In this document: piece by piece, positions 1 to 64,000 of the stretch
Layout: each line of letters begins with the position of its first letter
Numbering within the stretch: position 1 is the first letter of the stretch
Sequence record: PQ805430.1
From: Escherichia phage EK8
DNA length: 64,000 nucleotides
Reading direction: 5' to 3' (one strand)
Notes under the pieces: model-generated
Seen by the model: the letters and a program-made list of their open reading frames with translations, nothing else
Database searches by the model: none
What the model was told of the DNA's origin: nothing
Position numbers and translations under genes: made by a program

Positions 1-1061
1 TGACAGTCAACCATGATGCCCGCATCTTTTTCGGATTTAACACCGGATGCAGTCAGGCGTTTGTAGATCACGATGGAGCCATCGTCAGCAATCGGCAGAT
101 CGCCGTGCTTCATGAACTTCATCAGGTCTTCAACGCTGAAACGGCGTTTGTGAACCACCGTACCCAGGCGTTCCAGGAATTTCTGGAAGCCAGTGAAGTC
201 TTTCAGATCCGTGGCTGCTTTAACTTGTGCAGCCAGGTGCTGAGCTTCCGGGATGATGGTACGGCCACCGTTGGTAACCGCCACTACCGTTTCGTCTTCG
301 GTCAGCTTTTCGTGGAACTTCGGATCGGATGCAGGTACTGCTTCCTTCTCCAGAATGTCCAGTCGAGCATTGGCCTCAGCGATTTTCTGCTCATTGGTTT
401 GAACCGGAGCAACCGGAGCCGGAGCATTGGCAGGCTTGTACGTTACCACACCGCCCAGGCGAGCCAGTTCGGTTACGAACAGCTTAACCCGTGCATCGTT
501 AACATCATACGCCACGAGAACCGGCAGGCTGCTGGATACCAGGTCATGGGCTTCTTTCAGCCCAGCCCCGGCGACAGCACGGATAGCTTTGATAACAGCA
601 ACCTTCTGCCCCTGCGGGTATGCTTCCAGCATCACGTCATAGTTACCCGGAGGGATAACCACGTCGTCGAACTCAGTCTCTACCGACTCGCCGGGGATAA
701 CCCCCAGCTTGATCGGATTGACATAAGCAGACGGTGCCGGTTGGGTAACCGCAGGCTGCTCAGGTTCATCACTGAACCAGTCAGCAATACGTTTTTTCGC
801 CACTTTGAAGAAGCGAACAACACCATTACTGGCTTTCTCTGCTTCATCAAATTCCGGCTGATGGACAACCGGTATAACCGGTGCCAGGGAGACTTCCACT
901 GCACGAGGGGGAACCTCGGACAGCGGAGCCTTCACCGTTTCCATAATGCGGGTGACACGAGGATCACCCTGCTTTACGGTTACGGTATCACCGTCCTCGG
1001 TAAAGAGGACGATGTTCGCAGAGTCAACTGACACTGCGATCACCACAACTGAATTTTTCAT
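1..1061 (-). CDS. rIIB: rIIB-like protein (partial; start at 1061, 3' end beyond window start)
   Basis: ATG at 1061..1059 overlaps rIIA stop (ATGA); hand translation MKNSVVVIAVSVDSANIVLFTEDGDTVTVKQGDPRVTRIME... stays open to position 901 in frame; plus-strand ORF 105..1031 is its shadow; position directly downstream of rIIA. Confidence 0.45.
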   Translation of the reverse strand, partial: MKNSVVVIAVSVDSANIVLFTEDGDTVTVKQGDPRVTRIMETVKAPLSEVPPRAVEVSLAPVIPVVHQPEFDEAEKASNGVVRFFKVAKKRIADWFSDEPEQPAVTQPAPSAYVNPIKLGVIPGESVETEFDDVVIPPGNYDVMLEAYPQGQKVAVIKAIRAVAGAGLKEAHDLVSSSLPVLVAYDVNDARVKLFVTELARLGGVVTYKPANAPAPVAPVQTNEQKIAEANARLDILEKEAVPASDPKFHEKLTEDETVVAVTNGGRTIIPEAQHLAAQVKAATDLKDFTGFQKFLERLGTVVHKRRFSVEDLMKFMKHGDLPIADDGSIVIYKRLTASGVKSEKDAGIMVDC

Positions 1062-3496
1062 TTTTTATTTCCGTTTTTCATCGCGATTAAAACGAGGGAT
1101 CGGAGAGCAGCTTTTCTCTCCGGGTACATGTCGGCAATCTCACGGACTTGCTCAATCGTTAATTTACGAATCACAATATCCGACTTGATGGCCTTAATTT
1201 GCTTGATCCAAGCAAACTCGGTCAGGTGCAAGGTTTCAACAACCTTACACTGCTCGTACTCTTCTTCGGTCAAGACCTCATCGGTGTACAGGCGATAGAG
1301 GCTGCACTCGTCGATAGCTTTGATTACAGCTTCCAAATCCTTACGGAATGTTAGCTTCTTCAAGCCAGGGACTTTAATGTCCAGCTTCTCCAGCATACGC
1401 AATGTGCCAGATTCTATGTTATGGGCAGTGGACAGATCCGATTGACGTTCTTTGGTCAGGTAGGTCTTCATCTCTTTGCTGAGATAAATCTCCAGCATAG
1501 GTTTGATGAAATACTGATCTACCGGAACCGCACCACGGCGTGCTGCCATGTTACGCTCGATACCGTTACGGACTACCACTGCGTTATCCAGCAGATTGTC
1601 ATCCAGCATGGATGGCGTGCAGAAACGGCCCAGCTTATTGTGCTTCACATCGTCGTACTCAACGTAGAACAGCGGAGCGTCGGTATTACCTTTCCACTCT
1701 TTAGCTGTCTTGATTTTCGAACGTGTGAACACCATAACGCCTTTGTCGCCAGTGTCCACCATGTTACGGATGGGCACCAGGCCATTTGCGATTACTGGTT
1801 TGGCTTCAGCAAGTTTTTTACGCTGCTTTTTGTACTTCTCGACCGGATCCCATTCATGATTCAGGGTCAGGTCAACGACAGTCCAGCCAGCGTCAGTGAA
1901 GGCTTTGATCGGTGCAACCTTTGCATCCTTCTTCATGCCGATGTGGTAAATGTAATAGTTCTTACGGAAGTCAGAGCCATTAAAACCAGGCCACTGCTCG
2001 CAGGAATACTCTACTTCTTTCAGGCGGGTAGTGATGAACACCACACGCTGAGTCAGGCAGTAGAGATTGCTCAGGATTTCCATGTCCTTGTGGTACAGGT
2101 GGAAATTCTTTGCGGTCAGCGAACGATAGCCTTTGAACTGAACCACACGAAGTGATCTCAGATCCAGGTCTTTATGCTCAAAGACTTTGGCTACCGGCTT
2201 CCAGATGAACTGGTAATGGAAACGACGTAACGCATCGTTGCGGCTGGTATTTTTAGCCACGTTAAGGGCACCCAGCAGGGCACTTTCGATGCTCGGATGA
2301 ATATTCCGCTCCGCGAGGAACTTCTTATACGAAGCCAGTTCACAATTTTTGAAGTATTTACGCCAGTGCTCAACGAGATCTTTACCCAGAGGTGAGGTCA
2401 GATAACGCTGTTGCAGATCGGAAAAGCCACGGATGAAGTGATACCAGTTTTTATCCTGCAAACGGTTGGCATTGACATCCCGCAGTTCCTCGCCAACTTT
2501 CATGGCTGTTACCGGAATGCTGGCACGGATATCTTTTTCGACACGCTTGGTCAGGTTAACGCAGAGGTCAACGATACCGTTCTCCGTCATCTTCTGGCTT
2601 GACAGTGCCTCACGGCCCGGTGTTAAAGCCAGAGTGTCAGGAGCAGCCTGAACGAGCATACGACGGATGTTCACGATACGCATGAAACGACGGATGGTGT
2701 CCAGGGCAGGACGAGTTGCCGGGGTATCCAGTGCCGGATAAACGACGTTACCATAACGGATAAACACTGCGTGCTCACCCATATAATCGTCATACCAGCG
2801 GTTCGAGTCCATGTGATAAGAACCTGGCTCGAAGGACATACCCAGTGTTTCCAGACGGCCAGTGGCACCACGGTAATAACCGGATACTTCCAGATCCACT
2901 TTCATTTCGCCATGCAGCGTGATGTAACGGATGTACTGGAGGAACTCGTACTCATCCCCATCTTCGACACGGATACGCACTTCCAGACCGGTTTCAGTGG
3001 TCGGAGCGTCCATGATTTTGGTAATACCCGGACGGCCACCAGATTCTATTGAGGATTTAGTTATGTTGTATACCGTCTTAGTTCCCTGGTTATACGAGAT
3101 AACCCGGAAGCTGTCGGTATACGCGAATGGTGATTTACAGCCCAGGCCAAAGCCACCAGTCACATTGCTGTTGGTCTTTTTGGTGGACGCACCATAGGTG
3201 CCGTACACTTCACCCATTTTGTCATGGGGAATGCCTGTACCGAAGTCACGGAAGATGAGATCACCTTCTTCGTTGATGGATACTTTAACGGCTGTGTCTT
3301 TCAGGCCAGCCTCAATATGGGCATCCCAGGAGTTGCAGAGCGTTTCACGCACTACAGCTAATTTCTGGTTTGAATAGAGGTTGGCTGACAAAATCTGGAA
3401 GAACGCCGGATCGTCAGAGATACCGAAGTTGATGGTCTGGTTGGCACCGCCCAGAGTTGCGGAAGACGCCAGTTGTGTTGAGTCGGCTACCTGCAT
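1058..3496 (-). CDS. rIIA: rIIA-like protein with N-terminal GHKL (histidine-kinase-like) ATPase domain
   Basis: 812 aa; N-terminus LSANLYSNQKLAVVRETLCNSWDAH...DFGTGIP...GGFGLGCKSPFAYTDSF matches the N-box/G1/G2 boxes of T4 rIIA as recalled. Confidence 0.75.
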   Translation of the reverse strand: MQVADSTQLASSATLGGANQTINFGISDDPAFFQILSANLYSNQKLAVVRETLCNSWDAHIEAGLKDTAVKVSINEEGDLIFRDFGTGIPHDKMGEVYGTYGASTKKTNSNVTGGFGLGCKSPFAYTDSFRVISYNQGTKTVYNITKSSIESGGRPGITKIMDAPTTETGLEVRIRVEDGDEYEFLQYIRYITLHGEMKVDLEVSGYYRGATGRLETLGMSFEPGSYHMDSNRWYDDYMGEHAVFIRYGNVVYPALDTPATRPALDTIRRFMRIVNIRRMLVQAAPDTLALTPGREALSSQKMTENGIVDLCVNLTKRVEKDIRASIPVTAMKVGEELRDVNANRLQDKNWYHFIRGFSDLQQRYLTSPLGKDLVEHWRKYFKNCELASYKKFLAERNIHPSIESALLGALNVAKNTSRNDALRRFHYQFIWKPVAKVFEHKDLDLRSLRVVQFKGYRSLTAKNFHLYHKDMEILSNLYCLTQRVVFITTRLKEVEYSCEQWPGFNGSDFRKNYYIYHIGMKKDAKVAPIKAFTDAGWTVVDLTLNHEWDPVEKYKKQRKKLAEAKPVIANGLVPIRNMVDTGDKGVMVFTRSKIKTAKEWKGNTDAPLFYVEYDDVKHNKLGRFCTPSMLDDNLLDNAVVVRNGIERNMAARRGAVPVDQYFIKPMLEIYLSKEMKTYLTKERQSDLSTAHNIESGTLRMLEKLDIKVPGLKKLTFRKDLEAVIKAIDECSLYRLYTDEVLTEEEYEQCKVVETLHLTEFAWIKQIKAIKSDIVIRKLTIEQVREIADMYPERKAALRSLVLIAMKNGNKK

Positions 3497-3524
3497 TTGA
3501 AATTCCTCAAGTAAGATTTAGAAA

Positions 3525-3560
3525 GGCTTTTAGTAAGAAAAAGCCAGATTAAATCTGGCT
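3525..3560 (-). terminator. rho-independent terminator candidate
   Basis: perfect palindrome agccagat-taa-atctggct followed on minus strand by ttttcttact. Confidence 0.4.
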
Positions 3561-3567
3561 TATTGGG

Positions 3568-3900
3568 TTAGATTTTTGGCAGCTTACCCGCCATAGCTTG
3601 CAGTACAAATACGGCCATATCTGATGCACGATCATCAGAAAGGTCAGATAATTGGAATCCCCAGTCTTCATCCCATTCATCAGCAATACGCTGAACTTCG
3701 GCCAGACCCGCCTGCACCATATCCGGGGTCGGAGTGGTGAACGCTTCTTCTAACTGTTGAATACGCTGAACGAGGGCGAGAGCCAGATTATCTCCAGTAA
3801 GGTCGCGCCAAAGGTGGCCATTACGATGAGCAACGAAATGAGCACCGCAATCGTGAGAGACTTCATATTCGCCTACCTTCACAATGGTTTTGGTTGTCAT
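3568..3900 (-). CDS. hypothetical protein (110 aa)
   Basis: ORF in co-directional operon, abuts neighbours. Confidence 0.5.
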   Translation of the reverse strand: MTTKTIVKVGEYEVSHDCGAHFVAHRNGHLWRDLTGDNLALALVQRIQQLEEAFTTPTPDMVQAGLAEVQRIADEWDEDWGFQLSDLSDDRASDMAVFVLQAMAGKLPKI

Positions 3901-4424
3901 ACAAACACTCCTAAAGTGTTCTTGGTCGCACGCTGGAACAGCATATCCAGGTTATGCGCATGTTTGGTTTTAAACTCGGCTACCTGCTCATCACTGAGAG
4001 GCTGGAAGTGTTCCAGGTCGAGTTCCTCTTTGATGCCAATCTTCCGCATTTGTTCATGCAGAAGGCTCGGCAATAGTTGGTACAGGTGAGTTGCACTTTC
4101 ACACCGGCCTACGGCAGCGATCAGTGCAGCATTAACGTAGGCACCTTCCTCATCCAGAATCTTCCGGCGTTTTGCCATCAGTTCGTGCATTTCGGGATAC
4201 AGGAATTTGGCCAGTGTCTGGGGGAAACGTACCGGTTGCGATTCGAACCGGAATACTTCACCCCCGAACGTAAACGTTAATAACGGCGACTTTCTCGCTT
4301 CCTGGTTTCGCTGGGCAATCGACATGATCTTCTCATCGAAGTAGTCAATCGCCCCCTGAAACATGTAACGGTGCAATAGCTTCACCACAAGCTGGATATC
4401 TTTGGTTGTCAGGTCTTTGATCAT
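3897..4424 (-). CDS. hypothetical protein (175 aa)
   Basis: ORF, 4-nt overlaps with both neighbours. Confidence 0.5.
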   Translation of the reverse strand: MIKDLTTKDIQLVVKLLHRYMFQGAIDYFDEKIMSIAQRNQEARKSPLLTFTFGGEVFRFESQPVRFPQTLAKFLYPEMHELMAKRRKILDEEGAYVNAALIAAVGRCESATHLYQLLPSLLHEQMRKIGIKEELDLEHFQPLSDEQVAEFKTKHAHNLDMLFQRATKNTLGVFV

Positions 4425-5776
4425 CAGTACAGATCCCCAGTAAGAAATAGCTGCTTACGGGCACGAGTGCAGGCCACATACAGAAGCCGCATACGGATTT
4501 CAGTGTCCACACAATACCCGATATCAGCCAGGTCAATATAAACACGTCGGAAGGTGGAACCCTGTGACTTGTAGACTGTCTGGGCATAGACCGGGCGTAA
4601 GTCTACCCAGGTGTCTTTCACCTTACGCATCTGGTGCAGATAGGCTTCGGCTGCTTTAGGCTCCGGGGTATTCTCATACTCCCGGTACAGTCGGTTGATG
4701 ATTTTGGAGATGGCCTTATGGTCATGTGGCATGAAGAACGTTCGTTCGTTCTCGTTGTTCATGTACACCCAATAGCCAGGCTCTCCATGCTGAACATCCT
4801 CTTCGAGGGCACTGATATAAACCAGGCCATCAGTACGGATGCCACCAGTGCCTTTCTTGCCAGCCACGTAGTGGTTGTTGATCGCATAATCCCCGGCCTG
4901 AAAGTCACGGCTACCGGTGATGATTCTGTTCATGCCTTTGTTGTAGGCTTGAACCCGGTTGTTACGAAAGGCCAGGAATTTGCTGGTGCTAAAGATCCAG
5001 TCGTCGGACGACATATCCGCCAGCATTACCCGGTCGAACTGAGGACGTGGCATCCACACGATGTGTTTCCCGTCGATAGGACAGGGCGGGATACGCCAGT
5101 CCTTCGCCAGAATACGCTTACGCAGTTCCACGCTGAGTTTGAAGATGGGCGTATCAGTATCAAAACGCTCCACGATCTTAAGCTCAGCTTTACGGAAGCC
5201 AGATTCGAATGCAGGCATCGACTTGGCATCGGCATTCTTCAACTGAGCAGGATCACCAACAAAGATAACTTTCGTATCCTTGCTGATTTTCTTCTTAATC
5301 CAGTCGAATAATTCCTCGTCGATATAGCTCGCCTCATCAATGATGAGGATGCACTTACCGGCCTTGAAATCGTATTTCCGGTCGGCCAGTCTGTCCTTCC
5401 TGGGATTGTTGGGATCCGGTGCCATAGTCAGCCCCAGATAGCTGTGAATAGTTTTCACCTCTGGATTCATGACAGTAATGTCATCACCAGTCACCGACGC
5501 ATCCAGGCCACGGAGTTGAATCTCCATAGCCTCACATGCTTTATTGGTGGTGGCGGTGAAATTGATAGGCAGACCGGTTTTACCCTTCAAACCCAGCAGT
5601 CGCCGGGTCTTATGGAAGTCATGAAGGGTACGCACGAAGTGCTTTAGCACGAATGTCTTACCGGTTCCCCCGGCACCCTCCAGAACCATAAACTGTTCTG
5701 TGGAGCTACCGAGGAACCCGTGCATTATCTGAATGGCCGATTCCTGATCGGCATTAAGTTTTACGTCTTCGGACAT
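4424..5776 (-). CDS. SF1 DNA helicase (Dda/RecD-like)
   Basis: Walker A GAGGTGKT, Walker B IIDEASY, VGDPAQL, YKSQGSTF, ACTRAR motifs. Confidence 0.75.
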   Translation of the reverse strand: MSEDVKLNADQESAIQIMHGFLGSSTEQFMVLEGAGGTGKTFVLKHFVRTLHDFHKTRRLLGLKGKTGLPINFTATTNKACEAMEIQLRGLDASVTGDDITVMNPEVKTIHSYLGLTMAPDPNNPRKDRLADRKYDFKAGKCILIIDEASYIDEELFDWIKKKISKDTKVIFVGDPAQLKNADAKSMPAFESGFRKAELKIVERFDTDTPIFKLSVELRKRILAKDWRIPPCPIDGKHIVWMPRPQFDRVMLADMSSDDWIFSTSKFLAFRNNRVQAYNKGMNRIITGSRDFQAGDYAINNHYVAGKKGTGGIRTDGLVYISALEEDVQHGEPGYWVYMNNENERTFFMPHDHKAISKIINRLYREYENTPEPKAAEAYLHQMRKVKDTWVDLRPVYAQTVYKSQGSTFRRVYIDLADIGYCVDTEIRMRLLYVACTRARKQLFLTGDLY

Positions 5777-5793
5777 GATTACCTCTTAGAGGA

Positions 5794-6963
5794 TCAATCG
5801 TCCTCCGGCATTTTAAAGTGTACAACCTGACCGAATGGCGGTGTGAAACCTGGGTTACCATAGACTGCCCAGATCACCGGTTTACGGGGGTTAGGAATGT
5901 TGTGCAGATTGTGGATGTAACCATCCGTCAATACAACCAGCCAGCGGGACTGATCGGCAGCGTAGGATTCCATCAACTCGTCGATGACCGTACCACCACC
6001 GCCCTTCATCTCAATGTTCAGGAGAGCCTTGAGACTACGGACACGGTTTTTGCTACGCAGCACATGGTCAAACTGCATCACCTCGATATAGTCCGGGTTG
6101 AAGCCCTTCAATACGTGGTGAGTTTCACTGACGAAGAAGTTGAAGATCTTATCGGTTATTGATCCTGATGTATCCCAGCCGAAAGCACCTGGGCCTAAGC
6201 CAGGGGAATATTGACTCGGCAGATAGATACCCATCGGGTGATAACGACGGTTCGGACGCATCCAGTTGAAATCGCCTTTGGTCATGGCGAAAAACAGACG
6301 ACGAAGCACACGCTGCCAGGGAATGGCAGGCTTAAGAATGCTGTCAATCAGTCGCTGTAAGTCTGGGCCAATATCGCTGGGCATTTTGCCAGCCATCTCA
6401 GCCATCGCCTTACCACGCATGACAAGCTCTTGCACCTTCTGCTTAATTTCCTGTCTGGTTTCGGTCTGGTGAGGCCCGTTAGGTTCACGCAGATCCTTCA
6501 TCGGCATACCGCCAAACATATTGTCCGGGGTAGAGCCTTTACCATTCTCTTCCTCTTCATCCTGTAGCAGGCGATACACCTGCATAGTGGAGAGGTTACG
6601 GAAATCTTCACGCAGTAGACCACCCTTCGGCATTTTCAGGCCGACACGGGTGAGGATTAAGTTGATCACGTAATCCGCAGCTTTGTTCCAGAGGTCAGGA
6701 TCCATACCCTGAGCACGTTCAGTGCAGTGCTCCAGTGCGATATGCAGACCTTCATGGGCGACGATGAACTCACGCTCATCAGGGGTGAGGGATTTGAAAA
6801 ATTCCTCGTTGTAGTAACAGTTCAGCCCGTCCGTAAAGGCCGTGGCTTCTGTATTGTTAATGCTGTGCTTACAGCCCAGGATGATGTGAGTGAAGAACAC
6901 CATCTCATCTTTTGTAAGTAGGCCGATCTTGGCCTTGCTCATAATTTTTTGGAAGTCCATCAC
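5794..6963 (-). CDS. vWA-domain protein with N-terminal zincin-like HExxH domain
   Basis: HEGLH motif plus MIDAS-like DTSGS; sits beside MoxR-type ATPase; start could be the internal Met at 6903. Confidence 0.6.
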   Translation of the reverse strand: MMDFQKIMSKAKIGLLTKDEMVFFTHIILGCKHSINNTEATAFTDGLNCYYNEEFFKSLTPDEREFIVAHEGLHIALEHCTERAQGMDPDLWNKAADYVINLILTRVGLKMPKGGLLREDFRNLSTMQVYRLLQDEEEENGKGSTPDNMFGGMPMKDLREPNGPHQTETRQEIKQKVQELVMRGKAMAEMAGKMPSDIGPDLQRLIDSILKPAIPWQRVLRRLFFAMTKGDFNWMRPNRRYHPMGIYLPSQYSPGLGPGAFGWDTSGSITDKIFNFFVSETHHVLKGFNPDYIEVMQFDHVLRSKNRVRSLKALLNIEMKGGGGTVIDELMESYAADQSRWLVVLTDGYIHNLHNIPNPRKPVIWAVYGNPGFTPPFGQVVHFKMPEDD

Positions 6964-7504
6964 TGTTACCTTTCAGTAAGATCATGGTTTTAATTTCGAA
7001 TGCCCGATCATTTATCAGCGACCAATCGAGTTGACGCAGATAATCGTCGAGCAGATATAGTTCACTTTTAATACCCTCATGGGTATCAACCACCATCCAC
7101 TTATGTACCATGAACTCACTTTCGTCAGACCAGTAGTACATATCGCAATGCGCACGCATTGTTCTTGATGACTGTGGGTTGAATTTCTCCGTACTGATAT
7201 TGATTATGCAGTGCGGAATGTAGGCTTGCCCCAGCAGCTTAGAAGGCGACGGGCTGGATGGTTTAATAAACCGGGAAAAGAGACAGAGAGGATTACGCTG
7301 GAATGACCACACGAGTGGCAACTGCATATCCTCTTGGATGGGTAGTATGATCCTCTGTGCCTCTTCTAAACGAGAATCGGGGACTACCACAAATATTTCT
7401 TCTGCCTTTTCGAATTGGGAAGCCCAGCTTTGTTCGTACTGTTCTTTCCATTCACGCCCGGAGGCCAGACGGGGCTGATCGTTTAGCCACGGATACTTGC
7501 TCAT
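6905..7504 (-). CDS. hypothetical protein (199 aa)
   Basis: ORF in operon context. Confidence 0.45.
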   Translation of the reverse strand: MSKYPWLNDQPRLASGREWKEQYEQSWASQFEKAEEIFVVVPDSRLEEAQRIILPIQEDMQLPLVWSFQRNPLCLFSRFIKPSSPSPSKLLGQAYIPHCIINISTEKFNPQSSRTMRAHCDMYYWSDESEFMVHKWMVVDTHEGIKSELYLLDDYLRQLDWSLINDRAFEIKTMILLKGNSDGLPKNYEQGQDRPTYKR

Positions 7505-7519
7505 GATAGTCCCCTTTAC

Positions 7520-8152
7520 TTAGCCGACGATAGAACGGTCTTCTTTGCCGTGGCGTTTCACAATTTCAACGGCCATGTAATACGGCATTGCAGTGATGTT
7601 CAGGCTTTCCACTACAGCGGTTTTTCCGCCGTGCAGAATAGCGAACACATTAGGATTGTTACGGCTTTGGTAAACATCCACCGGGCCGGACATACCGTCC
7701 ATACGAGTGATCTGCACAAAACGCAGTTTGTTGGTCGGTTGTTTTGCTTCCGGCTTACCGAACATCGCGTTACATGCTTCGCAGTCGGTACGGCCACAAT
7801 GCTTTTCAGGGATAGCCGCATCACGCAGAGCAGAGAACAGATAGCTCAGAGCGTCGATAGCATCATCCTGGCTTTGTGGATCAAAGATTTCGGGATCTTT
7901 ATACTCCGGGTTCGGGCCAGCCGGTTCAGCCTGTTGATACGCAGTCTGGTCTTCGCCGGGTTTAGCCGGGTCAACAGCCACTTCGGGCATTACACCGACT
8001 TCCAGTGCAGCACCGGCAGCGACAACAGCCTCCTCTACGAGGTTACGCAGATTGGCTCGTTGATCCTGGCGAGCACGAGTGATTGCCAGTTCAATTGCCA
8101 GTTCTTGCAGGCTTTGTGGTAAAGAATTAAAGGTACGGATGGTATTAGACAT
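7520..8152 (-). CDS. hypothetical protein (210 aa)
   Basis: ORF in operon context. Confidence 0.5.
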   Translation of the reverse strand: MSNTIRTFNSLPQSLQELAIELAITRARQDQRANLRNLVEEAVVAAGAALEVGVMPEVAVDPAKPGEDQTAYQQAEPAGPNPEYKDPEIFDPQSQDDAIDALSYLFSALRDAAIPEKHCGRTDCEACNAMFGKPEAKQPTNKLRFVQITRMDGMSGPVDVYQSRNNPNVFAILHGGKTAVVESLNITAMPYYMAVEIVKRHGKEDRSIVG

Positions 8153-8193
8153 TGACTGTCTCCAGTTAAAGTGGGGCCGAAGCCCCAGGGGGA

Positions 8194-9234
8194 TTAATGC
8201 CAGAGTTCTTTGCTGTTACGAGCGATCCAGTCCTTCATCGCTTCATGCTGGATGAGTGAATCGTCACGCGCCATGATGTGACGGAATGCGATTACCTGGT
8301 ACTCCATCAGCATACGCTCGATGTACGGCACCAGTTTATCGATGTTGTCCTTATTGGCGTGCTGAGCCATTGAACCGGCTACAGCGTAAACCAGCGACGG
8401 ATTATCATCGCTTTCCGGGCAACGGGCTTTCAGCGGGTCTGCCAGAATGTCAGCCAGCTTCGGCACCTGGTCGAAGATTTTACAGAATGCAATAAATTCA
8501 GCACCTACACCAGATGAGATACAGCCAGCCACCAGCGGCAGGTCAGCATCAGTTACCGGTTCGCCACGGATCAGCTTATCCAGGAACATCCAGGTACGCG
8601 GAGCAGCGAAGGTCAGGTCGTCGTGGTCAGGCTTGAAGTGATGCACATAGTCCGGTTTGAACTCCAGAAACGCAGCGATACGATAATCGATATTCTGCGT
8701 CAGGGCATACTTCATGAAGCAATCCAGGTTGGTATACACCTGGAAGTTGATCATACGAGACTGCAACGGAGTTGGTAACGGGTTAACGATGGCACCATCG
8801 TCTTCCATGTTACCGGCAGCGGCCAGGAGTGCATGGGAGTGCAGCTTACGCTGGCCTACCATTTTATCCAGGATCAGCTTGAATGCAGCAGCCTGTACGG
8901 ACGGAGCCGCAGACGGCAGTTCATCCAGGAATACCAGCCAGCCTTTGTAGCCTTCGGGGATAGAATCCCCTTCGACCGGGAATACGTCGAACGGTACATA
9001 CTCCGCAATGTTGCGGGCACCGGACGTGTTGAAGTATGGCAGACCGTTCATGTCAGCAGGGTCATACGTGCTCAGACGCACGTCAATGACCTTGAGGCTG
9101 AACTTTTCTGCGATGGTGCGAATGATATCGGATTTACCGATGGCAGGTGATCCATGCAGCATAGGCACCAGACGTTTTTTGAGCACACGTTCTACGAACG
9201 GGATGGAGTGATCCAGACGGACTTGGGTTGTCAT
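8194..9234 (-). CDS. MoxR-like AAA+ ATPase
   Basis: P-loop LHGSPAIGKS, Walker B LVFLDE; classic partner of vWA proteins. Confidence 0.65.
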   Translation of the reverse strand: MTTQVRLDHSIPFVERVLKKRLVPMLHGSPAIGKSDIIRTIAEKFSLKVIDVRLSTYDPADMNGLPYFNTSGARNIAEYVPFDVFPVEGDSIPEGYKGWLVFLDELPSAAPSVQAAAFKLILDKMVGQRKLHSHALLAAAGNMEDDGAIVNPLPTPLQSRMINFQVYTNLDCFMKYALTQNIDYRIAAFLEFKPDYVHHFKPDHDDLTFAAPRTWMFLDKLIRGEPVTDADLPLVAGCISSGVGAEFIAFCKIFDQVPKLADILADPLKARCPESDDNPSLVYAVAGSMAQHANKDNIDKLVPYIERMLMEYQVIAFRHIMARDDSLIQHEAMKDWIARNSKELWH

Positions 9235-9236
9235 AA

Positions 9237-10004
9237 CTATACCTGTAAGAAGTAACGGTGAATGAGTTGATTCACAACACGGACGCCAATAGCATTCGTC
9301 TTGTAGACCATTTTAAGTTGGGCCTGCACTTCGTTGATGACCTTCTTCTTGTACTGGCTTAAGTTCTTGCCAGTACCGAACGCCTTAATGTACTCGTCCA
9401 GTAAACGAGACTCCGGCACCAGGTCGAGAAGGGATTGCAGGGACGGTCGGATGGTACTGAAATGCAGTGCCACACGTCCTAAAAATTCTGTACGCACACC
9501 CAGTTCACGCATACGGTCGTGGGTGAGGTTAGCTTCGCCATTGAAAGCACCAGCGAACACGAATAATACGTGCTCAACGGAGACTTTCTCGTACTTGCCA
9601 TAGTCACCAAAGACACTGGCGGTACTGCTTTCCAGCATGGTGAGGAACTCGTTCTGGACACCGGCCAGAGCTTCGTGAGTCTCACCGCCTACGCCATTGG
9701 TAAACAGCTTATCGAACTCGTCTACGAAGATTACGATGCCGTTTACCCCGACCATTCCCCGGAGGGGAGCCAGGGCTTTGGATAACGAGTTACCCGATAC
9801 ACCTTCTTTGGTTAAACCAGCAGCGTTGACTTCCAGCATCTGAATTTCACGCTCTTTGGCGAGAGTCGAGATCAGGTGAGATTTACCAGATCCTGATTCA
9901 CCCGACAGGATGAAGTGAGGGCGGATCGCACCTTTAGATTTAGTGTAAGCATCAAAGACGCGGCCTAATACGCCCGCAACTTCTTCTTGTTCTGGGAGAA
10001 TCAT
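9237..10004 (-). CDS. AAA+-type ATPase (255 aa)
   Basis: Walker A GESGSGKSHL, Walker B IVIFVDEFD. Confidence 0.55.
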   Translation of the reverse strand: MILPEQEEVAGVLGRVFDAYTKSKGAIRPHFILSGESGSGKSHLISTLAKEREIQMLEVNAAGLTKEGVSGNSLSKALAPLRGMVGVNGIVIFVDEFDKLFTNGVGGETHEALAGVQNEFLTMLESSTASVFGDYGKYEKVSVEHVLFVFAGAFNGEANLTHDRMRELGVRTEFLGRVALHFSTIRPSLQSLLDLVPESRLLDEYIKAFGTGKNLSQYKKKVINEVQAQLKMVYKTNAIGVRVVNQLIHRYFLQV

Positions 10005-10075
10005 AGATACCTCGAATTAGGTTCAGGTGCCTACTCACGGTCGGCAGGGACTTTCATATTTCAGCACCAGAGGGA

Positions 10076-10468
10076 TTAACGACAGTCGAACGCAATACCG
10101 AATTGCTTCTGGCCTTCGTAGCGGAATACGCCATAGAAGCCCGCATACTGGCCTGTGCCTTTGCTGAACAGCAGACCAATGTTGTTGTAGCCCTGTATAC
10201 CAGAAGGCTTCTGGATGATGAGCTGAGGCGACACCATTGCTACTTTGCCTTTCGCGTTAATCACGGTGAATCGGTCACCCTGATCACGGATGAAGGAGAT
10301 GGCCAACGGCTGATCCGGTTTACCCGTTTCAGTGCGAACAGCCTGACACCAGAGATCAGTAGCCGGGGCGGAGGCAACCGCCGTAACCTGCGTAGCAGGT
10401 GTAGGCTGGTTGACGACGCACCCAGCAAGAGAAAAAACAGCGACAGCAACGAGAATAAGTTTTTTCAT
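10076..10468 (-). CDS. lipoprotein (130 aa)
   Basis: signal peptide MKKLILVAVAVFSLAGC with lipobox LAGC. Confidence 0.6.
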   Translation of the reverse strand: MKKLILVAVAVFSLAGCVVNQPTPATQVTAVASAPATDLWCQAVRTETGKPDQPLAISFIRDQGDRFTVINAKGKVAMVSPQLIIQKPSGIQGYNNIGLLFSKGTGQYAGFYGVFRYEGQKQFGIAFDCR

Positions 10469-10638
10469 TTCTTAACTTCCGGTACGAATTGCATTACACA
10501 ATTCTGGTTTCGAGGTATGTTGAGTTCGCACTCATCACGTTTTTGTGTAAGTTCACTAGTTACTGTCCAATAGGTCAGCAAACCCATAAGAAATGCTCCC
10601 AACACTAAACCAATAACAAATTCCGGTTTATGATTCAT
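10465..10638 (-). CDS. small membrane protein (57 aa, below ORF-track cut-off)
   Basis: hand translation MNHKPEFVIGLVLGAFLMGLLTYWTV...; AAGGGG RBS; stop overlaps the lipoprotein start. Confidence 0.35.
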   Translation of the reverse strand: MNHKPEFVIGLVLGAFLMGLLTYWTVTSELTQKRDECELNIPRNQNCVMQFVPEVKK

Positions 10639-10960
10639 CTTTGATGCCCCTTAAACCAGGGATTGAGTTAAGCCGGGAGATGTATTCACCGATGTAAAAC
10701 AACTCATTAATTTCATCTTGCGTACAAATTAATTTATTGCCTGCATCAGTGATGATTTCCCAGGTTGGTATGAATACTAAAGCCGGGATACCATTGCCTT
10801 CACGCAGAACGAACGCATTACCGCAACGGCGACCATCTTTAGTGAAAAGCTGGCGACCAACCTCTACTACGCCATCAGGCTTATAAGCAGTGGCCCATTC
10901 GGGTAAAACTTCACGTTTGAATTGCTCATTTTGATCTTCAAAGTAATCTTCAAAGCTCAT
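10628..10960 (-). CDS. hypothetical protein (110 aa)
   Basis: ORF in operon context. Confidence 0.5.
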   Translation of the reverse strand: MSFEDYFEDQNEQFKREVLPEWATAYKPDGVVEVGRQLFTKDGRRCGNAFVLREGNGIPALVFIPTWEIITDAGNKLICTQDEINELFYIGEYISRLNSIPGLRGIKDES

Positions 10961-11319
10961 ACCTGCTCCTTCTTGGCACGCTGCATTCGTTTACAATTCT
11001 CTTTCTGGCTTACCAGTTCGAGGTGTTCCGGATTACAGCAGAGACGGTTACGGCATTTATGATCCACCTGCTTATTGCCGGGGATGTAGCCGAAGTAATG
11101 GGTAGCCATGACGATGTGAGTAGCACACGTCTGGCTGTTAATACTGATACGGCCATAACCTCCACCACGTCCTTCGCCCGAAGTGGGGCCAGTCCAGATA
11201 TGACAAGGGGATACGACACCGTTAACGCGATAACCGCAGTCACGGATATCCACCCGCTTCATGATACGGTCGCAGATTTCCTGACGACGATCAGGATGGG
11301 GATGTTTTTTCGTGATCAC
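10957..11319 (-). CDS. HNH homing endonuclease
   Basis: VDHKCRNRLCCNPEHLE HNH motif with Cys/His zinc ligands. Confidence 0.7.
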   Translation of the reverse strand: MITKKHPHPDRRQEICDRIMKRVDIRDCGYRVNGVVSPCHIWTGPTSGEGRGGGYGRISINSQTCATHIVMATHYFGYIPGNKQVDHKCRNRLCCNPEHLELVSQKENCKRMQRAKKEQV

Positions 11320-11570
11320 TTTGAATCCAGAAATAGTAGGGCTTGCTCCAGATATAACCGAAGGTCAAGCAGTTCGTCATGATAGAGGAAGAGGCTATGA
11401 AACTTGTCGTGATACATACTGCGCCCATGTTCAGTAGTCGAGTAATACTCTTCATGTAGTTCCAGTTTGTACCTGGAATCCTTCCTCCTGGTTTCTTTGG
11501 TGATTGTTACCGTCACCGTACCATTGGTATGACGACGTTCGATCACTTGGGTCATACTGTCCATAAACAC
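11316..11570 (-). CDS. hypothetical protein (84 aa)
   Basis: ORF, 4-nt overlap with HNH gene. Confidence 0.45.
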   Translation of the reverse strand: MFMDSMTQVIERRHTNGTVTVTITKETRRKDSRYKLELHEEYYSTTEHGRSMYHDKFHSLFLYHDELLDLRLYLEQALLFLDSK

Positions 11571-11627
11571 TCCTGACTGTCTTACTCCCGAAGTGGGGAG
11601 ATCGACTCATTGAGTGCCCGGAGGGCA

Positions 11628-11942
11628 CTACTCTTCGGGTTCAGCAATTTCCACTGAGAAGCCCTGCTGGGCTAACAGTGTGGCTACTTCACCGGTTTCG
11701 AGATAACGGGTAGGCTCGCAGTTCATGGTACGGCCTGCGGGCAGGTAGATGGTTTTGCCCACTTCTTTGATGAGGGTGTTGTGATACATCATCACCAGAG
11801 AGTGAACAGTGTTCTCATCGTAGGGATACAGATGAGCTTTGATTTCGCTCAGGGCTTCGTCCAGGTTATTCGCTGTCCTGAACATCGGCACCGGAGCCAG
11901 AGGGATCTTTGAAAGCATTTGCATATACCTTAGCTGCAACAC
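11628..11942 (-). CDS. hypothetical protein (104 aa; start probably at an internal Met)
   Basis: ORF; annotated start overlaps upstream gene by 77 nt. Confidence 0.4.
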   Translation of the reverse strand: MLQLRYMQMLSKIPLAPVPMFRTANNLDEALSEIKAHLYPYDENTVHSLVMMYHNTLIKEVGKTIYLPAGRTMNCEPTRYLETGEVATLLAQQGFSVEIAEPEE

Positions 11943-12459
11943 GACGCATTAAGGCAATGGCCTGTTCCTGCGTCATATCTTCCAGTTGTGAGTCGATATC
12001 CAGAGCACGTTCAAGCTGCTCAGGGGCGTAGATTTCTTTGTCGTGGAGAATGTCCAGCATTGCATGGCCAGACTTCTTCACATACTGGCTTAGGTAGCCC
12101 CAGAAAGCCGGTGTAGGCTGTCCTGACGGCGTAAAGAAGCCAGACAATACACGAGCTTCCAGACCAGCATAATCCGCATCGGATAATGTTTTATGGGCTT
12201 TAGCCAGTTGACAATTAGATTCTTTAAACAGGTCTTCTTGCAGACGTAAACCCATCTCCAGGGGAGTTTCCTGTTTACGTTTAGGGGCTAATAATTCATC
12301 GTACAGTTTGTCAATAGAAGTCTGGCCTTCATATGCCATCTGAACTTTGACAGCACGTACTGTAGCGACACGGAGGCCATACATGTTGGCTACCTGATAC
12401 TCGCTGTACTGCAACAAAGCACGGCGAACCTTGTTTTCCATATCTTTGGTAAGTTGCAT
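11866..12459 (-). CDS. hypothetical protein (197 aa)
   Basis: first ORF after a 516-bp noncoding spacer. Confidence 0.5.
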   Translation of the reverse strand: MQLTKDMENKVRRALLQYSEYQVANMYGLRVATVRAVKVQMAYEGQTSIDKLYDELLAPKRKQETPLEMGLRLQEDLFKESNCQLAKAHKTLSDADYAGLEARVLSGFFTPSGQPTPAFWGYLSQYVKKSGHAMLDILHDKEIYAPEQLERALDIDSQLEDMTQEQAIALMRRVAAKVYANAFKDPSGSGADVQDSE

Positions 12460-12604
12460 TTTAATCTCCAGGGTTAAATTTAAGCCTATAGATAACCTGA
12501 TTTGGTATATAGGATCGTTTAGTCAGACTGTCTCAAATGACTGTCTTCAACATATAGGTTTAAAACTTACGACACATACTATGTAAGGTCTAAAACTGTA
12601 TGCT

Positions 12605-12635
12605 CAAAACTAAAAACCCCTCACAAGGAGGGGTT
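12605..12635 (-). terminator. rho-independent terminator candidate
   Basis: aacccctc-acaag-gaggggtt hairpin with T-rich tract on minus strand. Confidence 0.4.
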
Positions 12636-12875
12636 TCTATTGCCATGTTTATCGTTGATTACAGGATCTGGAATCCTGCGCGTCTCAACCCTAGTGGGTC
12701 AGTCGCCGATTTCACTTTTACGACCAGAGGATCGTCTGTATGAACTACATCTGATACATGGCGGTACAGATGCAGCAACGATAAGATAAACCAGATTAGC
12801 ATCAGGTATCCTCATCGTAAGGTGAATCACACTATGTAATTCACATTGGATTATATAACCATAATACAATGTAAA

Positions 12876-12912
12876 CTAAGAAAAAGTAGGACACCCTAAG
12901 ATGGGGTGTCCT
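12876..12912 (-). terminator. rho-independent terminator candidate
   Basis: 9-bp stem aggacaccc/gggtgtcct then ctttttc on minus strand, just after the 81-aa gene. Confidence 0.45.
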
Positions 12913-12975
12913 TTCAGAAAGTAAAAACTAAGTTATGCAGACGCAGAGCGTCATTCATTAAACGCACGGAGTGCG

Positions 12976-13221
12976 TCATTTAAGTTTAAAACGGAGCTTC
13001 TGGGTTCCACCCTGTTCATCGAATACGGACTGCACTTCCACTACACCCTCGTGATCCAGTACCAGTACCTTGTCAGCTTTATTGGTGAACTCACCCTCGA
13101 TTTCAATGACCTTCAAGCCTAACAGCTTCTTGGTTTTGAACTCGTTCAGCTTATCTTCGGTGGTATAGATGACTCTGGTTTGTTGTGTAATATGTTGATA
13201 ACCGCGAAATGGGTCGGCCAT
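12976..13221 (-). CDS. small protein, paralog-family member (81 aa)
   Basis: carries family motif TEDKLNEFKTKKLLGLKV. Confidence 0.5.
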   Translation of the reverse strand: MADPFRGYQHITQQTRVIYTTEDKLNEFKTKKLLGLKVIEIEGEFTNKADKVLVLDHEGVVEVQSVFDEQGGTQKLRFKLK

Positions 13222-13493
13222 TATTCCTCCAGGTATAGACGGATCAGCTTGTCCTCCCCGTCTTCGTAGACACTGACGCCAACCACGCCGAATACTGGCA
13301 GATTGATACGCATCCAGCCTTTCTCCAGCAGATCAGGAGTAATGCGGAACTCGGTCGGGTTAACTCCGGCCAGCATACTGGCCTTGACCGTCGAAACGAG
13401 AGAGGCGGGAACATTCAACCGGGCGACAGGCTTACCCGGTTGTGGCAGAGATTGCAGCAATTTCATAGTTACCTCGATTTGAAGGTGATGCAC
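13221..13493 (-). CDS. small protein, divergent paralog-family member (90 aa)
   Basis: weaker motif VKASMLAGVNPTEF. Confidence 0.45.
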   Translation of the reverse strand: MHHLQIEVTMKLLQSLPQPGKPVARLNVPASLVSTVKASMLAGVNPTEFRITPDLLEKGWMRINLPVFGVVGVSVYEDGEDKLIRLYLEE

Positions 13494-13714
13494 TTAAACG
13501 AGCCATAAACACTCTCATACTGGATTGAGTCAGTATCTATGGGCATTAGTATGCAAGGGAATGTACGGTTAACCTCATCGATCCAGGCATTGGGTACGAG
13601 TACCTCATGATCCTTTATACCGATGAGCATTTCAGTTCTGAGTTCATCCATGATATCGCCCGGCAACCGGACTTCTACCCTGGGATCTGAACCATTGGAT
13701 ATGAAGACAGCCAT
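13469..13714 (-). CDS. small protein, paralog-family member (81 aa)
   Basis: motif IMDELRTEMLIGIKD. Confidence 0.5.
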   Translation of the reverse strand: MAVFISNGSDPRVEVRLPGDIMDELRTEMLIGIKDHEVLVPNAWIDEVNRTFPCILMPIDTDSIQYESVYGSFKCITFKSR

Positions 13715-13722
13715 AGGATCTC

Positions 13723-13869
13723 TTATCGTTTATACCAGTCTTTGATTTTGCAAGTAGTACAAACTGAGAATAGTTTTATGTATTGATTCGCTGTACCACC
13801 AAATTTTCTTGCACGTTCCTCAGCAGAAGGAACAAGTACAATTTCTTTATTACACTTCGAACATTTCAT
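13723..13869 (-). CDS. small zinc-ribbon protein (48 aa, below ORF-track cut-off)
   Basis: hand translation MKCSKCNKEIVLVPSAEERARKFGGTANQYIKLFSVCTTCKIKDWYKR; CxxC..CxxC; GGAGA RBS 6 nt upstream. Confidence 0.4.
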   Translation of the reverse strand: MKCSKCNKEIVLVPSAEERARKFGGTANQYIKLFSVCTTCKIKDWYKR

Positions 13870-13875
13870 AGGATC

Positions 13876-13907
13876 TCCAAATGAAATAGCCACCCCGAAG
13901 GGGTGGC
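13876..13907 (-). terminator. rho-independent terminator candidate downstream of RNAP II genes
   Basis: gccacccc-gaa-ggggtggc hairpin then T-rich tract on minus strand. Confidence 0.45.
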
Positions 13908-13913
13908 TGGTGG

Positions 13914-14168
13914 TTATTTCGGATACTTCGGGTCATTTTCTTTAAGCCAGATAACATGGCGATTGAAGGTATTAACCAGACGGTTGTATTCACCACCTGT
14001 GGCGACATTAATCATATCAATGCCACATTCGAAGCTGCATGTTAGATTAGCAATCTGGATACTGGTCTTTCTGGCTTGTCGCTTATGCCACCAGATTTTA
14101 AGAAAGAGCATAGTTTGAGTTCCTGATCTTATCGCCCAGGTCGTTGCTGAGCTTCTCGTAGACACCAT
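13914..14168 (-). CDS. hypothetical protein (84 aa; doubtful)
   Basis: ORF overlaps RNAP large-subunit 3' end by 71 nt in another frame. Confidence 0.2.
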   Translation of the reverse strand: MVSTRSSATTWAIRSGTQTMLFLKIWWHKRQARKTSIQIANLTCSFECGIDMINVATGGEYNRLVNTFNRHVIWLKENDPKYPK

Positions 14169-15372
14169 CGGTGGTCTGATATAACTGGTTCATGAGCATA
14201 GCCAGCATGTCGCTATCAGCGAAGTCAGCCATGATCTCTTTGTACCAGTAACGGGTGATATCGCAGTTGTTTGCATGGCAACCAAACGCATCATGCACCG
14301 TGATAATCGGGAACGGTTTGTACGTCAGCATGTCATCAGTGATAGACAGCAGCTTGGTAACAATCCACTCCGGCAGGCACATAACGTTGCTCCAGGTCAG
14401 CAGTGGCAGGATGGACAGGTCAGCGATGTGAGCCTTTTCCATCAAAGCCAGAGCTTCAACCAGTTCAGCATGTACAGGCAGACGGTTAGCACCGTTGGCA
14501 TACATGATTTGAGCATTGGCCAGCATCTCATTCGCAGGGTGAACGATAGCCGGATCGTAGTTACAGCGACGTTCCATCCCACGCAGGAGATAGGCGTCAC
14601 AACCGTGAATGGTATTGGCAACGTTGGCACGGCCACGCTCAGTACCTTCGTTCACCTTGTATTGCAGCGTGAACGTAGCGTGGTCGAGTTCGTCTACTTC
14701 AATCCTGGTTTCCTTCGACTCCATGACTTTCATCACGGCTACGAAGCCATCCGGGAACACCAGAGTGTGATCCAGTGCGAACGGACGCCAGGACTCCAGC
14801 AGTTCATCCATTAACTGGAATGCACCCGGAGCGATGATCATCGCAGCGTTGTAGAACACGTCCAGCATTTCACCTTCACCGAATACACGCTTTGGTACGG
14901 CCTTAGAGCCATAGCCAGAGGTCATCACGGCTTGTTTCACGTCCTTACGTGGAACAGTGATGGTAGCGTGACCGGTTTCCAGCAGGAGTTTATTCATCTC
15001 TGCTGTGGTGTTGCTGTACGCATCCATACGGGAGCGAGGGTCAATCATGCCAGTGTTGTAGGCACCAGAGATGCAGCCCGTGAGGGCTGACATAATCTGG
15101 ATACCAGAGCAGCAGGCATCGAAGTGAACGATATGCCCAACAGGGATACCACGGCGAGCACGGTCAATGACCATTGCAGCCTTACGGAACAGGGCAGGTT
15201 CTTCTGCCTGATCCGCGATAGCTTCGAGGTTGTTGATGTTGTTCTGGATGAACTCGATACGAGTATCGAACAGTTCTTTATCCATACCAAAGTGGTTGGC
15301 AGCATCTATACAGAGGTATTCCCAGCCAGTGAACGTCTGGAACCCGGAACCGAAATTGATAGTCTTTTGCAT
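14098..15372 (-). CDS. T7-like single-subunit RNA polymerase, catalytic (large) subunit of split RNAP II
   Basis: motif A HFDACCSGIQ (T7 FDGSCSGIQ), motif B VMTSGYGSK, motif C VHDAFG (T7 HDSFG). Confidence 0.8.
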   Translation of the reverse strand: MQKTINFGSGFQTFTGWEYLCIDAANHFGMDKELFDTRIEFIQNNINNLEAIADQAEEPALFRKAAMVIDRARRGIPVGHIVHFDACCSGIQIMSALTGCISGAYNTGMIDPRSRMDAYSNTTAEMNKLLLETGHATITVPRKDVKQAVMTSGYGSKAVPKRVFGEGEMLDVFYNAAMIIAPGAFQLMDELLESWRPFALDHTLVFPDGFVAVMKVMESKETRIEVDELDHATFTLQYKVNEGTERGRANVANTIHGCDAYLLRGMERRCNYDPAIVHPANEMLANAQIMYANGANRLPVHAELVEALALMEKAHIADLSILPLLTWSNVMCLPEWIVTKLLSITDDMLTYKPFPIITVHDAFGCHANNCDITRYWYKEIMADFADSDMLAMLMNQLYQTTDGVYEKLSNDLGDKIRNSNYALS

Positions 15373-15382
15373 AAGTTAATCC

Positions 15383-16384
15383 TCATTTTCTGAATTTATC
15401 AGGTACACCAATTACCGGCTCTTGATCGGCCAGGTTAATCATTGCTTTTTTGAAGCTGGTGCCCTGTGGGGTGATATGGTAGCCACAAGCGTACATGCGC
15501 CCGCGTTTGTCTACCTTGTTGCTGATATAGAACCGGTTACCCTGGTTCACCATCAGGCTGTAGAAGTAGTAGGACTGCTCCTTATAGGATGCCCAGTTCT
15601 CCTTCTGTTTGCGGATCATATCCGCTATCTGCCAGTCACTGAGATCCTCATCAGACTCAATGCTATCCAGATCGTGAGTTGGTTCTTCCTCCACTGAGCA
15701 TAGGAACTCAACGTCCAGGGACAGAGGAACACGATTGCGTGAATTAAGTACATCAAGGCAGATGTTTCCGTCATGATGGTTGAACCCTCCACCCAGAATG
15801 AGGCTATCGCTCTTGTGGGTATAGTAGGCAGTTGAACGGTTATTCGTGAGCTTACGAGGCTCACAAACCAGTGGTGGTAAATAGCATGAATATTCAATGA
15901 AGTTGCTTAATTCTTCACTGAACTGAATGTTACTGATTATCTGGATTGGGCTGTTACGGTGATGCTTGTTCAGGTCGAACACGTCGGTTGTAGCGAGTAC
16001 AGCCAGCACCTCAGCGATGGTCTGCACGCTATCACGTTTGTCATCGAAGCCCAGACGGGAAGCCAGTTGACCGATGGCATTGACCAGAGGCGTTTCAGCC
16101 TGGAAGTAGGTCACACCAACGAAGATCTCTTTGACGAGATTCTCCAGGTCAAGCTGGGCTAAGTGATGCAGCCGGACAGCTTTGCTGTCGTAATACTGCT
16201 CACTCATCCACTGCTTCAATAACTCAACGCCCTGCTCCACTTCTGGCAGCAGGTTCTCGGTGCCCTCAAATAACTCCTTACGGATGTATCCGTCGATATG
16301 ACGGCGATTGAACTGACGTTCGTTTACGAGTTGTAACTCTTTTGGTGGCAACCACTTATGTTCCATAATTCCCTCTAATCTCAA
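15383..16384 (-). CDS. T7-like RNA polymerase N-terminal (small) subunit of split RNAP II
   Basis: C-terminus DKRGRMYACGYHITPQGTSFKK resembles T7 RNAP DWRGRVYA...PQG segment that precedes motif A; immediately upstream of the catalytic subunit. Confidence 0.7.
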   Translation of the reverse strand: MRLEGIMEHKWLPPKELQLVNERQFNRRHIDGYIRKELFEGTENLLPEVEQGVELLKQWMSEQYYDSKAVRLHHLAQLDLENLVKEIFVGVTYFQAETPLVNAIGQLASRLGFDDKRDSVQTIAEVLAVLATTDVFDLNKHHRNSPIQIISNIQFSEELSNFIEYSCYLPPLVCEPRKLTNNRSTAYYTHKSDSLILGGGFNHHDGNICLDVLNSRNRVPLSLDVEFLCSVEEEPTHDLDSIESDEDLSDWQIADMIRKQKENWASYKEQSYYFYSLMVNQGNRFYISNKVDKRGRMYACGYHITPQGTSFKKAMINLADQEPVIGVPDKFRK

Positions 16385-16411
16385 ATAAAGAGGCCAACCC
16401 TAAGGTTGGCC
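16381..16411 (-). terminator. rho-independent terminator candidate just upstream of RNAP II genes
   Basis: ggccaacc-ctaa-ggttggcc hairpin then tctttatttg on minus strand. Confidence 0.45.
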
Positions 16412-16417
16412 GATTGG

Positions 16418-16717
16418 TTACGCGAGTTCGAACTTTGCACCTTCCGGCGTGGCTTCGCCATACGACAGGACGATGCGGGATGCCAGCGCTTTCAGTTGTT
16501 TCTCAACGTCAGCCTCAGACTTACAGTCTTTCAGCATGTCGATGATCATCCCTTCCAGGGGATGAGACTCACGCAGGCCAATACCCTGACCACCCAGACG
16601 TTTCAGACCTTGTTTGGTCATCACGCCGATGTTCAGATAGCCAGCGATTTTGTTGCGGTTAGCATCAGCAGCAGGAGCGGAGTTGTTAGAACCAGAAGAA
16701 CGACGATTGAAAGCCAT
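16418..16717 (-). CDS. hypothetical early protein (99 aa)
   Basis: ORF in early block. Confidence 0.5.
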   Translation of the reverse strand: MAFNRRSSGSNNSAPAADANRNKIAGYLNIGVMTKQGLKRLGGQGIGLRESHPLEGMIIDMLKDCKSEADVEKQLKALASRIVLSYGEATPEGAKFELA

Positions 16718-16781
16718 GATATATACCTCGAAGAATGAGTAGATGAATGATATTTAAAGGATTGGGGGGTTTTCCCCTCTG

Positions 16782-16796
16782 AGGCGCTATGCGCCT
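16782..16796 (-). promoter_or_regulatory. hairpin element aggcgc-TAT-gcgcct (candidate hairpin promoter)
   Basis: GC stem with 3-nt loop, 66 bp upstream of gene start at 16717; shares cgcTATgcg core with two other copies. Confidence 0.3.
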
Positions 16797-16797
16797 T

Positions 16798-17079
16798 CTA
16801 ACAGATGATGAGGCAGCTAACAGCGTCCCTCCAGGCTGCATAGAGCACCGGATTGCTGTTGACCTCATCATTGTATTGGGACAGGTCTTCGAACGCTTCA
16901 CGACCCAGGTGGGCAGCAGCAATCTCGACCTGAATTTCCAGCGATATGTCTTCCATCACAAGCTGTGACAGACCTTTACGAAACAGGAACAATGCCAGAG
17001 CACGCATCTCCCCGTCTTTCCATGCACGGGAAGCCCAACGAAGGTTGGTTTGAGCGTGGTCAATATTCATATTTGGCAT
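16798..17079 (-). CDS. hypothetical early protein (93 aa)
   Basis: ORF in early block. Confidence 0.5.
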   Translation of the reverse strand: MPNMNIDHAQTNLRWASRAWKDGEMRALALFLFRKGLSQLVMEDISLEIQVEIAAAHLGREAFEDLSQYNDEVNSNPVLYAAWRDAVSCLIIC

Positions 17080-17146
17080 ACAGATAGTCCTTAAGGGTGA
17101 GCGAGGATCCCAGCAGCCCTGGAATCCCCGGTAGTTATTCTGTTCG

Positions 17147-17161
17147 ACGCGCTATGCGCGT
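17147..17161 (-). promoter_or_regulatory. hairpin element acgcgc-TAT-gcgcgt (candidate hairpin promoter)
   Basis: same cgcTATgcg core, 69 bp upstream of gene start at 17079. Confidence 0.3.
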
Positions 17162-17445
17162 TTTCCTTCCAGAGTGACGTAGGACATTTCAACCGTGATA
17201 GTGGAGTAGACACCCAGCAAACACTTTGTGGCTATGGCATAACGCTCATCCCTACGCAGGGTAAATGCGTAGTAAACGTTATCCTGTTTGAACTGGTAGC
17301 TCTCGTTGATATCCAGCTTCGAGGGTGTATAGGCATAGATGCTCACATCAGCTAACACCACGCCTTCAATGGCATCGGTTATCTGGTTTATATCCCAGTC
17401 GATCACTGCGGTTAAGTCTTTGGATTTATACGTATGCTCGGCCAT
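17152..17445 (-). CDS. hypothetical early protein (97 aa)
   Basis: ORF in early block. Confidence 0.5.
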   Translation of the reverse strand: MAEHTYKSKDLTAVIDWDINQITDAIEGVVLADVSIYAYTPSKLDINESYQFKQDNVYYAFTLRRDERYAIATKCLLGVYSTITVEMSYVTLEGKRA

Positions 17446-17759
17446 TACATGCCCTTAATAGTTGCCTCCACCATTGTTACCTCTGGCTTCTTGAGCATGT
17501 GATGCGTCACGTAGACAGCCAGGATGACAAACTTGTTGTCGATACCCGGTATGGTAACGATGGTCTGAATGGTTCCACCCAGGTTATTCGGGCCTAAACT
17601 GACGTTGGCCAGGTTAACCGGGAAGGTGTCCTTGTACACGAATTTGGGGCTTATCAGCCGCATTGTACGAAGATGATCATACTGCTCAGCACTCAGCCAG
17701 CCTATGGCTTCACCATCGTTTACCTTACGGATTTCGTACTCACGTACCTTAGTAGTCAC
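17445..17759 (-). CDS. small protein, paralog-family member (104 aa)
   Basis: motif LSAEQYDHLRTMRLIS. Confidence 0.5.
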   Translation of the reverse strand: MTTKVREYEIRKVNDGEAIGWLSAEQYDHLRTMRLISPKFVYKDTFPVNLANVSLGPNNLGGTIQTIVTIPGIDNKFVILAVYVTHHMLKKPEVTMVEATIKGM

Positions 17760-18121
17760 TCGGCTTCTCCTGTAAGTTTCAGCGGTGGTTTATATTTCAG
17801 AAACCAGCGTGAGATGATACGGCGATTAACCTGTGGAATTAACTCACCACGGTCTACAGCACGTCCACGCCAGTCTTCCGGGCAGTCCATAAATATGGGC
17901 TTAGGCGGATCGCCTCCGTCATACCAGTACACGATGGACGGTAGTTCGAACACCGTATCGGGAGTTATCAACGTAGTGGTACGCATGGCATCAAACTCTT
18001 CCTGAGTTATCTTGGCCTCAACGATGAGGCTAATACCATTCGGGCTTCGTTGTAATATATCCCGTAAGTAAATTGATTTTGACATTAAAAGGGTATCTCC
18101 TTGGTGAAGTTGAATACCCAC
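17756..18121 (-). CDS. small protein, paralog-family member (121 aa)
   Basis: motif ITQEEFDAMRTTTLITP. Confidence 0.5.
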   Translation of the reverse strand: MGIQLHQGDTLLMSKSIYLRDILQRSPNGISLIVEAKITQEEFDAMRTTTLITPDTVFELPSIVYWYDGGDPPKPIFMDCPEDWRGRAVDRGELIPQVNRRIISRWFLKYKPPLKLTGEAE

Positions 18122-18378
18122 GTCATCGGTTGAATAACATCTTCGATACGTTCGTATTCTTCACTGGTTAAAGTATCAGGACGACCTTCGAGATATAAAT
18201 CTTCGGTCACATTCAGATAGCTGGATACACCAAAGTCAGATTTGAATGTATCTACCACTTTACGGTATACAGCGCCTTCACCTAATAAGGTTAAAGCAGT
18301 ACGTATAGCATCTACTTCATTCTGGCTTAACTGACATACCACACGAGAGAACCCTCTAGATCTTAGTTCGTATCCCAT
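18085..18378 (-). CDS. small protein, paralog-family member (97 aa)
   Basis: motif LSQNEVDAIRTALTLLGEG. Confidence 0.5.
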   Translation of the reverse strand: MGYELRSRGFSRVVCQLSQNEVDAIRTALTLLGEGAVYRKVVDTFKSDFGVSSYLNVTEDLYLEGRPDTLTSEEYERIEDVIQPMTWVFNFTKEIPF

Positions 18379-18701
18379 GGTGTATTAAACCTCGCTATTA
18401 GTTGACCGTTCTTTTCAAAGTACAGGAAATTAATACGGACTGAATCCAGATATAGAAGGCTGCTATTACCGGACACTAATAAATGCGGTACAGCCAGTTC
18501 TTCTTTTTTAAAAATAGGCACATCCAGGATGCAGTCCTCCACACCTAATAAGTGTTGAGTACGCATGTTTAATATCAGATCATCATTAATCTCGAAATAA
18601 CGATGACCATTATCATTAACGCTGGTGGCACGACAATAACGTTTCATGCACCCTCCACTCGAACAAAGTGATACATTTCCTGCACCGAAGGTGTAGGCCA
18701 T
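18363..18701 (-). CDS. small protein, paralog-family member (112 aa)
   Basis: motif INDDLILNMRTQHLLGVED. Confidence 0.5.
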   Translation of the reverse strand: MAYTFGAGNVSLCSSGGCMKRYCRATSVNDNGHRYFEINDDLILNMRTQHLLGVEDCILDVPIFKKEELAVPHLLVSGNSSLLYLDSVRINFLYFEKNGQLIARFNTPWDTN

Positions 18702-18955
18702 TCGAACTGGGAATTAGAGCATGGCTCTAATGTAATACGTAATTCAGTACCAGGTATCTGATATTGCATATATACGTTGGTCTGGATTAAGTGAATTTGT
18801 TCGGGTTTTAATATCGTCAATGAATCACGATAATTTATCATTCGATTGCCCAACAAATAGTTGGTACGAATAACCCCAATATCCTCTTCACTTAATTTAC
18901 GTGAGATCAGATAACCATGCTGTATGGCAGCAAGTATTATCTCGTTCACTTGCAC
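18644..18955 (-). CDS. small protein, paralog-family member (103 aa)
   Basis: motif LSEEDIGVIRTNYLLGNR. Confidence 0.5.
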   Translation of the reverse strand: MQVNEIILAAIQHGYLISRKLSEEDIGVIRTNYLLGNRMINYRDSLTILKPEQIHLIQTNVYMQYQIPGTELRITLEPCSNSQFEWPTPSVQEMYHFVRVEGA

Positions 18956-19605
18956 TCCTTATAACAGTAGGCAACGATTTCAACATCGACCTCTTTACGC
19001 CGGGCAACCATATCTTCATGCTCTTGAATACGAGCACGACCATACGGTGACAGCCAGTCATCAGGATCAGCTTTAGCGTAACGGGCTTCGATACAGCCAC
19101 GACGCCACTTGATCAAATAGCGATGAGCAGCCAGATATGACTTGAAGAACTGAGCACGATAAACGCACTCTTCATCAAACTCTCTGGCTTCATCACCCAT
19201 TACACGGTTGGAGATAAACTTATCGGTAAGGAACTTACCGGTGCCAACCTCACGCAGGAAATACATGGTCTTGAATTGGGTATCACCCCCACGATATTCA
19301 TGCAGTCGCAACATCGTGATTTCCATATCCTCACGTTGACGTGTGGGTACAGGAATAGGTTTACCCGGATAAGTCCAGTAATAGCTGTGGTATTCATCGC
19401 CATCCCAGTCTTCTTCACGAGGGATCTGACCTTGCAGCCAGATGGTGAGATAGATTTTGGCATGGCGTAATTCCGGGAATACACGCGGATATGCTAACCG
19501 TGGATCAATGGGTTCAACCCATGAACCACCACGCATACGACTGGACTTGGGTTTAGGCAGAAACTCCTTACGTCGTTTAATGGCATACACATGCTGAGTT
19601 AACAT
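18946..19605 (-). CDS. hypothetical early protein (219 aa)
   Basis: ORF in early block. Confidence 0.5.
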   Translation of the reverse strand: MLTQHVYAIKRRKEFLPKPKSSRMRGGSWVEPIDPRLAYPRVFPELRHAKIYLTIWLQGQIPREEDWDGDEYHSYYWTYPGKPIPVPTRQREDMEITMLRLHEYRGGDTQFKTMYFLREVGTGKFLTDKFISNRVMGDEAREFDEECVYRAQFFKSYLAAHRYLIKWRRGCIEARYAKADPDDWLSPYGRARIQEHEDMVARRKEVDVEIVAYCYKECK

Positions 19606-19844
19606 TAACGAAACCTCATTTGTGTTACAGGTTCAATGTGGAATTGCCAGTGGTTATTACCCAGGTATTCCACGGAATAGTAATTACCCATATGGTGGGT
19701 TTTATCCTTACCCATATGGTTAATACTTACAGCCGGTGCATCAATGACATTAATACCCAGTAGTTTGAATATACGCATTTGATCCATCATGGCTTTAGTT
19801 AGCCAGATGCCTTTACCGGTCTTACTACATCTGAGCTTTTGCAT
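19605..19844 (-). CDS. small protein, paralog-family member (79 aa)
   Basis: motif LTKAMMDQMRIFKLLGINV. Confidence 0.45.
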   Translation of the reverse strand: MQKLRCSKTGKGIWLTKAMMDQMRIFKLLGINVIDAPAVSINHMGKDKTHHMGNYYSVEYLGNNHWQFHIEPVTQMRFR

Positions 19845-20115
19845 AGGCTTCCTCTACTAATAAACGTAGAGCGTGCATAGCCTGATTACAGGTTTCACCC
19901 TCTTTGGTGATGTGGATAATGTCAGCCGGTGTACCGTCTTCCAGGGTTTTACCAATATCCGCATACAGAATGTAATTACCACGGCCATCGGATTCCATAG
20001 ACAGCTTTACGTCTTTCTCTTTGAAATAACGCTCATCATCTTCGTCGATAGCGTTAATTTCTGTATTGGTTCGATTACCGAAAGGACGGGTATAGATTAA
20101 GCAATTAATTGGCAT
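19825..20115 (-). CDS. hypothetical early protein (96 aa)
   Basis: ORF in early block. Confidence 0.45.
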   Translation of the reverse strand: MPINCLIYTRPFGNRTNTEINAIDEDDERYFKEKDVKLSMESDGRGNYILYADIGKTLEDGTPADIIHITKEGETCNQAMHALRLLVEEAYAKAQM

Positions 20116-20237
20116 AAGATTTACCTTTTAACCATGCAGCTTTATAGATATCCCATAAGTCTATCTCAATAGCTTTAGGGCCATAATTAGCAGTGAGCCA
20201 CATTCTGTAATCACTGCGGCATTGAATGAGTTCTTGT

Positions 20238-20486
20238 TCAGTCACGGAATAATTGCTCCATATCGGTTAACAATTCGTATTTAAGGCTGACCTGCACTTC
20301 CATTGGAATGGGTTGAGGTGTCACGCCTAACATAAGCTGGGTTCGATGCTGACTTATAAAGTCCTCATCAATAATTTTGGTAATGAGTTGAGTTATATCT
20401 AACTCCACTTCACCATCTTTAAGGTAATACCTTAAGATAATTGGTTTAAGTTTACTCATACGATTAGTCCAGGACGGGAAACTCAT
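20238..20486 (-). CDS. small protein, paralog-family member (82 aa)
   Basis: motif IDEDFISQHRTQLMLGVTP. Confidence 0.5.
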   Translation of the reverse strand: MSFPSWTNRMSKLKPIILRYYLKDGEVELDITQLITKIIDEDFISQHRTQLMLGVTPQPIPMEVQVSLKYELLTDMEQLFRD

Positions 20487-20505
20487 AAATATGGCCGGAG
20501 GCCAT

Positions 20506-20533
20506 AAAAAATAAGATAAGCCCCGAAGGGCTT
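20506..20533 (-). terminator. rho-independent terminator candidate
   Basis: aagccc-cgaa-gggctt hairpin then atcttatttttt on minus strand. Confidence 0.45.
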
Positions 20534-20702
20534 ATTTAGATTTAAACAAAGATATGGGATAACCAATCATAAATATCACAAAGCCCATTACGAGAATGAA
20601 GGCAGTGAATACCAGTTCAGCAATAAGCATGGCAATGGCAAACACAAACGGCAGCAGGCCAGTGAAGTAAAGTACGACCATTACGATCAGGAATGTGATC
20701 AT
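20532..20702 (-). CDS. small membrane protein (56 aa, below ORF-track cut-off)
   Basis: hand translation MITFLIVMVVLYFTGLLPFVFAIAMLIAELVFTAFILVMGFVIFMIGYPISLFKSK; ATGA overlap with upstream gene stop. Confidence 0.35.
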   Translation of the reverse strand: MITFLIVMVVLYFTGLLPFVFAIAMLIAELVFTAFILVMGFVIFMIGYPISLFKSK

Positions 20703-21091
20703 TCAAATGTTACCTTTTTCCAATACTGCATATTGATATAACCACCCTTACGAATATGTTTATCGATACGGTTAAGCGTATGCTCCACCTGAGCTTTAAG
20801 TTCTGGCTTGCAGCCGTCACGGTACTCAGCGGAATGCGCGAGGTAATAATCCTCGCCATAGATCGTTATCTCGATCCGATTGATGTAATACTGCTGTCCC
20901 AGGTGCGTCTGCATCAGACGACGAGCAATACGAGGGAATGTCAATGCGCGAGCATGTTCACGCTCTAAACGCATTTCGAAGCCCGCAGCACGGGCTTTAA
21001 CGATTTCGTCATGTACCATTAAATGTGATTGCATAATATGTCCCCAGTCCCGAAGCGATGATGAACAACCATACAGCGAGAATAATGGCAA
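20699..21091 (-). CDS. hypothetical early protein (130 aa; true start probably an internal Met)
   Basis: ORF; annotated 5' end overlaps upstream gene. Confidence 0.45.
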   Translation of the reverse strand: MPLFSLYGCSSSLRDWGHIMQSHLMVHDEIVKARAAGFEMRLEREHARALTFPRIARRLMQTHLGQQYYINRIEITIYGEDYYLAHSAEYRDGCKPELKAQVEHTLNRIDKHIRKGGYINMQYWKKVTFE

Positions 21092-21224
21092 TAATGCCTA
21101 TCTCCAGTGCATGGTTAGGTTTGGTTCCGAACATGCGAGCACGTTCTTCCTCATGCCGAATACCCCAATAGAGCATCGGCACAACGATGATAGTGAACAA
21201 CGCAAAGCCTAAGAGGTAACCCAT
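21009..21224 (-). CDS. small membrane protein (71 aa, start re-assigned to internal ATG)
   Basis: GAGGA RBS 6 nt before ATG at 21224; two hydrophobic helices; ORF-track start 21299 adds an implausible Cys-rich leader. Confidence 0.4.
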   Translation of the reverse strand: MGYLLGFALFTIIVVPMLYWGIRHEEERARMFGTKPNHALEIGIIAIILAVWLFIIASGLGTYYAITFNGT

Positions 21225-21358
21225 ACTTAGTCCTCGTACTGATTCATGCTTACCAGACGGACAGCAGCGAAGGTTGCTACTACGGATACAGCAGCCCATA
21301 CGAGCAGACCGGTTAAAATAGTCATAATTAATACCTCTGGTTTAAATGGAATCACCCG

Positions 21359-21371
21359 ACTCGCTATGCGA
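21359..21371 (-). promoter_or_regulatory. hairpin element ctcgc-TAT-gcgag (candidate hairpin promoter)
   Basis: same cgcTATgcg core, in spacer upstream of small membrane-protein genes. Confidence 0.3.
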
Positions 21372-21387
21372 GCCAGGTTTTGATTAT

Positions 21388-22011
21388 TTATGCACGGATG
21401 ACAAGTTGCATGTCTGGTACAGTCAAAGCAGCGTTCGTGTCCTGCACGTAGACTGCGTTATGTGGGTCACCCTCTTCCAGTGTCTTCTGTAACTTTTGAC
21501 GACCACCATACGCATATCCCTGGGCCATATAGAACAGAGTACCATCAGGTAGGTCACCAAACCGCTCCACACGCGGTAAATCGCTTGCACCTACATCAAC
21601 TACAGGCAGATTGAGTTCAGTCGCTCTGTGAGCGATACAGGCGCTTTTAGAGGGATTGACCATCTCGCTACGCTCAATGGTCGCTTCGCTGCACTTCATG
21701 CAATTACAAGCATCACCACATACAGATAAGTCAGTAAGTGGTTTGATTGGACGACAGAACTCAATAACATCTGACCAGCCATCTACAGGCTCATTATCAC
21801 CGTGGAACAGTGTGATGTAGTGGAAGTCAGATTCACGCTGTCCTAACAGCCATGCGTATACAGATGCTTTATCTTCAAACTCTTTCTCTGTCGAGTGAGT
21901 TGCATCAAAGGTCAGATAGTCCAGTACGAATAACGTAGTCATAGTATGTCTCCAATAAGTTAAGTGTATTACTTCACTTAAAGTGCTATGCACTACTACC
22001 GGTCGTAACAC
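21388..22011 (-). CDS. hypothetical early protein with Cys cluster (207 aa)
   Basis: ORF; CGDACNCMKC motif. Confidence 0.45.
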   Translation of the reverse strand: MLRPVVVHSTLSEVIHLTYWRHTMTTLFVLDYLTFDATHSTEKEFEDKASVYAWLLGQRESDFHYITLFHGDNEPVDGWSDVIEFCRPIKPLTDLSVCGDACNCMKCSEATIERSEMVNPSKSACIAHRATELNLPVVDVGASDLPRVERFGDLPDGTLFYMAQGYAYGGRQKLQKTLEEGDPHNAVYVQDTNAALTVPDMQLVIRA

Positions 22012-22038
22012 TACGGTACTACGTACCTACGTGTTACT

Positions 22039-22090
22039 GACTAACCAATACTTCGTACTACGCTTCGCTACGTACTCGTATTGGTTAGTC
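22039..22090. repeat. perfect 13-bp inverted repeat gactaaccaatac / gtattggttagtc with 26-bp spacer
   Basis: read directly at 22039..22051 and 22078..22090. Confidence 0.8.
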
Positions 22091-22118
22091 TTACATCCCT
22101 AGTTATGTATACACATAC

Positions 22119-22259
22119 TAATAGTAAGGTTATTAGATATAAGGTAGATATGAGTTATAGATATAGGATAGGTATAGGTATAGAGATAGTAGTTGATAGG
22201 GTATAGGTAGAGATAAGTGATATAGATATAGATAAAGTAGTAGTAAGAGTAAGTAGTAA
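22119..22259. repeat. cytosine-free microsatellite-like tract (GTA/TAG/ATA units)
   Basis: 141 bp with no C on plus strand; only 4 C in 22119..22320; units taggta, gatatag, gtagtaa. Confidence 0.8.
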
Positions 22260-22520
22260 CAAAGTAGTAAGTAAGTAGAGATAGTAGTAACAGGTAGATA
22301 CTAAACATAAGTAAGTAGTGTTTTACTCAGTAAATACATCCTAATCTCTGTCAACCTTTTCCACTAATATAAATTTCCGATAAGGGTTATCGATAAAAGT
22401 GGTATAGGAAACTTACTGTATGATTTCTGACCGTCATACCTAGCGCGAGTAAAAGCTGTAAAGTTTTGGTAACTTATAGCGCGCCTTACTGTCTCAGTGG
22501 TGAGTTGTGTAATGTGTAAT

Positions 22521-22557
22521 TGTGTAGAAAAGAAATAGCCTACTCCGAAGAGTAGGC
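22521..22557 (-). terminator. rho-independent terminator after the first early gene
   Basis: 8-bp stem gcctactc/gagtaggc, loop cgaa, then ctatttcttttct on minus strand. Confidence 0.5.
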
Positions 22558-22564
22558 ATTGATG

Positions 22565-22819
22565 TTATGCAGTAGCAGTAGCTGATGCAGCCAGAGCTTT
22601 GACTTGGTTATCAAGCTCAGACTTAGCTGCGTTGTAAATCATCTGGTCTTTGATTTCGATGAGTTCACCGAAGCGTTTAGCTTTGTTCTCTGCTACCTTA
22701 GCCAGCTCATCACCAGCAGTAGCCAGACGATTGACTGCGGTTGCAGTTGTGGTGACAGTGGATACGGTTGCAACTACAGCACCAGTGAGAGCAGCGAACA
22801 GACCTTGTGGTTGGGACAT
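22565..22819 (-). CDS. hypothetical small protein (84 aa), apparently monocistronic
   Basis: ORF followed immediately by a terminator. Confidence 0.5.
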   Translation of the reverse strand: MSQPQGLFAALTGAVVATVSTVTTTATAVNRLATAGDELAKVAENKAKRFGELIEIKDQMIYNAAKSELDNQVKALAASATATA

Positions 22820-22991
22820 GAGTAATACTCCATAGCTATTGGATTAATGTAAGGGATGAAGGCATCTCACCTTCAAGACTCTGAAGCCTCCCACATCGCA
22901 GAGCTACGATTGTGGGTGCATACATGTGATTAATCTCAAGCAGACAATGTATGAAAACACTGAATGAGATGGATACGTATATCCATATGAT

Positions 22992-23002
22992 GGCCTATGG
23001 CC
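22992..23002 (-). promoter_or_regulatory. hairpin element ggcc-TAT-ggcc (weaker relative of the cgcTATgcg hairpins)
   Basis: 4-bp GC stem, TAT loop, about 175 bp upstream of gene start 22819. Confidence 0.2.
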
Positions 23003-23133
23003 TGAATTGTGTAAGGCGTAGTAAGAATCCTTTTTCAGCCAGCACTATGGAGGGGGTATCCACCCAAAGCTACAGCCAGAGTAGTAAGTTGAGCACTCGT
23101 ACCTAAATTAAAAAATTTTATAAAAGTTTTCCC

Positions 23134-23334
23134 TTAAACTTTTTTATCTCTATCCAGCGGAGCTATCCTGTTTACCCACCCTTCAAACTTATCCCTGAGT
23201 TTATCCATACCGTTCCAAATACTTTCAAAGATATAAGCAAGCACTAACGCTATACCACCCACCAACCATATCACTAACCAAACTGGCAGCAGAGAGATAC
23301 GGATAGCCTTGCTCTTGGTACTCATGCGATACAT
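23134..23334 (-). CDS. small membrane protein (66 aa)
   Basis: one strong TM helix; GAGG RBS; flanked by AT-rich sequence. Confidence 0.4.
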   Translation of the reverse strand: MYRMSTKSKAIRISLLPVWLVIWLVGGIALVLAYIFESIWNGMDKLRDKFEGWVNRIAPLDRDKKV

Positions 23335-23362
23335 AAAATTTTCCTCATAAAATTTTTAAAAA

Positions 23363-23391
23363 TTGCCCAACCTTTCGACCCTATTTATACT
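23363..23391 (+). promoter_or_regulatory. sigma70-like promoter candidate for the late operon
   Basis: -35 ttgccc (23363..23368), 17-bp spacer, -10 tatact (23386..23391), about 30 bp before the first late gene. Confidence 0.3.
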
Positions 23392-23422
23392 CTGGCTTAG
23401 AACCTATAGGGAGACTATATCA

Positions 23423-24109
23423 ATGGCATTGCTCGATTTAAATACACTCAAAGCTGCGTTGCCTGACAACATCCGTAAGACTATCACTGATGAAGTGTTG
23501 AATGGGATTAACGCTGCTGTGGCTGACCCCCAGTTTTACGAGTATTACCGTAACAACCTGTTGAGCTATGGCCATGTGCTGAAAGAAGGGAAGTTTACGG
23601 TTAAGCAGTACAGTGCAGCAGTCCGGTATGTGTCGTATAAGCTGATGGGCTTAACGAACCAGGAAGCGTGGATGAAGACCTTCCCGGACAAGTATGCGTA
23701 CTTCGCTCAGAAGGGCACCAGTGCAAAAGACATTTCAAGTTACGTCCATGCGTACCATAATACTAAACTGGTAAACCTGGTAATGGAGCAGTCGCTTGTT
23801 CCTGTGCATGTGGTAGGCCGTGACCTGTTCTGGAAAGCTCTCAACGTTCAGGCTGAGTTAATGGTCAGTGCTACCAGTGAAAAGGTACGCAGCGATGCTG
23901 CGAACAGCGTACTGAACACGTTGCGCCCGCCTGAGACTAAGAAGATGGAACTGGATATCAACCACAAGGACGATGGTACGCTGGAGGCGTTGCGTGCTGC
24001 TACGCAGGCTCTGGTAGACCAGCAATCGAATGCGATTGCTAGTGGGACAGTAACAGCAGGGCAGGTGGCCGCGTACCGTGTCATTGAAGCGGAGAAACTC
24101 GATGAGTAA
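23423..24109 (+). CDS. putative terminase small subunit (229 aa)
   Basis: first gene of late operon, directly upstream of large terminase; GGGAGA RBS 8 nt before ATG at 23423 (ORF-track start 23363 is a TTG). Confidence 0.35.
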   Translation: MALLDLNTLKAALPDNIRKTITDEVLNGINAAVADPQFYEYYRNNLLSYGHVLKEGKFTVKQYSAAVRYVSYKLMGLTNQEAWMKTFPDKYAYFAQKGTSAKDISSYVHAYHNTKLVNLVMEQSLVPVHVVGRDLFWKALNVQAELMVSATSEKVRSDAANSVLNTLRPPETKKMELDINHKDDGTLEALRAATQALVDQQSNAIASGTVTAGQVAAYRVIEAEKLDE

Positions 24110-24272
24110 GCCAGAACTGATAGTGACACTGTTTGGGATAGGTGCGTTTTTACTGGGTGCATTCATGGCCTGGCTTAAGCGTTGTCGGCATTCATATTAC
24201 TTTGTACGCACGGCCACTGATGGAAAAAAGGTGCTGTGCTGTGCGAAATGCGGGAAGGTTAAAGTCCAATGA
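24102..24272 (+). CDS. small membrane protein with C-terminal Cys pairs (56 aa)
   Basis: ATGA overlap with upstream stop; GGAGA RBS; hydrophobic helix. Confidence 0.35.
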   Translation: MSKPELIVTLFGIGAFLLGAFMAWLKRCRHSYYFVRTATDGKKVLCCAKCGKVKVQ

Positions 24273-24412
24273 TTACCTTATGGCCCGATTTCAAAGATCA
24301 ATCCCTGGCTTTCAACGAAGAAGAAGGTAAGTGGGAATTTAATAGCCGCCTCTACAGACGTAGGGGCCAGGCCGAAAAAGCAGCCTGGAAAGCATGGAAT
24401 AAGATGCGATGA
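24269..24412 (+). CDS. small protein (47 aa, below ORF-track cut-off)
   Basis: hand translation MITLWPDFKDQSLAFNEEEGKWEFNSRLYRRRGQAEKAAWKAWNKMR; overlaps both neighbours by ATGA. Confidence 0.3.
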   Translation: MITLWPDFKDQSLAFNEEEGKWEFNSRLYRRRGQAEKAAWKAWNKMR

Positions 24413-26022
24413 AAGACCTGGTAATGGGAGAACAGATCACCGCCCGCACCGTGGATAGCTGGTTGGCAGACGTTGACTATAACGACGATCCGACTTACCA
24501 GCCGTCCCGGTTCGCGCTGGAATTTGTGCTGTTCATCAAGATGGTGAACGGCGGGCAGGGGGAGGAAAACAAATCCCCCGTCCTGCACTACAAAATGTTG
24601 GATCAGGTTGTGTCCGGCGATACCCGTATCGCCAACATGATTCACCGTGGTGCCGCTAAGACGACCATCATGGGTGAATACCTGTTCCTGTATATCGGCG
24701 TTTATGGGGAGATCCCCGGCTTCGGTAAAATTGAACTGGCCTTGTACGTGTCGGACTCCATCGATAACGGCGTGAAGAACATGCGTAAGAACCTGGAGTT
24801 CCGCTATGAGAACAGCCCGTTCTTGCAGCAGTACATCCCGGTAGCGAAGTTCACTGATATCCGCTGGGAGTTCCAGAACGTCGATGGTAATAAGTTCGTG
24901 GTCAAGGGCTACGGTGCGAAGACCGGCGTTCGTGGTACGAAAGAAATGGGTAAACGTCCCCGTCTGGCGGTACTCGATGACCTGGTTTCGGATGAGGACG
25001 CACGTTCTCCGACTGTTATCGCGGCCATCGAAGATACCATCTACAAGGCAGTGGAATACGCCCTCCACCCTGAACGTAACATGATGATCTGGTCGGGTAC
25101 GCCGTTTAACGCATCCGATCCACTGTACAAAGCAGTCGAGTCCGGTGCCTGGTCGGTTAACGTCTACCCGGTGTGCGAGCGTTTCCCCTGCACGAAAGAA
25201 GATTTCCGGGGTAGCTGGCCTGACCGTTTCCCGTATGAGTACGTCAAACGCCAGTACGATAAGGCGTTACAGGCCGGAATGATTTCGATGTTTAACCAGG
25301 AGCTTATGCTTCGCATTATGTCCGACGAGGATCGCCTGATCGCAGATGGTGATATTCGTTGGTACAAAATCGACCTGGTTAAAAATAACCCGACCAACTT
25401 CAACTTCTACATCACCACTGACTTTGCGACCGGCGAGAAGCAGGCGAATGACTTCTCGGTTATCTCCGTGTGGGCTTATAACAACAACGGTGACTGGTTC
25501 TGGGTAGACGGGATCTGTAAACGACAGGATATGGCCAAGAACATTGATGACCTCTTCCGGCTCAATGCAAAATACAGGCCAATCTCCGTGGGTGTTGAAG
25601 TCTCCGGGCAACAGCAGGGCTTTATCTCAATCATCCAGGAGCGTATGGGCCGAACCAACAACTGGTTCACTCTGGCTTCAAACGAGAACTCAAACCAGCC
25701 TGGTATCAGGCCGAATACGAACAAGCTGCAACGCTTTAACGTAGTCGTGCCCTGGTTTAAGGCCGGTAAGATGTATTTCCCGATTGAGCACAAACATGAA
25801 GCCCCGCTCATGGAAATGATGGATGAACTTAAGCTGGCCTCAGTCGGAGGGTTTAAGTCCAAGCACGATGACGCCGTTGATACCATCTCCATGCTCGCCA
25901 GCATGAAACCGTTCAAGCCGAGCGAAGAAAGCACGCAGACAACCTGGGAGGATGGTAATATTTGGGATCAGAAAGTTGATGATGGTTGGGGCGATAGTGG
26001 CCTTAACTCCTACCTACCGTGA
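24409..26022 (+). CDS. terL: terminase large subunit
   Basis: 537 aa; Walker A-like HRGAAKTT, Walker B LAVLDD, C-terminal nuclease-like region with acidic residues. Confidence 0.8.
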   Translation: MKDLVMGEQITARTVDSWLADVDYNDDPTYQPSRFALEFVLFIKMVNGGQGEENKSPVLHYKMLDQVVSGDTRIANMIHRGAAKTTIMGEYLFLYIGVYGEIPGFGKIELALYVSDSIDNGVKNMRKNLEFRYENSPFLQQYIPVAKFTDIRWEFQNVDGNKFVVKGYGAKTGVRGTKEMGKRPRLAVLDDLVSDEDARSPTVIAAIEDTIYKAVEYALHPERNMMIWSGTPFNASDPLYKAVESGAWSVNVYPVCERFPCTKEDFRGSWPDRFPYEYVKRQYDKALQAGMISMFNQELMLRIMSDEDRLIADGDIRWYKIDLVKNNPTNFNFYITTDFATGEKQANDFSVISVWAYNNNGDWFWVDGICKRQDMAKNIDDLFRLNAKYRPISVGVEVSGQQQGFISIIQERMGRTNNWFTLASNENSNQPGIRPNTNKLQRFNVVVPWFKAGKMYFPIEHKHEAPLMEMMDELKLASVGGFKSKHDDAVDTISMLASMKPFKPSEESTQTTWEDGNIWDQKVDDGWGDSGLNSYLP

Positions 26023-26030
26023 GGTGAGGC

Positions 26031-26939
26031 ATGAAATTAAGACTGTCCGACGTATTGGATAACCTTCTGGTCGGAGAGTTCGCACAAACAGGCTGGGCAC
26101 AAGATGGTGAGTTTTCCGTAGCGACGGTGAACAAGATTATCATCCTGCTCAATGCTGCATTGGGCGATATCTCTTCTCGGTTCTGGATTAAGAGGAAAGA
26201 AGTCTTCCTCCAGACCTGCCGGGGCCAGACGCTGTACGTGATCGATAACTCGGTCGCAAGTGCCCAGATGAAATTGCAGGGTGGCAACTGTAATTTAACC
26301 ACCAGCACTGGTGAAGTCTGGGAAGATGATCTCCAGCAGATCTATGAAGTCTATGACTGCAACGGGAATGAGATGCCTCTCGCGCACGACGTAGGTTCGC
26401 CGCACGCCAGTGCAAGGCGAACCTGCAAGTGCGGGGCACCGATTAGCCCGGAAGAACTGGATGAGATGTGTTACAAATGCCGTAACGCCCGGTTCAGTAA
26501 AACCGTGGATAAACCAGGTACGATTGTTACCCGGCACCATCCGTTTGGTGTACCGAACATTCGTCCGGGCGACTCGTGCTCTATCCAGCTTGCAGCGTAT
26601 AACACGATCCGTGTACCGGATAACCTGACTCCGCAGAAACTGCGTGTCGTGTACCGGGCAACGGCGAAGCGTGTTAAGAAAATTGAAAACAACGGTGTCC
26701 CATATGACCCAACTCGAATTTTTATTGATGTGCCTTACGAGTATCTCCAGGCGATTCTTTTTTATATTGCTTCTCGTAAGTTCAACTCTAATAAATCCGG
26801 GGTACAGGGTGGGATGCACGAAGGGAACAACTACTACCAAAAATACATTGCAGCCTGTACACTACTGCAAGACCAGGGAGCCGGTGTCGAACCGGTAGGG
26901 AACTCAGGAAGTAAGTTCGAACAGAACGGATTTGTATAA
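26031..26939 (+). CDS. hypothetical protein with zinc-ribbon-like Cys cluster (302 aa)
   Basis: ORF; CKCGAP...CYKC. Confidence 0.5.
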   Translation: MKLRLSDVLDNLLVGEFAQTGWAQDGEFSVATVNKIIILLNAALGDISSRFWIKRKEVFLQTCRGQTLYVIDNSVASAQMKLQGGNCNLTTSTGEVWEDDLQQIYEVYDCNGNEMPLAHDVGSPHASARRTCKCGAPISPEELDEMCYKCRNARFSKTVDKPGTIVTRHHPFGVPNIRPGDSCSIQLAAYNTIRVPDNLTPQKLRVVYRATAKRVKKIENNGVPYDPTRIFIDVPYEYLQAILFYIASRKFNSNKSGVQGGMHEGNNYYQKYIAACTLLQDQGAGVEPVGNSGSKFEQNGFV

Positions 26940-26940
26940 T

Positions 26941-26968
26941 AAAAAGCCCCTCATTGAGGGGCTTAATT
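26941..26968. terminator. bidirectional rho-independent terminator candidate
   Basis: agcccctc-att-gaggggct flanked by A-run upstream and T-rich downstream; sits between convergent genes. Confidence 0.5.
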
Positions 26969-26970
26969 AT

Positions 26971-27417
26971 TTAAATGCTACAGGCACCGCTTTCACACTT
27001 GTTGTTCTCAGCAAACTCAGCCAGTGCAGCTTTGGTCTGAATTTCTTCAAACAGACGCTGTTTCAGGCGATAACCTTCCACCAGCCAGATCTTCTCAATG
27101 GCGTTTTCACGGGCAACATCGCAGCCAATGGAGAAGTTAAAGTTCTCCGGGCTGGCGCAGGCAGAATGACCAATCACGGTGAAGCCGTTTTCCAGAGTCA
27201 GTACGCAGATGGTCACCAGCTTATGGGACTCCAGCGTTTCCTGGGTGGTATCCGGGGAATCACTGTTCTGGTTTGCACCGGAGATACCTTCGGCAGCGGT
27301 GAAGAAGACTTCGGATTTAATCAGGGACTTGATGTAATCCGGGGTAAGACGCGGAGCTTTATCGGCACCAGCAGCAACAATTTTCTGTTCGAGATCAGAC
27401 ATTGGGTTTCTCTTCAT
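26971..27417 (-). CDS. hypothetical protein (148 aa; start may be the Met at 27402)
   Basis: ORF in minus-strand island. Confidence 0.45.
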   Translation of the reverse strand: MKRNPMSDLEQKIVAAGADKAPRLTPDYIKSLIKSEVFFTAAEGISGANQNSDSPDTTQETLESHKLVTICVLTLENGFTVIGHSACASPENFNFSIGCDVARENAIEKIWLVEGYRLKQRLFEEIQTKAALAEFAENNKCESGACSI

Positions 27418-27535
27418 AGAGTGGTTTCATGGAATAGCCGAACATGACTGCATTGTCATACTCGACACTGTTGGCAAATACCAGGTACTTCTTGCCACGG
27501 CGATCCGTGACTTCATAAGCATAAGGTATCGGCAT
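27395..27535 (-). CDS. small protein (46 aa; tentative)
   Basis: hand translation MPIPYAYEVTDRRGKKYLVFANSVEYDNAVMFGYSMKPLYEEKPNV; stop overlaps downstream ATG. Confidence 0.25.
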   Translation of the reverse strand: MPIPYAYEVTDRRGKKYLVFANSVEYDNAVMFGYSMKPLYEEKPNV

Positions 27536-27704
27536 AATTTGTACCTTTTCTTACCCGTGAGAGTATACGTCTGCACATGGATTTAGTGATCGGGGAGCTA
27601 TGCTCAAAGAACATTAGCTTATTACACATTGTTACCACAGCGAGACAGAATACTCCCTGCTCATCTGGTTTAGTCCGGTAATAACGTTTAATTTTCATAG
27701 GTAT

Positions 27705-27737
27705 CCTTAATGGAAAAAGCCCCTCCAAAGAGGGGCT
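27705..27737 (-). terminator. rho-independent terminator candidate
   Basis: agcccctc-caaa-gaggggct then ttttccatt on minus strand. Confidence 0.45.
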
Positions 27738-27836
27738 ATTCCAGGCTTGCAGGTGCATAGGCGCTTTTATATTCCCTATGCGGATAACCTTGTCGGGTAT
27801 TTCCAACCATTACGCACCAGGCGTAACGACGGGAAC

Positions 27837-28082
27837 TTATAAGCCAGCCTTGATAACTTCCAACTGGCTTTTCATCATCACCCAGAATACGGCTGGTATC
27901 TTCTCGTAACCGAGGTTTATAAACATGTCACGTATCTGAATGTTATGAATACGTTTGGCTATAAGCAGACTACAACATCTGAGCTTATCGTCAACGGGTT
28001 CGTTATACTTTTTTGCCATAGCAATACAGAGATCTACCGTATCCACGGCATCAAGAAACTCATCAATAGGATCGGGGAACAT
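27837..28082 (-). CDS. hypothetical protein (81 aa)
   Basis: ORF downstream of tRNA genes. Confidence 0.45.
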   Translation of the reverse strand: MFPDPIDEFLDAVDTVDLCIAMAKKYNEPVDDKLRCCSLLIAKRIHNIQIRDMFINLGYEKIPAVFWVMMKSQLEVIKAGL

Positions 28083-28113
28083 GATTGTTACTCTGGTTTA
28101 GGGAGGGTATGAA

Positions 28114-28189
28114 TTGGATGGGGTATCTGGATTCGAACCAGAGAATGCCGATATCAAAGACCGGTGCCGTAACCACTTGGCTATACCCC
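28114..28189 (-). tRNA. tRNA-Gln (anticodon UUG), 76 nt with encoded CCA
   Basis: hand-folded cloverleaf: 7-bp acceptor, T-loop TTCGAAT, anticodon loop CTTTGAT; close to E. coli tRNA-Gln as recalled. Confidence 0.85.
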
Positions 28190-28194
28190 AGAAG

Positions 28195-28270
28195 GTGGCG
28201 ATGGGATGGAGATTCGAACTCCAATGTCGCGGATTAACAGTCCGGTGCTTTACCGAGTTAGCTATCCCAT
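28195..28270 (-). tRNA. tRNA-Asn (anticodon GUU), 76 nt with encoded CCA
   Basis: hand-folded cloverleaf: acceptor GATGGGA/TCCCATC, T-arm TGGAG-TTCGAAT-CTCCA, anticodon loop CTGTTAA. Confidence 0.8.
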
Positions 28271-28661
28271 CTTATTAATTAAGACACTCTGTTACCTGCC
28301 GATCCATGTGGCTGCATGGAATGATAACACACTGAGATTAGGGTATGAGCCTGTTCAATGTTGAGTGTCCTAATTAATAAGCCCCCTGTAAAGCCGGGGG
28401 GGCAACTCCGAGTTCGGTAATCTGGTTCTGGTTCCAGAGCACTCCAGGTATTAAGCCTTTGTGCAGGGACGGGTCACTGCCCGTATTATCAAATCGTATT
28501 CCCAAAGTAGAACATGGTTCTTAGTCGCTGGCGTCACCGGTGCTTCTAAGCATCAACACACTCGTAAGTATGTTCAGGTTTAAAAGCTCCCCCATCGCTG
28601 AGGGAGAAAATTGATAATGCAGGTGGTGTAAGTTAAGTATTACCGCACCCGCAGCCAGATA

Positions 28662-29210
28662 TCAAGCCTGGTTTGGAAGAAGTTGAGAAAAATCTGGTTC
28701 GGTGAAAGTCACCATGTTTTTCAGGAACTTCCCTTCCGGGTAGAATTTACCGTTCAGTTTGATATCACGCTTAACCTTAATGCACATAGTCGGGTAGTTA
28801 CCGTGCAGATACAGGTCGTCAGGCTGGAAGCCCAGATCATAGTAATAAGCCAGGGCTTTAATCTTGTCGCCTTCGCTGCTAATGAACTTAGACATGTTAG
28901 ATTCATGCACCAGGTCATAGCAGGAGTTACCATCGAAACCAGCCACATGAGCTACTCCGTCGTTAACGGTGGTCAGGTCACCCTGTGCATCCAGGATACC
29001 GGGCATATCGATACTGGTTTCATCCGTATCGCCATTCAGATCCCAGACTACCTTCATACCAGGGTGTGCAGCTTCGACCATTTCGATAGCTTCCTCTAAA
29101 CAAAGCATTGCCTGTTTACGGATAGCCTTAACGTTAGGGTTGTTCAGATCGCCTTTCGCGTTACCAAATGCTAAATTAAGTGCAGTAACTTTTTCGAAAG
29201 TAGTTTTCAT
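28662..29210 (-). CDS. hypothetical protein, possibly all-alpha NTP pyrophosphohydrolase (MazG-like)
   Basis: 182 aa; LCLEEAIEMVEA resembles the MazG/HisE EExxE helix; AGGAAA RBS. Confidence 0.35.
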   Translation of the reverse strand: MKTTFEKVTALNLAFGNAKGDLNNPNVKAIRKQAMLCLEEAIEMVEAAHPGMKVVWDLNGDTDETSIDMPGILDAQGDLTTVNDGVAHVAGFDGNSCYDLVHESNMSKFISSEGDKIKALAYYYDLGFQPDDLYLHGNYPTMCIKVKRDIKLNGKFYPEGKFLKNMVTFTEPDFSQLLPNQA

Positions 29211-29275
29211 GAAAGGTTTCCTTTCTCTTTAAATTGACAATAATGGGTGAAATTATTCACCAGAGCAGAGGACAT

Positions 29276-31513
29276 ATGACTGACCTTGCCCCCGATGACG
29301 TACAGATTGCTGCTGGGGTAGAGGTGCCTAAGCTGACCGACTGGTCGCGTGAACCGACGCTTTCCATTTTCAAACAGGACTTGCAGAGTTGCGAATCCTC
29401 GCACCAGGCTCAGATGAGCAAGGTCGAAGAATGGAATGACTATCGGAATGCGACCGGTAAAGCGGCACCGAAAACCACTAAAGGGCAATCCAAAGTTCAG
29501 CCTAAACTTATTCGTAAGCAGGCTGAGTGGCGGTATGCTGCATTATCGGAGCCGTTCTTAGCAAGCCCAGATCTGTTTAAAGTCTCCCCGATTACCTGGG
29601 AAGATAAGAAGGGGGCTGTTCAGAACGAACTCCTGTTGAACATGCAGTTTACTAACAAGATGAACCGTGTTGCTTTTATCGATGAGTACGTTCGTGCTGC
29701 TGTCGATGAGGGCACCGTTGTGCTGCGTACTGGTTGGGACTTCGAAGAGGTTGAAGAAACCGTCGAAGAACCTATTTACCAGGGTATGGTTGATCCTCGC
29801 ATGAGCGATATCTATCAGCAGATGCAGCAACTGGAAATGGAAAACCCAGTCCAACTGCTCAGTCTTGACCAATCACTGCAAGACGGATATGCCCAGTTCA
29901 AACAGACTGGCTTACCAATCCGTTTAATTCAAACCGGCGTGCGTATGGTTAAAAAGATGCGCACCGTCAAAAATCAGCCAACTCTGGAAGTATGTCGGTT
30001 GGCAAACCTCTATATTGATCCTTCATGTAATGGTGATATTAAAAAGGCCAACTTTGTAGTTTATGCCTTCGAAACCTCCATCGCGGAATTGAAGGCAGAG
30101 GGCCGTTACCGAAACCTGGAGAAACTCAATGTCTCATCTGAATCGCCTTTATCGGCTGCTAACTTCACCCCGAATGCTGCCCCCGATTTCCAGCCAGCAG
30201 GTAAATCCCGTAAGAGAATTGTTGCTTACGAGTATTGGGGATATTGGGATATTGACGGTAGCGGTCGTCTTACTGCAATTGTCGGCACATGGGTAGGTGA
30301 TACCCTCATCCGTCTGGAAGAGAACCCTTTCCCTGACGGTGAACTTCCATTCACTATCGTGCAATACCTGCCGGTGCGTAAGGCCGTATACGGTGAACCC
30401 GATGGCGAACTCCTGAAAGATAACCAGGATATCGCTGGTGCTGTAACCCGTGGGATGATTGACCTGCTCGGCAAATCGGCTAACTCGCAGACTGGCTTCG
30501 CCAAGTCTCTGCTCGATAGCCTCAACAAGAAACGTTACCAGCAGGGACTCGACTATGAGTTTAACCCTGGGGTATCACCGGAAAATGGTATCTATAGCCA
30601 CAAGTACCCGGAGATTCCGGTATCTGCTCAGTACATGCTGAGCCTGATGAATACCGAAGCCGAATCCATGACAGGTGTTAAAGCGTTTGCCAATACCGGT
30701 CTGGACGGTGACTCCCTGGGTGGTACTGCTACGGCAGTCCGTGGGGCACTGGATGCAGCATCCAAACGTGAGATGGGTATCCTCCGTCGTTTATCCACTG
30801 GCTTAGTGGAAGTGGCCCGTAAGGTCATTGCCATGAATGCTGTATGGCTGGACGAGGAAGAGGTAGTCCGTGTTACCGAAGATGAGTTTATCCCGGTACG
30901 TCGTGACGATCTGAAAGGTGAGTTTGACCTCAAGGTCACTATCTCCACCGCAGAAGCCGATGAGCAACAAGCTCAGGATCTGGCATTCATGCTCCAGACT
31001 CTGGGTAACAATATCGACTTCGGTATGACTCAGATGATCCTCGGTGAGATTGCCCGTCTGCGTAAGATGCCTGATCTGCAACACAAGATCATGTCCTTCC
31101 AGCCGCAGCCTGATCCGATGCAGCAAGCTATCCAGCAAGCTCAGCTTGAACTGCTGCAAGCTCAGATTGAACTTACCCGTGCTCAGGCTCTCGAAGCTGG
31201 TACTAAAGGTTCTCTCAACCAGAGCAAGGTTCCTGTTGAACAGGCTCGTGCTAACCACATTCAATCCAGTGCGGATAAAAACAATCTGGATTTCCTCCAG
31301 GAACAGAATGGGGTTAAACACCAGCAACAACTGGAACTTACCCGGACGAAAACTGATGAGCAAATGGCACTCGCTGAGTTGCAAAGTAACCATCAATCCA
31401 CGTTGGCTAAGCTCACCCATAACTTAAATCTGTTGCAGGAACATGCGAAGGCTGGCTTAAACAGACAGACTCAACGTATGAATAACGCTGGACGAAGCCC
31501 AGCAACTGCGTAA
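29276..31513 (+). CDS. portal protein
   Basis: about 746 aa between terminase and capsid genes; GAGGA RBS before ATG 29276 (ORF-track TTG start at 29234). Confidence 0.6.
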   Translation: MTDLAPDDVQIAAGVEVPKLTDWSREPTLSIFKQDLQSCESSHQAQMSKVEEWNDYRNATGKAAPKTTKGQSKVQPKLIRKQAEWRYAALSEPFLASPDLFKVSPITWEDKKGAVQNELLLNMQFTNKMNRVAFIDEYVRAAVDEGTVVLRTGWDFEEVEETVEEPIYQGMVDPRMSDIYQQMQQLEMENPVQLLSLDQSLQDGYAQFKQTGLPIRLIQTGVRMVKKMRTVKNQPTLEVCRLANLYIDPSCNGDIKKANFVVYAFETSIAELKAEGRYRNLEKLNVSSESPLSAANFTPNAAPDFQPAGKSRKRIVAYEYWGYWDIDGSGRLTAIVGTWVGDTLIRLEENPFPDGELPFTIVQYLPVRKAVYGEPDGELLKDNQDIAGAVTRGMIDLLGKSANSQTGFAKSLLDSLNKKRYQQGLDYEFNPGVSPENGIYSHKYPEIPVSAQYMLSLMNTEAESMTGVKAFANTGLDGDSLGGTATAVRGALDAASKREMGILRRLSTGLVEVARKVIAMNAVWLDEEEVVRVTEDEFIPVRRDDLKGEFDLKVTISTAEADEQQAQDLAFMLQTLGNNIDFGMTQMILGEIARLRKMPDLQHKIMSFQPQPDPMQQAIQQAQLELLQAQIELTRAQALEAGTKGSLNQSKVPVEQARANHIQSSADKNNLDFLQEQNGVKHQQQLELTRTKTDEQMALAELQSNHQSTLAKLTHNLNLLQEHAKAGLNRQTQRMNNAGRSPATA

Positions 31514-31579
31514 AACTATAGGCAGGTTGGATAATTTATTGTATTGTCCACCTGCCTTAACTCTATATGAGGTTACCGT

Positions 31580-31900
31580 ATGTCTTTAGAAACCGAACTC
31601 GAAAGCCAGATTAGCCGTGATACAAAAGTCATGGAGAAAGGTAAAGCGTTACGACGACTCCTTAATAGCTCCGACTTTAAATCCGTAATCATTAACGGCT
31701 TCCTTCGTGAATATGCGCTCCACCTGGTTTACCAGCGTGCGGAATCCACGGAAGATGGGGATAAAGTTTCTCGTAAGATCGATGCAGTAGCCGAATTTAA
31801 AGCGTACATCGATAAAGTATTATTGGACGCTGCAACCGCAGAGAAGACAGTTGGCGAAGCCAGCGAAGCACTTCTCTCTATTCGAAATAACGAGGAATAA
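31580..31900 (+). CDS. hypothetical structural-module protein (106 aa)
   Basis: ORF between portal and scaffold-like gene. Confidence 0.5.
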   Translation: MSLETELESQISRDTKVMEKGKALRRLLNSSDFKSVIINGFLREYALHLVYQRAESTEDGDKVSRKIDAVAEFKAYIDKVLLDAATAEKTVGEASEALLSIRNNEE

Positions 31901-31902
31901 GC

Positions 31903-33087
31903 ATGAGTGGAAACGCCGAGCAACTAGGTCAGGACGTTGACGTATTCGCAATGTCGGATGACGAATTAAGCCGGTTGGATATCTCTCAATACCTGGGTGG
32001 TGCAGAACCGTCCCCGAAAGAAGATCCCCAACCTGAACAAACTACCGTTACCGAACCGGAACCGGAAACTCCGAACCCGGATGATAACGGTGAAGTTGTA
32101 GAGACAGGTGAGGGCGACCCAAAACCGGGTGACGATGCTGAAGCACCTAAACCGGGTGAAGGCGAAGATGAGCCGAAGCCGGAGGCGGAGCCGGAAGGCA
32201 AGGCGAAATCTGAGCCGGATGCTGATCCTAAAAAGCCTGATCCTTCATCTCAGAATGTACCGGATTACAAAGCGTTTTATGAGCAACTCACCAAACCCTT
32301 TAAAGCCAATGGGCGTGACCTGACTCTCTCCAGCCCGGAAGAGATGATTACGCTTATGCAGATGGGCGCGAACTACAACGCGAAGATGGCTGCTCTGAAA
32401 CCCAACCGTCGCTTTATGAAGATGCTTGAGCAGAACGAACTGCTGGACGAAGGTAAGCTCGGTTTCCTTATCGACCTGAGCAAGCGTGATCCTAAAGCAA
32501 TCGCCAAGCTGGTGAAGGACAGCGGATTTAATTTCGACGAGTATGATCCTGATGCCGAAGTGGACTATCAGTCCAAGCACACTGCACCTCCGGTTGAACA
32601 GATCGACCTCGAAGATGTTGTTACTGAACTCGGCCAGCAACCTGGTTTCGCAGATATGCTGAACGTGGTTACTACTGGCTGGGATGCTGCAAGCCAGGAA
32701 ATCGTTGGTAAGAACCCGCAGATTCTGCGTGTCCTCCAGCAACAAAAAGCCCTGGGCCACTTTGACCTGATCCAGGCAGAAGTAGATCGCTCCGCATTGT
32801 TAGGTAAAGCCAATGGCATGACCACGCTTCAACTGTACTCTGCTGCTGAGCAAAAACTGATGCAGGAAGGTAAGCTGGGTGTTGCACCGCAACCTCAACC
32901 TACCCCTGCTCAGCAAGCTGCACCGGTAGTAACTGCTCCGGCTAAGAAGGACAATACTGCTGCTAAAAAAGCTGCTGCTGCACCGAAGCAAACCGTACAG
33001 GGCAAAACCTCTGCACCGGTAAGTGATAATTTATTTTCACTTTCTGATGAAGAGTTTGCTAAGATTGACCCAACTAAATTTAAGTAA
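31903..33087 (+). CDS. scaffolding-like protein (acidic, Pro/Glu-rich)
   Basis: 394 aa, low-complexity acidic N-terminus, directly upstream of capsid gene. Confidence 0.45.
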   Translation: MSGNAEQLGQDVDVFAMSDDELSRLDISQYLGGAEPSPKEDPQPEQTTVTEPEPETPNPDDNGEVVETGEGDPKPGDDAEAPKPGEGEDEPKPEAEPEGKAKSEPDADPKKPDPSSQNVPDYKAFYEQLTKPFKANGRDLTLSSPEEMITLMQMGANYNAKMAALKPNRRFMKMLEQNELLDEGKLGFLIDLSKRDPKAIAKLVKDSGFNFDEYDPDAEVDYQSKHTAPPVEQIDLEDVVTELGQQPGFADMLNVVTTGWDAASQEIVGKNPQILRVLQQQKALGHFDLIQAEVDRSALLGKANGMTTLQLYSAAEQKLMQEGKLGVAPQPQPTPAQQAAPVVTAPAKKDNTAAKKAAAAPKQTVQGKTSAPVSDNLFSLSDEEFAKIDPTKFK

Positions 33088-33101
33088 GAGGCTGACTATT
33101 T

Positions 33102-34274
33102 ATGGTTATGCAATATAAAGACCCCGCTAATGGGCGTGAGTCCAGTGTTGGCCCGCAGATTATCACTGCGTACTACCAGCGCCAGGCTTTGACCGAACTG
33201 CGTAAAGAGCAGTTCTTCACCCAGTTGGCTAACGCTCAATCTATTCCGTCGAACTACGGTAAGAAAATTAAGCGTTTCCACTACATGCCGATCCTCGACG
33301 AACGCAATATTAACGACGAAGGTATCGACGCAACCGGTGCGAAAATCGTTAACGGTAACCTGTACGGCTCCAGCAAAGATATCGGCTCTGTGCCGAACAA
33401 GCTGCCGGTACTGGGCGAAAACGGTGGTCGTGTTAACCGCGTTGGTGTTACCCGTCTGGAACTGGAAGGCACCTTTGAGAAGTTCGGCTTCTTCACTGAG
33501 TACACCCGTGACTCTCTGAACTTCGACACTGATGCTGACCTGTTGATGCACATCAACCGCGAACTGCTGACTGCCGCGAACCAGATCACCGAAGATGCCC
33601 TGGGCATCGACCTGATCAACAACGCCGGTACAATCCGTTATGCGGGCGAAGCAACCCAGCGTAGTGAAATCGGCCAGGGTGACGTGGTTACCTACGTTGA
33701 CCTGATGCGTCTGTCTATCGACCTCGATAACAACCGCACTCCGAAACACACCACGATCCTGACTGGTACTCGTAACATCGATACCAAAGTCGTTCCGGCT
33801 GCACGTTATGCGTACATCGGTTCCGAACTGATCCCAACCCTTCGCGCGATGACTGACCTGCATGGTAATCCGGCGTTTATTTCTGCCGAGCATTACGCTG
33901 CTGGTACTACCCTGGCGACCGGTGAAGTTGGCCAGATCGACCAGTTCCGTTTCATCGTTAACCCGAACATGTTCAAGTGGGAAGGTGCCGGTGCGACTCT
34001 GGAATCTGGCGATGACGCTGTGTACTACAACAACGGCGAGAACTATGACGTGTTCCCGATTCTGGTTGTTGGTGACGAGTCCTTTGCGACCATCACTTTC
34101 CAGACTTCCGGTAACTCCGTTAAGTTTGAAATCAACCACAAGAAACCGGGCGAAAACCTCGACCGTCTTGACCCGTATGGCGAAACTGGCTTCATCTCTA
34201 TTCGCTGGTTCTACGGCTTCATGGCACTGCGTCCTGAGCGTATCGCACTGGTTCAAACTGCTGCCAAGATGTAA
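33102..34274 (+). CDS. major capsid protein
   Basis: 390 aa, follows scaffold-like gene and is followed by a strong terminator. Confidence 0.6.
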   Translation: MVMQYKDPANGRESSVGPQIITAYYQRQALTELRKEQFFTQLANAQSIPSNYGKKIKRFHYMPILDERNINDEGIDATGAKIVNGNLYGSSKDIGSVPNKLPVLGENGGRVNRVGVTRLELEGTFEKFGFFTEYTRDSLNFDTDADLLMHINRELLTAANQITEDALGIDLINNAGTIRYAGEATQRSEIGQGDVVTYVDLMRLSIDLDNNRTPKHTTILTGTRNIDTKVVPAARYAYIGSELIPTLRAMTDLHGNPAFISAEHYAAGTTLATGEVGQIDQFRFIVNPNMFKWEGAGATLESGDDAVYYNNGENYDVFPILVVGDESFATITFQTSGNSVKFEINHKKPGENLDRLDPYGETGFISIRWFYGFMALRPERIALVQTAAKM

Positions 34275-34308
34275 TTCTGGCTTCGGCTTGTGAGATGAGC
34301 TAAAGTAA

Positions 34309-34338
34309 GACCGGGGATAATACCCCGGTCTTTTTTTA
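34309..34338 (+). terminator. rho-independent terminator after capsid gene
   Basis: gaccgggg-ataata-ccccggtc then ttttttt. Confidence 0.55.
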
Positions 34339-34362
34339 TTTAATCAATGAGGTATTTACTTT

Positions 34363-34938
34363 ATGTCACAGTTTGATGAAACCACCGACCAGGGCGAGAT
34401 CCCGGAACAAGATGAACGTGCAGCCCTTGAAGCCCGTGCTAAAGTGCTGAACATTTCCTATCACACCAATATTTCTACCGAGAAGCTGCGTGAACGTGTT
34501 AACGCTGCAATCTCCGGTACTCGTGAACAAGACTCCGAACGTCCGGCAAAAGATGAGTCTGACGTTGCACGTCGTAGCCGACTGAAAAAGAAAGCCAGTC
34601 GCCTGATTCGTGTACGTATCCACTGTAATGACCCGGCTAAAAAAGACTGGCCCGGTGAGTATATTACCGTGGGCAATAACGCGGTTGGTACGTATCGTAA
34701 GTACGTTCCGTACAACCAGGACGAACCTTTCCACCTGCCGGAAATCATCGTCAATGCTCTGCGTGAAAAGCGCGTTCAGGTGTTTGCCACCAAGAAAAGC
34801 AAGAACGGTATTCCGGTACGTGAATCCAAATCCATCGCTGCTTACGCTATCGAAGTCGTTCAGCCTCTGACCGAAGAAGAACTGACTCAGTTGGCGAACT
34901 CCCAGATGGCCCGTAACGCTTTAAGCGATAACGTTTAA
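34363..34938 (+). CDS. hypothetical virion-module protein (191 aa)
   Basis: ORF in late block. Confidence 0.5.
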   Translation: MSQFDETTDQGEIPEQDERAALEARAKVLNISYHTNISTEKLRERVNAAISGTREQDSERPAKDESDVARRSRLKKKASRLIRVRIHCNDPAKKDWPGEYITVGNNAVGTYRKYVPYNQDEPFHLPEIIVNALREKRVQVFATKKSKNGIPVRESKSIAAYAIEVVQPLTEEELTQLANSQMARNALSDNV

Positions 34939-34949
34939 GGTAATCGACA

Positions 34950-35717
34950 ATGGCAGAGATTATTACCCCACCAGACGTAACTAGTGATCCGCTAAACATC
35001 ACGGATCTGACGTTAAAGACACTGGATGGTACTGGTGTTCTGGATCAGATGCTGGCTACGATGCGTGTGCATTTAGGTGAGCAGTTTGAAAAGGAACGAA
35101 TCCAGGGTACTGAGTATGCTGAGGTTTACCTCGGTGCATTCCAGTCAACGTTGGCTGCTGCCATTCAGTTCCTTCTGGCACGTCGTAAGTTGGGACTTGA
35201 CCTTAAGCTACAGGAAGCACAAATCAGTCTGACCACTGCTCAGGAAGAACAGATTCGGGCTGAGATGCAGAAGATCCCTTATGAGATCCAGGCGCTCCAG
35301 AAACAACTTGAACTGGCTGATAAGCAGATTGCCCAGGCTGATAAGCAACTGGAACTGACCGAAGCTCAGATTCAGGTTCAACTGAAACAGCTCGACCTGA
35401 TGGCTGAACAGCTCGAACAGGCTAAAGCCCAGACTGCCTACTATGAGCAACGCACCATTACGGAGAAAGCTCAGACCTCGGCTGGTGTGGCTGCAACTGG
35501 TTCTGTTATTGGTACTCAGGTTGCACTGATGAATAAACAGGCTGATGGTTACGACCGTAACGCTGAACAGCAAGCTGCTCAGATTATCACTAACACCTGG
35601 AACGTTCGTCGTCAGACTGATGAAGATACGTCTGCCAACACCACCAACAAACTGGATGATGCCTCTGTCGGGGCGGTTATTTCTAAACTGGCCGCAGGTA
35701 TAAACGTGGTTCTGTAA
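34950..35717 (+). CDS. coiled-coil structural protein (255 aa)
   Basis: Q/E/L-rich heptad-like repeats. Confidence 0.5.
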   Translation: MAEIITPPDVTSDPLNITDLTLKTLDGTGVLDQMLATMRVHLGEQFEKERIQGTEYAEVYLGAFQSTLAAAIQFLLARRKLGLDLKLQEAQISLTTAQEEQIRAEMQKIPYEIQALQKQLELADKQIAQADKQLELTEAQIQVQLKQLDLMAEQLEQAKAQTAYYEQRTITEKAQTSAGVAATGSVIGTQVALMNKQADGYDRNAEQQAAQIITNTWNVRRQTDEDTSANTTNKLDDASVGAVISKLAAGINVVL

Positions 35718-35767
35718 TCACTCTGGTTTAAAGGTATACTCAAGGGAGCTTCGGCTCCCTTTTCATT

Positions 35768-38554
35768 GTGAGGTTCCCGATGGGATTATTCGGCAGTAAG
35801 AAAAAGACCTACCGTGACCTGTCGTATTCCCGGCTTATCGAAGATGACTATCTGCCGGATGTTATCGGCCAGGCCATTACCACCTATGTACTTGACGAAG
35901 ACAACACGTCCAGCCTTGCTGACCTGATGATTGAGTATGGGTGGAAAAGTAACGCAGTTAAATGGAATGCTGCTTATCGCTGGGCAAGTAAACCAGGTAA
36001 GTATGCTTATGGCGTGCCATCGGCATCCATCGTAAACCAGACGGATTTTACCGGGGCTGCATCCCTCAATGAGGTATTGGAGTCACTGACCGGGCAGACC
36101 AATCTGAATTACATCTACAGCAAATTCGGCTCCATCAACATGCGTCATGCCATGTGGCAGTTGCTGATTAGCCAGTATTCCTATAACCCAACTACCAACC
36201 AGCTTAACGGGCTGAATGCTTCGTTGGGGGCTACGGCATATCTGTACTCAGCCAAATCATTCTTCAATGCACAAGTCTGGTTACTGGCAGATCCGTTTAC
36301 TCTGGAACACTGGGGCTTCTCCCCGGAATCCGGTGCAACGCAGAACCGTGCTCAGAACCTGGCCGCTGCTGATGTGCCCGATGGTACTGCCATTGGCCAA
36401 GAGAACTATACCCGTGTGGAATACACCTTCCGCTTCACTGGTTTGACCAAGACTGACGTTGTGACGACCACGGAAGTAGAGACTACCGTTCGTACACCGA
36501 ATGAATCTGGTGGCTACGACAATGAGACTACGACCACCAGCAGTGATTCTACAACCTCGACGACGGATAATAACGGGCAGACTCTGCCTCCAGCATCCAA
36601 CATCATAAGCCAGGATAAGACAGTAACGGATACCACTACCAATACTGAAACTGACGATCCTACCACCACCACGACTACTGACCCGGATACCGGCGTCATT
36701 ACCATTGTGAAGACTACCGTTAGCCGTAAGACTACGGTTACGACTTCCAGCAATGATGTGGTGGCATTTTTCAATATGGGCTTCGGCCAGTACGATTATT
36801 CTTCTGATCTGTTCGTCGATACCACAACGGTACTGGACGACAACGATATGAATAACTATGACCCGAATGCTGTACTGGATCCGTCCGGGGAAAGTGTGGG
36901 TGGGGATGATGACTATTTCCAGGTGCTGTATACCTATGCCGTGGGTGATACTACACACATCGGTTATTTCACCTATCAGTATGGTTCCGGTAACTATCCA
37001 GACCTGGATGGCATCTCTGATACTACAGTAACGGATTTTGGTAAGTCATACCCTCGAATGTATTTCCGACTGAATGGCAACAAGTTATCCGATTCACGTT
37101 ATGTGGATACGGCTGCTTATAAGACCTCCATCAAGTTCGGCAAGAAACTTGATATGGACTGGCTTGAGATCTTGGGCAAGATTTATGACAGTCTCAGTTC
37201 TTTGAAAAAAATTCGTGACGTACTGATGATCCAGTGTGTTCCGGCCAATACCAGTAACAAACTGGAGCAGGAATATCTGTTCCGTTATTTCAAAACGCTA
37301 TATGGCATCCGACCTGTTATAACCGATTCGAATATCGGTACAACGACCGTAATGGGTGACGGTGGGGGTAGTTCTACCCGTCCAACCACTGATTACGATA
37401 CGTATGCTGCTCATGCCGGTACGACTATGAAGTCCACTGATGGGACGATTAACGTCTACAACTCAATGGATGCTATCGGCTGGCGAAGCATTACAGGAAC
37501 GATTGGCCCGGTCGGTTCAGTGGCCTCCGGGCGGGGTACTGGTACTAAGCTCGTAATTTACAAGCGTACTACCAGTGACGACCGAGGTAAGACCTCAACC
37601 CAGACGACATATGGCACGGCAAACACCAGCTACCACTACTACCGTATGCAGGTTTCTGCCACGGTATACGAGGAAGTCCGGGTGTATGAGTTAAGTCATA
37701 AAGTCGATGTAGGTGGTAAAGGGGTAGGGCGATCCGGTGACAGTGATGAACTGATGGTTCCACTGGATTACGCCTTCCGTAAAGAGTTCTCCCCACATGA
37801 GCGTGAAACCCTCTATGCACGGGCAACCCACATTCTGATCTGTACGGAATACACGGTTAAAACCAAATGGTATCAATCGGGTATTTTCAAAGCAGTAGTT
37901 GTGGTGATTGCTGTTGTGCTGTCCTGGTGGACAGGAGGTGCGTCTCTTACGCTCATCGGTGCGGTTACTGCTGCTGCTACAGCGATAGGGGCTATGATAG
38001 TTATGTCCCTGCTCAGCAAATATGTGTTCAGTAAGCTGGGTGGGGTATTTGCTATTATCGCTACCGTGGTAGCTATAGCTGTTGCTATATACACTGGTTA
38101 TCTATATCTGACTAGCACAACAGGGCCGTTCAGTGTTACAGCCACTCAAATGATGCAGGTAAGTAATGTTGCATTCCAAGCGGCTCAGTCTGCTCAGCAA
38201 GGTGCTATCGCCAAAGAAATGCAGAAAATTGCTACGCTGGAAGAAGAGATCGCCGATAAGCAAGAAGCGTTGAAAGTAGCCCAGAAGGAACTAACTAATC
38301 CTTACAATACCATCGAAGATGGTGTGTTTCTTAAAGCGCTTCAAGGTTACGCTTACCTGGGAGAGAAACCGCAGGAATACTATGCTCGTACCCTAAATAC
38401 TAACATTGGTGCTGAAACAAATAACCTGGTTGAAATGTATTACAGCCAATCTATCCAGCTTCCTTCGGATGTGGCTATTAACCAGCTTATACTGCAAAAT
38501 ATACAAAGACCGTTCGAACTCTTCAATGAGTTAAGCAATCTTATTAACCAATAG
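35768..38554 (+). CDS. large virion protein with Thr-rich tract and C-terminal transmembrane helices (928 aa)
   Basis: poly-Thr region and hydrophobic helices AVVVVIAVVLSWW / IIATVVAIAVAIY. Confidence 0.5.
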   Translation: MRFPMGLFGSKKKTYRDLSYSRLIEDDYLPDVIGQAITTYVLDEDNTSSLADLMIEYGWKSNAVKWNAAYRWASKPGKYAYGVPSASIVNQTDFTGAASLNEVLESLTGQTNLNYIYSKFGSINMRHAMWQLLISQYSYNPTTNQLNGLNASLGATAYLYSAKSFFNAQVWLLADPFTLEHWGFSPESGATQNRAQNLAAADVPDGTAIGQENYTRVEYTFRFTGLTKTDVVTTTEVETTVRTPNESGGYDNETTTTSSDSTTSTTDNNGQTLPPASNIISQDKTVTDTTTNTETDDPTTTTTTDPDTGVITIVKTTVSRKTTVTTSSNDVVAFFNMGFGQYDYSSDLFVDTTTVLDDNDMNNYDPNAVLDPSGESVGGDDDYFQVLYTYAVGDTTHIGYFTYQYGSGNYPDLDGISDTTVTDFGKSYPRMYFRLNGNKLSDSRYVDTAAYKTSIKFGKKLDMDWLEILGKIYDSLSSLKKIRDVLMIQCVPANTSNKLEQEYLFRYFKTLYGIRPVITDSNIGTTTVMGDGGGSSTRPTTDYDTYAAHAGTTMKSTDGTINVYNSMDAIGWRSITGTIGPVGSVASGRGTGTKLVIYKRTTSDDRGKTSTQTTYGTANTSYHYYRMQVSATVYEEVRVYELSHKVDVGGKGVGRSGDSDELMVPLDYAFRKEFSPHERETLYARATHILICTEYTVKTKWYQSGIFKAVVVVIAVVLSWWTGGASLTLIGAVTAAATAIGAMIVMSLLSKYVFSKLGGVFAIIATVVAIAVAIYTGYLYLTSTTGPFSVTATQMMQVSNVAFQAAQSAQQGAIAKEMQKIATLEEEIADKQEALKVAQKELTNPYNTIEDGVFLKALQGYAYLGEKPQEYYARTLNTNIGAETNNLVEMYYSQSIQLPSDVAINQLILQNIQRPFELFNELSNLINQ

Positions 38555-38562
38555 GAGGATTC

Positions 38563-38976
38563 ATGGGTGAATTAACTTCTCTCATCCAGAACCTGTTTGG
38601 TGGGGGTACTCAGGCAGACACGGTGCCTATTACTCCTAATATGGCAGGGGCAAGTATCAGCTCTAATGCCTCACCGAATGCGTTCAATACCCCGACTATT
38701 ACTGACACCCTCAGTAATGGTATGTCTGGTTTGCAGATCGGCCAGCTTGGACTGGGTGCTGCTAATGGCCTGCTCAATGGTTATCTTGGTTTCCAGAACC
38801 TCAGACTTGCTAAAAGCCAGGCACGTCAAGCTCAACAGAACTGGGATAAACAGTGGTCTGCCAATGTGAAGAACACTAATGCTGCGCTGTCTGACCGACA
38901 GGCTGCTCGTGTCGCTTCTAACCCTAATGCGTATGAGTCCGTGGACTCCTACATGAAAAAATACGGGATCAGCTAA
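38563..38976 (+). CDS. hypothetical virion-module protein (137 aa)
   Basis: ORF in late block. Confidence 0.5.
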   Translation: MGELTSLIQNLFGGGTQADTVPITPNMAGASISSNASPNAFNTPTITDTLSNGMSGLQIGQLGLGAANGLLNGYLGFQNLRLAKSQARQAQQNWDKQWSANVKNTNAALSDRQAARVASNPNAYESVDSYMKKYGIS

Positions 38977-40139
38977 TGGCAACTATTCGGACACAACAAC
39001 TGGCTCCGGTAAACTTCGGTGATTCCAATCAACTCCTGCGGGTTGCACAACAGCTCATTCAGCAGGGTGCTGGTGGCCTCGTCGATACCTTCGGACAGTT
39101 ACGTCAGAATGTTGTGGATCGAAACACTGCTAATGCGGTTAACCTGCTTACTGGTGCTCAGTCAACCGATGAGTTGGCTCAGCGTCAGGGGCAGGTTGCC
39201 CAGATTCTCCAGGCTGCAAATGGGGATATCAACAACGAAGCAGTGCAACGAGCGCAACTGACCATGCCGGATACACTGTTAGGCCGTCAGCTTAACACCA
39301 ACCGGATTACGGAGTTCAACCAACAACAACATGACCAGCCTCTGTTAAACCAGGCTATGGCTCTGTACGCTGCTGGCGATAAAGCCGGTGCTCAGCAAAT
39401 TCTGTCTGGTGTTCAGGGTGATGCTTCCAAAGCATTGACCTTTGGTGCCAGCCGGGAAGACGCTGCTGCTCAGCGTAGTCTGCAAGAACGTCAGCTTGGT
39501 ATTCAGGCTGCTGGTTTGGCATTACGTCGTCAGGCCGCTGCACAACGTGCTGCTGCTGCGGGGAATAGCAGTAAACAGTTACAGGGGATGCTTAATAAGA
39601 TCCTCGGTATCACTGGTGATGCGAATATCGCTTCTACCGAAGCTGCGGTCAAAGAAGAGAACGCTCGTTTGAAGGATGCGGAGAGTAACAACCCTCTGCT
39701 GAATCCGAACAACGACTCTACTGCGGCTGCTGCTAAGATCACCAATGACAACCGGTCTGTATTGACCAGTTTGCTTCCTAACTCCTGGCGTAGTGACCGG
39801 GGCGGTCGTCTTTTAGGACTCATTGATCAACTGGATCCTGATAAGAAGCTCACCGAAAAAGAACGCACCAACATGCTTAAGGGCATGAACGATGTGTTTG
39901 AGAACGCGAACCTTAACGAAGATCCAGATAAAGCTGCTTTAGACTGGGGTAAAAAAGCTCTGGATAACTTAGGTAAAGTTCGTACCCAGCGATTGCAAAA
40001 TACTCAATCTCAGATTGATCAGAAGAAGGCTACCCGACTCGCTCAAATGCAGGTATTATTACAAAGCATGTTAGCGAACGGTAATGGTCAACTCGACCCA
40101 ATGGCCCTTCAACTGCTCAATCAAGATTATGAGGAATAG
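38976..40139 (+). CDS. Gln/Ala-rich hypothetical virion protein (387 aa)
   Basis: ORF directly upstream of vRNAP. Confidence 0.5.
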   Translation: MATIRTQQLAPVNFGDSNQLLRVAQQLIQQGAGGLVDTFGQLRQNVVDRNTANAVNLLTGAQSTDELAQRQGQVAQILQAANGDINNEAVQRAQLTMPDTLLGRQLNTNRITEFNQQQHDQPLLNQAMALYAAGDKAGAQQILSGVQGDASKALTFGASREDAAAQRSLQERQLGIQAAGLALRRQAAAQRAAAAGNSSKQLQGMLNKILGITGDANIASTEAAVKEENARLKDAESNNPLLNPNNDSTAAAAKITNDNRSVLTSLLPNSWRSDRGGRLLGLIDQLDPDKKLTEKERTNMLKGMNDVFENANLNEDPDKAALDWGKKALDNLGKVRTQRLQNTQSQIDQKKATRLAQMQVLLQSMLANGNGQLDPMALQLLNQDYEE

Positions 40140-40141
40140 CA

Positions 40142-43100
40142 ATGGCAGACTCTCTGTTGTCCCAGGCTCTTAATGCTTTAAGCAACGGCGAGTTCACCAA
40201 TCCTACCGAAGCTGTTTCCGTTCCGCAGGCTGCTCCCCAGCAGCCTGTCTCCAAAGATTCTCAAGTCCTTGACGCCACCCAACGTATTAATACTGGCTTT
40301 GCTGCTAAGGGCATCTATCCGTCTATCTCTGGTGAAATCGAACGTTTAAATCAGCAAAAAGCAGGACGTGAACAAGTCGTTCAAGCATACGAAGAAGATA
40401 TGCAACGTCTGGTTCCAACCAACGCTTTAGAGTCTGGTTCCCCGGTAATTCGCACCGGTGCCCAGATTACCAACGCAATGGCTGGTTTCGGCAGTTCAAT
40501 TGCACGTATCGCTCTCCAGGTGAAAAACCTTAACAATCTCGGTGCTGTAGCTGCCGGGATGGACGGTGCCACCGATGAAGAAAAACTCGCCTTTAACCGT
40601 GAAGCCACTCAACGTGGTGCTGAGGCTGCTGCACTGGTAGGCAATAATGCCCGTCGTGTTCAGGATATCCTCGGCGGTGTTCCGGGTGCGTCTGCTAAGG
40701 CGATTGCCGAAGCATCTGAAATCCCGAATCAGCTTAAGGCTTACCCTTCTGATACCAACCTGCTTGACCGTGAGATTCCTCGTGGTGCAGCAAAAATTCC
40801 TTCTGCAACTCAGGACGATTCTCTTCTGGGTTCGGTAGGTCAATACTTCAATAACCTGAATGATCGACTTGTCGGATCGGTAAATGGCATGACTGGTGAA
40901 GACCAGACCGGCCAGACTGAATCTGTACGTGACCGACTGCAACGTGCTCAGACTGCCCTTACCCAAACTCAGAAATCCCTGGGTAACACTGCACAAGGCG
41001 TCGATAACGAATGGGGAACGGACTCCTGGGTTAACCGTGAACAAACTCAACGTATGGCTCAGCAACTGGAAGAAGAGAATAAAGATCTCTCCATCCCTGG
41101 TGCTATTGCTAACACTGTTGGGGAATATCTGGCTAACCCTTCACTGGTTATCCAATCTGCCGCAGAGTCCTTACCTTACGCACTTGGTCGTGTCGGTATC
41201 ATTGCCGGTACTACCGGTCAGGCGGTACAAAACCAGACTGATGGTTACCGTGGTCAGGCAGATGGACAGCTTCCTACTGATGAGCAAATCAGTGATGTAA
41301 CCCGACTCAATGCGTTGCATTCTGGTTTGAACTTTGTGGAGAACGTAGTCAATGCACGCGCTCTTACCGGTCTTAGCAATGCTGCTATCACTGCTCCACT
41401 TCGCCGTGGTGGTGAAGCACTGGCTGATACTGCCCTCGGACGAGCGATTACCAACGCTGTCGCTCGGAATGGCGTATCTCGTGCTGCTCTGGCAGCAGGG
41501 CGAGCAATTACTCCCGAACCTGTTAGGGAACTTGGCCTGACTATGGCCATTAACGGTCTGACCGAAGCTGCACAAAATCAGATCGAAACTCGCAACCTGC
41601 TCGGTGATGATCGCTGGGATACCGAAGGCAACATCAATGCTGGTGTGCTTGGTGCCCTGTCTGCTGGTGTAATGACTGGCCCATCTACTCTGGCGGCTGG
41701 TGCCGGTGCCGTAGGTGAGCGTATTGCCCGTGCTGCTCAGGAACGTCGTGACGCTGCTAACCCACAAGCTGCCGAAGCTCGTCGTGCTGCACAAGACGCT
41801 GCTAAGCCGTTTGAAGATCTGACCAACCCGGAACATGCGGATTACAACCCGCAGGCTGCTATTCGCCAACAGACCAACGTGTTTGCTGATGAATCAACTA
41901 CTCCTGAAGTACGTCAGGCTGCTATCGACCGTGCTCAGTCCGTCCGTGATTCTGCCGAACAGAACCTGGCTTCGGTTACTGATGAAGTACGCCAAATCCA
42001 GAAAGATATGGCTACCCGTCAGGAAATCGAACGTCGTCTGGAAGATATCCAGACCAACCCGGATTCTGAGTACAAAGGTAGCGAAGCTCAACTGACCACT
42101 ATCCGTGACCAGATTGATGAGCGTATGCCGGATGAAGCTGCTCAACAGGATCTGGTTTCCCGCTTCCAGGCTGCAAACGAAAACGTTGAACGTGTGCGTA
42201 GTGCCTACGATCAGTTTGAGAATGCTGCTGGTCTGCGTGAACGTCAGGCTCCAGAAGAAGCTCAGGCTCAGATGGATACTGCTACCAATCCTGATGCAAC
42301 TCAGGAACAGGTTGATACGGCTGCTGACCATGTGGTTACGCACCCTATGCAGTACACCCCGGAACAACTCCGTACTCTGGCCGATGATACGACCAACCGT
42401 TTCAGCGACACTCAGCGTGAAGCGATTCGTAAACTGGCTGATGCCCGTGTTGCCCAGAACAACCTGAAAGATGATCTGCGTGTAAACCAGGATATTATGC
42501 AGGGTGGTAAGGGCTACCGTTCCCTGGGTGAATACACCTCTGCTTATGCTGCTGCTATCCGTTCCGGTGATAAGACTATGGCTACCAACCTGCGTGAGCA
42601 GTTAGGTCGCTTCCAGGCTTCTCATGAACAGAAAGCTGCCGTTGCTCAGCAAATGATGGACTCTGGTAACTACGGCCAGCTTATCCGTCAGAACAGTCAG
42701 TGGGTGGCTAACGAAGGTAAGAAACTTCGTGGTAAAGATAAGACCCGTAACGGTGCTCTGGATATTCATTCTGGCTCCGGTCGTCTGGTTGCTCGTCTTC
42801 AAGAAGAAGCCGAAGCAATCCGTGCAACTTCCGCTGCCCTGGATGCAATGTCTCAGGCTCGTCCGGCTGCTCCCGCTACCGCTCCGCAGCCGTCCTCCCC
42901 TGCACCAGCGAACGACGCAACCACAACGGTGGAGGCGAAGCCGGAACCGGCAGTGGTGGAGTCGGAAGCGACTGTTACCAAATCATCCCTCTCTCACTAT
43001 GCCAATGACGGCGTACTGACTCAGGATGCTGATGGTGATATGGCTCTGCGTCTGGATCAGTTCTCTCCGGCTGAACAACAGTTCCTGCGTGACAACAATA

Positions 43101-46100
43101 TGGTTGATGCTCAGAACATGGTTAAAGCTGCTTTCTTACGCCGTGCTGAACCGCGTAAAGATGACGCCCATAAACCACGTACTCTGAACCAGCAAGACCG
43201 CATTGCCCCGGCAGAACAACAGACTCAGCAAGAGCAGGTACAGGCTCAGGATACCAATGAGAATGACCCTACTCCGGCCAGCACTGTAGAAACCGACACC
43301 AACGTAACTACCGATCAGACTACGGCAACGAAGACTGACGAGAACACGAAGGCAGACGGTGCTACCCGTGTCCTACGTCCAGAAGGTAAATCTCTGGAGA
43401 CTGCCCGTACCGAAGAACGAGCTAAGCCATTCTCAGAACAGAACCTTGTTCTCACTGGTTTCGTTCAGCGTGTCCGTGAAGGTTTCGTTAACCCACTGGT
43501 TACCGTTGAAAACTTCATGTCCAGCGTTATGGATAAAGCTGACTGGTCTGGTCGCTTCACCGAAGTGAACCGTTACCTTGCTCAGCCGATGAACGCTGCC
43601 CAGAAGAATCTGGTCGGTATGTTCACCAAATTCCATAAAGCAGTGGAAGGTGATATCGATCCTGCTATTAAACAGAAGATCGGTAAAACCCGTGGTGGTC
43701 TGGATCGCTCTGCTTATAACTACCAGGATTTTGTCCAGTTTCTTACCACTGACGGTAAACTGGATGAAAACACGAAGACGGCCCTGACCGCCTCTATGTT
43801 CACCTGGCTTGCAGAGAACGGTAACAAGCTCATCGCCACTCGTGACGATATGGCTGGCCTGTTCCATATGGATAAAGGTGAAGTACCGGTAGAGATCCAT
43901 AATCGCTTCTCTGAGATCGGTTCTTCTCAGCGTGCTGTTATCCAGTCCCTTGGCCAACGTGCTTACCAGATGCTGGGCTTCAAGGTACTGAAAGACGTTG
44001 ACCCTAACCGTGCTGGACGTATGCAGCAAGCTCTCGGCATGTACGCAATGCACGTTATGATGAAACGTGGCTACCTGGAGCAGACAACTATGACTGCTCG
44101 TGAGTACGCCGACGTTATCACTACTGGTTTGGATCCTGAAGCTGCTCAGGCTAAACGTGCAGAGTTTGCTCGTGACTTCCTGAATGGTGAGTCCATCGAT
44201 AAAGCGAAAGAGACATTCAACTTTGTTCGTGTACCACGTAAAGAAGTAAACGGTAAACTCGTACCGGCAGATAACATTGCCCGTATCGTTGAAGCCAACA
44301 AAGGGACTTCCGGGGTTATGAGCAAGCTGTTTAGCTTTGACTCATCCCAGACTTTCCCGTTGACTAAGAAGCCAGGTAAATTCATTCAGAATACCGTAGG
44401 TGACTTTGGTCAGCAGGTTCCTTCTGAATTGGCAGAACGTCTGACTAAAGCCCAGCAACAACCGTACCGGATCAATGAGTCCCTGGTTAACGCCATGAAC
44501 ACGATCCGCAATGTGGATGAAGCTGCATTGCTGCACATGATGGGTGTTCGTACTGAGACAGAAACTCCGTTCATGCACGCTCGTGACCGTATCGGGCAGC
44601 AGGCCAAAAACGACGATATCATTCGTGCTCTGGCTAATGCTGATGAGGTAATGGGTACTCTGGATTCCATCGACCAGCAGATCTATATGCCGCTGGCAGT
44701 ATGGAGTAACAACCGTGTCGGCGTAGCGTCCAACATGCTCAACCCGCAGGGGAACAAAGTTCACCGTGCAATGGTAGGCATGGAAGCACACCGTGTTGAT
44801 ATCCCGGTAAACCAGGCACCAATCGACGCCAACGGTAACATCACTGAGTACGGCCAGTTCTTACTGACTGTGGCTCAGGGTATGGAAGAGGCGCCGATCA
44901 AGAAACCAGGCACTACTGATAAGATGCCTACGGTTGATAAAGTGACTGGTGGTACTTATCTGCAAGGTATGCAGGAATACCTGAAAAGTGACAGCGTTCG
45001 TGCTGGCATTAAAGCCATGCAGAATATCGTTGAGGGTAACTCCACTCCGCGTGATATCGAAACCGTTAAGCAAACCGTTGCCGAATTTGGCATGGGGCCA
45101 CACTCCTTCCAGTCACTCCATGCACTGGCTCTGGTTAACCAGGCTCGTGAACAGGGTGCTGAAAAAGTGCAGGTTGCTATCGGTGGCGAATCAGATGGTG
45201 TCACCAACGGGCCGATCCTTACCAATGTGCTCTATGGTACGGCAGACACTGACCTTCTCGCTCGTGGTGGCCTTTACACTGCTGACGCTGGTGTTACCAA
45301 CGTACCGCAGTACCGCGAACAAGGTGGGCAGGACTACTACCAGTTATTGGGGACAGCTCAGAAGGAAGCATGGGATGCCATGTATCCTCCGACGACTGGC
45401 CGGGTAACGGATCAGAACCAGAAGTTCCGTCGTGCAATTGATTACTTATCTCCTGGTTTCGGCTCTCGTTCGAAAGCCAAAGTACAGGCTACCCCATTCA
45501 ACTACGGTTCCGGTATGGACTCGCTCAAGCGAGCAAGTGCCAGAGACACCATTGATAGTGTCTACGGTCATATCACTGATATTGCCGAAGCCTATAGCCG
45601 TTCCAAAGTTGAGGGTGATTTTGCTCGCCATAAACTGGAGAAAGCAATCGAGATCGTACTGGCCCAGGGCAAGACGCTAGGGATTAAAGTTCCCGCATTT
45701 TCCGGCCTGGGTAAAACGGAATCACTGTTAACCACCGAATTGCCACGTCCAATTGTGGACGCGATTATGCAGATCGATATGGCTATCCGTGGTGAAGCAT
45801 CCGAGACTGCGATTGAGCGTGTTGCTGCTCACTACATCAAAACCCGTGACACTAACACTGCGATTACTAATGCAGCGTTTGAAGTGGGCAAAGTTGTACG
45901 TGACCGTGCAGAGGCTCTGGCTCTGGAACAGGCAGTTAAAGACGGGCAAGTAGGTTCCATCAACGATATCGCCGTAGAAGGCTTATCGACTGATGCAAAA
46001 GCTAACCTGTCTGAACAACTGCGTGAAGCCAGTGCTATCGTCCCTACCGCTACCGGATCCCTTTCCAAAAATAAACTGGAATCAGGTTACGTGGCTGCTA

Positions 46101-49100
46101 AGGTCGGTACTACCTTCAAAACCAATGACCCAACCACCGAGGTATATGCCTCGTTCCGTGAGGGTGCTAACCCTACTGGTACTGGCTTAACCAACACCAA
46201 ACCGACGACCTTTAAGGACGTAAGATCTGGCGCTCAGGTTAAAGAACAGATCGCTCCGGGTGTGTCTACAAGTGCATTGGTTGTGCAGGGTACTGATGCT
46301 GCAATCTCAACTCGTGTTATCGCTGAGCGTCCGGCTCAGAACTTCCATGATGCGAACCTGTTCGCTATTACGGATATGATTGAAGGTGCCAAAGCGCAGA
46401 ACAAAGCCATGTGGGATACAGTGGTCGGTTATGACTCTCAGTTAGCGAATACCGAAGCATTAATCCGCACCCTAGAAGGTGTTACCCAACAAGACGGATT
46501 AACGTCACTGGATTGGATTAATATTGCCGGGTCTTTGCAACAACTGGCTTTCAAGGCTGAACTAATTGGATCCCCTAAAGAGTCCGTATCGGCGGTAGCC
46601 GTACTTGGACGGGTAGTCGGTGATGCTTATAACCGTGAGATTGCCAAGCTCAACACACTCAACGAAGTTGAGTATGTAAACCAGTATGGTTATGAGGGTG
46701 GTGAATACCAGGTTACTGCTGCCGACCGTAAAGCTCTGGCTGACAAAATTGACTCTCTACGCATATCACGGGATAAAGCGGTTGATAAGGCAATGACTCT
46801 TGGCGGTGAACTAAATACCCTGCTACAGCAAGGTACAACCACATCCAAGCGTAAAGCCGATGCTGTTAATGCTGCTCAACGCCGTCAGGCTATTGAACAA
46901 GCTGCTGCTGATAGCGTACCGGTTACCCGTGATGCCAAAGGCAAGAACGCTCTTGAGCGTTTCCTGACTGAAAGCAAAGACGGCACCGTTAATGCTAAAG
47001 ACCTGATGAACTTTACCGTTAAGTCCCTGGCTTCCGGTCGTACTGATGGTTCAGCACTGCAAAGCCGTATGCGTACCACTTACAGCGAACTTGCTAAAGT
47101 GCTCGCAGCGACTCTGCCGGAAAACCTGACCGTTAATATCCTGTCTGCTCAACATAATCCAAAAGGGGTTATGGGTGCTGAGCAGAACGTTAACTCACGA
47201 GCATGGTTTTATAGTGACGGTAAGGTAAACCAGATCAACATCAAGATGGATGGCCCGGAAGCACCGGGGCTGGAAGTTGTGCTGCATGAAATGCTTCACG
47301 CTGCCACTGCCCGTGCTCTGGATGCTGCTCGCCGTGATCCTAAAGCTAACCCGGCTCTGACCGAAATCGTTGGCCGACTGGAATCACTGCGTAGCGAGAT
47401 CGAACAGTCCGTACAGAGTATGCCTCAGTTTGCACCGGCAGTCCGTAACGTGGACGAGTTAATCTCGTGGGGTATGACTAATCCGGCATTTCAGCAACAT
47501 CTTGATGGTTTGCAGTCCTCCATGTACCCACGTCAACGCGAAGGTGTACGTGGTCGTCTGGGTTCCATGTTTAAACAGTTTGCCAACACTGTGCTGCGTG
47601 CGGTCTACGCCTTTACTGGTCGTAAGCCTTCCGCTAAACAGATGACGGCAATGGAAGCCCTAATTCTGGATACTGCTGACGTACTCCAGACTGCCACGGT
47701 TAATCCGGGCAATGCTGGTAACGTTAATCTGGCAATGGCCTCATCTACCCGTGCAGCACAAACTGCCGGACAGTACACCCATCGCCAGATATTCGATGCT
47801 CTGTCGTCCTCGACTGCTGGTAAGCGGAACACTTCTGCCTTTACCGGAAATCTGGGTAAGATCATCGAAAATGTATCGGATAAACTGTTTAGTCAAATTG
47901 GTGGTGATCACCTGACCAACCTTCCGGCAGGTCACGGTTATACACCGGGCCAGGTATGGGCGAATGCTCTTACCGGGGGCAAGGCACCGTTCACTACCAA
48001 AGCATTGGCTGCTGGTTTCCACATGACTGACCAGGAAGCATTCGCTATCGAGTCCATTGAGACTGCGGTTGCTGCTGCTCTGGATTCTGGTTTCGGTACT
48101 GCTGTGAACCGTGAGATCCGTAAATCCTGGGAAGCTGCCCGTAAGCAGGTAACCCCGGAACAGTTCCATAACGGTAACTGGAATACGGCTACCCCGGCAG
48201 AGAAAGCTGCTGCACAAGCAAAGTGGGATCACCTGTTCAAACTGGAAGCCAGCCAGAACGGTAAGAACCGCTACCTCGCACAGTTTGTGGCAATGACTCT
48301 GGGTCATGAAGAAACCAGTAAACTGATGGGCTTCACCAATGAAGTTGCCGATGCTAACGCTCCGGTCACTCCGTTCGAGAAAGCTGCTGCCTTCTTTAAC
48401 CATTCGGTTAACTGGGCATCGGGTTACCTGACTCGCACCAACAATGGCCAACTGGTAAACCAGAAGGCTCAGGCACTGGCTCAACAGTTGATTGAAATCG
48501 ACTTGAAGAACCGTGACAAATCCGTTGATGCACTTGAGAAAGCGTTTATCTACGTCAGCGATCTGGGTGAGAAAGCTGGTAATAAAATCTGGGATGCTGC
48601 TCATGCAACTGCTGATGCGAAACTGATTCGTGAGAACCCTCTCGGTATCGTTCGTATGGCCGGGTCTATTACCCGTCTGGCTGCTAAGCGTAATCTGGAT
48701 GTGCTGAGCGATACCATTCGTCAGGTACGTGATATGAATAACCCGAATACCGCTGATGGTTGGGCTGCTCAAATCCTGTCTGATATCGCTAACCCGGATA
48801 AAGTACGTAGTGCGTTCGAATCGCTGCAACGACACACGAACCTCATTGAACAACGTCGCCGTAATTTCGCAGAAATTACTCGTGGCAACGTGATGGGAGC
48901 GTTCGAAAATAACGGTGAGTATCTGACCAACGAAGATAAAACTGCGTTGTCTTATACCCTGCTGCGAACCGAAGCACACTCACTGCTCAATACCCGCTCC
49001 CTGGATGACGTTCAGCAACTGGTTTCCAGCAAAGCTAAACGTAATGCAGAGATTCGTAATCTGGAGCAAATCGTATTGGCAGATCCGAATGGTAATGATA

Positions 49101-51232
49101 TGGTTATCCGCGCTAAAGCACTCGGCTATTATATGGTGACTGGGAAACCAACTGATGTAGGTTTAGCTAAGAATGCACAAGCCATTGCTTCTGGAGCTGG
49201 TACTCACTACGTCACGACTGGTTTAGCAGACCGCAATGGTGCCCTGACAGAGGCAATAGATCAACTGGCTACTCTGTACGCCATAGACTACTCAAAACCA
49301 GAGCATTTATCGGCTACTGCTGCCGTCATGAAACGTGAGATGGCTAACCCTTACAATGGCATTAAAGCGTTGCTGAATGTGCATAAAGTGCTGGCCGAGG
49401 ACGCAGCCTCTACCCTGTTCCAGGATAACGAGATCTCCCGGATTAAAGGCTACGTTCCAGAGGTAACCAACCCTTATCGTGATGTGAAGATTGTTGAAGA
49501 GGGTGACCGTGCTCAACGTTCAGAGCTTGAGGCAATGGGGTATCAGTTTGTAGGCATGGTGCCGACTGATCCGACTATCCCAAGCATGGGCAAGAAAGCA
49601 ATGTACGCCACTAAGGACAACGGCTCTCAACGTTACGTGTCTGGTGCTGTGAGCTTAACCAGCAATCAACGTAAAGGTTCGTCGGCTATCCGTAACCAGA
49701 ACTACCGCAAAGGGCAAGGCCCGACTGTGGCCGATGGCAGCAAAGCTGTGTATGCCGCTGCTCGTCGCCGTGCTCAAATGAGTTATAAAGACTTTGACCC
49801 TACTCAGGTTAAAGATACTTATATGATTCCGGTGTTCGGAACTGATGGCCGTATTATGGACTTCCAGTACGAGATGAATGCCACTAACCGTGACACTCTG
49901 CTGGATCGTAACAATGACTTTGCACACCTGCTGGGTCAGTACGCAGGGCAGAACTTCGATAAGCTGCATAGCCCGACTCAGAACCGAGTCATTATGGAAG
50001 CTTTACACGAAGACTACCGATCCAACTACGCTGCCAATCCAGAGCGTTACGTTGCAATTGGGCCACAAGTTGCTGATGCCCGCTCCAGAGAAATCTGGGC
50101 TATGCTGCCGCAACAGACCCGTTACGACGCTGAATCAATCTGGGGTGCAGGCGAACCTATGCAGGTACGCAGTGATCTGGTCAACCTCGTGTTCGGTTTC
50201 CGTAAGCTGACAGTGGCGAATGCCTTTGATAAGGATGCCCAGGATCGCAATATGGCCGAGTCTTTAGCGACCTCCGTTTTCAACACTCTGGGCCTCCTGA
50301 CCAATTCCAACGGGAAAGTCATGGCTGCTCAGACTGAACGTGGTGTTCAAGGGGGTGTTGAACTACTGAAAGATATTATCGTGATCCGTAACGTCACCAC
50401 TTTGATGCGCAACCTAGTGGGTAATGCAGCATTGCTGAAAGCCTATGGCGTGTCTCCGACTGATATTGTGAAGGACACCAAGACTGCTTTACAGGCTGGT
50501 TTGAGCTACCGCAAAAACACTGCACTGCTGCTGAAATACCAACAGCAACAACGTGCAGGTATCGGTAACTACGAACAGCTTGAGCAGAAGATCATTCAAC
50601 TGGAAGACCAGCTTGCTCGTAACCCGATCAAGGACTTCATCGAAGCCGGTACTATGCCGAGCATAGTTGATGATGTAGATACTTCTGATACTGCGTATAC
50701 TTTTACGTCAGGCTTACAGCAGAAGATCTCTGGTGTGACTGATAAAATCCCGGCATCTGTACGGACGGCGGCTAAGTGGGCGTTTGTGACTAAAGACACA
50801 CCGCTTTACAAATTCCTGTCCAATACCGCTCAGTTCGGTGACTTTACGTCGAAATATGTGCTGTACAAATACAGTATGAATAAGGCGGATACTAAACTGA
50901 ACCACGCAGAAGCGGTACAGCGTGCAACCGATGCGTTCGTTAACTACGACCTGCCGACTTCGCCAGAGTTGCAGTATATGAACGACATGGGTTTGTTCAT
51001 GTTTACGAAGTATCGTCTGCGGATCCAGCGTGCAATGCTGACCCTGATGAAGGAACGTCCGGGCACTGCACTGGCTCAATCCGTACTGGTGTCGCGCTTT
51101 ACCGATGCACCTCCGGCACTGGAGCCTAACTTAATTACTGGTTTGGGTAATCCGTTCTCATCCGGCGTATTGCAGTTGCCGAATGCACTGACCCAGCCGA
51201 TGCCGATTAAGTTAATCCTCGGATCGCTGTAA
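40142..51232 (+). CDS. giant virion-encapsidated RNA polymerase (vRNAP), 3696 aa
   Basis: size; embedded T7-like motifs GGESDGVTNG (A), RSKAKVQATPFNYGSG (B), NFHDANL (C); N4 vRNAP is known to be about 3500 aa. Confidence 0.8.
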   Translation: MADSLLSQALNALSNGEFTNPTEAVSVPQAAPQQPVSKDSQVLDATQRINTGFAAKGIYPSISGEIERLNQQKAGREQVVQAYEEDMQRLVPTNALESGSPVIRTGAQITNAMAGFGSSIARIALQVKNLNNLGAVAAGMDGATDEEKLAFNREATQRGAEAAALVGNNARRVQDILGGVPGASAKAIAEASEIPNQLKAYPSDTNLLDREIPRGAAKIPSATQDDSLLGSVGQYFNNLNDRLVGSVNGMTGEDQTGQTESVRDRLQRAQTALTQTQKSLGNTAQGVDNEWGTDSWVNREQTQRMAQQLEEENKDLSIPGAIANTVGEYLANPSLVIQSAAESLPYALGRVGIIAGTTGQAVQNQTDGYRGQADGQLPTDEQISDVTRLNALHSGLNFVENVVNARALTGLSNAAITAPLRRGGEALADTALGRAITNAVARNGVSRAALAAGRAITPEPVRELGLTMAINGLTEAAQNQIETRNLLGDDRWDTEGNINAGVLGALSAGVMTGPSTLAAGAGAVGERIARAAQERRDAANPQAAEARRAAQDAAKPFEDLTNPEHADYNPQAAIRQQTNVFADESTTPEVRQAAIDRAQSVRDSAEQNLASVTDEVRQIQKDMATRQEIERRLEDIQTNPDSEYKGSEAQLTTIRDQIDERMPDEAAQQDLVSRFQAANENVERVRSAYDQFENAAGLRERQAPEEAQAQMDTATNPDATQEQVDTAADHVVTHPMQYTPEQLRTLADDTTNRFSDTQREAIRKLADARVAQNNLKDDLRVNQDIMQGGKGYRSLGEYTSAYAAAIRSGDKTMATNLREQLGRFQASHEQKAAVAQQMMDSGNYGQLIRQNSQWVANEGKKLRGKDKTRNGALDIHSGSGRLVARLQEEAEAIRATSAALDAMSQARPAAPATAPQPSSPAPANDATTTVEAKPEPAVVESEATVTKSSLSHYANDGVLTQDADGDMALRLDQFSPAEQQFLRDNNMVDAQNMVKAAFLRRAEPRKDDAHKPRTLNQQDRIAPAEQQTQQEQVQAQDTNENDPTPASTVETDTNVTTDQTTATKTDENTKADGATRVLRPEGKSLETARTEERAKPFSEQNLVLTGFVQRVREGFVNPLVTVENFMSSVMDKADWSGRFTEVNRYLAQPMNAAQKNLVGMFTKFHKAVEGDIDPAIKQKIGKTRGGLDRSAYNYQDFVQFLTTDGKLDENTKTALTASMFTWLAENGNKLIATRDDMAGLFHMDKGEVPVEIHNRFSEIGSSQRAVIQSLGQRAYQMLGFKVLKDVDPNRAGRMQQALGMYAMHVMMKRGYLEQTTMTAREYADVITTGLDPEAAQAKRAEFARDFLNGESIDKAKETFNFVRVPRKEVNGKLVPADNIARIVEANKGTSGVMSKLFSFDSSQTFPLTKKPGKFIQNTVGDFGQQVPSELAERLTKAQQQPYRINESLVNAMNTIRNVDEAALLHMMGVRTETETPFMHARDRIGQQAKNDDIIRALANADEVMGTLDSIDQQIYMPLAVWSNNRVGVASNMLNPQGNKVHRAMVGMEAHRVDIPVNQAPIDANGNITEYGQFLLTVAQGMEEAPIKKPGTTDKMPTVDKVTGGTYLQGMQEYLKSDSVRAGIKAMQNIVEGNSTPRDIETVKQTVAEFGMGPHSFQSLHALALVNQAREQGAEKVQVAIGGESDGVTNGPILTNVLYGTADTDLLARGGLYTADAGVTNVPQYREQGGQDYYQLLGTAQKEAWDAMYPPTTGRVTDQNQKFRRAIDYLSPGFGSRSKAKVQATPFNYGSGMDSLKRASARDTIDSVYGHITDIAEAYSRSKVEGDFARHKLEKAIEIVLAQGKTLGIKVPAFSGLGKTESLLTTELPRPIVDAIMQIDMAIRGEASETAIERVAAHYIKTRDTNTAITNAAFEVGKVVRDRAEALALEQAVKDGQVGSINDIAVEGLSTDAKANLSEQLREASAIVPTATGSLSKNKLESGYVAAKVGTTFKTNDPTTEVYASFREGANPTGTGLTNTKPTTFKDVRSGAQVKEQIAPGVSTSALVVQGTDAAISTRVIAERPAQNFHDANLFAITDMIEGAKAQNKAMWDTVVGYDSQLANTEALIRTLEGVTQQDGLTSLDWINIAGSLQQLAFKAELIGSPKESVSAVAVLGRVVGDAYNREIAKLNTLNEVEYVNQYGYEGGEYQVTAADRKALADKIDSLRISRDKAVDKAMTLGGELNTLLQQGTTTSKRKADAVNAAQRRQAIEQAAADSVPVTRDAKGKNALERFLTESKDGTVNAKDLMNFTVKSLASGRTDGSALQSRMRTTYSELAKVLAATLPENLTVNILSAQHNPKGVMGAEQNVNSRAWFYSDGKVNQINIKMDGPEAPGLEVVLHEMLHAATARALDAARRDPKANPALTEIVGRLESLRSEIEQSVQSMPQFAPAVRNVDELISWGMTNPAFQQHLDGLQSSMYPRQREGVRGRLGSMFKQFANTVLRAVYAFTGRKPSAKQMTAMEALILDTADVLQTATVNPGNAGNVNLAMASSTRAAQTAGQYTHRQIFDALSSSTAGKRNTSAFTGNLGKIIENVSDKLFSQIGGDHLTNLPAGHGYTPGQVWANALTGGKAPFTTKALAAGFHMTDQEAFAIESIETAVAAALDSGFGTAVNREIRKSWEAARKQVTPEQFHNGNWNTATPAEKAAAQAKWDHLFKLEASQNGKNRYLAQFVAMTLGHEETSKLMGFTNEVADANAPVTPFEKAAAFFNHSVNWASGYLTRTNNGQLVNQKAQALAQQLIEIDLKNRDKSVDALEKAFIYVSDLGEKAGNKIWDAAHATADAKLIRENPLGIVRMAGSITRLAAKRNLDVLSDTIRQVRDMNNPNTADGWAAQILSDIANPDKVRSAFESLQRHTNLIEQRRRNFAEITRGNVMGAFENNGEYLTNEDKTALSYTLLRTEAHSLLNTRSLDDVQQLVSSKAKRNAEIRNLEQIVLADPNGNDMVIRAKALGYYMVTGKPTDVGLAKNAQAIASGAGTHYVTTGLADRNGALTEAIDQLATLYAIDYSKPEHLSATAAVMKREMANPYNGIKALLNVHKVLAEDAASTLFQDNEISRIKGYVPEVTNPYRDVKIVEEGDRAQRSELEAMGYQFVGMVPTDPTIPSMGKKAMYATKDNGSQRYVSGAVSLTSNQRKGSSAIRNQNYRKGQGPTVADGSKAVYAAARRRAQMSYKDFDPTQVKDTYMIPVFGTDGRIMDFQYEMNATNRDTLLDRNNDFAHLLGQYAGQNFDKLHSPTQNRVIMEALHEDYRSNYAANPERYVAIGPQVADARSREIWAMLPQQTRYDAESIWGAGEPMQVRSDLVNLVFGFRKLTVANAFDKDAQDRNMAESLATSVFNTLGLLTNSNGKVMAAQTERGVQGGVELLKDIIVIRNVTTLMRNLVGNAALLKAYGVSPTDIVKDTKTALQAGLSYRKNTALLLKYQQQQRAGIGNYEQLEQKIIQLEDQLARNPIKDFIEAGTMPSIVDDVDTSDTAYTFTSGLQQKISGVTDKIPASVRTAAKWAFVTKDTPLYKFLSNTAQFGDFTSKYVLYKYSMNKADTKLNHAEAVQRATDAFVNYDLPTSPELQYMNDMGLFMFTKYRLRIQRAMLTLMKERPGTALAQSVLVSRFTDAPPALEPNLITGLGNPFSSGVLQLPNALTQPMPIKLILGSL

Positions 51233-51239
51233 AAAATAA

Positions 51240-51264
51240 AGCCTCCCTATTCGGGAGGCTTTTT
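51240..51264. terminator. strong bidirectional rho-independent terminator after vRNAP
   Basis: agcctccc-tattc-gggaggct with A-run before and T-run after. Confidence 0.6.
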
Positions 51265-51426
51265 ACTTTCATGGTGCTCTTTCAATGCAGCCACGATAAA
51301 AGCGGCAACGATAATGACTGCCGCTAAAAGTCCAACCCCATACAGGATGAACTTAAATACCATGAGCGCACCTATCAGAGCCAGGGCACCAAAGATGCCC
51401 AATATCCAGTAGATGACACTGAGCAT
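51247..51426 (-). CDS. small two-helix membrane protein (59 aa, below ORF-track cut-off)
   Basis: hand translation MLSVIYWILGIFGALALIGALMVFKFILYGVGLLAAVIIVAAFIVAALKEHHESKKPPE; AAGGAG RBS. Confidence 0.35.
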   Translation of the reverse strand: MLSVIYWILGIFGALALIGALMVFKFILYGVGLLAAVIIVAAFIVAALKEHHESKKPPE

Positions 51427-51435
51427 CTATGCTCC

Positions 51436-52197
51436 TTAATCAAACAGATCCAACACTGCATCACCGCCAGCCGGTTTTACAAAACCTTCCTCAGTGGAGG
51501 TGACAGGTTTACCTGCATCCTGAGTCGGAGCCGGGTCAGAAAACAGATCGAGGCTGTCTTCCGATACCTCCGTCTGCTGTTCACCGCCGAACGGATTGGA
51601 TGCTGCCGTAGTGCTTTCAGCTTCGCCTTCATCTGCGAACAGATTTTCCGTCTGAGTTTCCACCGACTGCTCGGCTACGCTGCCTGACTGAGTATCAGCG
51701 AACAGATCAGTTGCTGCTTCTGTTCCTGCTCCTGCTGCCGCCGCAACCGTACTCGCTGCCGTCGTCGCTTTATCTGATCCCGTTTCAGGTTTGGTTTCCA
51801 GAACTGTTTCGGTTTCCGTACCTTTGGTTTCAGGCTGCTGCGCGTCCTGGCTTTCGCCTGCGGCTTCGCCAGACGCTTGCTGTGGTTGCTGAGTTTCTGC
51901 TGCTTGTTTAGCTTTCGCTTCATCGGCTGCAATTTCCTCTTTGGTGCGACGTTTACGACGCTTACGCGGAGTTGCAGGTTCAGCTTCACCAGTCGGTTTA
52001 GCTTCGCTTTCAGCTACCGGATCAGTGTCGTCATCGTCGAAAGTGCCCTGGGGAACTTCCTCACCGACGCCAGCTACCGCTTTGATTTCGCCACCAATCG
52101 GGCCGATGTGAATTTCAACCGGTGCCAGGCCAGTTTCGGATTTCAGACCTAACAGTACCAGACGTAGAATGTCGTCGGTATTCAAAATGATTTGCAT
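51436..52197 (-). CDS. acidic disordered protein with repeated (D/N)LF motifs (253 aa)
   Basis: DLFAD, NLFAD, LDLFSD and C-terminal LDLFD; basic patch PRKRRKRRTK. Confidence 0.5.
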   Translation of the reverse strand: MQIILNTDDILRLVLLGLKSETGLAPVEIHIGPIGGEIKAVAGVGEEVPQGTFDDDDTDPVAESEAKPTGEAEPATPRKRRKRRTKEEIAADEAKAKQAAETQQPQQASGEAAGESQDAQQPETKGTETETVLETKPETGSDKATTAASTVAAAAGAGTEAATDLFADTQSGSVAEQSVETQTENLFADEGEAESTTAASNPFGGEQQTEVSEDSLDLFSDPAPTQDAGKPVTSTEEGFVKPAGGDAVLDLFD

Positions 52198-52202
52198 CTG
52201 GA

Positions 52203-52793
52203 TTATTCCTTCTTGGCTACCATAGCCATAGTTTTAAAGAGATCGGTTTCCATCGCTGCGTAGATCGCTGCAATGGCATCAGCCATGTGTTCAGCGAGGC
52301 TTGCATTCACCTCGCCCCGGTGCATAGGCCACGGTGCCTCCGGGTGCTTAGCCATTGCCCAAGCAATTGCCTGGGCTTTGGTTGCTTCCCTGGTGCCGGT
52401 AATTACCATTCTGGTTTCGATAGCGTTAACTTCGATCAGAGGTACGCGGGTATTTGAAGCCAGACTGAGTATACCGATACAAACGCCATACCCGGCCATA
52501 GCACGGGCAGATTGACTACCATGAGGGACTTCGGCTGCGATGAGGTCACTTACCCTCATCCTGTCGATAAAGCCCTTAGAGAGCTGTTTAGCGCGGTTTA
52601 AATCGATAGCACTCTGCCGAGTTTGTTTACCCTTTGGAGTTACCGGTCGGATAACGTCCAGCCGTTCAATGATCAGCTTAGACGTTTCCGGGTTGTACAG
52701 ACCTTCGGCAATGCCCCAGTTACTAAATGAGGGGTCACACCCCAGGATCCGTAAACCTTTAGGCATCGGTATCACCTTCAACCGCTTGCTCAA
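52203..52793 (-). CDS. RuvC-like Holliday junction resolvase
   Basis: N-terminal ILGCDPSFSNWG resembles RuvC ILGIDPG catalytic motif; acidic residues later. Confidence 0.5.
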   Translation of the reverse strand: MSKRLKVIPMPKGLRILGCDPSFSNWGIAEGLYNPETSKLIIERLDVIRPVTPKGKQTRQSAIDLNRAKQLSKGFIDRMRVSDLIAAEVPHGSQSARAMAGYGVCIGILSLASNTRVPLIEVNAIETRMVITGTREATKAQAIAWAMAKHPEAPWPMHRGEVNASLAEHMADAIAAIYAAMETDLFKTMAMVAKKE

Positions 52794-53097
52794 TTTCCTG
52801 CTCTACGAACTGGAACGGCAGCGTTTTGAAGATGGCACCGGCTACCTGCACACCGGCGATGAACGCATCACGCTCATTAGGTGTCAGCACTTTTTCCTTC
52901 CCACGGATGGTGGCTTTGATACGAACATCCTTCGGCGGGTTACTGGCTAAAGCAATCTGCTTCTGCCCGTCAGTGTGCCAGTCCACCATAAGCTGTGCGA
53001 ACTGATCCAGATTTTGAACAGGTAGCGGGGTTACCCCTTTACCGTCCGGCGAAATAGGAGCATTCATATGCTCAGCAGCTAATTCGTCACGAGTCAT
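52759..53097 (-). CDS. hypothetical protein (112 aa)
   Basis: ORF in replication block. Confidence 0.45.
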   Translation of the reverse strand: MTRDELAAEHMNAPISPDGKGVTPLPVQNLDQFAQLMVDWHTDGQKQIALASNPPKDVRIKATIRGKEKVLTPNERDAFIAGVQVAGAIFKTLPFQFVEQEIEQAVEGDTDA

Positions 53098-53107
53098 AAA
53101 AGCCTCT

Positions 53108-53140
53108 GGTTACGGAAAAGAAAGCCCACCGAAGTGGGCT
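53108..53140 (-). terminator. rho-independent terminator candidate after SSB-like gene
   Basis: agcccac-cgaa-gtgggct then ttcttttcc on minus strand. Confidence 0.45.
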
Positions 53141-53157
53141 ATTGAACTACTGATCTG

Positions 53158-53937
53158 TTACAGGAACAGATCGTTCTGACCAGCCGTAGTACCAGCAGGT
53201 TCCTGGCTACCAGCAGCGTTACCCGCACCAGCGAATGCACCGCCTGGTACGCCACCAGTCCCGGCCTGAGCGACAGCTTTATATTTGTCGTTCGGCTTAC
53301 CGTCCCACTTGGTTTTCCAGGTTTCGATAAACTCAGCTTTATCTTTCTTACCGACGATTTCGCCAACGGTTTTATCGTCGCGGTCACGGAAGAATTTATC
53401 GATTTCGTTGATGGTACGTTTTTCGTTGATCGGTTCGTACACACCGGTAGATGGGTTCTTCGCAGACTTGTTCTCGATGGTTTCGAGAATACCCGCTTTG
53501 ATACGCTGGCCGATCAATGGCATCAGCATATCCACTTCGGTCGGCACTTCGCGTTTCAGATCGAAGTTGTACAGGTTGATCGTTTTCTTTTCGATCTGTG
53601 CCTGCAACTGCACCAGCGGTTTACCAACGGTCAACAGGCATAGGCTGTCCACGGTCAGGAAGCCAGGCAGATATTGCAGTTCGCCAGTCTTCTTGTCTTT
53701 GTACTTAATGGAACCCTGCTTGTTCGACACGTAGATCGTGAAGCGATGTTTGTTACCGGATTCAACTTCTTTCAGTTCGAGTTGAACGAACTTAGCGCCA
53801 CCGTTGGATTTACCGCAGTACGCCAGCACAACATCAAAGCCGTAGATGCCAGAAGTCAGGGAGCGGAAACCGCCACCTACAACGTCTTTCTCTACTGCAT
53901 TACCGGCTTCGTACTCTGCACTATCTAAAAAGCTCAT
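53158..53937 (-). CDS. single-stranded DNA-binding protein-like (259 aa)
   Basis: Gly-rich C-terminal linker ending in NDLFL tip; size and position in replication module. Confidence 0.45.
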   Translation of the reverse strand: MSFLDSAEYEAGNAVEKDVVGGGFRSLTSGIYGFDVVLAYCGKSNGGAKFVQLELKEVESGNKHRFTIYVSNKQGSIKYKDKKTGELQYLPGFLTVDSLCLLTVGKPLVQLQAQIEKKTINLYNFDLKREVPTEVDMLMPLIGQRIKAGILETIENKSAKNPSTGVYEPINEKRTINEIDKFFRDRDDKTVGEIVGKKDKAEFIETWKTKWDGKPNDKYKAVAQAGTGGVPGGAFAGAGNAAGSQEPAGTTAGQNDLFL

Positions 53938-53954
53938 ATCATTACCTTTTTGGT

Positions 53955-54491
53955 TTATTTTTCGGATCCGTGATTCTCACTGAATCCGAGTTCGATTAAC
54001 TTTGCGCGTCTGGTTTCAACAGCCTCAGCCGCAGTCACGAACGATTTCTGATACACCTTCTTACCGTCCATCGTTATCTCAGCAACATAGCGGTTCCTGC
54101 GCTTGTTGTACCACACGCCCTGGTGACCAGTAACTGTATCCCGCAGTGCAGCCTTGTTTCGCATGTTCTGCTTAAAGGTTATGTCCCGGAGATTGCTGAT
54201 CCAGTTATGGTCACGTACCTGGTCTTCATGGTCGATCTGTCCCTCTGGCCATTTACCGTAGTAAATGAACCAGATAAGGATATGTTCAGGGTAGCTCTTA
54301 CCAAAGATGGTTATGCTACGATAGCCCGTACTTGGTACGAGACTCCCAGCACGAGAACCGAGAACAATTCCTTTATTATGAAACTTACCAATCCAAACAA
54401 GATGTCCAGTATTAGGGTCATATTCCAGTACCGATCTTAACAGTTGGGGGGTAAGGTCTTCTTTACGTAGTCGCATCACCGTAATACTCAT
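53955..54491 (-). CDS. HNH homing endonuclease with AP2-type DNA-binding domain
   Basis: IDHEDQVRDHNWISNLRDITFKQNMRN HNH core plus GVWYNKRRNRYVAEI AP2-like segment. Confidence 0.65.
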   Translation of the reverse strand: MSITVMRLRKEDLTPQLLRSVLEYDPNTGHLVWIGKFHNKGIVLGSRAGSLVPSTGYRSITIFGKSYPEHILIWFIYYGKWPEGQIDHEDQVRDHNWISNLRDITFKQNMRNKAALRDTVTGHQGVWYNKRRNRYVAEITMDGKKVYQKSFVTAAEAVETRRAKLIELGFSENHGSEK

Positions 54492-55200
54492 GCAGGCGGT
54501 CTAAGACCAGTTGCATGTCATTATCGATAAATGTTTCGTTGGACGCAAACAGACCCATCGGGCCACGGAGTCTTTCGTTCACCGTGTCTTTTGTGATCAT
54601 CGTCTGAAATACATACTTGAAGCCCAGAGCTTCTTCCTGCGGAGTGATCGTCAGCAAGTCCGACTTGTACTCTTCGAGGTCAGTCAGCTTTTTCTTCTTG
54701 GCTGCGATAACGCATGAGAAGTAGGATTCAATCCCGTTATTTTTCAGAGAACCTTTAACAGGCACGGAAGTTTCACGCACCATTTCGTCGGTCACATCGT
54801 CCTTAACATGGGCGGTGAAAATGACGTTCTTGGTGGATTTAGCTACCAGATCCTGCATTAGGTATTTGAAGAACTGAGCGAAGTTCGACCAGCCTTCCAT
54901 TTTGTTCGCCAGAGTCAGCACGTACTTGCTTTCGTACATATCCAGCAGGTAGGTAAGGCTGTCTACCACGATGGTATGAATTTCTGGTTTCTGCTCCGCA
55001 CCCATAAACATCTGCGGGATATGCTTAATCGGATCCGTGATTACCCGCTCAATGAACTTTGAGCGGAACGGTAATTTCTTACCGGCTTCGCAGTTGAGGT
55101 AGAGAACCCCTTCGGGATTCTTGATATTACGCAGCGATGCGGATTTGCCATTTGCTGCTTTACCTACCAGCAATACGAGGTTGTCATTGATGGCAGACAT
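54463..55200 (-). CDS. RecA-fold ATPase (Sak4-like)
   Basis: Walker A GKAANGKS, Walker B IVVDSL; 245 aa. Confidence 0.5.
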   Translation of the reverse strand: MSAINDNLVLLVGKAANGKSASLRNIKNPEGVLYLNCEAGKKLPFRSKFIERVITDPIKHIPQMFMGAEQKPEIHTIVVDSLTYLLDMYESKYVLTLANKMEGWSNFAQFFKYLMQDLVAKSTKNVIFTAHVKDDVTDEMVRETSVPVKGSLKNNGIESYFSCVIAAKKKKLTDLEEYKSDLLTITPQEEALGFKYVFQTMITKDTVNERLRGPMGLFASNETFIDNDMQLVLDRLHEYYGDATT

Positions 55201-55331
55201 TACTCTTCACCTCCCAGTACAACGACATAAATTTCGTTAGGGTCTTCACCACGTTGTTCGCAGTGGTTTTCCCATAACGCCCAATGCTGTCCGAGAAATT
55301 CCCGGAGCGATAACATCTGTTCTTCGTCCAT
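55200..55331 (-). CDS. small acidic protein (43 aa, below ORF-track cut-off)
   Basis: hand translation MDEEQMLSLREFLGQHWALWENHCEQRGEDPNEIYVVVLGGEE; AGGGGAG RBS; stop overlaps ATPase ATG. Confidence 0.35.
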   Translation of the reverse strand: MDEEQMLSLREFLGQHWALWENHCEQRGEDPNEIYVVVLGGEE

Positions 55332-55396
55332 CTGGACTCCCCTTTAAAGATGCCCCCCGAAGGGGGCAAGGCCATTAAACGAGCGGAAGCTCGTTA

Positions 55397-55621
55397 CTAA
55401 GACAGTTCGACGTAGCCTTCTTCGAATACGTCTTTAGGGGACCAGGAGTGATACTCCTGATCCGTACCTTTGGCATACACGACCAGATAGCCTGCTGTTT
55501 CCGGTGAACCAGCCAGGTCTTTCTTACCGGAGTGAGTTTTAAATTCACCCAGCGTCATTGGGGTAGCGTGAACTTTTTTATGGCACTGATACAGTTTCAG
55601 ATCTGACATTTCTAACCTCAA
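55397..55621 (-). CDS. hypothetical protein (74 aa)
   Basis: ORF, 4-nt overlap with upstream gene. Confidence 0.4.
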   Translation of the reverse strand: MRLEMSDLKLYQCHKKVHATPMTLGEFKTHSGKKDLAGSPETAGYLVVYAKGTDQEYHSWSPKDVFEEGYVELS

Positions 55622-57780
55622 GGTCTGGCCAATTTCTTGGCTACGGTGATCATGATAGAACCGTTGATTTCGGCTTCATCAAGTTTGTCTGCCAGTTTGT
55701 CATTGAGTTCAATCACGCGAGTGCGGATACCCTCAAAGTCAAAGCCAGCATCGATAAGAATTTCAGCAAAACGGTGCAGCATGTTATTGCGGTTACCGTC
55801 GCCCGTATTATTGATAACCCAACGTTCCAGGTTATCCATCTGCTGCTGGTTACCCAGCAACTGCTTACGGTCTTCGTTCTTACTGGTTTTCGGAATGTAC
55901 GGGAGCACGTCGAATACTTCGCCGTCTTGATACTCGTAACTTCCCTTATGGCTAAGCCACTTCTTACAACGGTGAGTACAGGACTCATCCACTTCAAACG
56001 GTAACCCTTCGATTACGTTATTCATGAACTCTTTGTACTCTTTCGCATCCATGTACAACTCATAGTTCGTTGGCATTATGATGCGGAAACGGTTCGTTTC
56101 AGGAGTGGATCGCTTGGTGGTATAGAACAACGCTTTCTGCCCCTGGAGCAACAGCTTAGCCGTGCTCAGTTGCATAGTGCCGTCGATATCGAGAACAATC
56201 ATGTTGAAGCCAGGAATGGCATTCTCTTCGTTACGATAACCACTTGCCACATGGTGATTAAGCCAGTGGACGCCATCGGTTTGAGTCATCTTCCAGAGCT
56301 TGTCGAACGGTGCTCTGACTGCCTGATAACCCGTCGTCATATCCTGGTTTTGGGTATACGACAGAATCATCTCGCTGAGGTCAGTCTCTTTGAGGGTTTC
56401 CCCACGCAGGAACTGAATACCGTCATTAAAGGCTTTCTTAATGATGACGTTATTTTTATAACCCCATGCAGTCGCCATAGTGATCATCTCGTCTTTCTGG
56501 TTACGACCGCCACGGAAATACGGCAGGTCTTCATCCAGATCAGCGAGTGTCACTTCGTTTTTGGTTGCAGCCAGATAACGTGCCAGCTTGACGTAAGGGC
56601 GCTCAGGAGTCATCAGCTTGGCAAATGCCTCACCGGATTCCTCCACCAGCTTAATGGCGTTTTCCAGGTGATCCTGGGTAATAACCGCCGATTCATCAAT
56701 GAAGGCATAGGCTGCTGCCAGTTTCAGCGTTTTGAAGTAGCGATGATCCATCTCACTTTTCTTCACACTTTCGTGCTCGCTGTATTCGGCACCACGTTCT
56801 TCACACCATAAACGGTAGCGAAGAAGCTCCAGACAGACCGGCTCCGGGATGAATACCTTTTTACGGATATTCGCCACGTCAGCCAGACGGCCTAACTGAG
56901 TGCTGAGATCTTCGATGAAGTTGTTGCCCGCAGCATTGAACATCTGGGCCATCATCTCTTCTGCCGTTACGCCAGCTTTCTTCTTGCTGCCGATAACGAA
57001 GCCGAACAGACAGCGACGGGCATACCCCATTTCCAGCATGTCGTTAAGACGACGCTCGGTAATGTCACCATCAAACAGCTTGGTCGGAGTACCGAATAGC
57101 AGCATGTTGGTTGGGGTTGTGCCAGTGAGTCGCTCATGGCGAACGTTCTCGCTGGTGGACTTGACCAGCTTCTCCTTGACCATACCCAGATCGTAAAGTT
57201 CCAGGAAGGTGTCCAGCACCTCAGTCTGACCAACCAGGTTTGCACCTACTTCGTCAATCTGGAGGTTGACCGCACCAGCGTTACCCATCAGCAACTTGTG
57301 TCGCATCTGTTTAACTGCCGGGGTGGTGCCTGAGTCAAAGCTGAATAACAGCGAACCCAGGCTATCGAACTCTTTGCGTACCGCTACGAGTTCATCAGCC
57401 GGGTCAATCGTGTTATCCGGGGTACTTTTACGGGTTGCACGTTTATGAGCCAGTTCCAGTAAGTGTTGCTCTGCAATCTCAGGGAACGTGTATTCCAGGA
57501 AGTTTTCCCGGAACTGGTTGATGATCTCACGTTCGATGAGACTGGTTGAATAACCTTTACCGGTGCCTGACGGTGACAGGTTCAGGGCATAGATATTAAT
57601 CGGCAGACTGCCACGGTCGAAACCGTGAATCTCAGCACGCATAGACGATGCAATTTGTGCCCAGTAGTACGCCAGCACCACACGGAAGAATAAACGTTCC
57701 TGGTTCTGGGTTTTGGTGCAAAGAATATCGACGACCTGCTCCGACATTGGATGATAGGCCATCTCACTTACTGGTTTCAT
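55618..57780 (-). CDS. putative DNA primase / replication initiation protein (720 aa)
   Basis: large replication-module protein; NMIVLDIDG resembles the DxD motif of archaeo-eukaryotic-type primases; no family-A polymerase motifs. Confidence 0.35.
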   Translation of the reverse strand: MKPVSEMAYHPMSEQVVDILCTKTQNQERLFFRVVLAYYWAQIASSMRAEIHGFDRGSLPINIYALNLSPSGTGKGYSTSLIEREIINQFRENFLEYTFPEIAEQHLLELAHKRATRKSTPDNTIDPADELVAVRKEFDSLGSLLFSFDSGTTPAVKQMRHKLLMGNAGAVNLQIDEVGANLVGQTEVLDTFLELYDLGMVKEKLVKSTSENVRHERLTGTTPTNMLLFGTPTKLFDGDITERRLNDMLEMGYARRCLFGFVIGSKKKAGVTAEEMMAQMFNAAGNNFIEDLSTQLGRLADVANIRKKVFIPEPVCLELLRYRLWCEERGAEYSEHESVKKSEMDHRYFKTLKLAAAYAFIDESAVITQDHLENAIKLVEESGEAFAKLMTPERPYVKLARYLAATKNEVTLADLDEDLPYFRGGRNQKDEMITMATAWGYKNNVIIKKAFNDGIQFLRGETLKETDLSEMILSYTQNQDMTTGYQAVRAPFDKLWKMTQTDGVHWLNHHVASGYRNEENAIPGFNMIVLDIDGTMQLSTAKLLLQGQKALFYTTKRSTPETNRFRIIMPTNYELYMDAKEYKEFMNNVIEGLPFEVDESCTHRCKKWLSHKGSYEYQDGEVFDVLPYIPKTSKNEDRKQLLGNQQQMDNLERWVINNTGDGNRNNMLHRFAEILIDAGFDFEGIRTRVIELNDKLADKLDEAEINGSIMITVAKKLARP

Positions 57781-57791
57781 GGGTACTCCTA

Positions 57792-58784
57792 CTATTCGAG
57801 AATCAGATCGCCAGATTCGATCAACCGATCCTTTTGTTTACAGACGGTAAATGCAGGGCAGTATTTGCAAGCGCCTACCTGCCCCCTAACTTCAACTACT
57901 TCACCTTTACCACCTTTGTTCTGCCAGAAGGCAATCGCTTCACCTTCATTGGTGAAGTTTTTGGTGGCACGGGCTTTGTTCGCCGGGTTTGAGTAATATT
58001 TCCAGACCGGATCGCTACGCCATAGCTCGTCGTCGGTACAGTCCGGGATCTCTTCATCGGGTGCATTCATATACTGCTGCACCAGTTTCAGGCGGTTCTC
58101 AACGTACTGTTGAGTGTCTTCCACGGACATTAACTTGAACTTGCGAGGCATCATTTTACGCGGAGGATAATTAGCATCAGCCCGTGACATTGCTTTCTGC
58201 CAGTCAGTAAAGATGAACTGAATGGTGAAAACGTCATTGGTAATGATCTCCGGGTTAAGCCAGCGATAAATGGAACCCTGGAGGATATAGTCATCGTCTT
58301 TGCGATTCTTAATCCAGGTATAGACACTGGTTGATTTAAAGTCTTCCAGCGCACCGTTGCCAACGAAGTCAAACTTACCGGACACACGAAAACCCATCAC
58401 TTCTTTGAAGCTACGGAGTTCCATATATACCGGGATACTGTCTGGCTTGAGGTCTTCGGGATTCGGGTTAAACACAATACGATCAATGATGTGCTGTGGG
58501 TAGCCCAGATCCTTCATGGCTTGGATACGTGTCTCTTCCACCGACCAGGCTTTTTCGATGCCATCGTGGATCGCCGTACCCATACGTGCAGAGATGAAAT
58601 CCTCCACATCCGGGATATCAGATCCCGGTGGTACACGGCGAGCCAGGACGTATTGTCGTAGTGGTCGGATTAACGACGTAGCCGAGATGGTATTCGGAAT
58701 ATAGTCGTAGTGATCTACGGCGAGAAACAGCGCGACAGATAACGGGATATGCTCCCGGTTTGTCACCTTACGTTGATACGCCAT
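57792..58784 (-). CDS. PD-(D/E)xK nuclease, Cas4/RecB-like with Fe-S Cys cluster
   Basis: FDFVG...LEDFK (D...ExK), QGSIY (QhxxY), C-terminal CKYCPAFTVC. Confidence 0.6.
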   Translation of the reverse strand: MAYQRKVTNREHIPLSVALFLAVDHYDYIPNTISATSLIRPLRQYVLARRVPPGSDIPDVEDFISARMGTAIHDGIEKAWSVEETRIQAMKDLGYPQHIIDRIVFNPNPEDLKPDSIPVYMELRSFKEVMGFRVSGKFDFVGNGALEDFKSTSVYTWIKNRKDDDYILQGSIYRWLNPEIITNDVFTIQFIFTDWQKAMSRADANYPPRKMMPRKFKLMSVEDTQQYVENRLKLVQQYMNAPDEEIPDCTDDELWRSDPVWKYYSNPANKARATKNFTNEGEAIAFWQNKGGKGEVVEVRGQVGACKYCPAFTVCKQKDRLIESGDLILE

Positions 58785-59296
58785 TATTCTTTTTCCTGTT
58801 TGGCAAGGAACTCAGCAGCCAGTGCCTCATAGGCTGTAGCGTCCTCAAAGTTGTCCAGCTTAAAATTCCCCTGGGTACTGCGTACCATCTTGAGGAATAC
58901 CATGAACCGCCAGCCCTGATCTTCGGTCAGGTTCATACCGTAGAACAGGTTGAACAGTTCGACAGTACGTCCCATCGACCGTTCACCTTCTGGCTTATCG
59001 TAAGTAACAGCCCGGTCAGCTAAGTGTCCGGCAGCTTTACTTAGGATCTGGTCAGCCTTAACCAGGTCGGTCAGTGTATCCTGGAATTGTTCGTCATGCT
59101 CTTCCTGACTTAACTTTTCCAGCATATCGGCCAGCTTTGCAGCTTCACCCAGGTGATAGGCTTTTTTACGCCAAGTGGCAGACTGTGCTGCCGATTTCAT
59201 TCGGTTGTTATAATTAGCCTCCAGATTTTCAATCTGTTTGGCCCTAACGGAAGCTCTCATACTCGATCCTCTGCACAATGCCCGGAAGGGCATCAT
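58784..59296 (-). CDS. hypothetical protein (170 aa)
   Basis: ORF adjacent to ThyX-like gene. Confidence 0.45.
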   Translation of the reverse strand: MMPFRALCRGSSMRASVRAKQIENLEANYNNRMKSAAQSATWRKKAYHLGEAAKLADMLEKLSQEEHDEQFQDTLTDLVKADQILSKAAGHLADRAVTYDKPEGERSMGRTVELFNLFYGMNLTEDQGWRFMVFLKMVRSTQGNFKLDNFEDATAYEALAAEFLAKQEKE

Positions 59297-59466
59297 TTAG
59301 TTTTACGGTTGGATAACTTAATCCCATGCCTACTGGCATGTTCTTGAATAGACTTACGATCACGTTTCATAAGACGGGCAAGGTAGTCTATGTCAATATC
59401 ACGTCCATGTAGCTTTAACAGAAACTTCGTCTCGTCTACCGTGAATTGTGAATATCTCTTGCCCAT
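59293..59466 (-). CDS. small basic protein (57 aa, below ORF-track cut-off)
   Basis: hand translation MGKRYSQFTVDETKFLLKLHGRDIDIDYLARLMKRDRKSIQEHASRHGIKLSNRKTK; stop overlaps downstream ATG. Confidence 0.3.
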   Translation of the reverse strand: MGKRYSQFTVDETKFLLKLHGRDIDIDYLARLMKRDRKSIQEHASRHGIKLSNRKTK

Positions 59467-59472
59467 AGCGTT

Positions 59473-60234
59473 TTACTTTGTGAGTGCTTTCCACGATACC
59501 GGGTAAAGCGGTTCGATGATGGTGCGTACCAGTTCAGCAAGCTCCTGGTTTTCACCCTGAGCATGGGGATCGACACGCTTGTTGTAGAAGTTGGCGAAGG
59601 CAAACAGATTACCAGTCCAAAGCCAGTTAACCATTGCACCCTGGGGCAACACAAAGCGTGCTTGCTCTGGTGCTACACCCTTTTCTAGCATCCAGTTATA
59701 GCATTGTACTGCTTGTTCAACTTGGTACTTATAGGCTTCCTTGATGCCAGGATTCAACGGATGAATACCGCCACTACCCTGTTTAATAGAACCTTCTGGT
59801 TTGGTACGGAACTCCGGGATAAAAATCTCCGGCGTACAGGTGATATAGCGACGGGACTCTTCGTTTTCAACGAAGCCCTGCTTATGCTTGAAGCATTGGG
59901 TGCGGATTGGAATTGGTGCCTTCATACTTACGCTAATAGAGGTATGAGCGAACGGCGTCCAGTGAGTAGCCTGGTGTCGGATCTGGTTATAGAGTTCGAT
60001 AGCTGCCTTACCTGATCCCTCTGGACACTTCAACGTACCGTTTTGAATCGCATTAATTACTGCGTTACGATCATCAGTTTTAAGGCCGAAAGCCAGGAAG
60101 TTGATTAACCCTATATCCTTCTTGGTTAATTCACCACTGGTTTCATGGCCTATACCAAAGGACAAACGGGCCGCATTGACCACCGACTTATCGGTGCCCA
60201 TATGATCCACATAAATTGCTGATTGTTGAGACAT
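59473..60234 (-). CDS. thyX: ThyX-fold protein (flavin-dependent thymidylate synthase-like)
   Basis: aligns by eye to ThyX: AARLSFG, HWTPFAH, KAPIPIRTQCFKHK...SRRY, ARFVLPQG, R...HAQ; signature reads K-H-K not R-H-R. Confidence 0.65.
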   Translation of the reverse strand: MSQQSAIYVDHMGTDKSVVNAARLSFGIGHETSGELTKKDIGLINFLAFGLKTDDRNAVINAIQNGTLKCPEGSGKAAIELYNQIRHQATHWTPFAHTSISVSMKAPIPIRTQCFKHKQGFVENEESRRYITCTPEIFIPEFRTKPEGSIKQGSGGIHPLNPGIKEAYKYQVEQAVQCYNWMLEKGVAPEQARFVLPQGAMVNWLWTGNLFAFANFYNKRVDPHAQGENQELAELVRTIIEPLYPVSWKALTK

Positions 60235-60331
60235 GGTATTTCTCCAGTTAATAGTTCATTGAGGGGCAGGGAACTGCCCTTTTATGGGAAAACAGTTTAT
60301 GATTTAGGCATTCGATTAAAGGAGACTCATC

Positions 60332-61051
60332 ATGAGTGATACCCCGATCATTCCAGAGAACACGACACTAATTGACGTGTATCTGAAAAATCCGAATGGT
60401 CATCCATTAACCAACACGCGATTCATTGTGAAACCAGTACGTGCTGGTTTCTGGAATGACTACGTAGGGGTGGTGGAAGACAGAGAGGAACTCTATTGCA
60501 CGGATGAGAACGGTTACGTTCAGTTGCACTTATGGCCGTTGCCCTATCCGTATACGCTTACCTATTCCTATGACGACAATGCTGTGCCTGGTTACTTTAT
60601 GTTTTACGTGCCGGACATTCGTACCGTCGTTCAGTTCCAAGATCTTATCGTTACTCAAGCCAGAGATGAACCCGCTTACGGTGAAACTATCCTGGCCCAG
60701 ATTGTAGCGGCTAAGGCTCAGGTATCAGCTCTCGTTGATGAGGCTAAAACCAGCGAGGCTGCTGCGGCTACATCGGCTACTACTGCTACTAATGCTGCAT
60801 CTACTGCGACAGCTAAGGCTTCCCAGACGGATGAAGATCGCGAGCAGGTTGCAGCTATTCAACTGGCTTTGCAAGGCATTCTTGGACAAATGACCGAGGC
60901 CATTGTTAAGATCCAGGGTATTAACTTACAGAACAAACTGTTACTCGGCGGTTACCAAATTTGGGTAGACGCATTCGGTAAACTTCGTATTAAAAACGGC
61001 GCTCCAACCAGTGATACTGATGGTACTGTCGTTGGCGATCAAACATCATAA
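60332..61051 (+). CDS. putative tail fibre-associated protein (239 aa)
   Basis: first gene of plus-strand tail block; Ala/Thr-rich linker. Confidence 0.4.
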   Translation: MSDTPIIPENTTLIDVYLKNPNGHPLTNTRFIVKPVRAGFWNDYVGVVEDREELYCTDENGYVQLHLWPLPYPYTLTYSYDDNAVPGYFMFYVPDIRTVVQFQDLIVTQARDEPAYGETILAQIVAAKAQVSALVDEAKTSEAAAATSATTATNAASTATAKASQTDEDREQVAAIQLALQGILGQMTEAIVKIQGINLQNKLLLGGYQIWVDAFGKLRIKNGAPTSDTDGTVVGDQTS

Positions 61052-61062
61052 GGAGCGGATAA

Positions 61063-63888
61063 ATGTGTGATAAAGATACTTGCAATGACGCCTCTTGCTG
61101 CGGTGAGTGTGAACCGTGGAACTGCTTAGAACAGCAAGTCAACGACATTCTTGCCACCAAAGAGGATCAACTCCAGGGCTATGTGGACGAAGCCAAAGAT
61201 GCAGCCGCTGAGTCGAAAGCCTCGTCAGAGGCGTCGGCTCAGTCGGCTGCGGAGTCGAAGGAGTTCCGCGACGAAGCAGAAGTGGCAGCAAGCACGGCAG
61301 TAGCCGCAGAAAGTGTTGTACTCGGTGTAGCAAACACGTTACAAGATACCGCAGATAAGCTCGAACAGATTGCTGATGAGCTTGGTACTGCTATTGCTGG
61401 TGTTGCTGTATCCTCATGGTTCTATACTACGGTATCTGAAAACCAGACGGTTATTCCTGTACCGGCTTATAAGAATGCTGTGGACGTGCAGTCGATTTAT
61501 ATCGAAGGTGCTCGTCAATCCCCATTCCGTGGGTTCGAGTTCGATAAAACTGCCATGACTATTACGCTGGCTGAACCTCTGCCGTTGGGTTTAGAAATTG
61601 AAATTATCCTGGGTACTTATAACTCAGATAATCCTAATAATTTTGCTCAAACTCTGGCTTCCAACAATGGTGCAAGTCTTGTTGGTACTTCCAATGGTCT
61701 TACAGTACAAGAGAATCTGACTGATCTAGTAGAACAGGATGCGGACTTTAAAGAAACCTTTAAAGCTCACTGGGTTAACAGCCAGGCAGATAAAAAAGAA
61801 ATTCGTTTTGATCTACCATTACTATTTCCAGATTATGATGCAATTTTAGCCGCACATCCTGACTGGACGTTTATCTATCCAGGGTCATTCTGCATCGGGG
61901 ACGATGGCAATATCTATATTGCGTATGGCCCAAGTAACAACGCAGCAACGGAACGTTTCGTTGTAGTTTACTCAGGCAATGGTGATTACTTAGGGTATCT
62001 CCAGACTAATAATGGAGGCACTGGGGTAAATGGTTCTGCAGTATCCGAAGGGATTATCGTAACCAATTACTATGGTTCACTTAAGTTATTCCTGGGGTCT
62101 TACGATGGTAACTTAGCTGAGTTTGATATCTCAGCAGTGACCTATGGCACTATGATTAGTTATTCAGCTTTGCATCAGGTAGGTCTATATAACCAGTTCT
62201 CCTTCCACAATGGAATGTGGGCAGTTGAGCAGGCCATCCCATCGTTGGGCATTAACCGCCAACGTAATGCTATTGCATATTTCAACTCCGCATTTGCATT
62301 AACTGGTTTCACGGAATTTTCTCCGTATGATGCTGGATACATCACGTCAACTACTACTGATGACGGGTCACTTCAAACTAAGCGACAAGCAATCTGTTTA
62401 GCTCCCGGTGTTTTGATCATGGCATTTGGTGGTGTTTACATTACAGGAACAACTGTAGAAGCGCCTACTAATTATCAGGGGGTAAAAGCATTTAGCACTG
62501 ATGGGCATAAAATGGTAGAGGCAGTAATACCCCCTACTGATTTTATTAATGTTTTGGATGCTAAAGGGTTAACGACCTCTCGTATAGAAAATGAGGGTGT
62601 TTGCTACGCAAAAGGTGAAGTATTCACCTTATGGATTTATAACAATAGAACTACCCCAAATGCGTATACTAACGGCATCCTGATTACTAAAGAATATTCG
62701 AACTCCCCGGATTTGGATTTTTCTGAGGCGGTTACGGTATCCCCAGGTTACGACACTGTTCGAATGGCTTCTGGGGTTTATCCTCGCATTCTCGCAGGCG
62801 ACAGACTCTATAATCCGTTGACTGGTGCTGCCATGACTTCAATGACAGAAGTATTGGACTTTATGCGCCTGTCTGGACAAAAAGCAGTTACTATTTATAC
62901 GTCAAGCACTGGTCTTACAGACCTGGCTGGGGTTGCTTATCCAATTGGGGTAGAACTCCACATTAGCAACCTAAATAACCAGAGTTTTTCTATAGATCAG
63001 ACCGGGCCAACTACCCGTAAAACTGTGCGAGTAACTTACGATACCTCCGGCTATACCATAGTCACAGCAGCTTCTGGTTTGGAGACTTACCGTTTAACTC
63101 TAAACAATACTGACTCTGGTTCTTTAACTCAGGGGCGTATTGCTGCCAGAGCTTTTGGTGGTAGTACACTCACTGAGGCAGAGCAGATTCTTGTTCTGGA
63201 TCAGCAGAGTTCTGCAACTGCTCACTCTCTTCTTATCGGGGGTGGTTCCTCAGTCTTTAAGAGTGCGACTTCTGTAAGTTTTGTGACTAACTCATCACCT
63301 GCCAGTTTAGGTGGTACTATCCGTTGGCGTTTGGATGACACATCCCTTCGTCCGTATGCAGATAACAGCTATAACTTGGGTAACCCATCGTTACGTGTGG
63401 CTCAAGTATTCGCAGCAATTGGTACTATTAATACGTCTGATTCCCGTGAAAAAACTGATCCTTCTGAAATATCGGATGATATCCTTGATGCCTGGGGCGA
63501 TGTACAGGTGATCACCTATAAGTGGTTAGCTTCTATCGCATCTAAAGGGGAGGACTCTGCTCGTTGGCATTTCGGGGTAATTGCCCAACAGGTTCGTGAC
63601 ACGTTCATCAAGCATGGATTGGATGGTACTGCCTTTGGCCTGCTTTGTTACGACGAGTGGGAAGATGAATATGAACCTGAATTCACTGATGAGATTATCA
63701 CTGTTAATATCGACGGTGTGGATACCGAAGTTACACGTCAAGTGGCAACCGGTAACACGTTGCTTGTTAGAGCTGCCGGTAATCGTTGGGGCATTCGTCC
63801 CGATCAGTGTTTTTGGTTAGAAGCCGCTTATCAGCGTCGTCGTGTAAGCCGTATAGAAGAACGCTTACTCGCACTTGAATCCAAATAA
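61063..63888 (+). CDS. tail fibre / tailspike with C-terminal intramolecular chaperone (peptidase S74-like) domain
   Basis: 941 aa; C-terminal TSDSREK motif resembling the SDxxxK autoproteolytic site of S74 chaperone domains; AAGGAG RBS; Cys-rich N-terminus. Confidence 0.55.
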   Translation: MCDKDTCNDASCCGECEPWNCLEQQVNDILATKEDQLQGYVDEAKDAAAESKASSEASAQSAAESKEFRDEAEVAASTAVAAESVVLGVANTLQDTADKLEQIADELGTAIAGVAVSSWFYTTVSENQTVIPVPAYKNAVDVQSIYIEGARQSPFRGFEFDKTAMTITLAEPLPLGLEIEIILGTYNSDNPNNFAQTLASNNGASLVGTSNGLTVQENLTDLVEQDADFKETFKAHWVNSQADKKEIRFDLPLLFPDYDAILAAHPDWTFIYPGSFCIGDDGNIYIAYGPSNNAATERFVVVYSGNGDYLGYLQTNNGGTGVNGSAVSEGIIVTNYYGSLKLFLGSYDGNLAEFDISAVTYGTMISYSALHQVGLYNQFSFHNGMWAVEQAIPSLGINRQRNAIAYFNSAFALTGFTEFSPYDAGYITSTTTDDGSLQTKRQAICLAPGVLIMAFGGVYITGTTVEAPTNYQGVKAFSTDGHKMVEAVIPPTDFINVLDAKGLTTSRIENEGVCYAKGEVFTLWIYNNRTTPNAYTNGILITKEYSNSPDLDFSEAVTVSPGYDTVRMASGVYPRILAGDRLYNPLTGAAMTSMTEVLDFMRLSGQKAVTIYTSSTGLTDLAGVAYPIGVELHISNLNNQSFSIDQTGPTTRKTVRVTYDTSGYTIVTAASGLETYRLTLNNTDSGSLTQGRIAARAFGGSTLTEAEQILVLDQQSSATAHSLLIGGGSSVFKSATSVSFVTNSSPASLGGTIRWRLDDTSLRPYADNSYNLGNPSLRVAQVFAAIGTINTSDSREKTDPSEISDDILDAWGDVQVITYKWLASIASKGEDSARWHFGVIAQQVRDTFIKHGLDGTAFGLLCYDEWEDEYEPEFTDEIITVNIDGVDTEVTRQVATGNTLLVRAAGNRWGIRPDQCFWLEAAYQRRRVSRIEERLLALESK

Positions 63889-63938
63889 TATAAGCCTCTT
63901 GGGGGGCTTTTCCATTGAGAATAACAACAGGAGCTACT

Positions 63939-64000
63939 ATGGAATCTCAATTCCGCCAACCAAAAAAAGTTATTAATGTCGAAGTTAATAAACAGAGTAT
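63939..64000 (+). CDS. hypothetical protein (partial, runs off window end)
   Basis: AGGAG RBS then ATG at 63939; MESQFRQPKKVINVEVNKQS... Confidence 0.3.
   Translation, partial: MESQFRQPKKVINVEVNKQS

Follow-up and report, generated by a model that had tools for sequence, protein, structure and literature searches.

MoxR-class hexameric ATPases work with a MIDAS-bearing vWA partner in the NorQ-NorD, CbbQ-CbbO, RavA-ViaA and midasin systems, and the NorQ-NorD-type systems variously insert metals, activate Rubisco or mature ribosomes. Cryo-EM of NorQD gave a ‘finger-in-pore’ model, which its authors propose as general for AAA+/vWA pairs (PMC13036017). Among phages, the group 2.2 jumbo phages encode a pair of MoxR and metallopeptidase-vWA proteins proposed to serve virion assembly with peptidolytic processing (Iyer et al. 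2021, PMC7824862), in an account that does not discuss N4-like phages, and the published core set of N4-like phages, 14 genes in all, includes N4 gp24 and gp25, as middle genes (PMC4193335). Experimental data come from Vequintavirus Bas54 (MaxBurger), where the MoxR gene bas54_0063 is non-essential on K-12 and required against the predicted defence system DS-28 (preprint, bioRxiv 10.1101/2025.11.20.689424), while the metallopeptidase-vWA gene bas54_0055 is likewise non-essential on K-12 (supplement of the same preprint) and on that host transposons could insert at 94% of the TA sites of both genes. In the clinical host where bas54_0063 is required, bas54_0055 is significantly depleted too (log2FC -2.20, adjusted p 0.009, compared with -7.23 for bas54_0063), with flanking genes unaffected (bioRxiv 10.1101/2025.11.20.689424).

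The window analysed here, a 64,000-nucleotide stretch of Escherichia phage EK8 (PQ805430.1), is from an N4-like podophage (Schitoviridae, near Cbunavirus). Between positions 5794 and 10004 we found five open reading frames, all on the minus strand, with the positions, lengths and HEGLH and DTSGS motifs that the original prediction had given. They encode a minimal ClpX/HslU-like AAA+ protein of 255 aa (9237-10004), a MoxR-class AAA+ ATPase of 346 aa (8194-9234), a 210-aa protein without assigned function that contains an HCGRTDCEAC motif (7520-8152), a second protein without assigned function of 199 aa (6905-7504), and a zincin-vWA fusion protein (5794-6963). This last protein is 389 aa long from a GTG (6963) or 388 aa from an ATG (6960), the latter being the length of database protein P0121, which is 97% identical to it. 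The last 56-59 nt of the 199-aa frame run into the start of the zincin-vWA gene, with a GAAAGG ribosome-binding site for the GTG/ATG start inside the overlap, and the same overlap is annotated in phage Horatius (10121-10708 versus 9001-10170). The ATPase and its zincin-vWA partner are the orthologues of N4 gp24 and gp25, and the genes of the pair are real and already catalogued in N4-like phages; this identity with long-listed core genes had been missed in the original prediction.

The ATPase is 42% identical to N4 gp24 over its full length (BLASTP, E 1e-91) and matches phrog_1297 at 6.6e-122. Its Walker A motif (GSPAIGKS) lies at 9130-9153 and its Walker B motif (..LDE, D104-E105) at 8920-8925; sensor-1 N142, R160 (a candidate Arg finger) and R213-T214 (in a PRTW motif) are invariant in alignments of 22-65 homologues, and residues 65-80, predicted to form the helix-2-insert hairpin, show the conserved signature DPxDxxGxP...YxPxxxFP. 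In the 22-sequence alignment that includes N4 gp24, the Walker A/B, sensor-1 and Arg residues are all invariant, and these alignments show that every ATP-hydrolysis residue is retained. The MoxR-type label required profile and structural evidence because Pfam run on the protein alone fails to return it (AAA 0.0082, AAA_3 0.1, AAA_5 0.13). Its profile matches midasin AAA domains at 4.6e-9, its AF2 model (pLDDT 91.2) matches CbbQ2 (TM 0.64 on target), NorQ, dynein, Rea1 and CHU_0153 in Foldseek, and its homologues, scanned with Pfam at E<=1, hit AAA_5 in 50, bpMoxR in 34 and AAA_3 in 28 of 64 cases, with two ATPase partners from bacterial cassettes exceeding the AAA_5 cutoff. The predicted label thus held through the midasin profile, the structural matches and the homologues, though not through Pfam on the protein itself, and these results show a divergent MoxR/AAA_5-class AAA+ protein of the MoxR/dynein-midasin class.

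Profile searches also bore out the vWA and zincin domains that had been read in the partner from its motifs. The N-terminal part matches Pfam DUF2201_N, ‘putative metallopeptidase’ (E 6.5e-37, 128 bits versus a cutoff of 23.2), and contains HEGLHIALEH (6727-6756) in this zincin-like domain, and the C-terminal part matches DUF2201, ‘VWA-like’ (E 1.2e-20). The vWA domain is minimal, with MIDAS residues D263-T-S265-G-S267 (DTSGS, 6160-6174), T324 (5989-5991) and D346 (5923-5925), and between the two domains runs a conserved basic linker (W..RPNRRY..LPS, residues ~230-250) where model confidence is lower. Identity to N4 gp25 is 27% over full length (E 4e-39), and HExxHxxxxH and the complete MIDAS are invariant across a 21-sequence alignment with N4 gp25 among its members. 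The partner is thereby shown to combine a zincin-type HExxH domain, a basic linker and a minimal vWA domain whose MIDAS is complete, and with its ATPase, zincin and MIDAS residues all invariant the pair looks catalytically competent. The view of the pair as a chaperone-like MoxR/vWA system fits this combination of a MoxR-class ATPase with a vWA partner whose MIDAS is intact and which also carries an HExxH zincin domain.

Surveying their distribution, we found matches to the ATPase in 829 phage records and to the zincin-vWA protein in 669; the family has 28,136 representatives at 50% identity. The two genes also adjoin in cyanophage S-TIM5 and jumbo phage fHe-Yen9-04, both proteins are matched (tblastn) in jumbo phages such as PBECO4, fHe-Yen9-04 and K64-1, and the two-gene cassette occurs in many bacteria as well. 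Of 80 genome loci, about 70 have an ATPase homologue (E 1e-26 to 1e-150) directly upstream of the partner on the same strand, showing that the two genes stay linked in phages and in bacteria. Clustering the flanking frames of the 80 loci by blastp left RtcB as the sole neighbour recurring beyond single lineages, and a Pfam scan of the genes adjoining three chromosomal loci (Nostoc, Cohnella, Desulfobacter) returned unrelated metabolic genes.

The remaining three genes behave differently, and the grouping of both ATPases and the vWA protein into one cluster did not survive, the ClpX-like AAA+ gene and the small frames being separable by distribution. Of these, the 255-aa protein is AAA+ as predicted (Pfam AAA 1.7e-12, AAA_2 6.3e-11), with PDB matches to ClpX (1.8e-11) and HslU (5.3e-11), and the domain calls on it and on the zincin-vWA partner are far beyond chance. 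It aligns with ClpX and HslU at Walker A/B, the Arg finger and the sensor-2 Arg, whereas it lacks the N-terminal zinc-binding domain of ClpX, has GVSG in place of the pore-1 GYVG, and has no counterpart to ~24 ClpX residues between two aligned blocks, a stretch that we take, from ClpX numbering, to be the site of the IGF (ClpP-docking) loop. We rejected it as a ClpX orthologue because its 43.9 bits fall below the equivalog cutoff of 359 bits. The 210-aa frame (phrog_23180, 4.3e-72) is confined to 14 phage records by tblastn, in Cbunavirus and Kosakonia Kc283, with a weak relative in Enterobacter SABI, and the 199-aa frame (phrog_27802, 2.3e-72) to 18; neither protein has a match in Pfam, NCBIfam or PADLOC, and both are lineage-specific inserts between the partners.

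Tight packing on one strand, with 2 nt from the stop codon of the 255-aa gene to the ATPase ATG, the overlapping junction farther down and a first strong minus-strand terminator only at 3541-3561, would suit a single multi-component system of all five genes, as would the ClpX-like gene that several N4-like genera have no more than a few kb upstream of the pair (phiA41, SABI and Pseudomonas phage PYO2, in the last ~2 kb ahead of the zincin-vWA gene). Phyletic patterns largely refute such a system and make it very improbable: record counts differ more than tenfold (185, non-N4 phages included, for the 255-aa AAA+ against 829, 669 and 14-18), the pair stands without the other genes in N4, Horatius, Bas54 and bacteria, and the Queuovirinae phage R7M carries the ClpX-like gene with no match to either partner profile. 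The 255-aa AAA+ is missing from the closest relatives (Cbunavirus) and from N4, all of which retain the pair, and has no copy beside the pair in Horatius or N4; it is a separable module outside it.

To what the pair does, its setting and its Bas54 relatives speak most directly. RNAPII genes lie upstream and a Dda-like helicase directly downstream, with DNA polymerase farther on, and the pair shares the early/middle strand with helicase and rIIA genes, a long way from those for capsid, portal and terminase; in N4-like phages and Bas54 alike these genes group with rIIA/rIIB and a helicase, away from virion genes. The ATPase is 27% identical to bas54_0063 over 271 aa (E 1e-24) and aligns with the BP9 orthologue of that protein at an hhalign probability of 99.7, and the partner aligns with bas54_0055 at 99.9. 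Among the roles first suggested, counter-defence gained the most, from the DS-28 requirement and the depletion of the partner gene, and the strongest lead at present has the pair helping the phage to overcome a host barrier.

A chaperone or protease that folds, assembles or cuts a structural protein (giant vRNAP, portal, tail parts) would be in keeping with the jumbo-phage proposal, which cites tail development shown in the archaeal virus ATV (PMC7824862), with archaeal phage-tail assembly among the studied MoxR-vWA systems (Kaur et al. 2020), with a second structural module near the gp24/gp25 homologues of roseophage RPP1 (PMC4193335), and with universal conservation in Schitoviridae, which suits a structural or core role. 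We consider it unlikely, since N4 gp24 and gp25 are middle genes, the EK8 pair lies apart from the virion genes, dispensability on K-12 is unexpected for an assembly factor, and bacterial chromosomes carry the cassette by itself, clear of any virion genes; expression class and the Bas54 results point away from the virion assembly proposed for jumbo phages. Somewhat less probable still is a remodeller that strips or cleaves a protein bound to phage or host DNA (e.g., RNA polymerase, SSB, a nucleoid protein), the removal of which would allow DNA replication or the switch to middle/late transcription. Middle-class genes within the replication and nucleotide-metabolism region of both N4 and EK8, and core-gene status (PMC4193335), speak for it; but the Bas54 homologues are dispensable on K-12, the bacterial cassettes are unlinked to replication genes, and the sources covered here, all of which list gp24/gp25 without a function, give them no replication role. 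Metal-cofactor insertion, in which a chaperone like NorQ-NorD, CoxD-CoxE or CobS-CobT opens an enzyme and inserts its metal, had also been suggested and is favoured least of all: instead of an insertase-type (NorD/CobT) N-domain, the vWA partner bears a peptidase domain with invariant HExxH and conserved catalytic Glu, nor do the phage or bacterial loci have a metalloenzyme as a conserved neighbour.

We therefore prefer, at a probability of about 0.45 for the explanation as a whole, a self-contained two-component machine of the N4 gp24/gp25 type, a conserved two-gene module of N4-like phages that would act on a host protein as an ATP-driven, MIDAS-targeted protease or remodeller. Taking finger-in-pore and linker-stretching from NorQD as the template (PMC13036017), the ATPase would form a hexamer whose conserved helix-2-insert pore loops take hold of the linker or the vWA domain, by analogy with NorQ-NorD, CbbQ-CbbO and midasin, while the MIDAS metal site would capture an acidic residue of the target, as in solved MoxR-vWA systems. 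ATP-driven twisting or pulling could then remodel the target or un-gate the peptidase domain, allowing the zincin to cut it. Its role would be to inactivate a host protein, before replication or in the middle phase of infection, and not to build the virion; the likeliest target would be a barrier specific to the host, for example an immune or stress effector. The ClpX-like AAA+ and the two small frames would be lineage-specific additions with no demonstrated link to it.

Compared with the known systems, the best structural matches of both EK8 models come from the NorQ-NorD, CbbQ-CbbO, RavA-ViaA and midasin group, with sequence similarity limited to the AAA+ and vWA cores; NorQ-NorD-type partners have no peptidase domain, whereas the EK8 partner has a zincin and no evident NorD-like finger or N-domain. 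The jumbo-phage pair has the same architecture, a MoxR AAA+ and a vWA co-chaperone with an N-terminal metallopeptidase. Bas54 has the same two families, with HExxHxxxxH and DxSGS retained and a neighbourhood with rIIA, rIIB and a helicase, and differs in identity (21-27%), in its larger proteins (394 and 486 aa) and in gene placement, 3.6 kb apart on opposite strands; the experimental evidence belongs to Bas54. Closest is N4, where gp24 and gp25 are separated by a 167-nt spacer alone while EK8 has the 210-aa and 199-aa frames between the partners and the ClpX-like gene abutting the ATPase, and where gene order, strand, early/middle region and the catalytic and MIDAS residues are those of the EK8 pair.

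Five open reading frames lie tightly packed on the minus strand between 5794 and 10004, and each for which the original prediction had given a length has exactly that length; they encode a 255-aa AAA+ protein, a 346-aa ATPase, proteins of 210 and 199 aa, and a zincin-vWA protein of 388 or 389 aa. The two motifs it had named are both present in the translated zincin-vWA gene, where HEGLHIALEH is encoded at 6727–6756 and DTSGS at 6160–6174, and the translated ATPase gene carries a Walker A motif (GSPAIGKS) at 9130–9153 and a Walker B motif (LDE) at 8920–8925, all four on the minus strand. The stop codon of the 255-aa gene comes just 2 nt before the ATPase ATG, and the zincin-vWA gene begins within the 3′ end of the 199-aa ORF, an overlap of 56–59 nt (6905–6963). 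Within this overlap lies a GAAAGG ribosome-binding site ahead of both candidate starts, a GTG and, one codon past it, the ATG at 6960; translation probably begins at the ATG, given that the best database match, 97% identical, has 388 residues. An equivalent overlap is annotated in phage Horatius (a Cbunavirus relative), and the arrangement suggests translational coupling of the lineage-specific 199-aa insert to the core zincin-vWA gene. Given the tight junctions and the sole good minus-strand terminator in the region (3541–3561, two genes further on), the five genes are probably co-transcribed; scans for promoters and terminators told us little, their counts not exceeding those expected from shuffled sequence.

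The genome is that of an N4-like podophage. A 3696-aa vRNAP ORF occupies 40142–51232, the DNA is closest, at ~75% identity, to that of Pectobacterium Cbunavirus phages and Kosakonia phage Kc283, all Schitoviridae, and next to the five-gene stretch lie genes for a Dda-like helicase and a homologue of rIIA. Just upstream of the cluster, at 10076–10468 and 10957–11319, are a gene for a small lipoprotein, with a signal peptide and the lipobox MKKLILVAVAVFSLAGC, and an ORF of 120 aa; in position they match the 'putative lipoprotein' and 'HNH endonuclease' genes of Horatius.

Within this setting, the ATPase and the zincin-vWA protein are, by full-length alignment, almost certainly the orthologues of N4 gp24 and gp25. 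BLASTP aligned the 346-aa ATPase to gp24 at 42% identity (E 1e-91) and its 388-aa partner to gp25 at 27% identity over the full length (E 4e-39), and the two genes are on the same strand, 1.2 kb apart in the window and adjacent in N4. Both belong to the 14 core genes of N4-like phages, where they are middle genes listed as '24 unknown' and '25 vWFA domain' (PMC4193335), and both are also catalogued in PMC2784036; these papers, of 2014 and 2009, list them without function. As gp24 and gp25 entered the catalogue with the annotation of the N4 genome, the observation behind the original prediction is real yet not new, and the locus is a further orthologous copy of a known gene pair. What had been proposed about its function is supported in part, as set out below.

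The class assignment of the ATPase as MoxR-type holds by profile, homologues and fold, although the window protein itself falls short of the curated Pfam cutoffs (AAA_5 12.7 bits against 22, AAA_3 12.9 bits against 27) and Pfam on this protein alone barely detects AAA (E 0.0082). A single-sequence PDB search gave no match and a profile was needed: built from 22 homologues, it reached midasin AAA domains at 4.6e-9 and then PspF. Over 64 homologues (E ≤ 1), Pfam returned AAA_5 in 50, bpMoxR in 34, AAA_3 in 28 and Sigma54_activat in 23, and the ATPases of bacterial cassettes (the same gene pair on chromosomes) clear the AAA_5 cutoff at 45–47 bits. Alignments of 22–65 homologues kept invariant the Walker A motif (residues 28–35), the Walker B D104-E105, sensor-1 N142, the candidate Arg finger R160, a family-specific PRTW motif and a DPxDxxGxP...YxPxxxFP signature across the helix-2 insert. 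The AlphaFold (AF2) model (pLDDT 91.2) has, as read from its secondary-structure string only, a helix-2-insert hairpin (strands 65–69 and 76–80, between beta2 and beta3, pLDDT there ~60) and a pre-sensor-1 beta-hairpin whose strand 129–131 leads into beta4 (135–142). Foldseek against the PDB gave as best compact matches the MoxR proteins CbbQ2 (6l1q, E 7.6e-9, TM 0.64) and NorQ (9qh4/9qh7, TM about 0.65), both within about 0.64–0.66 on the target, with further matches to dynein, Rea1 and MoxR CHU_0153 (2r44) and, at lower TM, to clamp loaders and MCM. Taking together AAA_5 in the homologues and its passing by the bacterial partners, the midasin match, the CbbQ2/NorQ fold and the invariant motifs, we accept the ATPase as a MoxR-class AAA+ protein.

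For the partner, profile searches bore out both predicted domains. DUF2201_N (PF13203, 'putative metallopeptidase') matched at E 6.5e-37 (128 bits, cutoff 23.2) over profile positions 16–269 of 271, DUF2201 ('VWA-like') matched at E 1.2e-20, and the two together span the whole protein. In a 21-sequence alignment that included N4 gp25, H69-E70-x-x-H73-x4-H78 is invariant, as are N92, A94, D96 and N100, and the complete MIDAS (D263, S265, S267, T324, D346) is invariant in alignments of 21–65 homologues; in the wider alignments of 64–65 sequences H69 and E70 are only nearly invariant (≥90%), with H73, H78, D96 and the MIDAS still invariant. The model (pLDDT 87.3) comprises a mainly helical N-terminal domain in which three strands (31–34, 41–43, 47–50) form a sheet ahead of the HExxH helix (60–75), a basic linker in the middle (W..RPNRRY..LPS) that is conserved in sequence and lower in model confidence, and a C-terminal minimal six-stranded vWA domain with a Rossmann-like alpha/beta fold. 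A single-sequence PDB search returned only chance LHC matches, so that here too a profile was needed; NCBIfam and PADLOC gave nothing useful for either protein, and the literature and PDB sequences searched contained no biochemically characterised or structurally solved family member. In PHROGs this zincin-vWA family (phrog_1314) is labelled 'HNH endonuclease', and the name recurs in numerous RefSeq phage records, N4 gp25 (NC_008720) among them; the Pfam matches, the invariant HExxH and MIDAS, and the vWA fold show it to be a widely propagated annotation error. The original prediction had also allowed that the pair may insert a metal cofactor into a replication or virion protein; the conserved catalytic glutamate of the partner speaks against such a machine and in favour of genuine proteolysis.

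We then considered how widely the pair occurs. Among phage records, tblastn found the ATPase in 829 and the partner in 669, ranging over essentially all N4-like genera, rV5-like Vequintavirus, the jumbo phages PBECO4, K64-1 and fHe-Yen9-04, cyanophage S-TIM5 and others; further examples in BFVD are PBS1 and a crAss-like virus. When 1.84 billion cluster representatives were searched with a profile, the zincin-vWA family proved very large, at 28,136 members counted as clusters at 50% identity. In a species-level genome collection, an ATPase homologue lies directly upstream on the same strand in ~70 of 80 loci carrying the partner, a set that mixes some N4-like contigs with many chromosomal loci (Nostoc, Cohnella, Desulfobacter, Acidovorax). 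The chromosomal partner is often ~600 aa long with an extra N-terminal region, and a Pfam scan of three chromosomal loci found unrelated metabolic genes as immediate neighbours. From this pairing and these unrelated neighbours we conclude that the two genes form a self-contained cassette common to bacteria and phages.

Across the 80 loci no general third component was found, with two families recurring; the first recurrent neighbour clusters proved to be antisense shadow ORFs and were discarded. One recurring neighbour is the RNA ligase RtcB (PF01139, E 1e-56 to 1e-128), which adjoins the cassette in 14 of the 80 loci (L032, L040, L045, L048, L049, L058, L067, L068, L070, L072, L074, L076, L078 and L081 of our collection), usually directly upstream on the same strand, in lineages that include Lachnospiraceae, Acidovorax, Methylotenera, Synergistaceae and Ammoniphilus. 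This adjacency hints that the cassette may be linked to RNA-damage responses; RtcB is absent from the 64-kb window. The other is a ~300-aa family beside ~400-aa phage-type cassettes in eight metagenome-assembled contigs (L008, L017, L023, L024, L025, L028, L030 and L061), which in L061 sits between the two partners; it has no Pfam match and is unrelated to the 210- and 199-aa ORFs of the window or to the genes of Bas54.

Evidence on function comes from Bas54 (phage MaxBurger, a Vequintavirus), in which the 'MoxR ATPase' bas54_0063 was reported by HIDEN-SEQ as one of two genes needed against the predicted defence system DS-28 of E. coli CFE311 (bioRxiv 10.1101/2025.11.20.689424). This protein is a gp24-family member: it aligns over 271 aa at 27% identity (E 1e-24), PR[TS]W region included, and its BP9 orthologue gives hhalign probability 99.7. 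The metallopeptidase-vWA protein bas54_0055 falls in the gp25 family by hhalign (probability 99.9, E 2.8e-32) and retains HExxHxxxxH and DxSGS. The ORF directly upstream of the BP9/Bas54 metallopeptidase was rejected as the ATPase (hhalign probability 0.4), the true homologue being 3.6 kb off. According to the supplement, both genes are non-essential on K-12, with 60 of 64 and 81 of 86 TA sites hit, respectively, and in the comparison of K-12 with the clinical isolate they are depleted at log2FC −7.23 (adjusted p 0) and −2.20 (adjusted p 0.009), with the genes flanking each unchanged (bioRxiv 10.1101/2025.11.20.689424). The helicase bas54_0068 is also depleted there (log2FC −6.32; same supplement); a shared helicase link with the window was discarded, as this helicase matches the Dda-like helicase at only E 0.031. 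The main text of that preprint is silent on the depletion of bas54_0055 and bas54_0068, and sheet Data S6 of its supplementary file 9 is titled 'resampling_K-12_vs_CFE303', while the command line and data files name 311 (CFE311).

For the MoxR and metallopeptidase-vWA pair of jumbo phages, Iyer et al. proposed virion assembly with proteolytic processing, with the archaeal virus ATV as precedent (PMC7824862), and an obligatory part in replication is a second candidate role. Against both stand the non-essentiality of the two Bas54 homologues on the laboratory host and the host-specific requirement, the middle-gene class, a location beside rII and helicase genes, and the fact that bacteria carry the cassette on its own, and on these same grounds we favour a host protein as the target. 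Counter-defence, which had been among the roles first suggested, gains from the need for bas54_0063, and the depletion of bas54_0055, in a clinical host, but the distance of these homologues and the universality of the pair in Schitoviridae tell against it. PADLOC-DB 2.0 gave zero matches for the zincin-vWA, 210-aa and 199-aa proteins and marginal P-loop matches (E > 5e-4) for the two ATPases; the main texts of the CRISPRi-ART paper and two transposon preprints yielded nothing on N4-like phages, and no literature joining Schitoviridae with von Willebrand was found.

As to mechanism, cryo-EM of NorQD places a finger of the vWA protein in the MoxR pore via the helix-2 inserts, with a C-terminal contact to the post-sensor-1 loop and a linker in the partner that is stretched by ATP-driven action, and its authors suggest that the pore entry is general for AAA+/vWA pairs (PMC13036017). 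Our overall reading, that gp24 and gp25 form an ATP-driven, MIDAS-targeted protease or remodeller directed at a host protein, we place at a probability of roughly 0.45, its mechanistic part being moderately supported and its role part about even. A bolder extension, which we think rather unlikely, would have the MoxR hexamer power a MIDAS-guided zinc protease as a phage-borne 'capture-and-cut' machine for destroying an immune or stress effector of the host; the bacterial copies of the cassette, often beside RtcB, would serve the response to RNA-damaging toxins. Were it true, it would add a new mechanistic class of anti-defence, an AAA+-coupled protease in every N4-like and many rV5-like and jumbo phages. 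All N4-like phages have just 14 genes in common, gp24 and gp25 among them, and if the Bas54 result carries over to these phages, a universal core gene pair would prove to be a host-barrier-breaking protease machine, with a bearing on the host range of therapeutic N4-like phages (Pseudomonas, Klebsiella, Escherichia, plant pathogens) and a first function for the bacterial cassette. The interest lies in the function of the pair and its emerging anti-defence link, not in this particular locus.

The remaining three genes are distributed differently from the pair, and the idea of one cluster acting as a functional unit is unsupported. No more than 14–18 records, all within a clade of Cbunavirus, Kc283 and Enterobacter phage SABI, contain the 210- and 199-aa ORFs, and the 255-aa AAA+ protein, found in 185 phage records, is not beside the pair in Horatius or N4; all three are lineage-specific additions. 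The middle of the 210-aa insert (7520–8152) is acidic and rich in proline, and its HCGRTDCEAC cluster is a potential metal-binding site; its Kc283 homologue is annotated 'exonuclease', a label that no profile supports. In R7M (Queuovirinae), which has no match to the profile of the ATPase or of the zincin-vWA partner, a homologue of the 255-aa protein lies in the replication module between RNase H and thymidylate synthase. Instead of partnering a protease, the 255-aa protein may act in replication as a loader or remodeller. Weak matches to clamp-loader/RFC models were also seen (phrog_168 1.9e-7, RFC large subunit 4.7e-8). The closest comparison for the 255-aa protein is with ClpX (PDB match 1.8e-11): the ATPase motifs are kept, with Walker A from residue 35, whereas the N-terminal zinc-binding domain of ClpX is lacking, pore-1 reads GVSG in place of GYVG, and nothing in it corresponds to ~24 ClpX residues between two aligned blocks, a stretch that by ClpX numbering probably holds the IGF loop. 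Its scores of 43.9 and 42.5 bits are also nowhere near the equivalog cutoffs for ClpX and HslU (359 and 362), and by its N-terminus, its pore motif and these scores it is a minimal ClpX/HslU-like AAA+ protein rather than ClpX or HslU proper.

What the first reader, a model, noticed from the sequence alone, without database searches (positions are those of the whole stretch)
10076..10638. Lipoprotein plus overlapping small membrane protein in the middle region: superinfection-exclusion or spanin-like candidate
A 130-aa lipoprotein with a clear lipobox (LAGC) is translationally coupled to an upstream 57-aa single-pass membrane protein that falls below the ORF-track cut-off. The sizes are inverted relative to a classical i-spanin/o-spanin pair, and the module lies among replication genes rather than with lysis genes. 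A receptor-masking or entry-blocking lipoprotein, as with T5 Llp or the Cor type, is therefore the more plausible reading.
Basis: inference. Interest (0 to 1): 0.45.

Follow-up and report, generated by a model that had tools for sequence, protein, structure and literature searches.

The report
Phage lipoprotein and small membrane protein
Two real, conserved genes of an N4-like phage encode a lipid-anchored beta-barrel protein and a tiny membrane protein; they are not part of the lysis machinery, their function is unproven (blocking of re-infection is the best guess), and both families are already catalogued.

Summary
ORF 10076-10468(-) encodes a 130-aa protein with an invariant lipobox (LAGC, Cys17). 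ORF 10465-10638(-) encodes a 57-aa single-helix membrane protein. The two overlap by ATGA.

The window is a permuted view of a ~74-kb N4-like phage (Schitoviridae, near Cbunavirus). Both genes lie in its middle-gene block, just upstream of the AAA/gp24-like ATPases.

The lipoprotein belongs to a small, apparently phage-restricted family (phrog_26640). It has a ~20-residue disordered tether and a confidently modelled 93-residue all-beta domain with two invariant cysteines. It shows no homology to T5 Llp, Cor, spanins or MliC/PliC beyond the signal peptide. Some homologues (Klebsiella phage KP8) carry an ordinary signal peptide instead of a lipobox.

The membrane protein belongs to a wider family (phrog_7508, G7C gp17.1) with an invariant C-terminal motif, ECELNIPRNQNC.M.F.PE.

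The two families are inherited largely independently, so they are not an obligate pair. Relatives carry canonical spanins in a lysis cassette that maps just outside the window.

An entry-blocking or envelope-protecting role is plausible from anatomy and context only. Interest is low to moderate.

The parts
10076..10468 (-). Lipoprotein gene (130 aa; phrog_26640 family)
   Evidence: ORF. phrog_26640 'lipoprotein' at E=5.5e-46. 19 homologues with invariant C17, C41 and C129. dN/dS 0.18-0.43.
10418..10468 (-). Signal peptide with lipobox L-A-G-C (lipobox 10418-10429; Cys17 at 10418-10420)
   Evidence: Read directly from the sequence. Pfam LPAM_1 at E=0.004 over residues 1-17, below the curated cut-off. 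L14, G16 and C17 are invariant, and no family member has Asp at +2.
10358..10417 (-). Pro/Thr/Ala-rich tether, residues 18-37, predicted disordered
   Evidence: AF2 pLDDT is below 50 for residues 1-22 and averages about 51 and 69 for residues 21-30 and 31-40.
10079..10357 (-). All-beta globular domain, residues 38-130, with invariant C41 and C129 and the motif SKGxGxYxGFYG
10465..10638 (-). Small bitopic membrane protein gene (57 aa; phrog_7508, G7C gp17.1 family)
   Evidence: ORF. phrog_7508 at E=6.7e-20. 72 clusters and 96 phage records. AF2 gives a single helix over residues 5-40.
10561..10620 (-). Predicted transmembrane segment FVIGLVLGAFLMGLLTYWTV (residues 7-26)
   Evidence: Read from the sequence. 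G10 and G14 are invariant. The segment lies within the AF2 helix 5-40, pLDDT 84-92.
10477..10533 (-). Invariant C-terminal motif E-C-E-L-N-I-P-R-N-Q-N-C-V-M-Q-F-V-P-E (residues 36-54), a C-x9-C loop
   Evidence: 17 invariant columns across 40 homologues (G10, G14 and 15 in this stretch); the stretch is far better conserved than the transmembrane segment. Residues 41-57 are unstructured in the model, pLDDT about 50-60.
10628..10960 (-). Context: 110-aa cytoplasmic ORF (phrog_9905), overlapping both neighbours
   Evidence: Homologues sit beside the lipoprotein gene in Kc283, L021 and L012.
10957..11319 (-). Context: HNH endonuclease
   Evidence: Pfam HNH_3 at E=4e-17. In CB4 this gene directly abuts the lipoprotein gene.
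8194..10004 (-). Context: AAA ATPase (9237-10004) and N4 gp24-like ATPase (8194-9234), the conserved downstream anchor of the slot
   Evidence: Synteny.

Best explanation
These are two separately inherited accessory envelope genes. They sit in the variable slot of an N4-like phage's middle-gene block, between the HNH endonuclease or decoration-protein region and the gp24-like ATPase.

Shown or strongly indicated:
- The 130-aa product is exported, lipidated at Cys17 and, lacking an Asp at +2, sorted by Lol to the outer membrane.
- A ~20-residue flexible tether then holds a compact 93-residue beta domain in the periplasm. Its two invariant cysteines (C41, C129) probably form a disulfide.
- The 57-aa product is a single-helix inner-membrane protein. 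Its best conserved part is a 19-residue C-terminal cysteine-loop peptide.
- Neither protein is a spanin.

Inferred:
- Both are made before late genes, from the polycistronic middle transcript.
- Each acts by binding a conserved, periplasm-exposed host envelope component.
- The most likely outcome is that the infected cell or its debris becomes refractory to further phage attack. That would be superinfection exclusion or progeny protection, analogous in logic (not in ancestry) to T5 Llp, Cor, or T4 Imm/Sp.
- Their adjacency here reflects a shared hot spot for envelope-directed genes. It does not imply an obligate complex.
For: - Gene reality, lipobox and overlap.
- N4-like identity and position in the middle region.
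- No sigma-70-like promoter in 9000-13000 (0 found, 5.2 expected), and no terminator-like site on the coding (minus) strand within or directly flanking the four overlapping genes; the one site at 9490-9514 lies inside the AAA ATPase gene. This fits one long transcript.
- Structure: tether plus high-confidence beta domain; single helix plus unstructured conserved tail.
- The family is small and was found only in phage records or phage-like contigs wherever its context was examined.
- Purifying selection.
- The slot collects envelope proteins in relatives:
  - phiA41 has a second, unrelated lipoprotein.
  - G7C gp17.3 and Ea9-2 gp34 are secreted proteins.
  - KP8 and P184 have 2-TM proteins.
  - N4 has gp18 (Pfam GP17 'superinfection exclusion'), gp19 (a membrane protein) and gp20 (an SPFH protein with a lipobox).
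- Canonical spanins lie elsewhere in relatives.
Against: - No homology to any characterised exclusion protein. Llp matches only the signal peptide, the Cor hit is lost on the mature protein, and PADLOC and NCBIfam give nothing.
- The fold is a generic small beta-barrel with no informative neighbour.
- The gene is about 50 kb from the tailspike, unlike llp, which sits next to its receptor-binding protein gene.
- The family spans phages of Pectobacterium, Kosakonia, Erwinia and Klebsiella, which have different host ranges. That argues against masking of a strain-specific receptor.
- Some homologues are soluble periplasmic proteins. Outer-membrane anchoring is therefore not required, which fits an Llp-like mechanism poorly.
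- The topology of the 57-aa protein is ambiguous. Positive charges slightly favour a cytoplasmic C-terminus, whereas the conserved Cys pair favours a periplasmic one.
- No experiment exists for any family member.
Confidence: 0.4

Rival explanations
1. Two-component spanin: the 57-aa protein acts as i-spanin and the lipoprotein as o-spanin, and they fuse the inner and outer membranes at lysis.
For: A membrane protein gene is followed by an overlapping lipoprotein gene. There is a weak PHROG 'Rz-like spanin' hit at E=0.086.
Against: - Only about 31 residues follow the transmembrane helix, with no long coiled coil.
- The lipoprotein is a 113-aa mature globular beta domain, not a short Pro-rich o-spanin.
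- The spanin hit covers only the signal peptide and disappears for the mature protein.
- The two genes are inherited independently.
- Non-lipidated homologues exist.
- The genes lie in the middle-gene block.
- CB1-like phages and N4 have spanins in their lysis cassettes. By synteny that cassette falls in the ~10 kb missing from the window.
Confidence: 0.03
2. Periplasmic inhibitor of a peptidoglycan hydrolase, working like MliC/PliC/ACP/PhiA or T4 Spackle. The beta-barrel would bind and block a muralytic enzyme: the tail lysozyme of a superinfecting phage, leaked endolysin, or a host transglycosylase.
For: - Both families come as lipoprotein and soluble periplasmic forms.
- E. coli MliC, like this family, has one Cys near the start of the mature domain and one near the C-terminus, and an [FW]-S-K-G motif.
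- The GenBank annotation 'adhesin' for the Kc283 homologue may echo the ACP resemblance, but the paper gives no basis for it.
Against: - None of 25 family members hits Pfam MliC, even at E up to 10.
- Profile-profile hhalign of the barrel against an MliC/PliC alignment gives 0.2% probability. Against E. coli MliC only the signal peptides align.
- The shared SKG motif may be coincidence.
Confidence: 0.12
3. Lysis-timing (lysis-inhibition) component: a periplasmic or membrane sensor or antiholin-like factor that delays lysis after superinfection, as T4 RI does.
For: N4 shows lysis inhibition whose trigger is unknown. The window phage carries rIIA/rIIB-like genes. The products are predicted to be envelope-located (periplasmic or membrane) and made before late genes.
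Against: - N4 itself lacks the lipoprotein family, and its equivalent slot holds unrelated genes.
- The N4 study places all rapid-lysis mutations in the pinholin and endolysin, and argues against periplasmic regulation.
- There is no similarity to RI or RIII.
Confidence: 0.07
4. The two proteins form one functional complex. The invariant C-terminal peptide of the membrane protein would dock onto the lipoprotein barrel, linking the inner and outer membranes for a non-lytic purpose.
For: - ATGA-coupled adjacency recurs in a second lineage, Erwinia phage MIF8 gp9/gp8.
- In KP8-type Klebsiella phages the soluble homologue lies two genes downstream of the membrane gene.
- The conserved tail is predicted to be unstructured on its own.
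Against: - The tail motif is invariant in about 85 phage records that lack the barrel family, and the barrel is conserved in 16 records with no match to the membrane gene.
- The partner of each is therefore more likely a host protein.
- Co-folding could not be run.
Confidence: 0.1

Closest known systems
phrog_26640 'lipoprotein' (putative lipoproteins of Cbunavirus phages CB1, CB3, CB4, phiA41, Nepra, Possum and Kc283)
   Same: Full-length homology (E=5.5e-46; 50-61% identity to the isolates). Same lipobox, same two further cysteines, and the same position directly upstream of the AAA/gp24-like ATPases.
   Different: Here, in the near-identical contig L017 and in Erwinia phage MIF8, the small membrane gene precedes it; in the Pectobacterium and Kosakonia phages it does not. 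No member has a tested function.
phrog_7508 (G7C gp17.1; KP8 'transmembrane helical domain protein')
   Same: Same length, a single helix, and the invariant ECELNIPRNQNC.M.F.PE tail. Same slot between the decoration-protein/HNH region and gp24.
   Different: In most members the downstream gene is something else, either a 2-TM protein or an unrelated secreted protein. Function is unknown.
T5 Llp (lytic conversion lipoprotein) and the Cor family
   Same: A small phage-encoded outer-membrane lipoprotein with a probable disulfide, made before late genes by a lytic phage. The proposed logic, binding an envelope component from the periplasmic side, is the same.
   Different: No sequence similarity beyond the signal peptide and no fold match. 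About twice the size. Not adjacent to a receptor-binding protein gene. Soluble homologues exist.
Rz/Rz1-type two-component spanins (lambda Rz/Rz1, N4 gp60/gp60a, CB4 gp061)
   Same: A membrane protein gene followed by an overlapping lipoprotein gene.
   Different: The sizes are inverted, there is no periplasmic coiled coil, the lipoprotein is globular, and the genes are in the middle rather than the late block. The two genes are inherited independently, and true spanins are present elsewhere in relatives.
MliC/PliC/ACP/PhiA periplasmic lysozyme inhibitors
   Different: No profile-level homology, and the fold match is no better than to unrelated barrels.
N4 gp19-gp20 (membrane protein plus SPFH protein with a lipobox) in the same genomic slot
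   Same: An overlapping membrane-protein and lipoprotein gene pair in the syntenic slot upstream of gp24, next to gp18 (Pfam GP17).
   Different: The proteins are unrelated: gp19 has two transmembrane helices and gp20 is a 278-aa Band-7/SPFH protein.

Membership tests
Two-component spanin (i-spanin/o-spanin) | The i-spanin is a type II membrane protein with a long (about 100 aa or more) periplasmic coiled-coil domain | tested here: not met
   Only about 31 residues follow the transmembrane segment. AF2 gives a helix over residues 5-40 and then an unstructured tail.
Two-component spanin (i-spanin/o-spanin) | The o-spanin is a short (about 40-60 aa mature), Pro-rich, largely unstructured outer-membrane lipoprotein | tested here: not met
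   A lipobox is present, but the mature protein is 113 aa with a 93-residue beta domain at pLDDT above 90. Non-lipidated homologues exist.
Two-component spanin (i-spanin/o-spanin) | Located in or next to the lysis cassette and co-inherited as a pair | tested here: not met
   The genes lie in the middle-gene block. The two genes have independent distributions. Relatives have a spanin beside the holin and endolysin.
Two-component spanin (i-spanin/o-spanin) | Complements an Rz/Rz1 defect or is required for outer-membrane disruption | not testable with these tools
   This needs a lambda Rz/Rz1 amber complementation assay.
T5 Llp | Sequence or fold homology to Llp (PDB 8a60 chain B) | tested here: not met
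T5 Llp | Gene adjacent to the receptor-binding protein gene, and the product blocks that receptor | tested here: not met
   The gene lies about 50 kb from the tailspike at 61063-63888. Receptor blocking itself cannot be tested here.
Cor superinfection exclusion (phrog_1119) | Profile match over the mature protein | tested here: not met
   The full-length hit (E=3e-4) covers residues 1-47 only. The mature sequence gives no hit.
MliC/PliC lysozyme inhibitors (PF09864) | Pfam or profile match including the SxSGAxY and [ST]KG motifs | tested here: not met
   None of 25 members hits PF09864 at E up to 10. hhalign gives 0.2% probability.
MliC/PliC lysozyme inhibitors (PF09864) | Eight-stranded barrel fold | tested here: inconclusive
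phrog_26640 (Cbunavirus putative lipoprotein) | Full-length profile match, lipobox and conserved cysteines | tested here: met
   E=5.5e-46 over residues 1-130. C17, C41 and C129 are invariant.
phrog_7508 (G7C gp17.1-like membrane protein) | Profile match and the invariant C-terminal motif | tested here: met
   E=6.7e-20. The motif is invariant in 40 sequences.
Bacterial lipoprotein (Lgt/LspA/Lnt substrate, Lol-sorted to the outer membrane) | Lipobox [LVI][ASTVI][GAS]C after a positive n-region and a hydrophobic h-region, with no Asp at +2 | tested here: met
   MKKLILVAVAVFSLAGC-VV. No family member has Asp at +2. Actual lipidation and localisation cannot be tested here.

The most novel reading that the evidence does not exclude
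The G7C gp17.1-type membrane peptide is the constant element of a previously unrecognised envelope module of N4-like and some other podophages. In this reading its invariant disulfide-loop tail partners with interchangeable exported proteins: this beta-barrel lipoprotein, soluble barrels, other secreted proteins, or 2-TM proteins. The module would target a conserved periplasmic host machine, for example to exclude superinfecting phage or to sense superinfection for lysis inhibition. The beta-barrel family would then represent a new fold class of phage periplasmic effector or inhibitor.
Probability: 0.15. Interest if true: 0.6.

Novelty: new member of a known kind. Interest (0 to 1): 0.3.

Why it matters
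If the lipoprotein or the membrane peptide does block re-infection or protect progeny, it would be the first envelope-acting exclusion factor described for Schitoviridae. These phages are being developed against Pectobacterium, Klebsiella and Pseudomonas, so the finding would bear on cocktail design and cross-resistance. The near-invariant 19-residue tail of the membrane peptide, conserved across phages of several enterobacterial genera, points to a conserved host target worth identifying. As it stands, the finding is two catalogued hypothetical-protein families correctly recognised as envelope proteins, with no mechanism shown.

Tried and rejected
- Spanin reading: rejected on anatomy, location, independent inheritance and the presence of true spanins in relatives.
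- Cor, Rz-like, T6SS-immunity and other lipoprotein profile hits: all cover only the signal peptide. They vanish when the mature sequence is scanned.
- Llp homology: none.
- PADLOC: nothing.
- 'Pizza' designer beta-propeller hits in the PDB profile search: no single stretch passes the threshold, so they were treated as repeat or composition artefacts. The same applies to the cadherin-like repeat protein P0105.
- Cap15, OmpW and lipocalin fold hits: generic barrels with high rmsd. They were not taken as functional leads.
- AFDB50 fold search: the library was unavailable.
- Extending the window past 64000 to find the lysis cassette, using an exact 46-mer search in viral contigs: no match.
- Literature: no paper in the library addresses either family. 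The CB1 and Kc283 papers do not discuss the gene.

Full report
**What is there**

On the minus strand, ORF 10076-10468 encodes a 130-aa protein beginning MKKLILVAVAVFSLAGC. ORF 10465-10638 encodes a 57-aa protein, MNHKPEFVIGLVLGAFLMGLLTYWTVTSELTQKRDECELNIPRNQNCVMQFVPEVKK.

- The stop of the upstream gene overlaps the start of the downstream gene as ATGA.
- Shine-Dalgarno-like sequences precede both starts: AAGGGG 8 nt before the 57-aa ATG, and GGAAG 7 nt before the lipoprotein ATG.
- A six-frame scan for lipobox ORFs found this as the only convincing one in the 64-kb window.

One qualification applies. The HNH endonuclease gene (10957-11319), the 110-aa ORF (10628-10960), the 57-aa ORF and the lipoprotein gene all overlap in series. 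Start/stop overlap is thus a feature of the whole block and not a mark of this pair.

**Genomic setting**

The window is about 80% identical at the nucleotide level to Cbunavirus phages. These are N4-like Schitoviridae: Pectobacterium phages CB1/CB3/CB4, phiA41 and Nepra, and Kosakonia phage Kc283.

- Mapping on CB4 shows that the window is a permuted view of a ~74-kb genome. CB4 position 1 falls near window 23086.
- The segment equivalent to CB4 24.1-33.9 kb is missing from the window.
- The lipoprotein gene has a fixed position in all relatives, immediately upstream of an AAA ATPase and/or the N4 gp24-like ATPase in the middle-gene region.
- No sigma-70-like promoter occurs in 9000-13000 (0 found, 5.2 expected). 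No terminator-like site on the coding (minus) strand lies within or directly flanking the four overlapping genes; the one site at 9490-9514 is inside the AAA ATPase gene.
- These signals fit one long middle transcript made by the phage RNA polymerase II. That conclusion is inferred from established N4 biology.

**The lipoprotein family**

A search of 5.8 billion proteins found 19 homologues at 49-92% identity; those whose contigs were examined lie on phage-sized or phage-like contigs. An exhaustive profile search of 1.84 billion cluster representatives added only about 20 more clusters of 115-145 aa.

- Invariant features are the lipobox, C41, C129 and the motifs D-x-G-x-x-F, S-P-x-L and SKG-x-G-x-Y-x-G-F-Y-G.
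- No member has Asp at +2, so Lol should send these proteins to the outer membrane. This follows from established knowledge of lipoprotein sorting in Enterobacterales.
- dN/dS against relatives is 0.18-0.43.
- AlphaFold2 gives a disordered segment up to about residue 37 and a nine-strand all-beta domain over residues 38-130, with block means of pLDDT 92-96 from residue 41.
- The fold has no informative neighbour:
  - Foldseek against the PDB gives nothing below E=0.01.
  - Apart from the Possum homologue itself ('putative lipoprotein'), BFVD returns only uncharacterised phage proteins.
- Some members carry an ordinary signal peptide instead of a lipobox. Examples are P0111, P0112 and the 119-aa protein of Klebsiella phage KP8 (hhalign 97.4%, E=1e-11). 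Ten Klebsiella phage records carry the KP8 form.
- The lipid anchor is therefore dispensable for whatever the domain does.

**The 57-aa protein family**

This is phrog_7508, with at least 72 clusters and 96 phage records. It occurs in Gamaleyavirus (G7C gp17.1), Kaypoctavirus, Efbeekayvirus and Johnsonvirus, and also in the non-N4-like KBNP1711.

- The transmembrane part varies, but the C-terminal stretch ECELNIPRNQNC.M.F.PE is invariant across 40 sequences.
- AlphaFold2 predicts a single helix over residues 5-40 and an unstructured tail at pLDDT about 50-60.
- That pattern fits a docking peptide.
- The topology is unresolved. The Cys pair suggests a periplasmic tail, while the positive-inside rule slightly favours a cytoplasmic one (inference from the sequence).

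**Are they a module?**

- The ATGA-coupled pair recurs in the near-identical contig L017 and in Erwinia phage MIF8, as gp9/gp8.
- KP8 has the soluble homologue two genes downstream of the membrane gene.
- Against that, none of the 16 Pectobacterium and Kosakonia records carrying the lipoprotein appears among the matches to the membrane gene; CB4, phiA41 and Kc283 confirm its absence from the slot.
- About 85 records carry the membrane gene without the barrel family.
- Downstream of the membrane gene, other phages have unrelated exported or membrane proteins:
  - G7C gp17.2 and gp17.3.
  - Ea9-2 gp34, which is not homologous.
  - P184 gp39, a 2-TM protein.
- phiA41 has a second, unrelated lipoprotein in the slot.
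- N4 itself has gp18 (Pfam GP17), gp19 (2-TM) and gp20 (an SPFH protein with a lipobox) there.

The best reading is a hot spot that accumulates envelope-directed accessory genes, not an obligate two-gene system.

**Spanin**

The spanin reading is rejected for these reasons:

- The tail after the transmembrane helix is about 31 aa.
- The lipoprotein is globular.
- The PHROG spanin and Cor hits cover only the signal peptide, and they vanish for the mature sequence.
- CB1-like phages have an endolysin/holin/Rz-Rz1 cassette.
- N4 gp60/gp60a are experimentally confirmed spanins.

By synteny that cassette starts just beyond the window end. The window ends after the 941-aa tailspike at 61063-63888 and a terminator-like hairpin. 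This last point is inferred for this particular phage.

**Llp/Cor**

- T5 Llp matches only the signal peptide, at E=0.52.
- Cor is not matched by the mature protein.
- The gene is far from the tailspike.

Membership in these families is not met. A similar mode of action remains possible but untested.

**MliC/PliC lead**

**Verdict**

These are real, conserved and already catalogued genes ('putative lipoprotein' and 'hypothetical protein' in GenBank). The anatomy is clear, and the spanin role is excluded with good confidence. The function is inferred only: most probably an envelope-acting accessory role such as exclusion or progeny protection, at about 0.4. The literature searches found no study of either family.

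Noticed in passing
window ~23086 and window ends (1 and 64000): The window is a permuted view of a ~74-kb N4-like genome. The CB4 terminal-repeat start maps near window 23086. The part equivalent to CB4 24.1-33.9 kb (end of rIIB, DNA polymerase, lysis cassette) lies outside the window.
   Followed up: partly
window 61063-63888 (+), 63893-63912, 63940-64000: A 941-aa tailspike-like ORF is followed by a terminator-like hairpin. A new ORF then starts (MESQFRQPKKVINVEVNKQS...) that does not resemble the CB4 endolysin N-terminus. Short segments of this region match Escherichia, Salmonella and Shigella phages at high identity, which may hint at the host range.
   Followed up: partly
window 9000-13000: There are no sigma-70-like promoter matches where 5.2 are expected from shuffles, which suggests depletion of host-type promoters in the middle-gene block.
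   Followed up: no
L009 (phage N4) 1669-3093: N4 carries gp18 (Pfam GP17 'superinfection exclusion'), gp19 (a 2-TM protein) and gp20 (a 278-aa SPFH/Band-7 protein with a lipobox-like N-terminus, overlapping gp19 by 8 nt) in the syntenic slot. It is a non-homologous membrane-plus-lipoprotein pair.
   Followed up: partly
L001 (phiA41) 5451-5702: An unrelated 83-aa lipoprotein (VKKVIALLTACVVFALAGC...) lies immediately upstream of the lipoprotein homologue, so there are two lipoprotein genes in tandem.
   Followed up: no
L014 (KP8) 2165-2350; L005 (P184) 2683-2856; L009 (N4 gp23) 3739-3909: Small proteins of about 57-61 aa recur in this slot in several N4-like genera: a 2-TM protein in KP8 (as annotated) and similarly hydrophobic proteins in P184 and N4 (gp23). 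They may be another conserved envelope accessory family.
   Followed up: no
window 10628-10960 (-): The 110-aa ORF (phrog_9905) has no signal peptide or TM segment. Its homologues travel with the lipoprotein gene in several lineages, upstream in Kc283 and L021 and downstream in L012. Function is unknown.
   Followed up: no
PQ898399.1 Enterobacter phage SonariX (hits H17, H51): This 248-kb record carries N4-like segments, including the membrane-protein homologue. It may be a chimeric or concatenated assembly.
   Followed up: no
L015 (KBNP1711, Gordonclarkvirinae) 1977-2168: The phrog_7508 membrane peptide, with its invariant tail, also occurs in a non-Schitoviridae podophage. That implies horizontal spread of this small gene.
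   Followed up: no

Follow-up and report, generated by a model that had tools for sequence, protein, structure and literature searches.

N4-like phages employ three RNA polymerases. Among these phages, Pseudomonas phage LUZ7 has had 61 termination sites mapped by ONT-cappable-seq, 14 of them predicted to be intrinsic; four terminator regions are bidirectional, three of which lie between convergent genes, and a subset of the LUZ7 terminators is active in termination in vivo (PMC9163698). N4-like phages also have hairpin promoters that are read by the virion RNA polymerase (PMC3715699). The window analyzed here, a stretch of 64,000 nucleotides from Escherichia phage EK8 (PQ805430.1), is that of an N4-like podophage, family Schitoviridae, near Cbunavirus. 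A sequence-only reading had placed terminator-like hairpins at three sites in it, and the sequence bears out all three:

12606 to 12636 including the T-run (hairpin 12614-12636), minus strand: site 1, predicted intrinsic-terminator hairpin, from the minus-strand terminator scan
26941 to 26970 (hairpin 26944-26964), both strands: site 2, predicted bidirectional terminator, between the convergent stops at 26939 (plus) and 26971 (minus)
27714 to 27737 (hairpin 27718-27737), minus strand: site 3, predicted intrinsic terminator, from its fold and its conservation in relatives

Read on the plus strand, the hairpins are AAACCCCTC.acaag.GAGGGGTTT (site 1), AAGCCCCTC.att.GAGGGGCTT (site 2), and AGCCCCTC.caaa.GAGGGGCT (site 3); their perfect stems, 9, 9, and 8 bp long, contain 5 to 6 G-C pairs and enclose loops of 5, 3, and 4 nt, respectively. 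The same reading held that one 8-bp stem is used at all three; this is true of sites 2 and 3, whose stems are identical (AGCCCCTC/GAGGGGCT), but site 1, with the arm AACCCCTC as against AGCCCCTC, shares the inner 6 bp only, and CCCCTC/GAGGGG alone is common to all three. The genes adjoining the hairpins are on the minus strand, each hairpin lying just downstream of an ORF, and the tails on that strand are TTTTTAGTTTT at site 1 (TTTTTAG), TTTTTATTAT at site 2 (a clean TTTTTAT), and TTTTTCC at site 3. On the plus strand, a T-rich tail is present at site 2 alone, and it is interrupted (TTAATTATTT). As minus-strand RNA, site 1 is AAACCCCUC.CUUGU.GAGGGGUUU followed by UUAGUUUU, and site 3 is AGCCCCUC.UUUG.GAGGGGCU followed by a U-tract (TTTTTCC; UUUUCC). 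The fold of site 1 has an energy of -18.0 kcal/mol (z = -2.9) and that of site 3 one of -22.4 kcal/mol (z = -2.8); at site 2 the values are -17.1 kcal/mol (z = -4.2) on the minus strand and -18.6 kcal/mol (z = -5.5) on the plus strand. The genes around sites 2 and 3 are the following:

26031 to 26939, plus strand: N4 gp67-like virion structural protein gene, by synteny with annotated phiA41 and CB1
26971 to 27417, minus strand: Phage_gp49_66 family gene (PF13876), 148 aa, E = 1.5e-27, with its stop codon 7 nt before site 2
27837 to 28082, minus strand: 81-aa gene (DUF7740, phrog_6022), upstream of site 3

The gp67-like gene is the final gene of a late gp69/terminase/gp67 operon and stops 5 nt before site 2. 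The 81-aa gene, with tRNA-Gln and tRNA-Asn preceding it, ends 100 nt before site 3, and the next start codon follows site 3 at a distance of 20 nt. These two tRNAs were the sole matches in an Rfam scan of the entire window, with no family at any of the three hairpins.

Like the intrinsic terminators of LUZ7, each site is intergenic, follows a stop codon, and joins a GC-rich hairpin to a U-tract, and three of the four bidirectional regions of LUZ7 are found between convergent genes, as site 2 is; however, LUZ7 belongs to another genus, and its ends were mapped experimentally, whereas those of the window are predicted from sequence. The term terminator-like is well founded for all three, in that each has a GC-rich stem-loop within the size range of intrinsic terminators, whose stems have about 5 to 14 bp and loops 3 to 8 nt, a T-run on the same strand as its neighboring genes (a U-tract in the transcript), a codirectional gene upstream, and a structure that is conserved through compensatory change in orthologues, as described below. 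Very probably, then, these hairpins are independent and ordinary intrinsic terminators (Rho-independent type) of an N4-like phage. From their anatomy, together with established knowledge of intrinsic terminators, we infer that a GC-rich hairpin of 6 to 9 bp would form in the nascent RNA directly before the U-tract and destabilize the elongation complex. All three hairpins would act on minus-strand transcripts, and site 2 would also serve the convergent plus-strand late operon.

The hairpins share some traits with the promoters of the N4 virion RNA polymerase (vRNAP), being short DNA hairpins in an N4-like genome where such elements are reused through factor recognition, and the loop of site 2 has the 3 nt of that class. 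We nevertheless give a promoter role almost no credence. Promoters of this kind have a stem of 4 to 7 bp and a 3-nt loop with a central purine, and they lie before early genes close to the left end of the genome. The class found in this phage group is GC-ATA-GC with a 3-nt loop in the early region, with three annotated examples in CB1 and matches in the window at 16782, 17147, and 21354; sites 1, 2, and 3 all depart from this consensus, and the loops of sites 1 and 3 are 5 and 4 nt long. No site is upstream of an early gene, sites 2 and 3 adjoining the late gp67/terminase operon, and site 2 faces antisense sequence alone on either strand. Every defining feature of these promoters that was tested is lacking in the CCCCTC hairpins.

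We then asked how far the sharing of a stem exceeds chance. The genome-wide count of the stem proposed in the sequence-only reading does give a large excess, with CCCCTC-N3-12-GAGGGG occurring three times in the window versus 0.03 times expected from whole-sequence shuffles. The CCCCTC hexamer itself is under-represented in the window (12 versus 25 ± 5 expected), and 6 of the 12 occurrences, counted on both strands, are inside these hairpins. What the shuffle null shows, however, is only that the three sites are hairpins; the apt question is how often, in a set of about 16 strong terminator-like hairpins whose 5' arms are rich in C, 3 would have one 6-mer in common. Under a composition-only model this is mildly unlikely (P = 0.04), and when the remaining 13 arms are used to train a first-order model, P is 0.40; the latter excludes the three sites because a first-order Markov null that took in all 16 arms (P = 0.60) was circular. 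Because P ranges from 0.04 to 0.40 depending on the null, and because AAGCCC is likewise common to three hairpins in the window, the sharing is not clearly above chance.

Orthologous sites were compared in about 15 relatives, and in these the hairpin and T-run are always present while the stem sequence changes by compensatory substitutions. Cbunavirus phages (CB1, CB4, Nepra, phiA41, Possum, and Kc283) and Enterobacter phage SABI have unannotated putative terminators whose positions and flanks match those of sites 2 and 3, but whose stems differ from those of the window through compensatory changes. For site 2, a search with the gp67-like protein gave 3 loci, and the set was built from the flank pattern and GenBank relatives; relatives have one of two stems here, either GCCCCTC.att/aat.GAGGGGC or GCCCCC.ttaatc.GGGGGC. 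Site 3 is kept in all relatives, with a covarying pair (U-A to A-U) and a UUCG loop. Site 3 is in the TC state, AGCCCCTC/GAGGGGCT, in three IMG/VR contigs as well as in Kc283 and the window, and in the AC state, AGCCCCAC/GTGGGGCT, in phiA41, CB1, CB4, Nepra, SABI, and four IMG/VR contigs; pairing extends to 97.9% of the cells in the alignment, with one pair divided AU:3/UA:3. Among the relatives, each of the two stem states of site 2 occurs with each of the two at site 3. These comparisons suggest that selection acts on the structure and not on the sequence of the three hairpins.

The PF13876 gene and the adjoining terminator were also considered as a mobile unit, but the sequence after this gene (gp48/49-like) is unrelated across 32 diverse loci, among which a CCCCTC hairpin lies directly 3' of the gene only in the 97% relative.

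Site 1 is located 3' of the RNAPII genes, 23 nt past the stop codon of a small ORF, in a setting with two further features:

12659 to 12802, minus strand: 47-aa ORF (MLIWFILSLLHLYRHVSD...), with its stop codon at 12659, forming a small cassette together with site 1
12888 to 12912, minus strand: conserved upstream predicted terminator, AGGACACCC.CAUCUUA.GGGUGUCCU plus U-run, which ends the gene block after the RNAPII genes

The stem of the upstream terminator is unlike that of site 1, and its orthologue is GGACTCCC...GGGAGTCC in phiA41, CB1, Kc283, and Possum and GGCTATCC...GGATAGCC in SABI. The site 1 cassette adds approximately 270 nt between this terminator and a second conserved segment, at about 12545-12600; of the genomes compared, the cassette is missing from phiA41, CB1, Kc283, Possum, SABI, and the IMG/VR contigs L082 and L083. 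A homologous cassette was found in the Klebsiella N4-like phages P184 and Tribble: the N terminus of the 47-aa ORF is homologous to a small ORF of these phages (MKQFMWFILSLLFLYRLVSE...), and the hairpin that corresponds to site 1 is built on another stem, GGCCCACT.caatgt.AGTGGGCT plus TTTTT (CCCACT/AGTGGG). Searches of Pfam and PHROG with the 47-aa ORF gave no match. Its leader is AT-rich and contains TATAAT, and the promoter scan listed no good sigma-70 match. With a small ORF, a putative terminator of its own, and a patchy distribution in relatives, site 1 and the 47-aa ORF fit the pattern of a moron-like cassette. Our view of site 1 as a fresh insertion was revised in light of the homologous cassette in Klebsiella phages; loss in Cbunavirus is equally possible. 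As the small-ORF cassette is absent from most close relatives, the history of site 1 is separate from that of the other two sites.

The sequence-only reading offered a common origin as one reason for the reuse of the stem, which would mean that one terminator gave rise to another through duplication or gene conversion, most likely between sites 2 and 3. These two sites are 770 bp apart and match over 8 bp plus the A/T runs; the T-A state of site 3 recurs in otherwise SABI-like, Kc283-like, and window-like lineages, a distribution that requires repeated double substitutions or recombination and that fits patchy transfer; and among the matches listed, some unrelated IMG/VR contigs have two copies of the hairpin 487 nt apart. 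Beyond the A/T runs, however, the loops (acaag, att, and caaa) and flanks are unrelated, and because site 3 is one base pair from its AC-state orthologues, copying is unnecessary. Kc283 has TC at site 3 but CCCCC at site 2, and hence no local donor at site 2. In SABI the states are TC (site 2) and AC (site 3). Site 1 differs in its closing pair and loop and belongs to a separately inherited cassette. A dispersed repeat should show similarity past the stem and joint presence or sequence in related genomes, and we found neither. Since orthologues change the stem at all three sites, with sites 2 and 3 varying independently, we consider a common origin unlikely.

The same stem is also found away from these sites. 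For comparison, a further hairpin of the window was examined:

51238 to 51262, both strands: predicted bidirectional terminator, AAAGCCTCCC.tattc.GGGAGGCTTT, between vRNAP (plus) and a 59-aa gene (minus)

At this junction, where the flanks of the window and CB1 are about 90% identical and two pairs are compensated, the window has AAAGCCTCCC/GGGAGGCTTT (GCCTCCC) and CB1 has a CCCCTC stem, AAAGCCCCTC/GAGGGGCTTT; CB1 also reuses AAGCCCAC/GTGGGCTT at two independent sites. In IMG/VR, AGCCCCTC-N3-6-GAGGGGCT is present in at least 120 diverse, unrelated viral contigs, and the TC and AC stems are both common, with at least 120 matches each. Among the matches listed, a T-run is present on at least one side in 81 of 98 unique sites, and the commonest loops are UCCG and UUCG. 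The stem pool of this phage group would be small: after an A-run and GCC come a 5' arm rich in pyrimidines, mostly C, a 3' arm rich in G to match it, and a T-run; stems would drift inside this pool by compensatory substitutions, so that identical stems would arise repeatedly at unrelated sites. To judge from these comparisons, the CCCCTC/GAGGGG core is a coincidence in a small C-rich stem pool and no recognition element.

The other reason that had been offered for the reuse, recognition by a factor, would have a phage or host protein (an antiterminator, RNA-binding protein, or nuclease) read CCCCUC/GAGGGG on RNA or on extruded DNA and the hairpins be co-regulated. In its favor, three hairpins have the core in common, the window is otherwise poor in the hexamer, and the stage-dependent readthrough of LUZ7 terminators suggests antitermination factors in N4-like phages (PMC9163698). 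This idea is not supported and is highly improbable: at all three orthologous positions pairing is conserved without the sequence, the site states are independent, the loops and flanks differ, no Rfam family matches, and the identical stem occurs at another CB1 terminator and in the at least 120 unrelated viral contigs. We regard as very unlikely a narrower version, confined to the lineage of the window and IMG/VR contigs 3300038674_000113 and 3300045988_036666, in which a lineage-specific factor (an RNA-binding or antitermination protein) would co-recognize the GAGGGGCU-bearing sites 2 and 3 and the related site 1, or in which the hairpins would be microhomology guiding the insertion or deletion of small cassettes beside terminators. 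Nothing supports a shared origin or factor recognition, and the three hairpins appear to be ordinary intrinsic terminators. More generally, stem identity among the terminators of one genome is no motif until orthologous sites have been checked.

In the class I terminator T-phi of phage T7, the end of the 3' arm, ...GAGGGGTTTTTTG, is paired to AACCCCTT, which makes the base of this stem nearly identical to that of site 1, AACCCCTC...GAGGGGTTTTT, although the T-phi stem is far longer and interrupted, unlike that of site 1. If the resemblance is true, it would make this stem a commonplace solution for terminators, those of T7-like RNA polymerases included; we mention it as a lead only.

The comparison also yielded an unannotated terminator map of this N4-like clade, with compensatory changes backing three or four of the predicted terminators, and a polymorphism of small-ORF cassettes beside terminators. 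The small ORFs specific to the window, of 47 and 61 aa, both adjoin the hairpins described here.

The window phage is an N4-like podophage (Schitoviridae). Among annotated phages, those closest to it are the Cbunavirus phages that infect Pectobacterium and Kosakonia, together with Enterobacter phage SABI (~78-83% nucleotide identity); IMG/VR contig 3300038674_000113 has ~97% identity to it at the protein level. The window is the reverse complement of the conventional CB1 map, and early and middle genes therefore lie on the minus strand. The three terminator-like hairpins that the sequence-only reading had located were confirmed in the sequence as follows:

12614-12636: site 1 hairpin, AAACCCCTC.acaag.GAGGGGTTT
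26944-26964: site 2 hairpin, AAGCCCCTC.att.GAGGGGCTT
27718-27737: site 3 hairpin, AGCCCCTC.caaa.GAGGGGCT

The 8-bp stem said to be common to all three is identical at sites 2 and 3, but the second position differs at site 1, so only CCCCTC/GAGGGG is shared throughout. Site 1 falls in the 516 bp separating two minus-strand genes (13221..12976 and 12459..11866) and is ~1.5 kb 3' of the RNAPII genes; site 2 is flanked by the stops of a gp67-like late gene (26939, plus strand) and a 148-aa PF13876 gene (26971, minus strand); and site 3 is 100 nt past an 81-aa DUF7740 gene that comes after tRNA-Asn and tRNA-Gln. Clean T-runs follow on the minus strand (TTTTTAG, TTTTTAT, and TTTTTCC at sites 1, 2, and 3), where the folds reach -18.0, -17.1, and -22.4 kcal/mol, respectively (z from -2.8 to -4.2), and a terminator scan called all three sites on the minus strand and site 2 on both. 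Taking the minus strand as the RNA strand agrees with the site 3 loop, which reads UUCG on that strand in most relatives. UUCG tetraloops cap many window hairpins (e.g., 8172, 20516, 22538, 53123, and 55351 on the minus strand and 35742 on the plus strand), and in the early/middle region (up to ~23,000) they read on the minus strand, the coding strand there; 5' arms of window terminator hairpins are mostly C-rich and 3' arms G-rich.

We conclude that the three hairpins are ordinary intrinsic terminators, with their anatomy, their positions, and a structure conserved through compensatory changes established. A nascent RNA hairpin preceding a U-tract would release the polymerase, and site 2 would act bidirectionally between convergent operons. 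N4-like phages have three RNA polymerases; termination at these sites, and which polymerase reads each, are inferred. In the N4-like Pseudomonas phage LUZ7, ONT-cappable-seq found 61 termination sites, 14 of them predicted intrinsic, and four bidirectional terminator regions, three of which lie between convergent genes; for a subset of its terminators, activity was demonstrated in vivo (PMC9163698).

Reuse of the stem is real: CCCCTC-N3-12-GAGGGG occurs three times in the window against 0.03 expected in shuffles. The hexamer itself is ~two-fold underrepresented (12 copies on both strands versus 25 ± 5 in dinucleotide shuffles), and half of its copies sit inside the three hairpins, leaving only 6 elsewhere. 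The window has ~16 strong terminator-like hairpins, and C makes up 45% of their 5' arms. The probability that some 6-mer is common to at least three of ~16 arms varies with the choice of null, being 0.04 under a composition-only model and 0.40 when a first-order model is trained on the remaining 13 arms; AAGCCC is likewise common to three arms. Such sharing is at most mildly unusual.

The decisive test between sequence and structure was the comparison of orthologous sites in relatives. Each of the 15 genomes and contigs compared has site 3, and its flanks hardly vary. The window, Kc283, and three IMG/VR contigs have the stem AGCCCCTC/GAGGGGCT; phiA41, CB1, CB4, Nepra, SABI, and four IMG/VR contigs have AGCCCCAC/GTGGGGCT; and Possum has one mismatch; 97.9% of alignment cells are paired, and one pair is split 3:3 between A-U and U-A. 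Site 2 is always a hairpin and T-run directly 3' of the gp67-like stop, the window, SABI, and four contigs having GCCCCTC.att/aat.GAGGGGC and the Pectobacterium phages and Kc283 having GCCCCC.ttaatc.GGGGGC (or loop ttact). Site 2 and site 3 stem states occur among relatives in all four possible pairings; the two sites therefore vary independently, and their coincidence is limited to three genomes. Copying of stems between sites, which could produce such reuse, is improbable: it is unneeded, as the two site 3 states are one base pair apart, the loops and flanks are unrelated, and Kc283 and SABI contradict it. Recognition of the stem by a factor is less probable still, since the sequence is unconserved at every orthologous site. 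The common origin or factor recognition proposed for the reuse is therefore unsupported. Among otherwise near-identical relatives, the middle base of the 3-nt site 2 loop (window 26953-26955) switches between A and T (att or aat).

Site 1 was missing from phiA41, CB1, Kc283, Possum, SABI, and two IMG/VR contigs in the locus comparison. In genomes without it, the upstream terminator, itself conserved (window 12912..12888), leads straight into a conserved block (window ~12600..12545). The window has additional sequence at this point:

12606-12880, minus strand: cassette of ~270 extra nt, comprising an AT-rich leader, RBS, 47-aa ORF (12802..12659), and then the site 1 terminator

The ORF has a hydrophobic N-terminus. 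In Klebsiella N4-like phages P184 and Tribble, the corresponding position is occupied by a homologous cassette; the ORF N-termini compare as MKQFMWFILSLLFLYRLVSE against MLIWFILSLLHLYRHVSD, and the terminator in P184 and Tribble is GGCCCACT.caatgt.AGTGGGCT followed by TTTTT. Because the cassette is absent from the genomes named above and has a different stem in P184 and Tribble, site 1 has a separate history, and conservation does not extend to its stem. Both ends of the cassette indel fall just 3' of a terminator T-run followed by TAGTTT. The block just downstream, catacagttttagaccttacatagtatgtgtcgtaagttttaaacctatatgt (12545-12600, minus strand), has been kept in Cbunavirus relatives even though an indel adjoins it, and may be a middle promoter or other regulatory region; for a stretch of 17 nt from it, the window has just one weak second match.

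Judging from its distribution, the CCCCTC/GAGGGG stem is generic. The CB1 terminator that separates gp76 from the vRNAP gene is AAAGCCCCTC.gatt.GAGGGGCTTT. Its window orthologue (51238-51262, AAAGCCTCCC.tattc.GGGAGGCTTT), flanked by the genes for the 3696-aa vRNAP and a 59-aa protein, has ~90% identical flanks and two compensated pair changes. In addition, AAGCCCAC/GTGGGCTT is used at two independent sites in CB1. Both AGCCCCTC-N3-6-GAGGGGCT and its AC/GT variant (CCCCAC/GTGGGG) gave at least 120 IMG/VR matches each, on highly diverse contigs; among the matches listed for the former, 81 of 98 unique sites are flanked by a T-run on one or both sides, and UCCG and UUCG are the most frequent loops. 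Contigs L140, L141, L160, and L179 have two AGCCCCTC...GAGGGGCT hairpins each, spaced 487 nt apart (463 nt in L141), and may belong to a single prophage family in which identical terminators flank a gene.

That the three hairpins are vRNAP hairpin promoters is scarcely credible, as those belong to another class of hairpin, GC-ATA-GC, which occurs in the window at:

16782-16796, 17147-17161, and 21354-21378, minus strand: N4-type early vRNAP promoter-like hairpins, ...CGC-ATA-GCG..., 3-nt loops

These (e.g., AGGCGC.ata.GCGCCT) match promoters annotated in CB1 (GTGC.ata.GCAC and GGCC.ata.GGCC) and are the window hairpins truly reused through factor recognition. Ordinary terminators in the window are known biology, and a special meaning of their shared stem is unsupported.

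The site 3 terminator is followed directly by a 61-aa ORF that has a good RBS (27513-27698, minus strand); it had no Pfam or PHROG match and was not seen at the equivalent position in the relatives examined. A 42-46-aa ORF occupies that place in the 97% relative (L002), SABI, and Kc283, and a gp48/49-like gene in the Pectobacterium phages. In Kosakonia phage Kc283 (L087, 1229-1420), ~165 extra unannotated nt separate the site 2 hairpin from the gp48/49-like stop, where other relatives have none. The 148-aa PF13876 (N4 Gp49 / Sf6 gene 66) protein (26971-27417, minus strand) has 301 relatives on highly diverse IMG/VR contigs of 4-116 kb; this small gene moves widely among phages.
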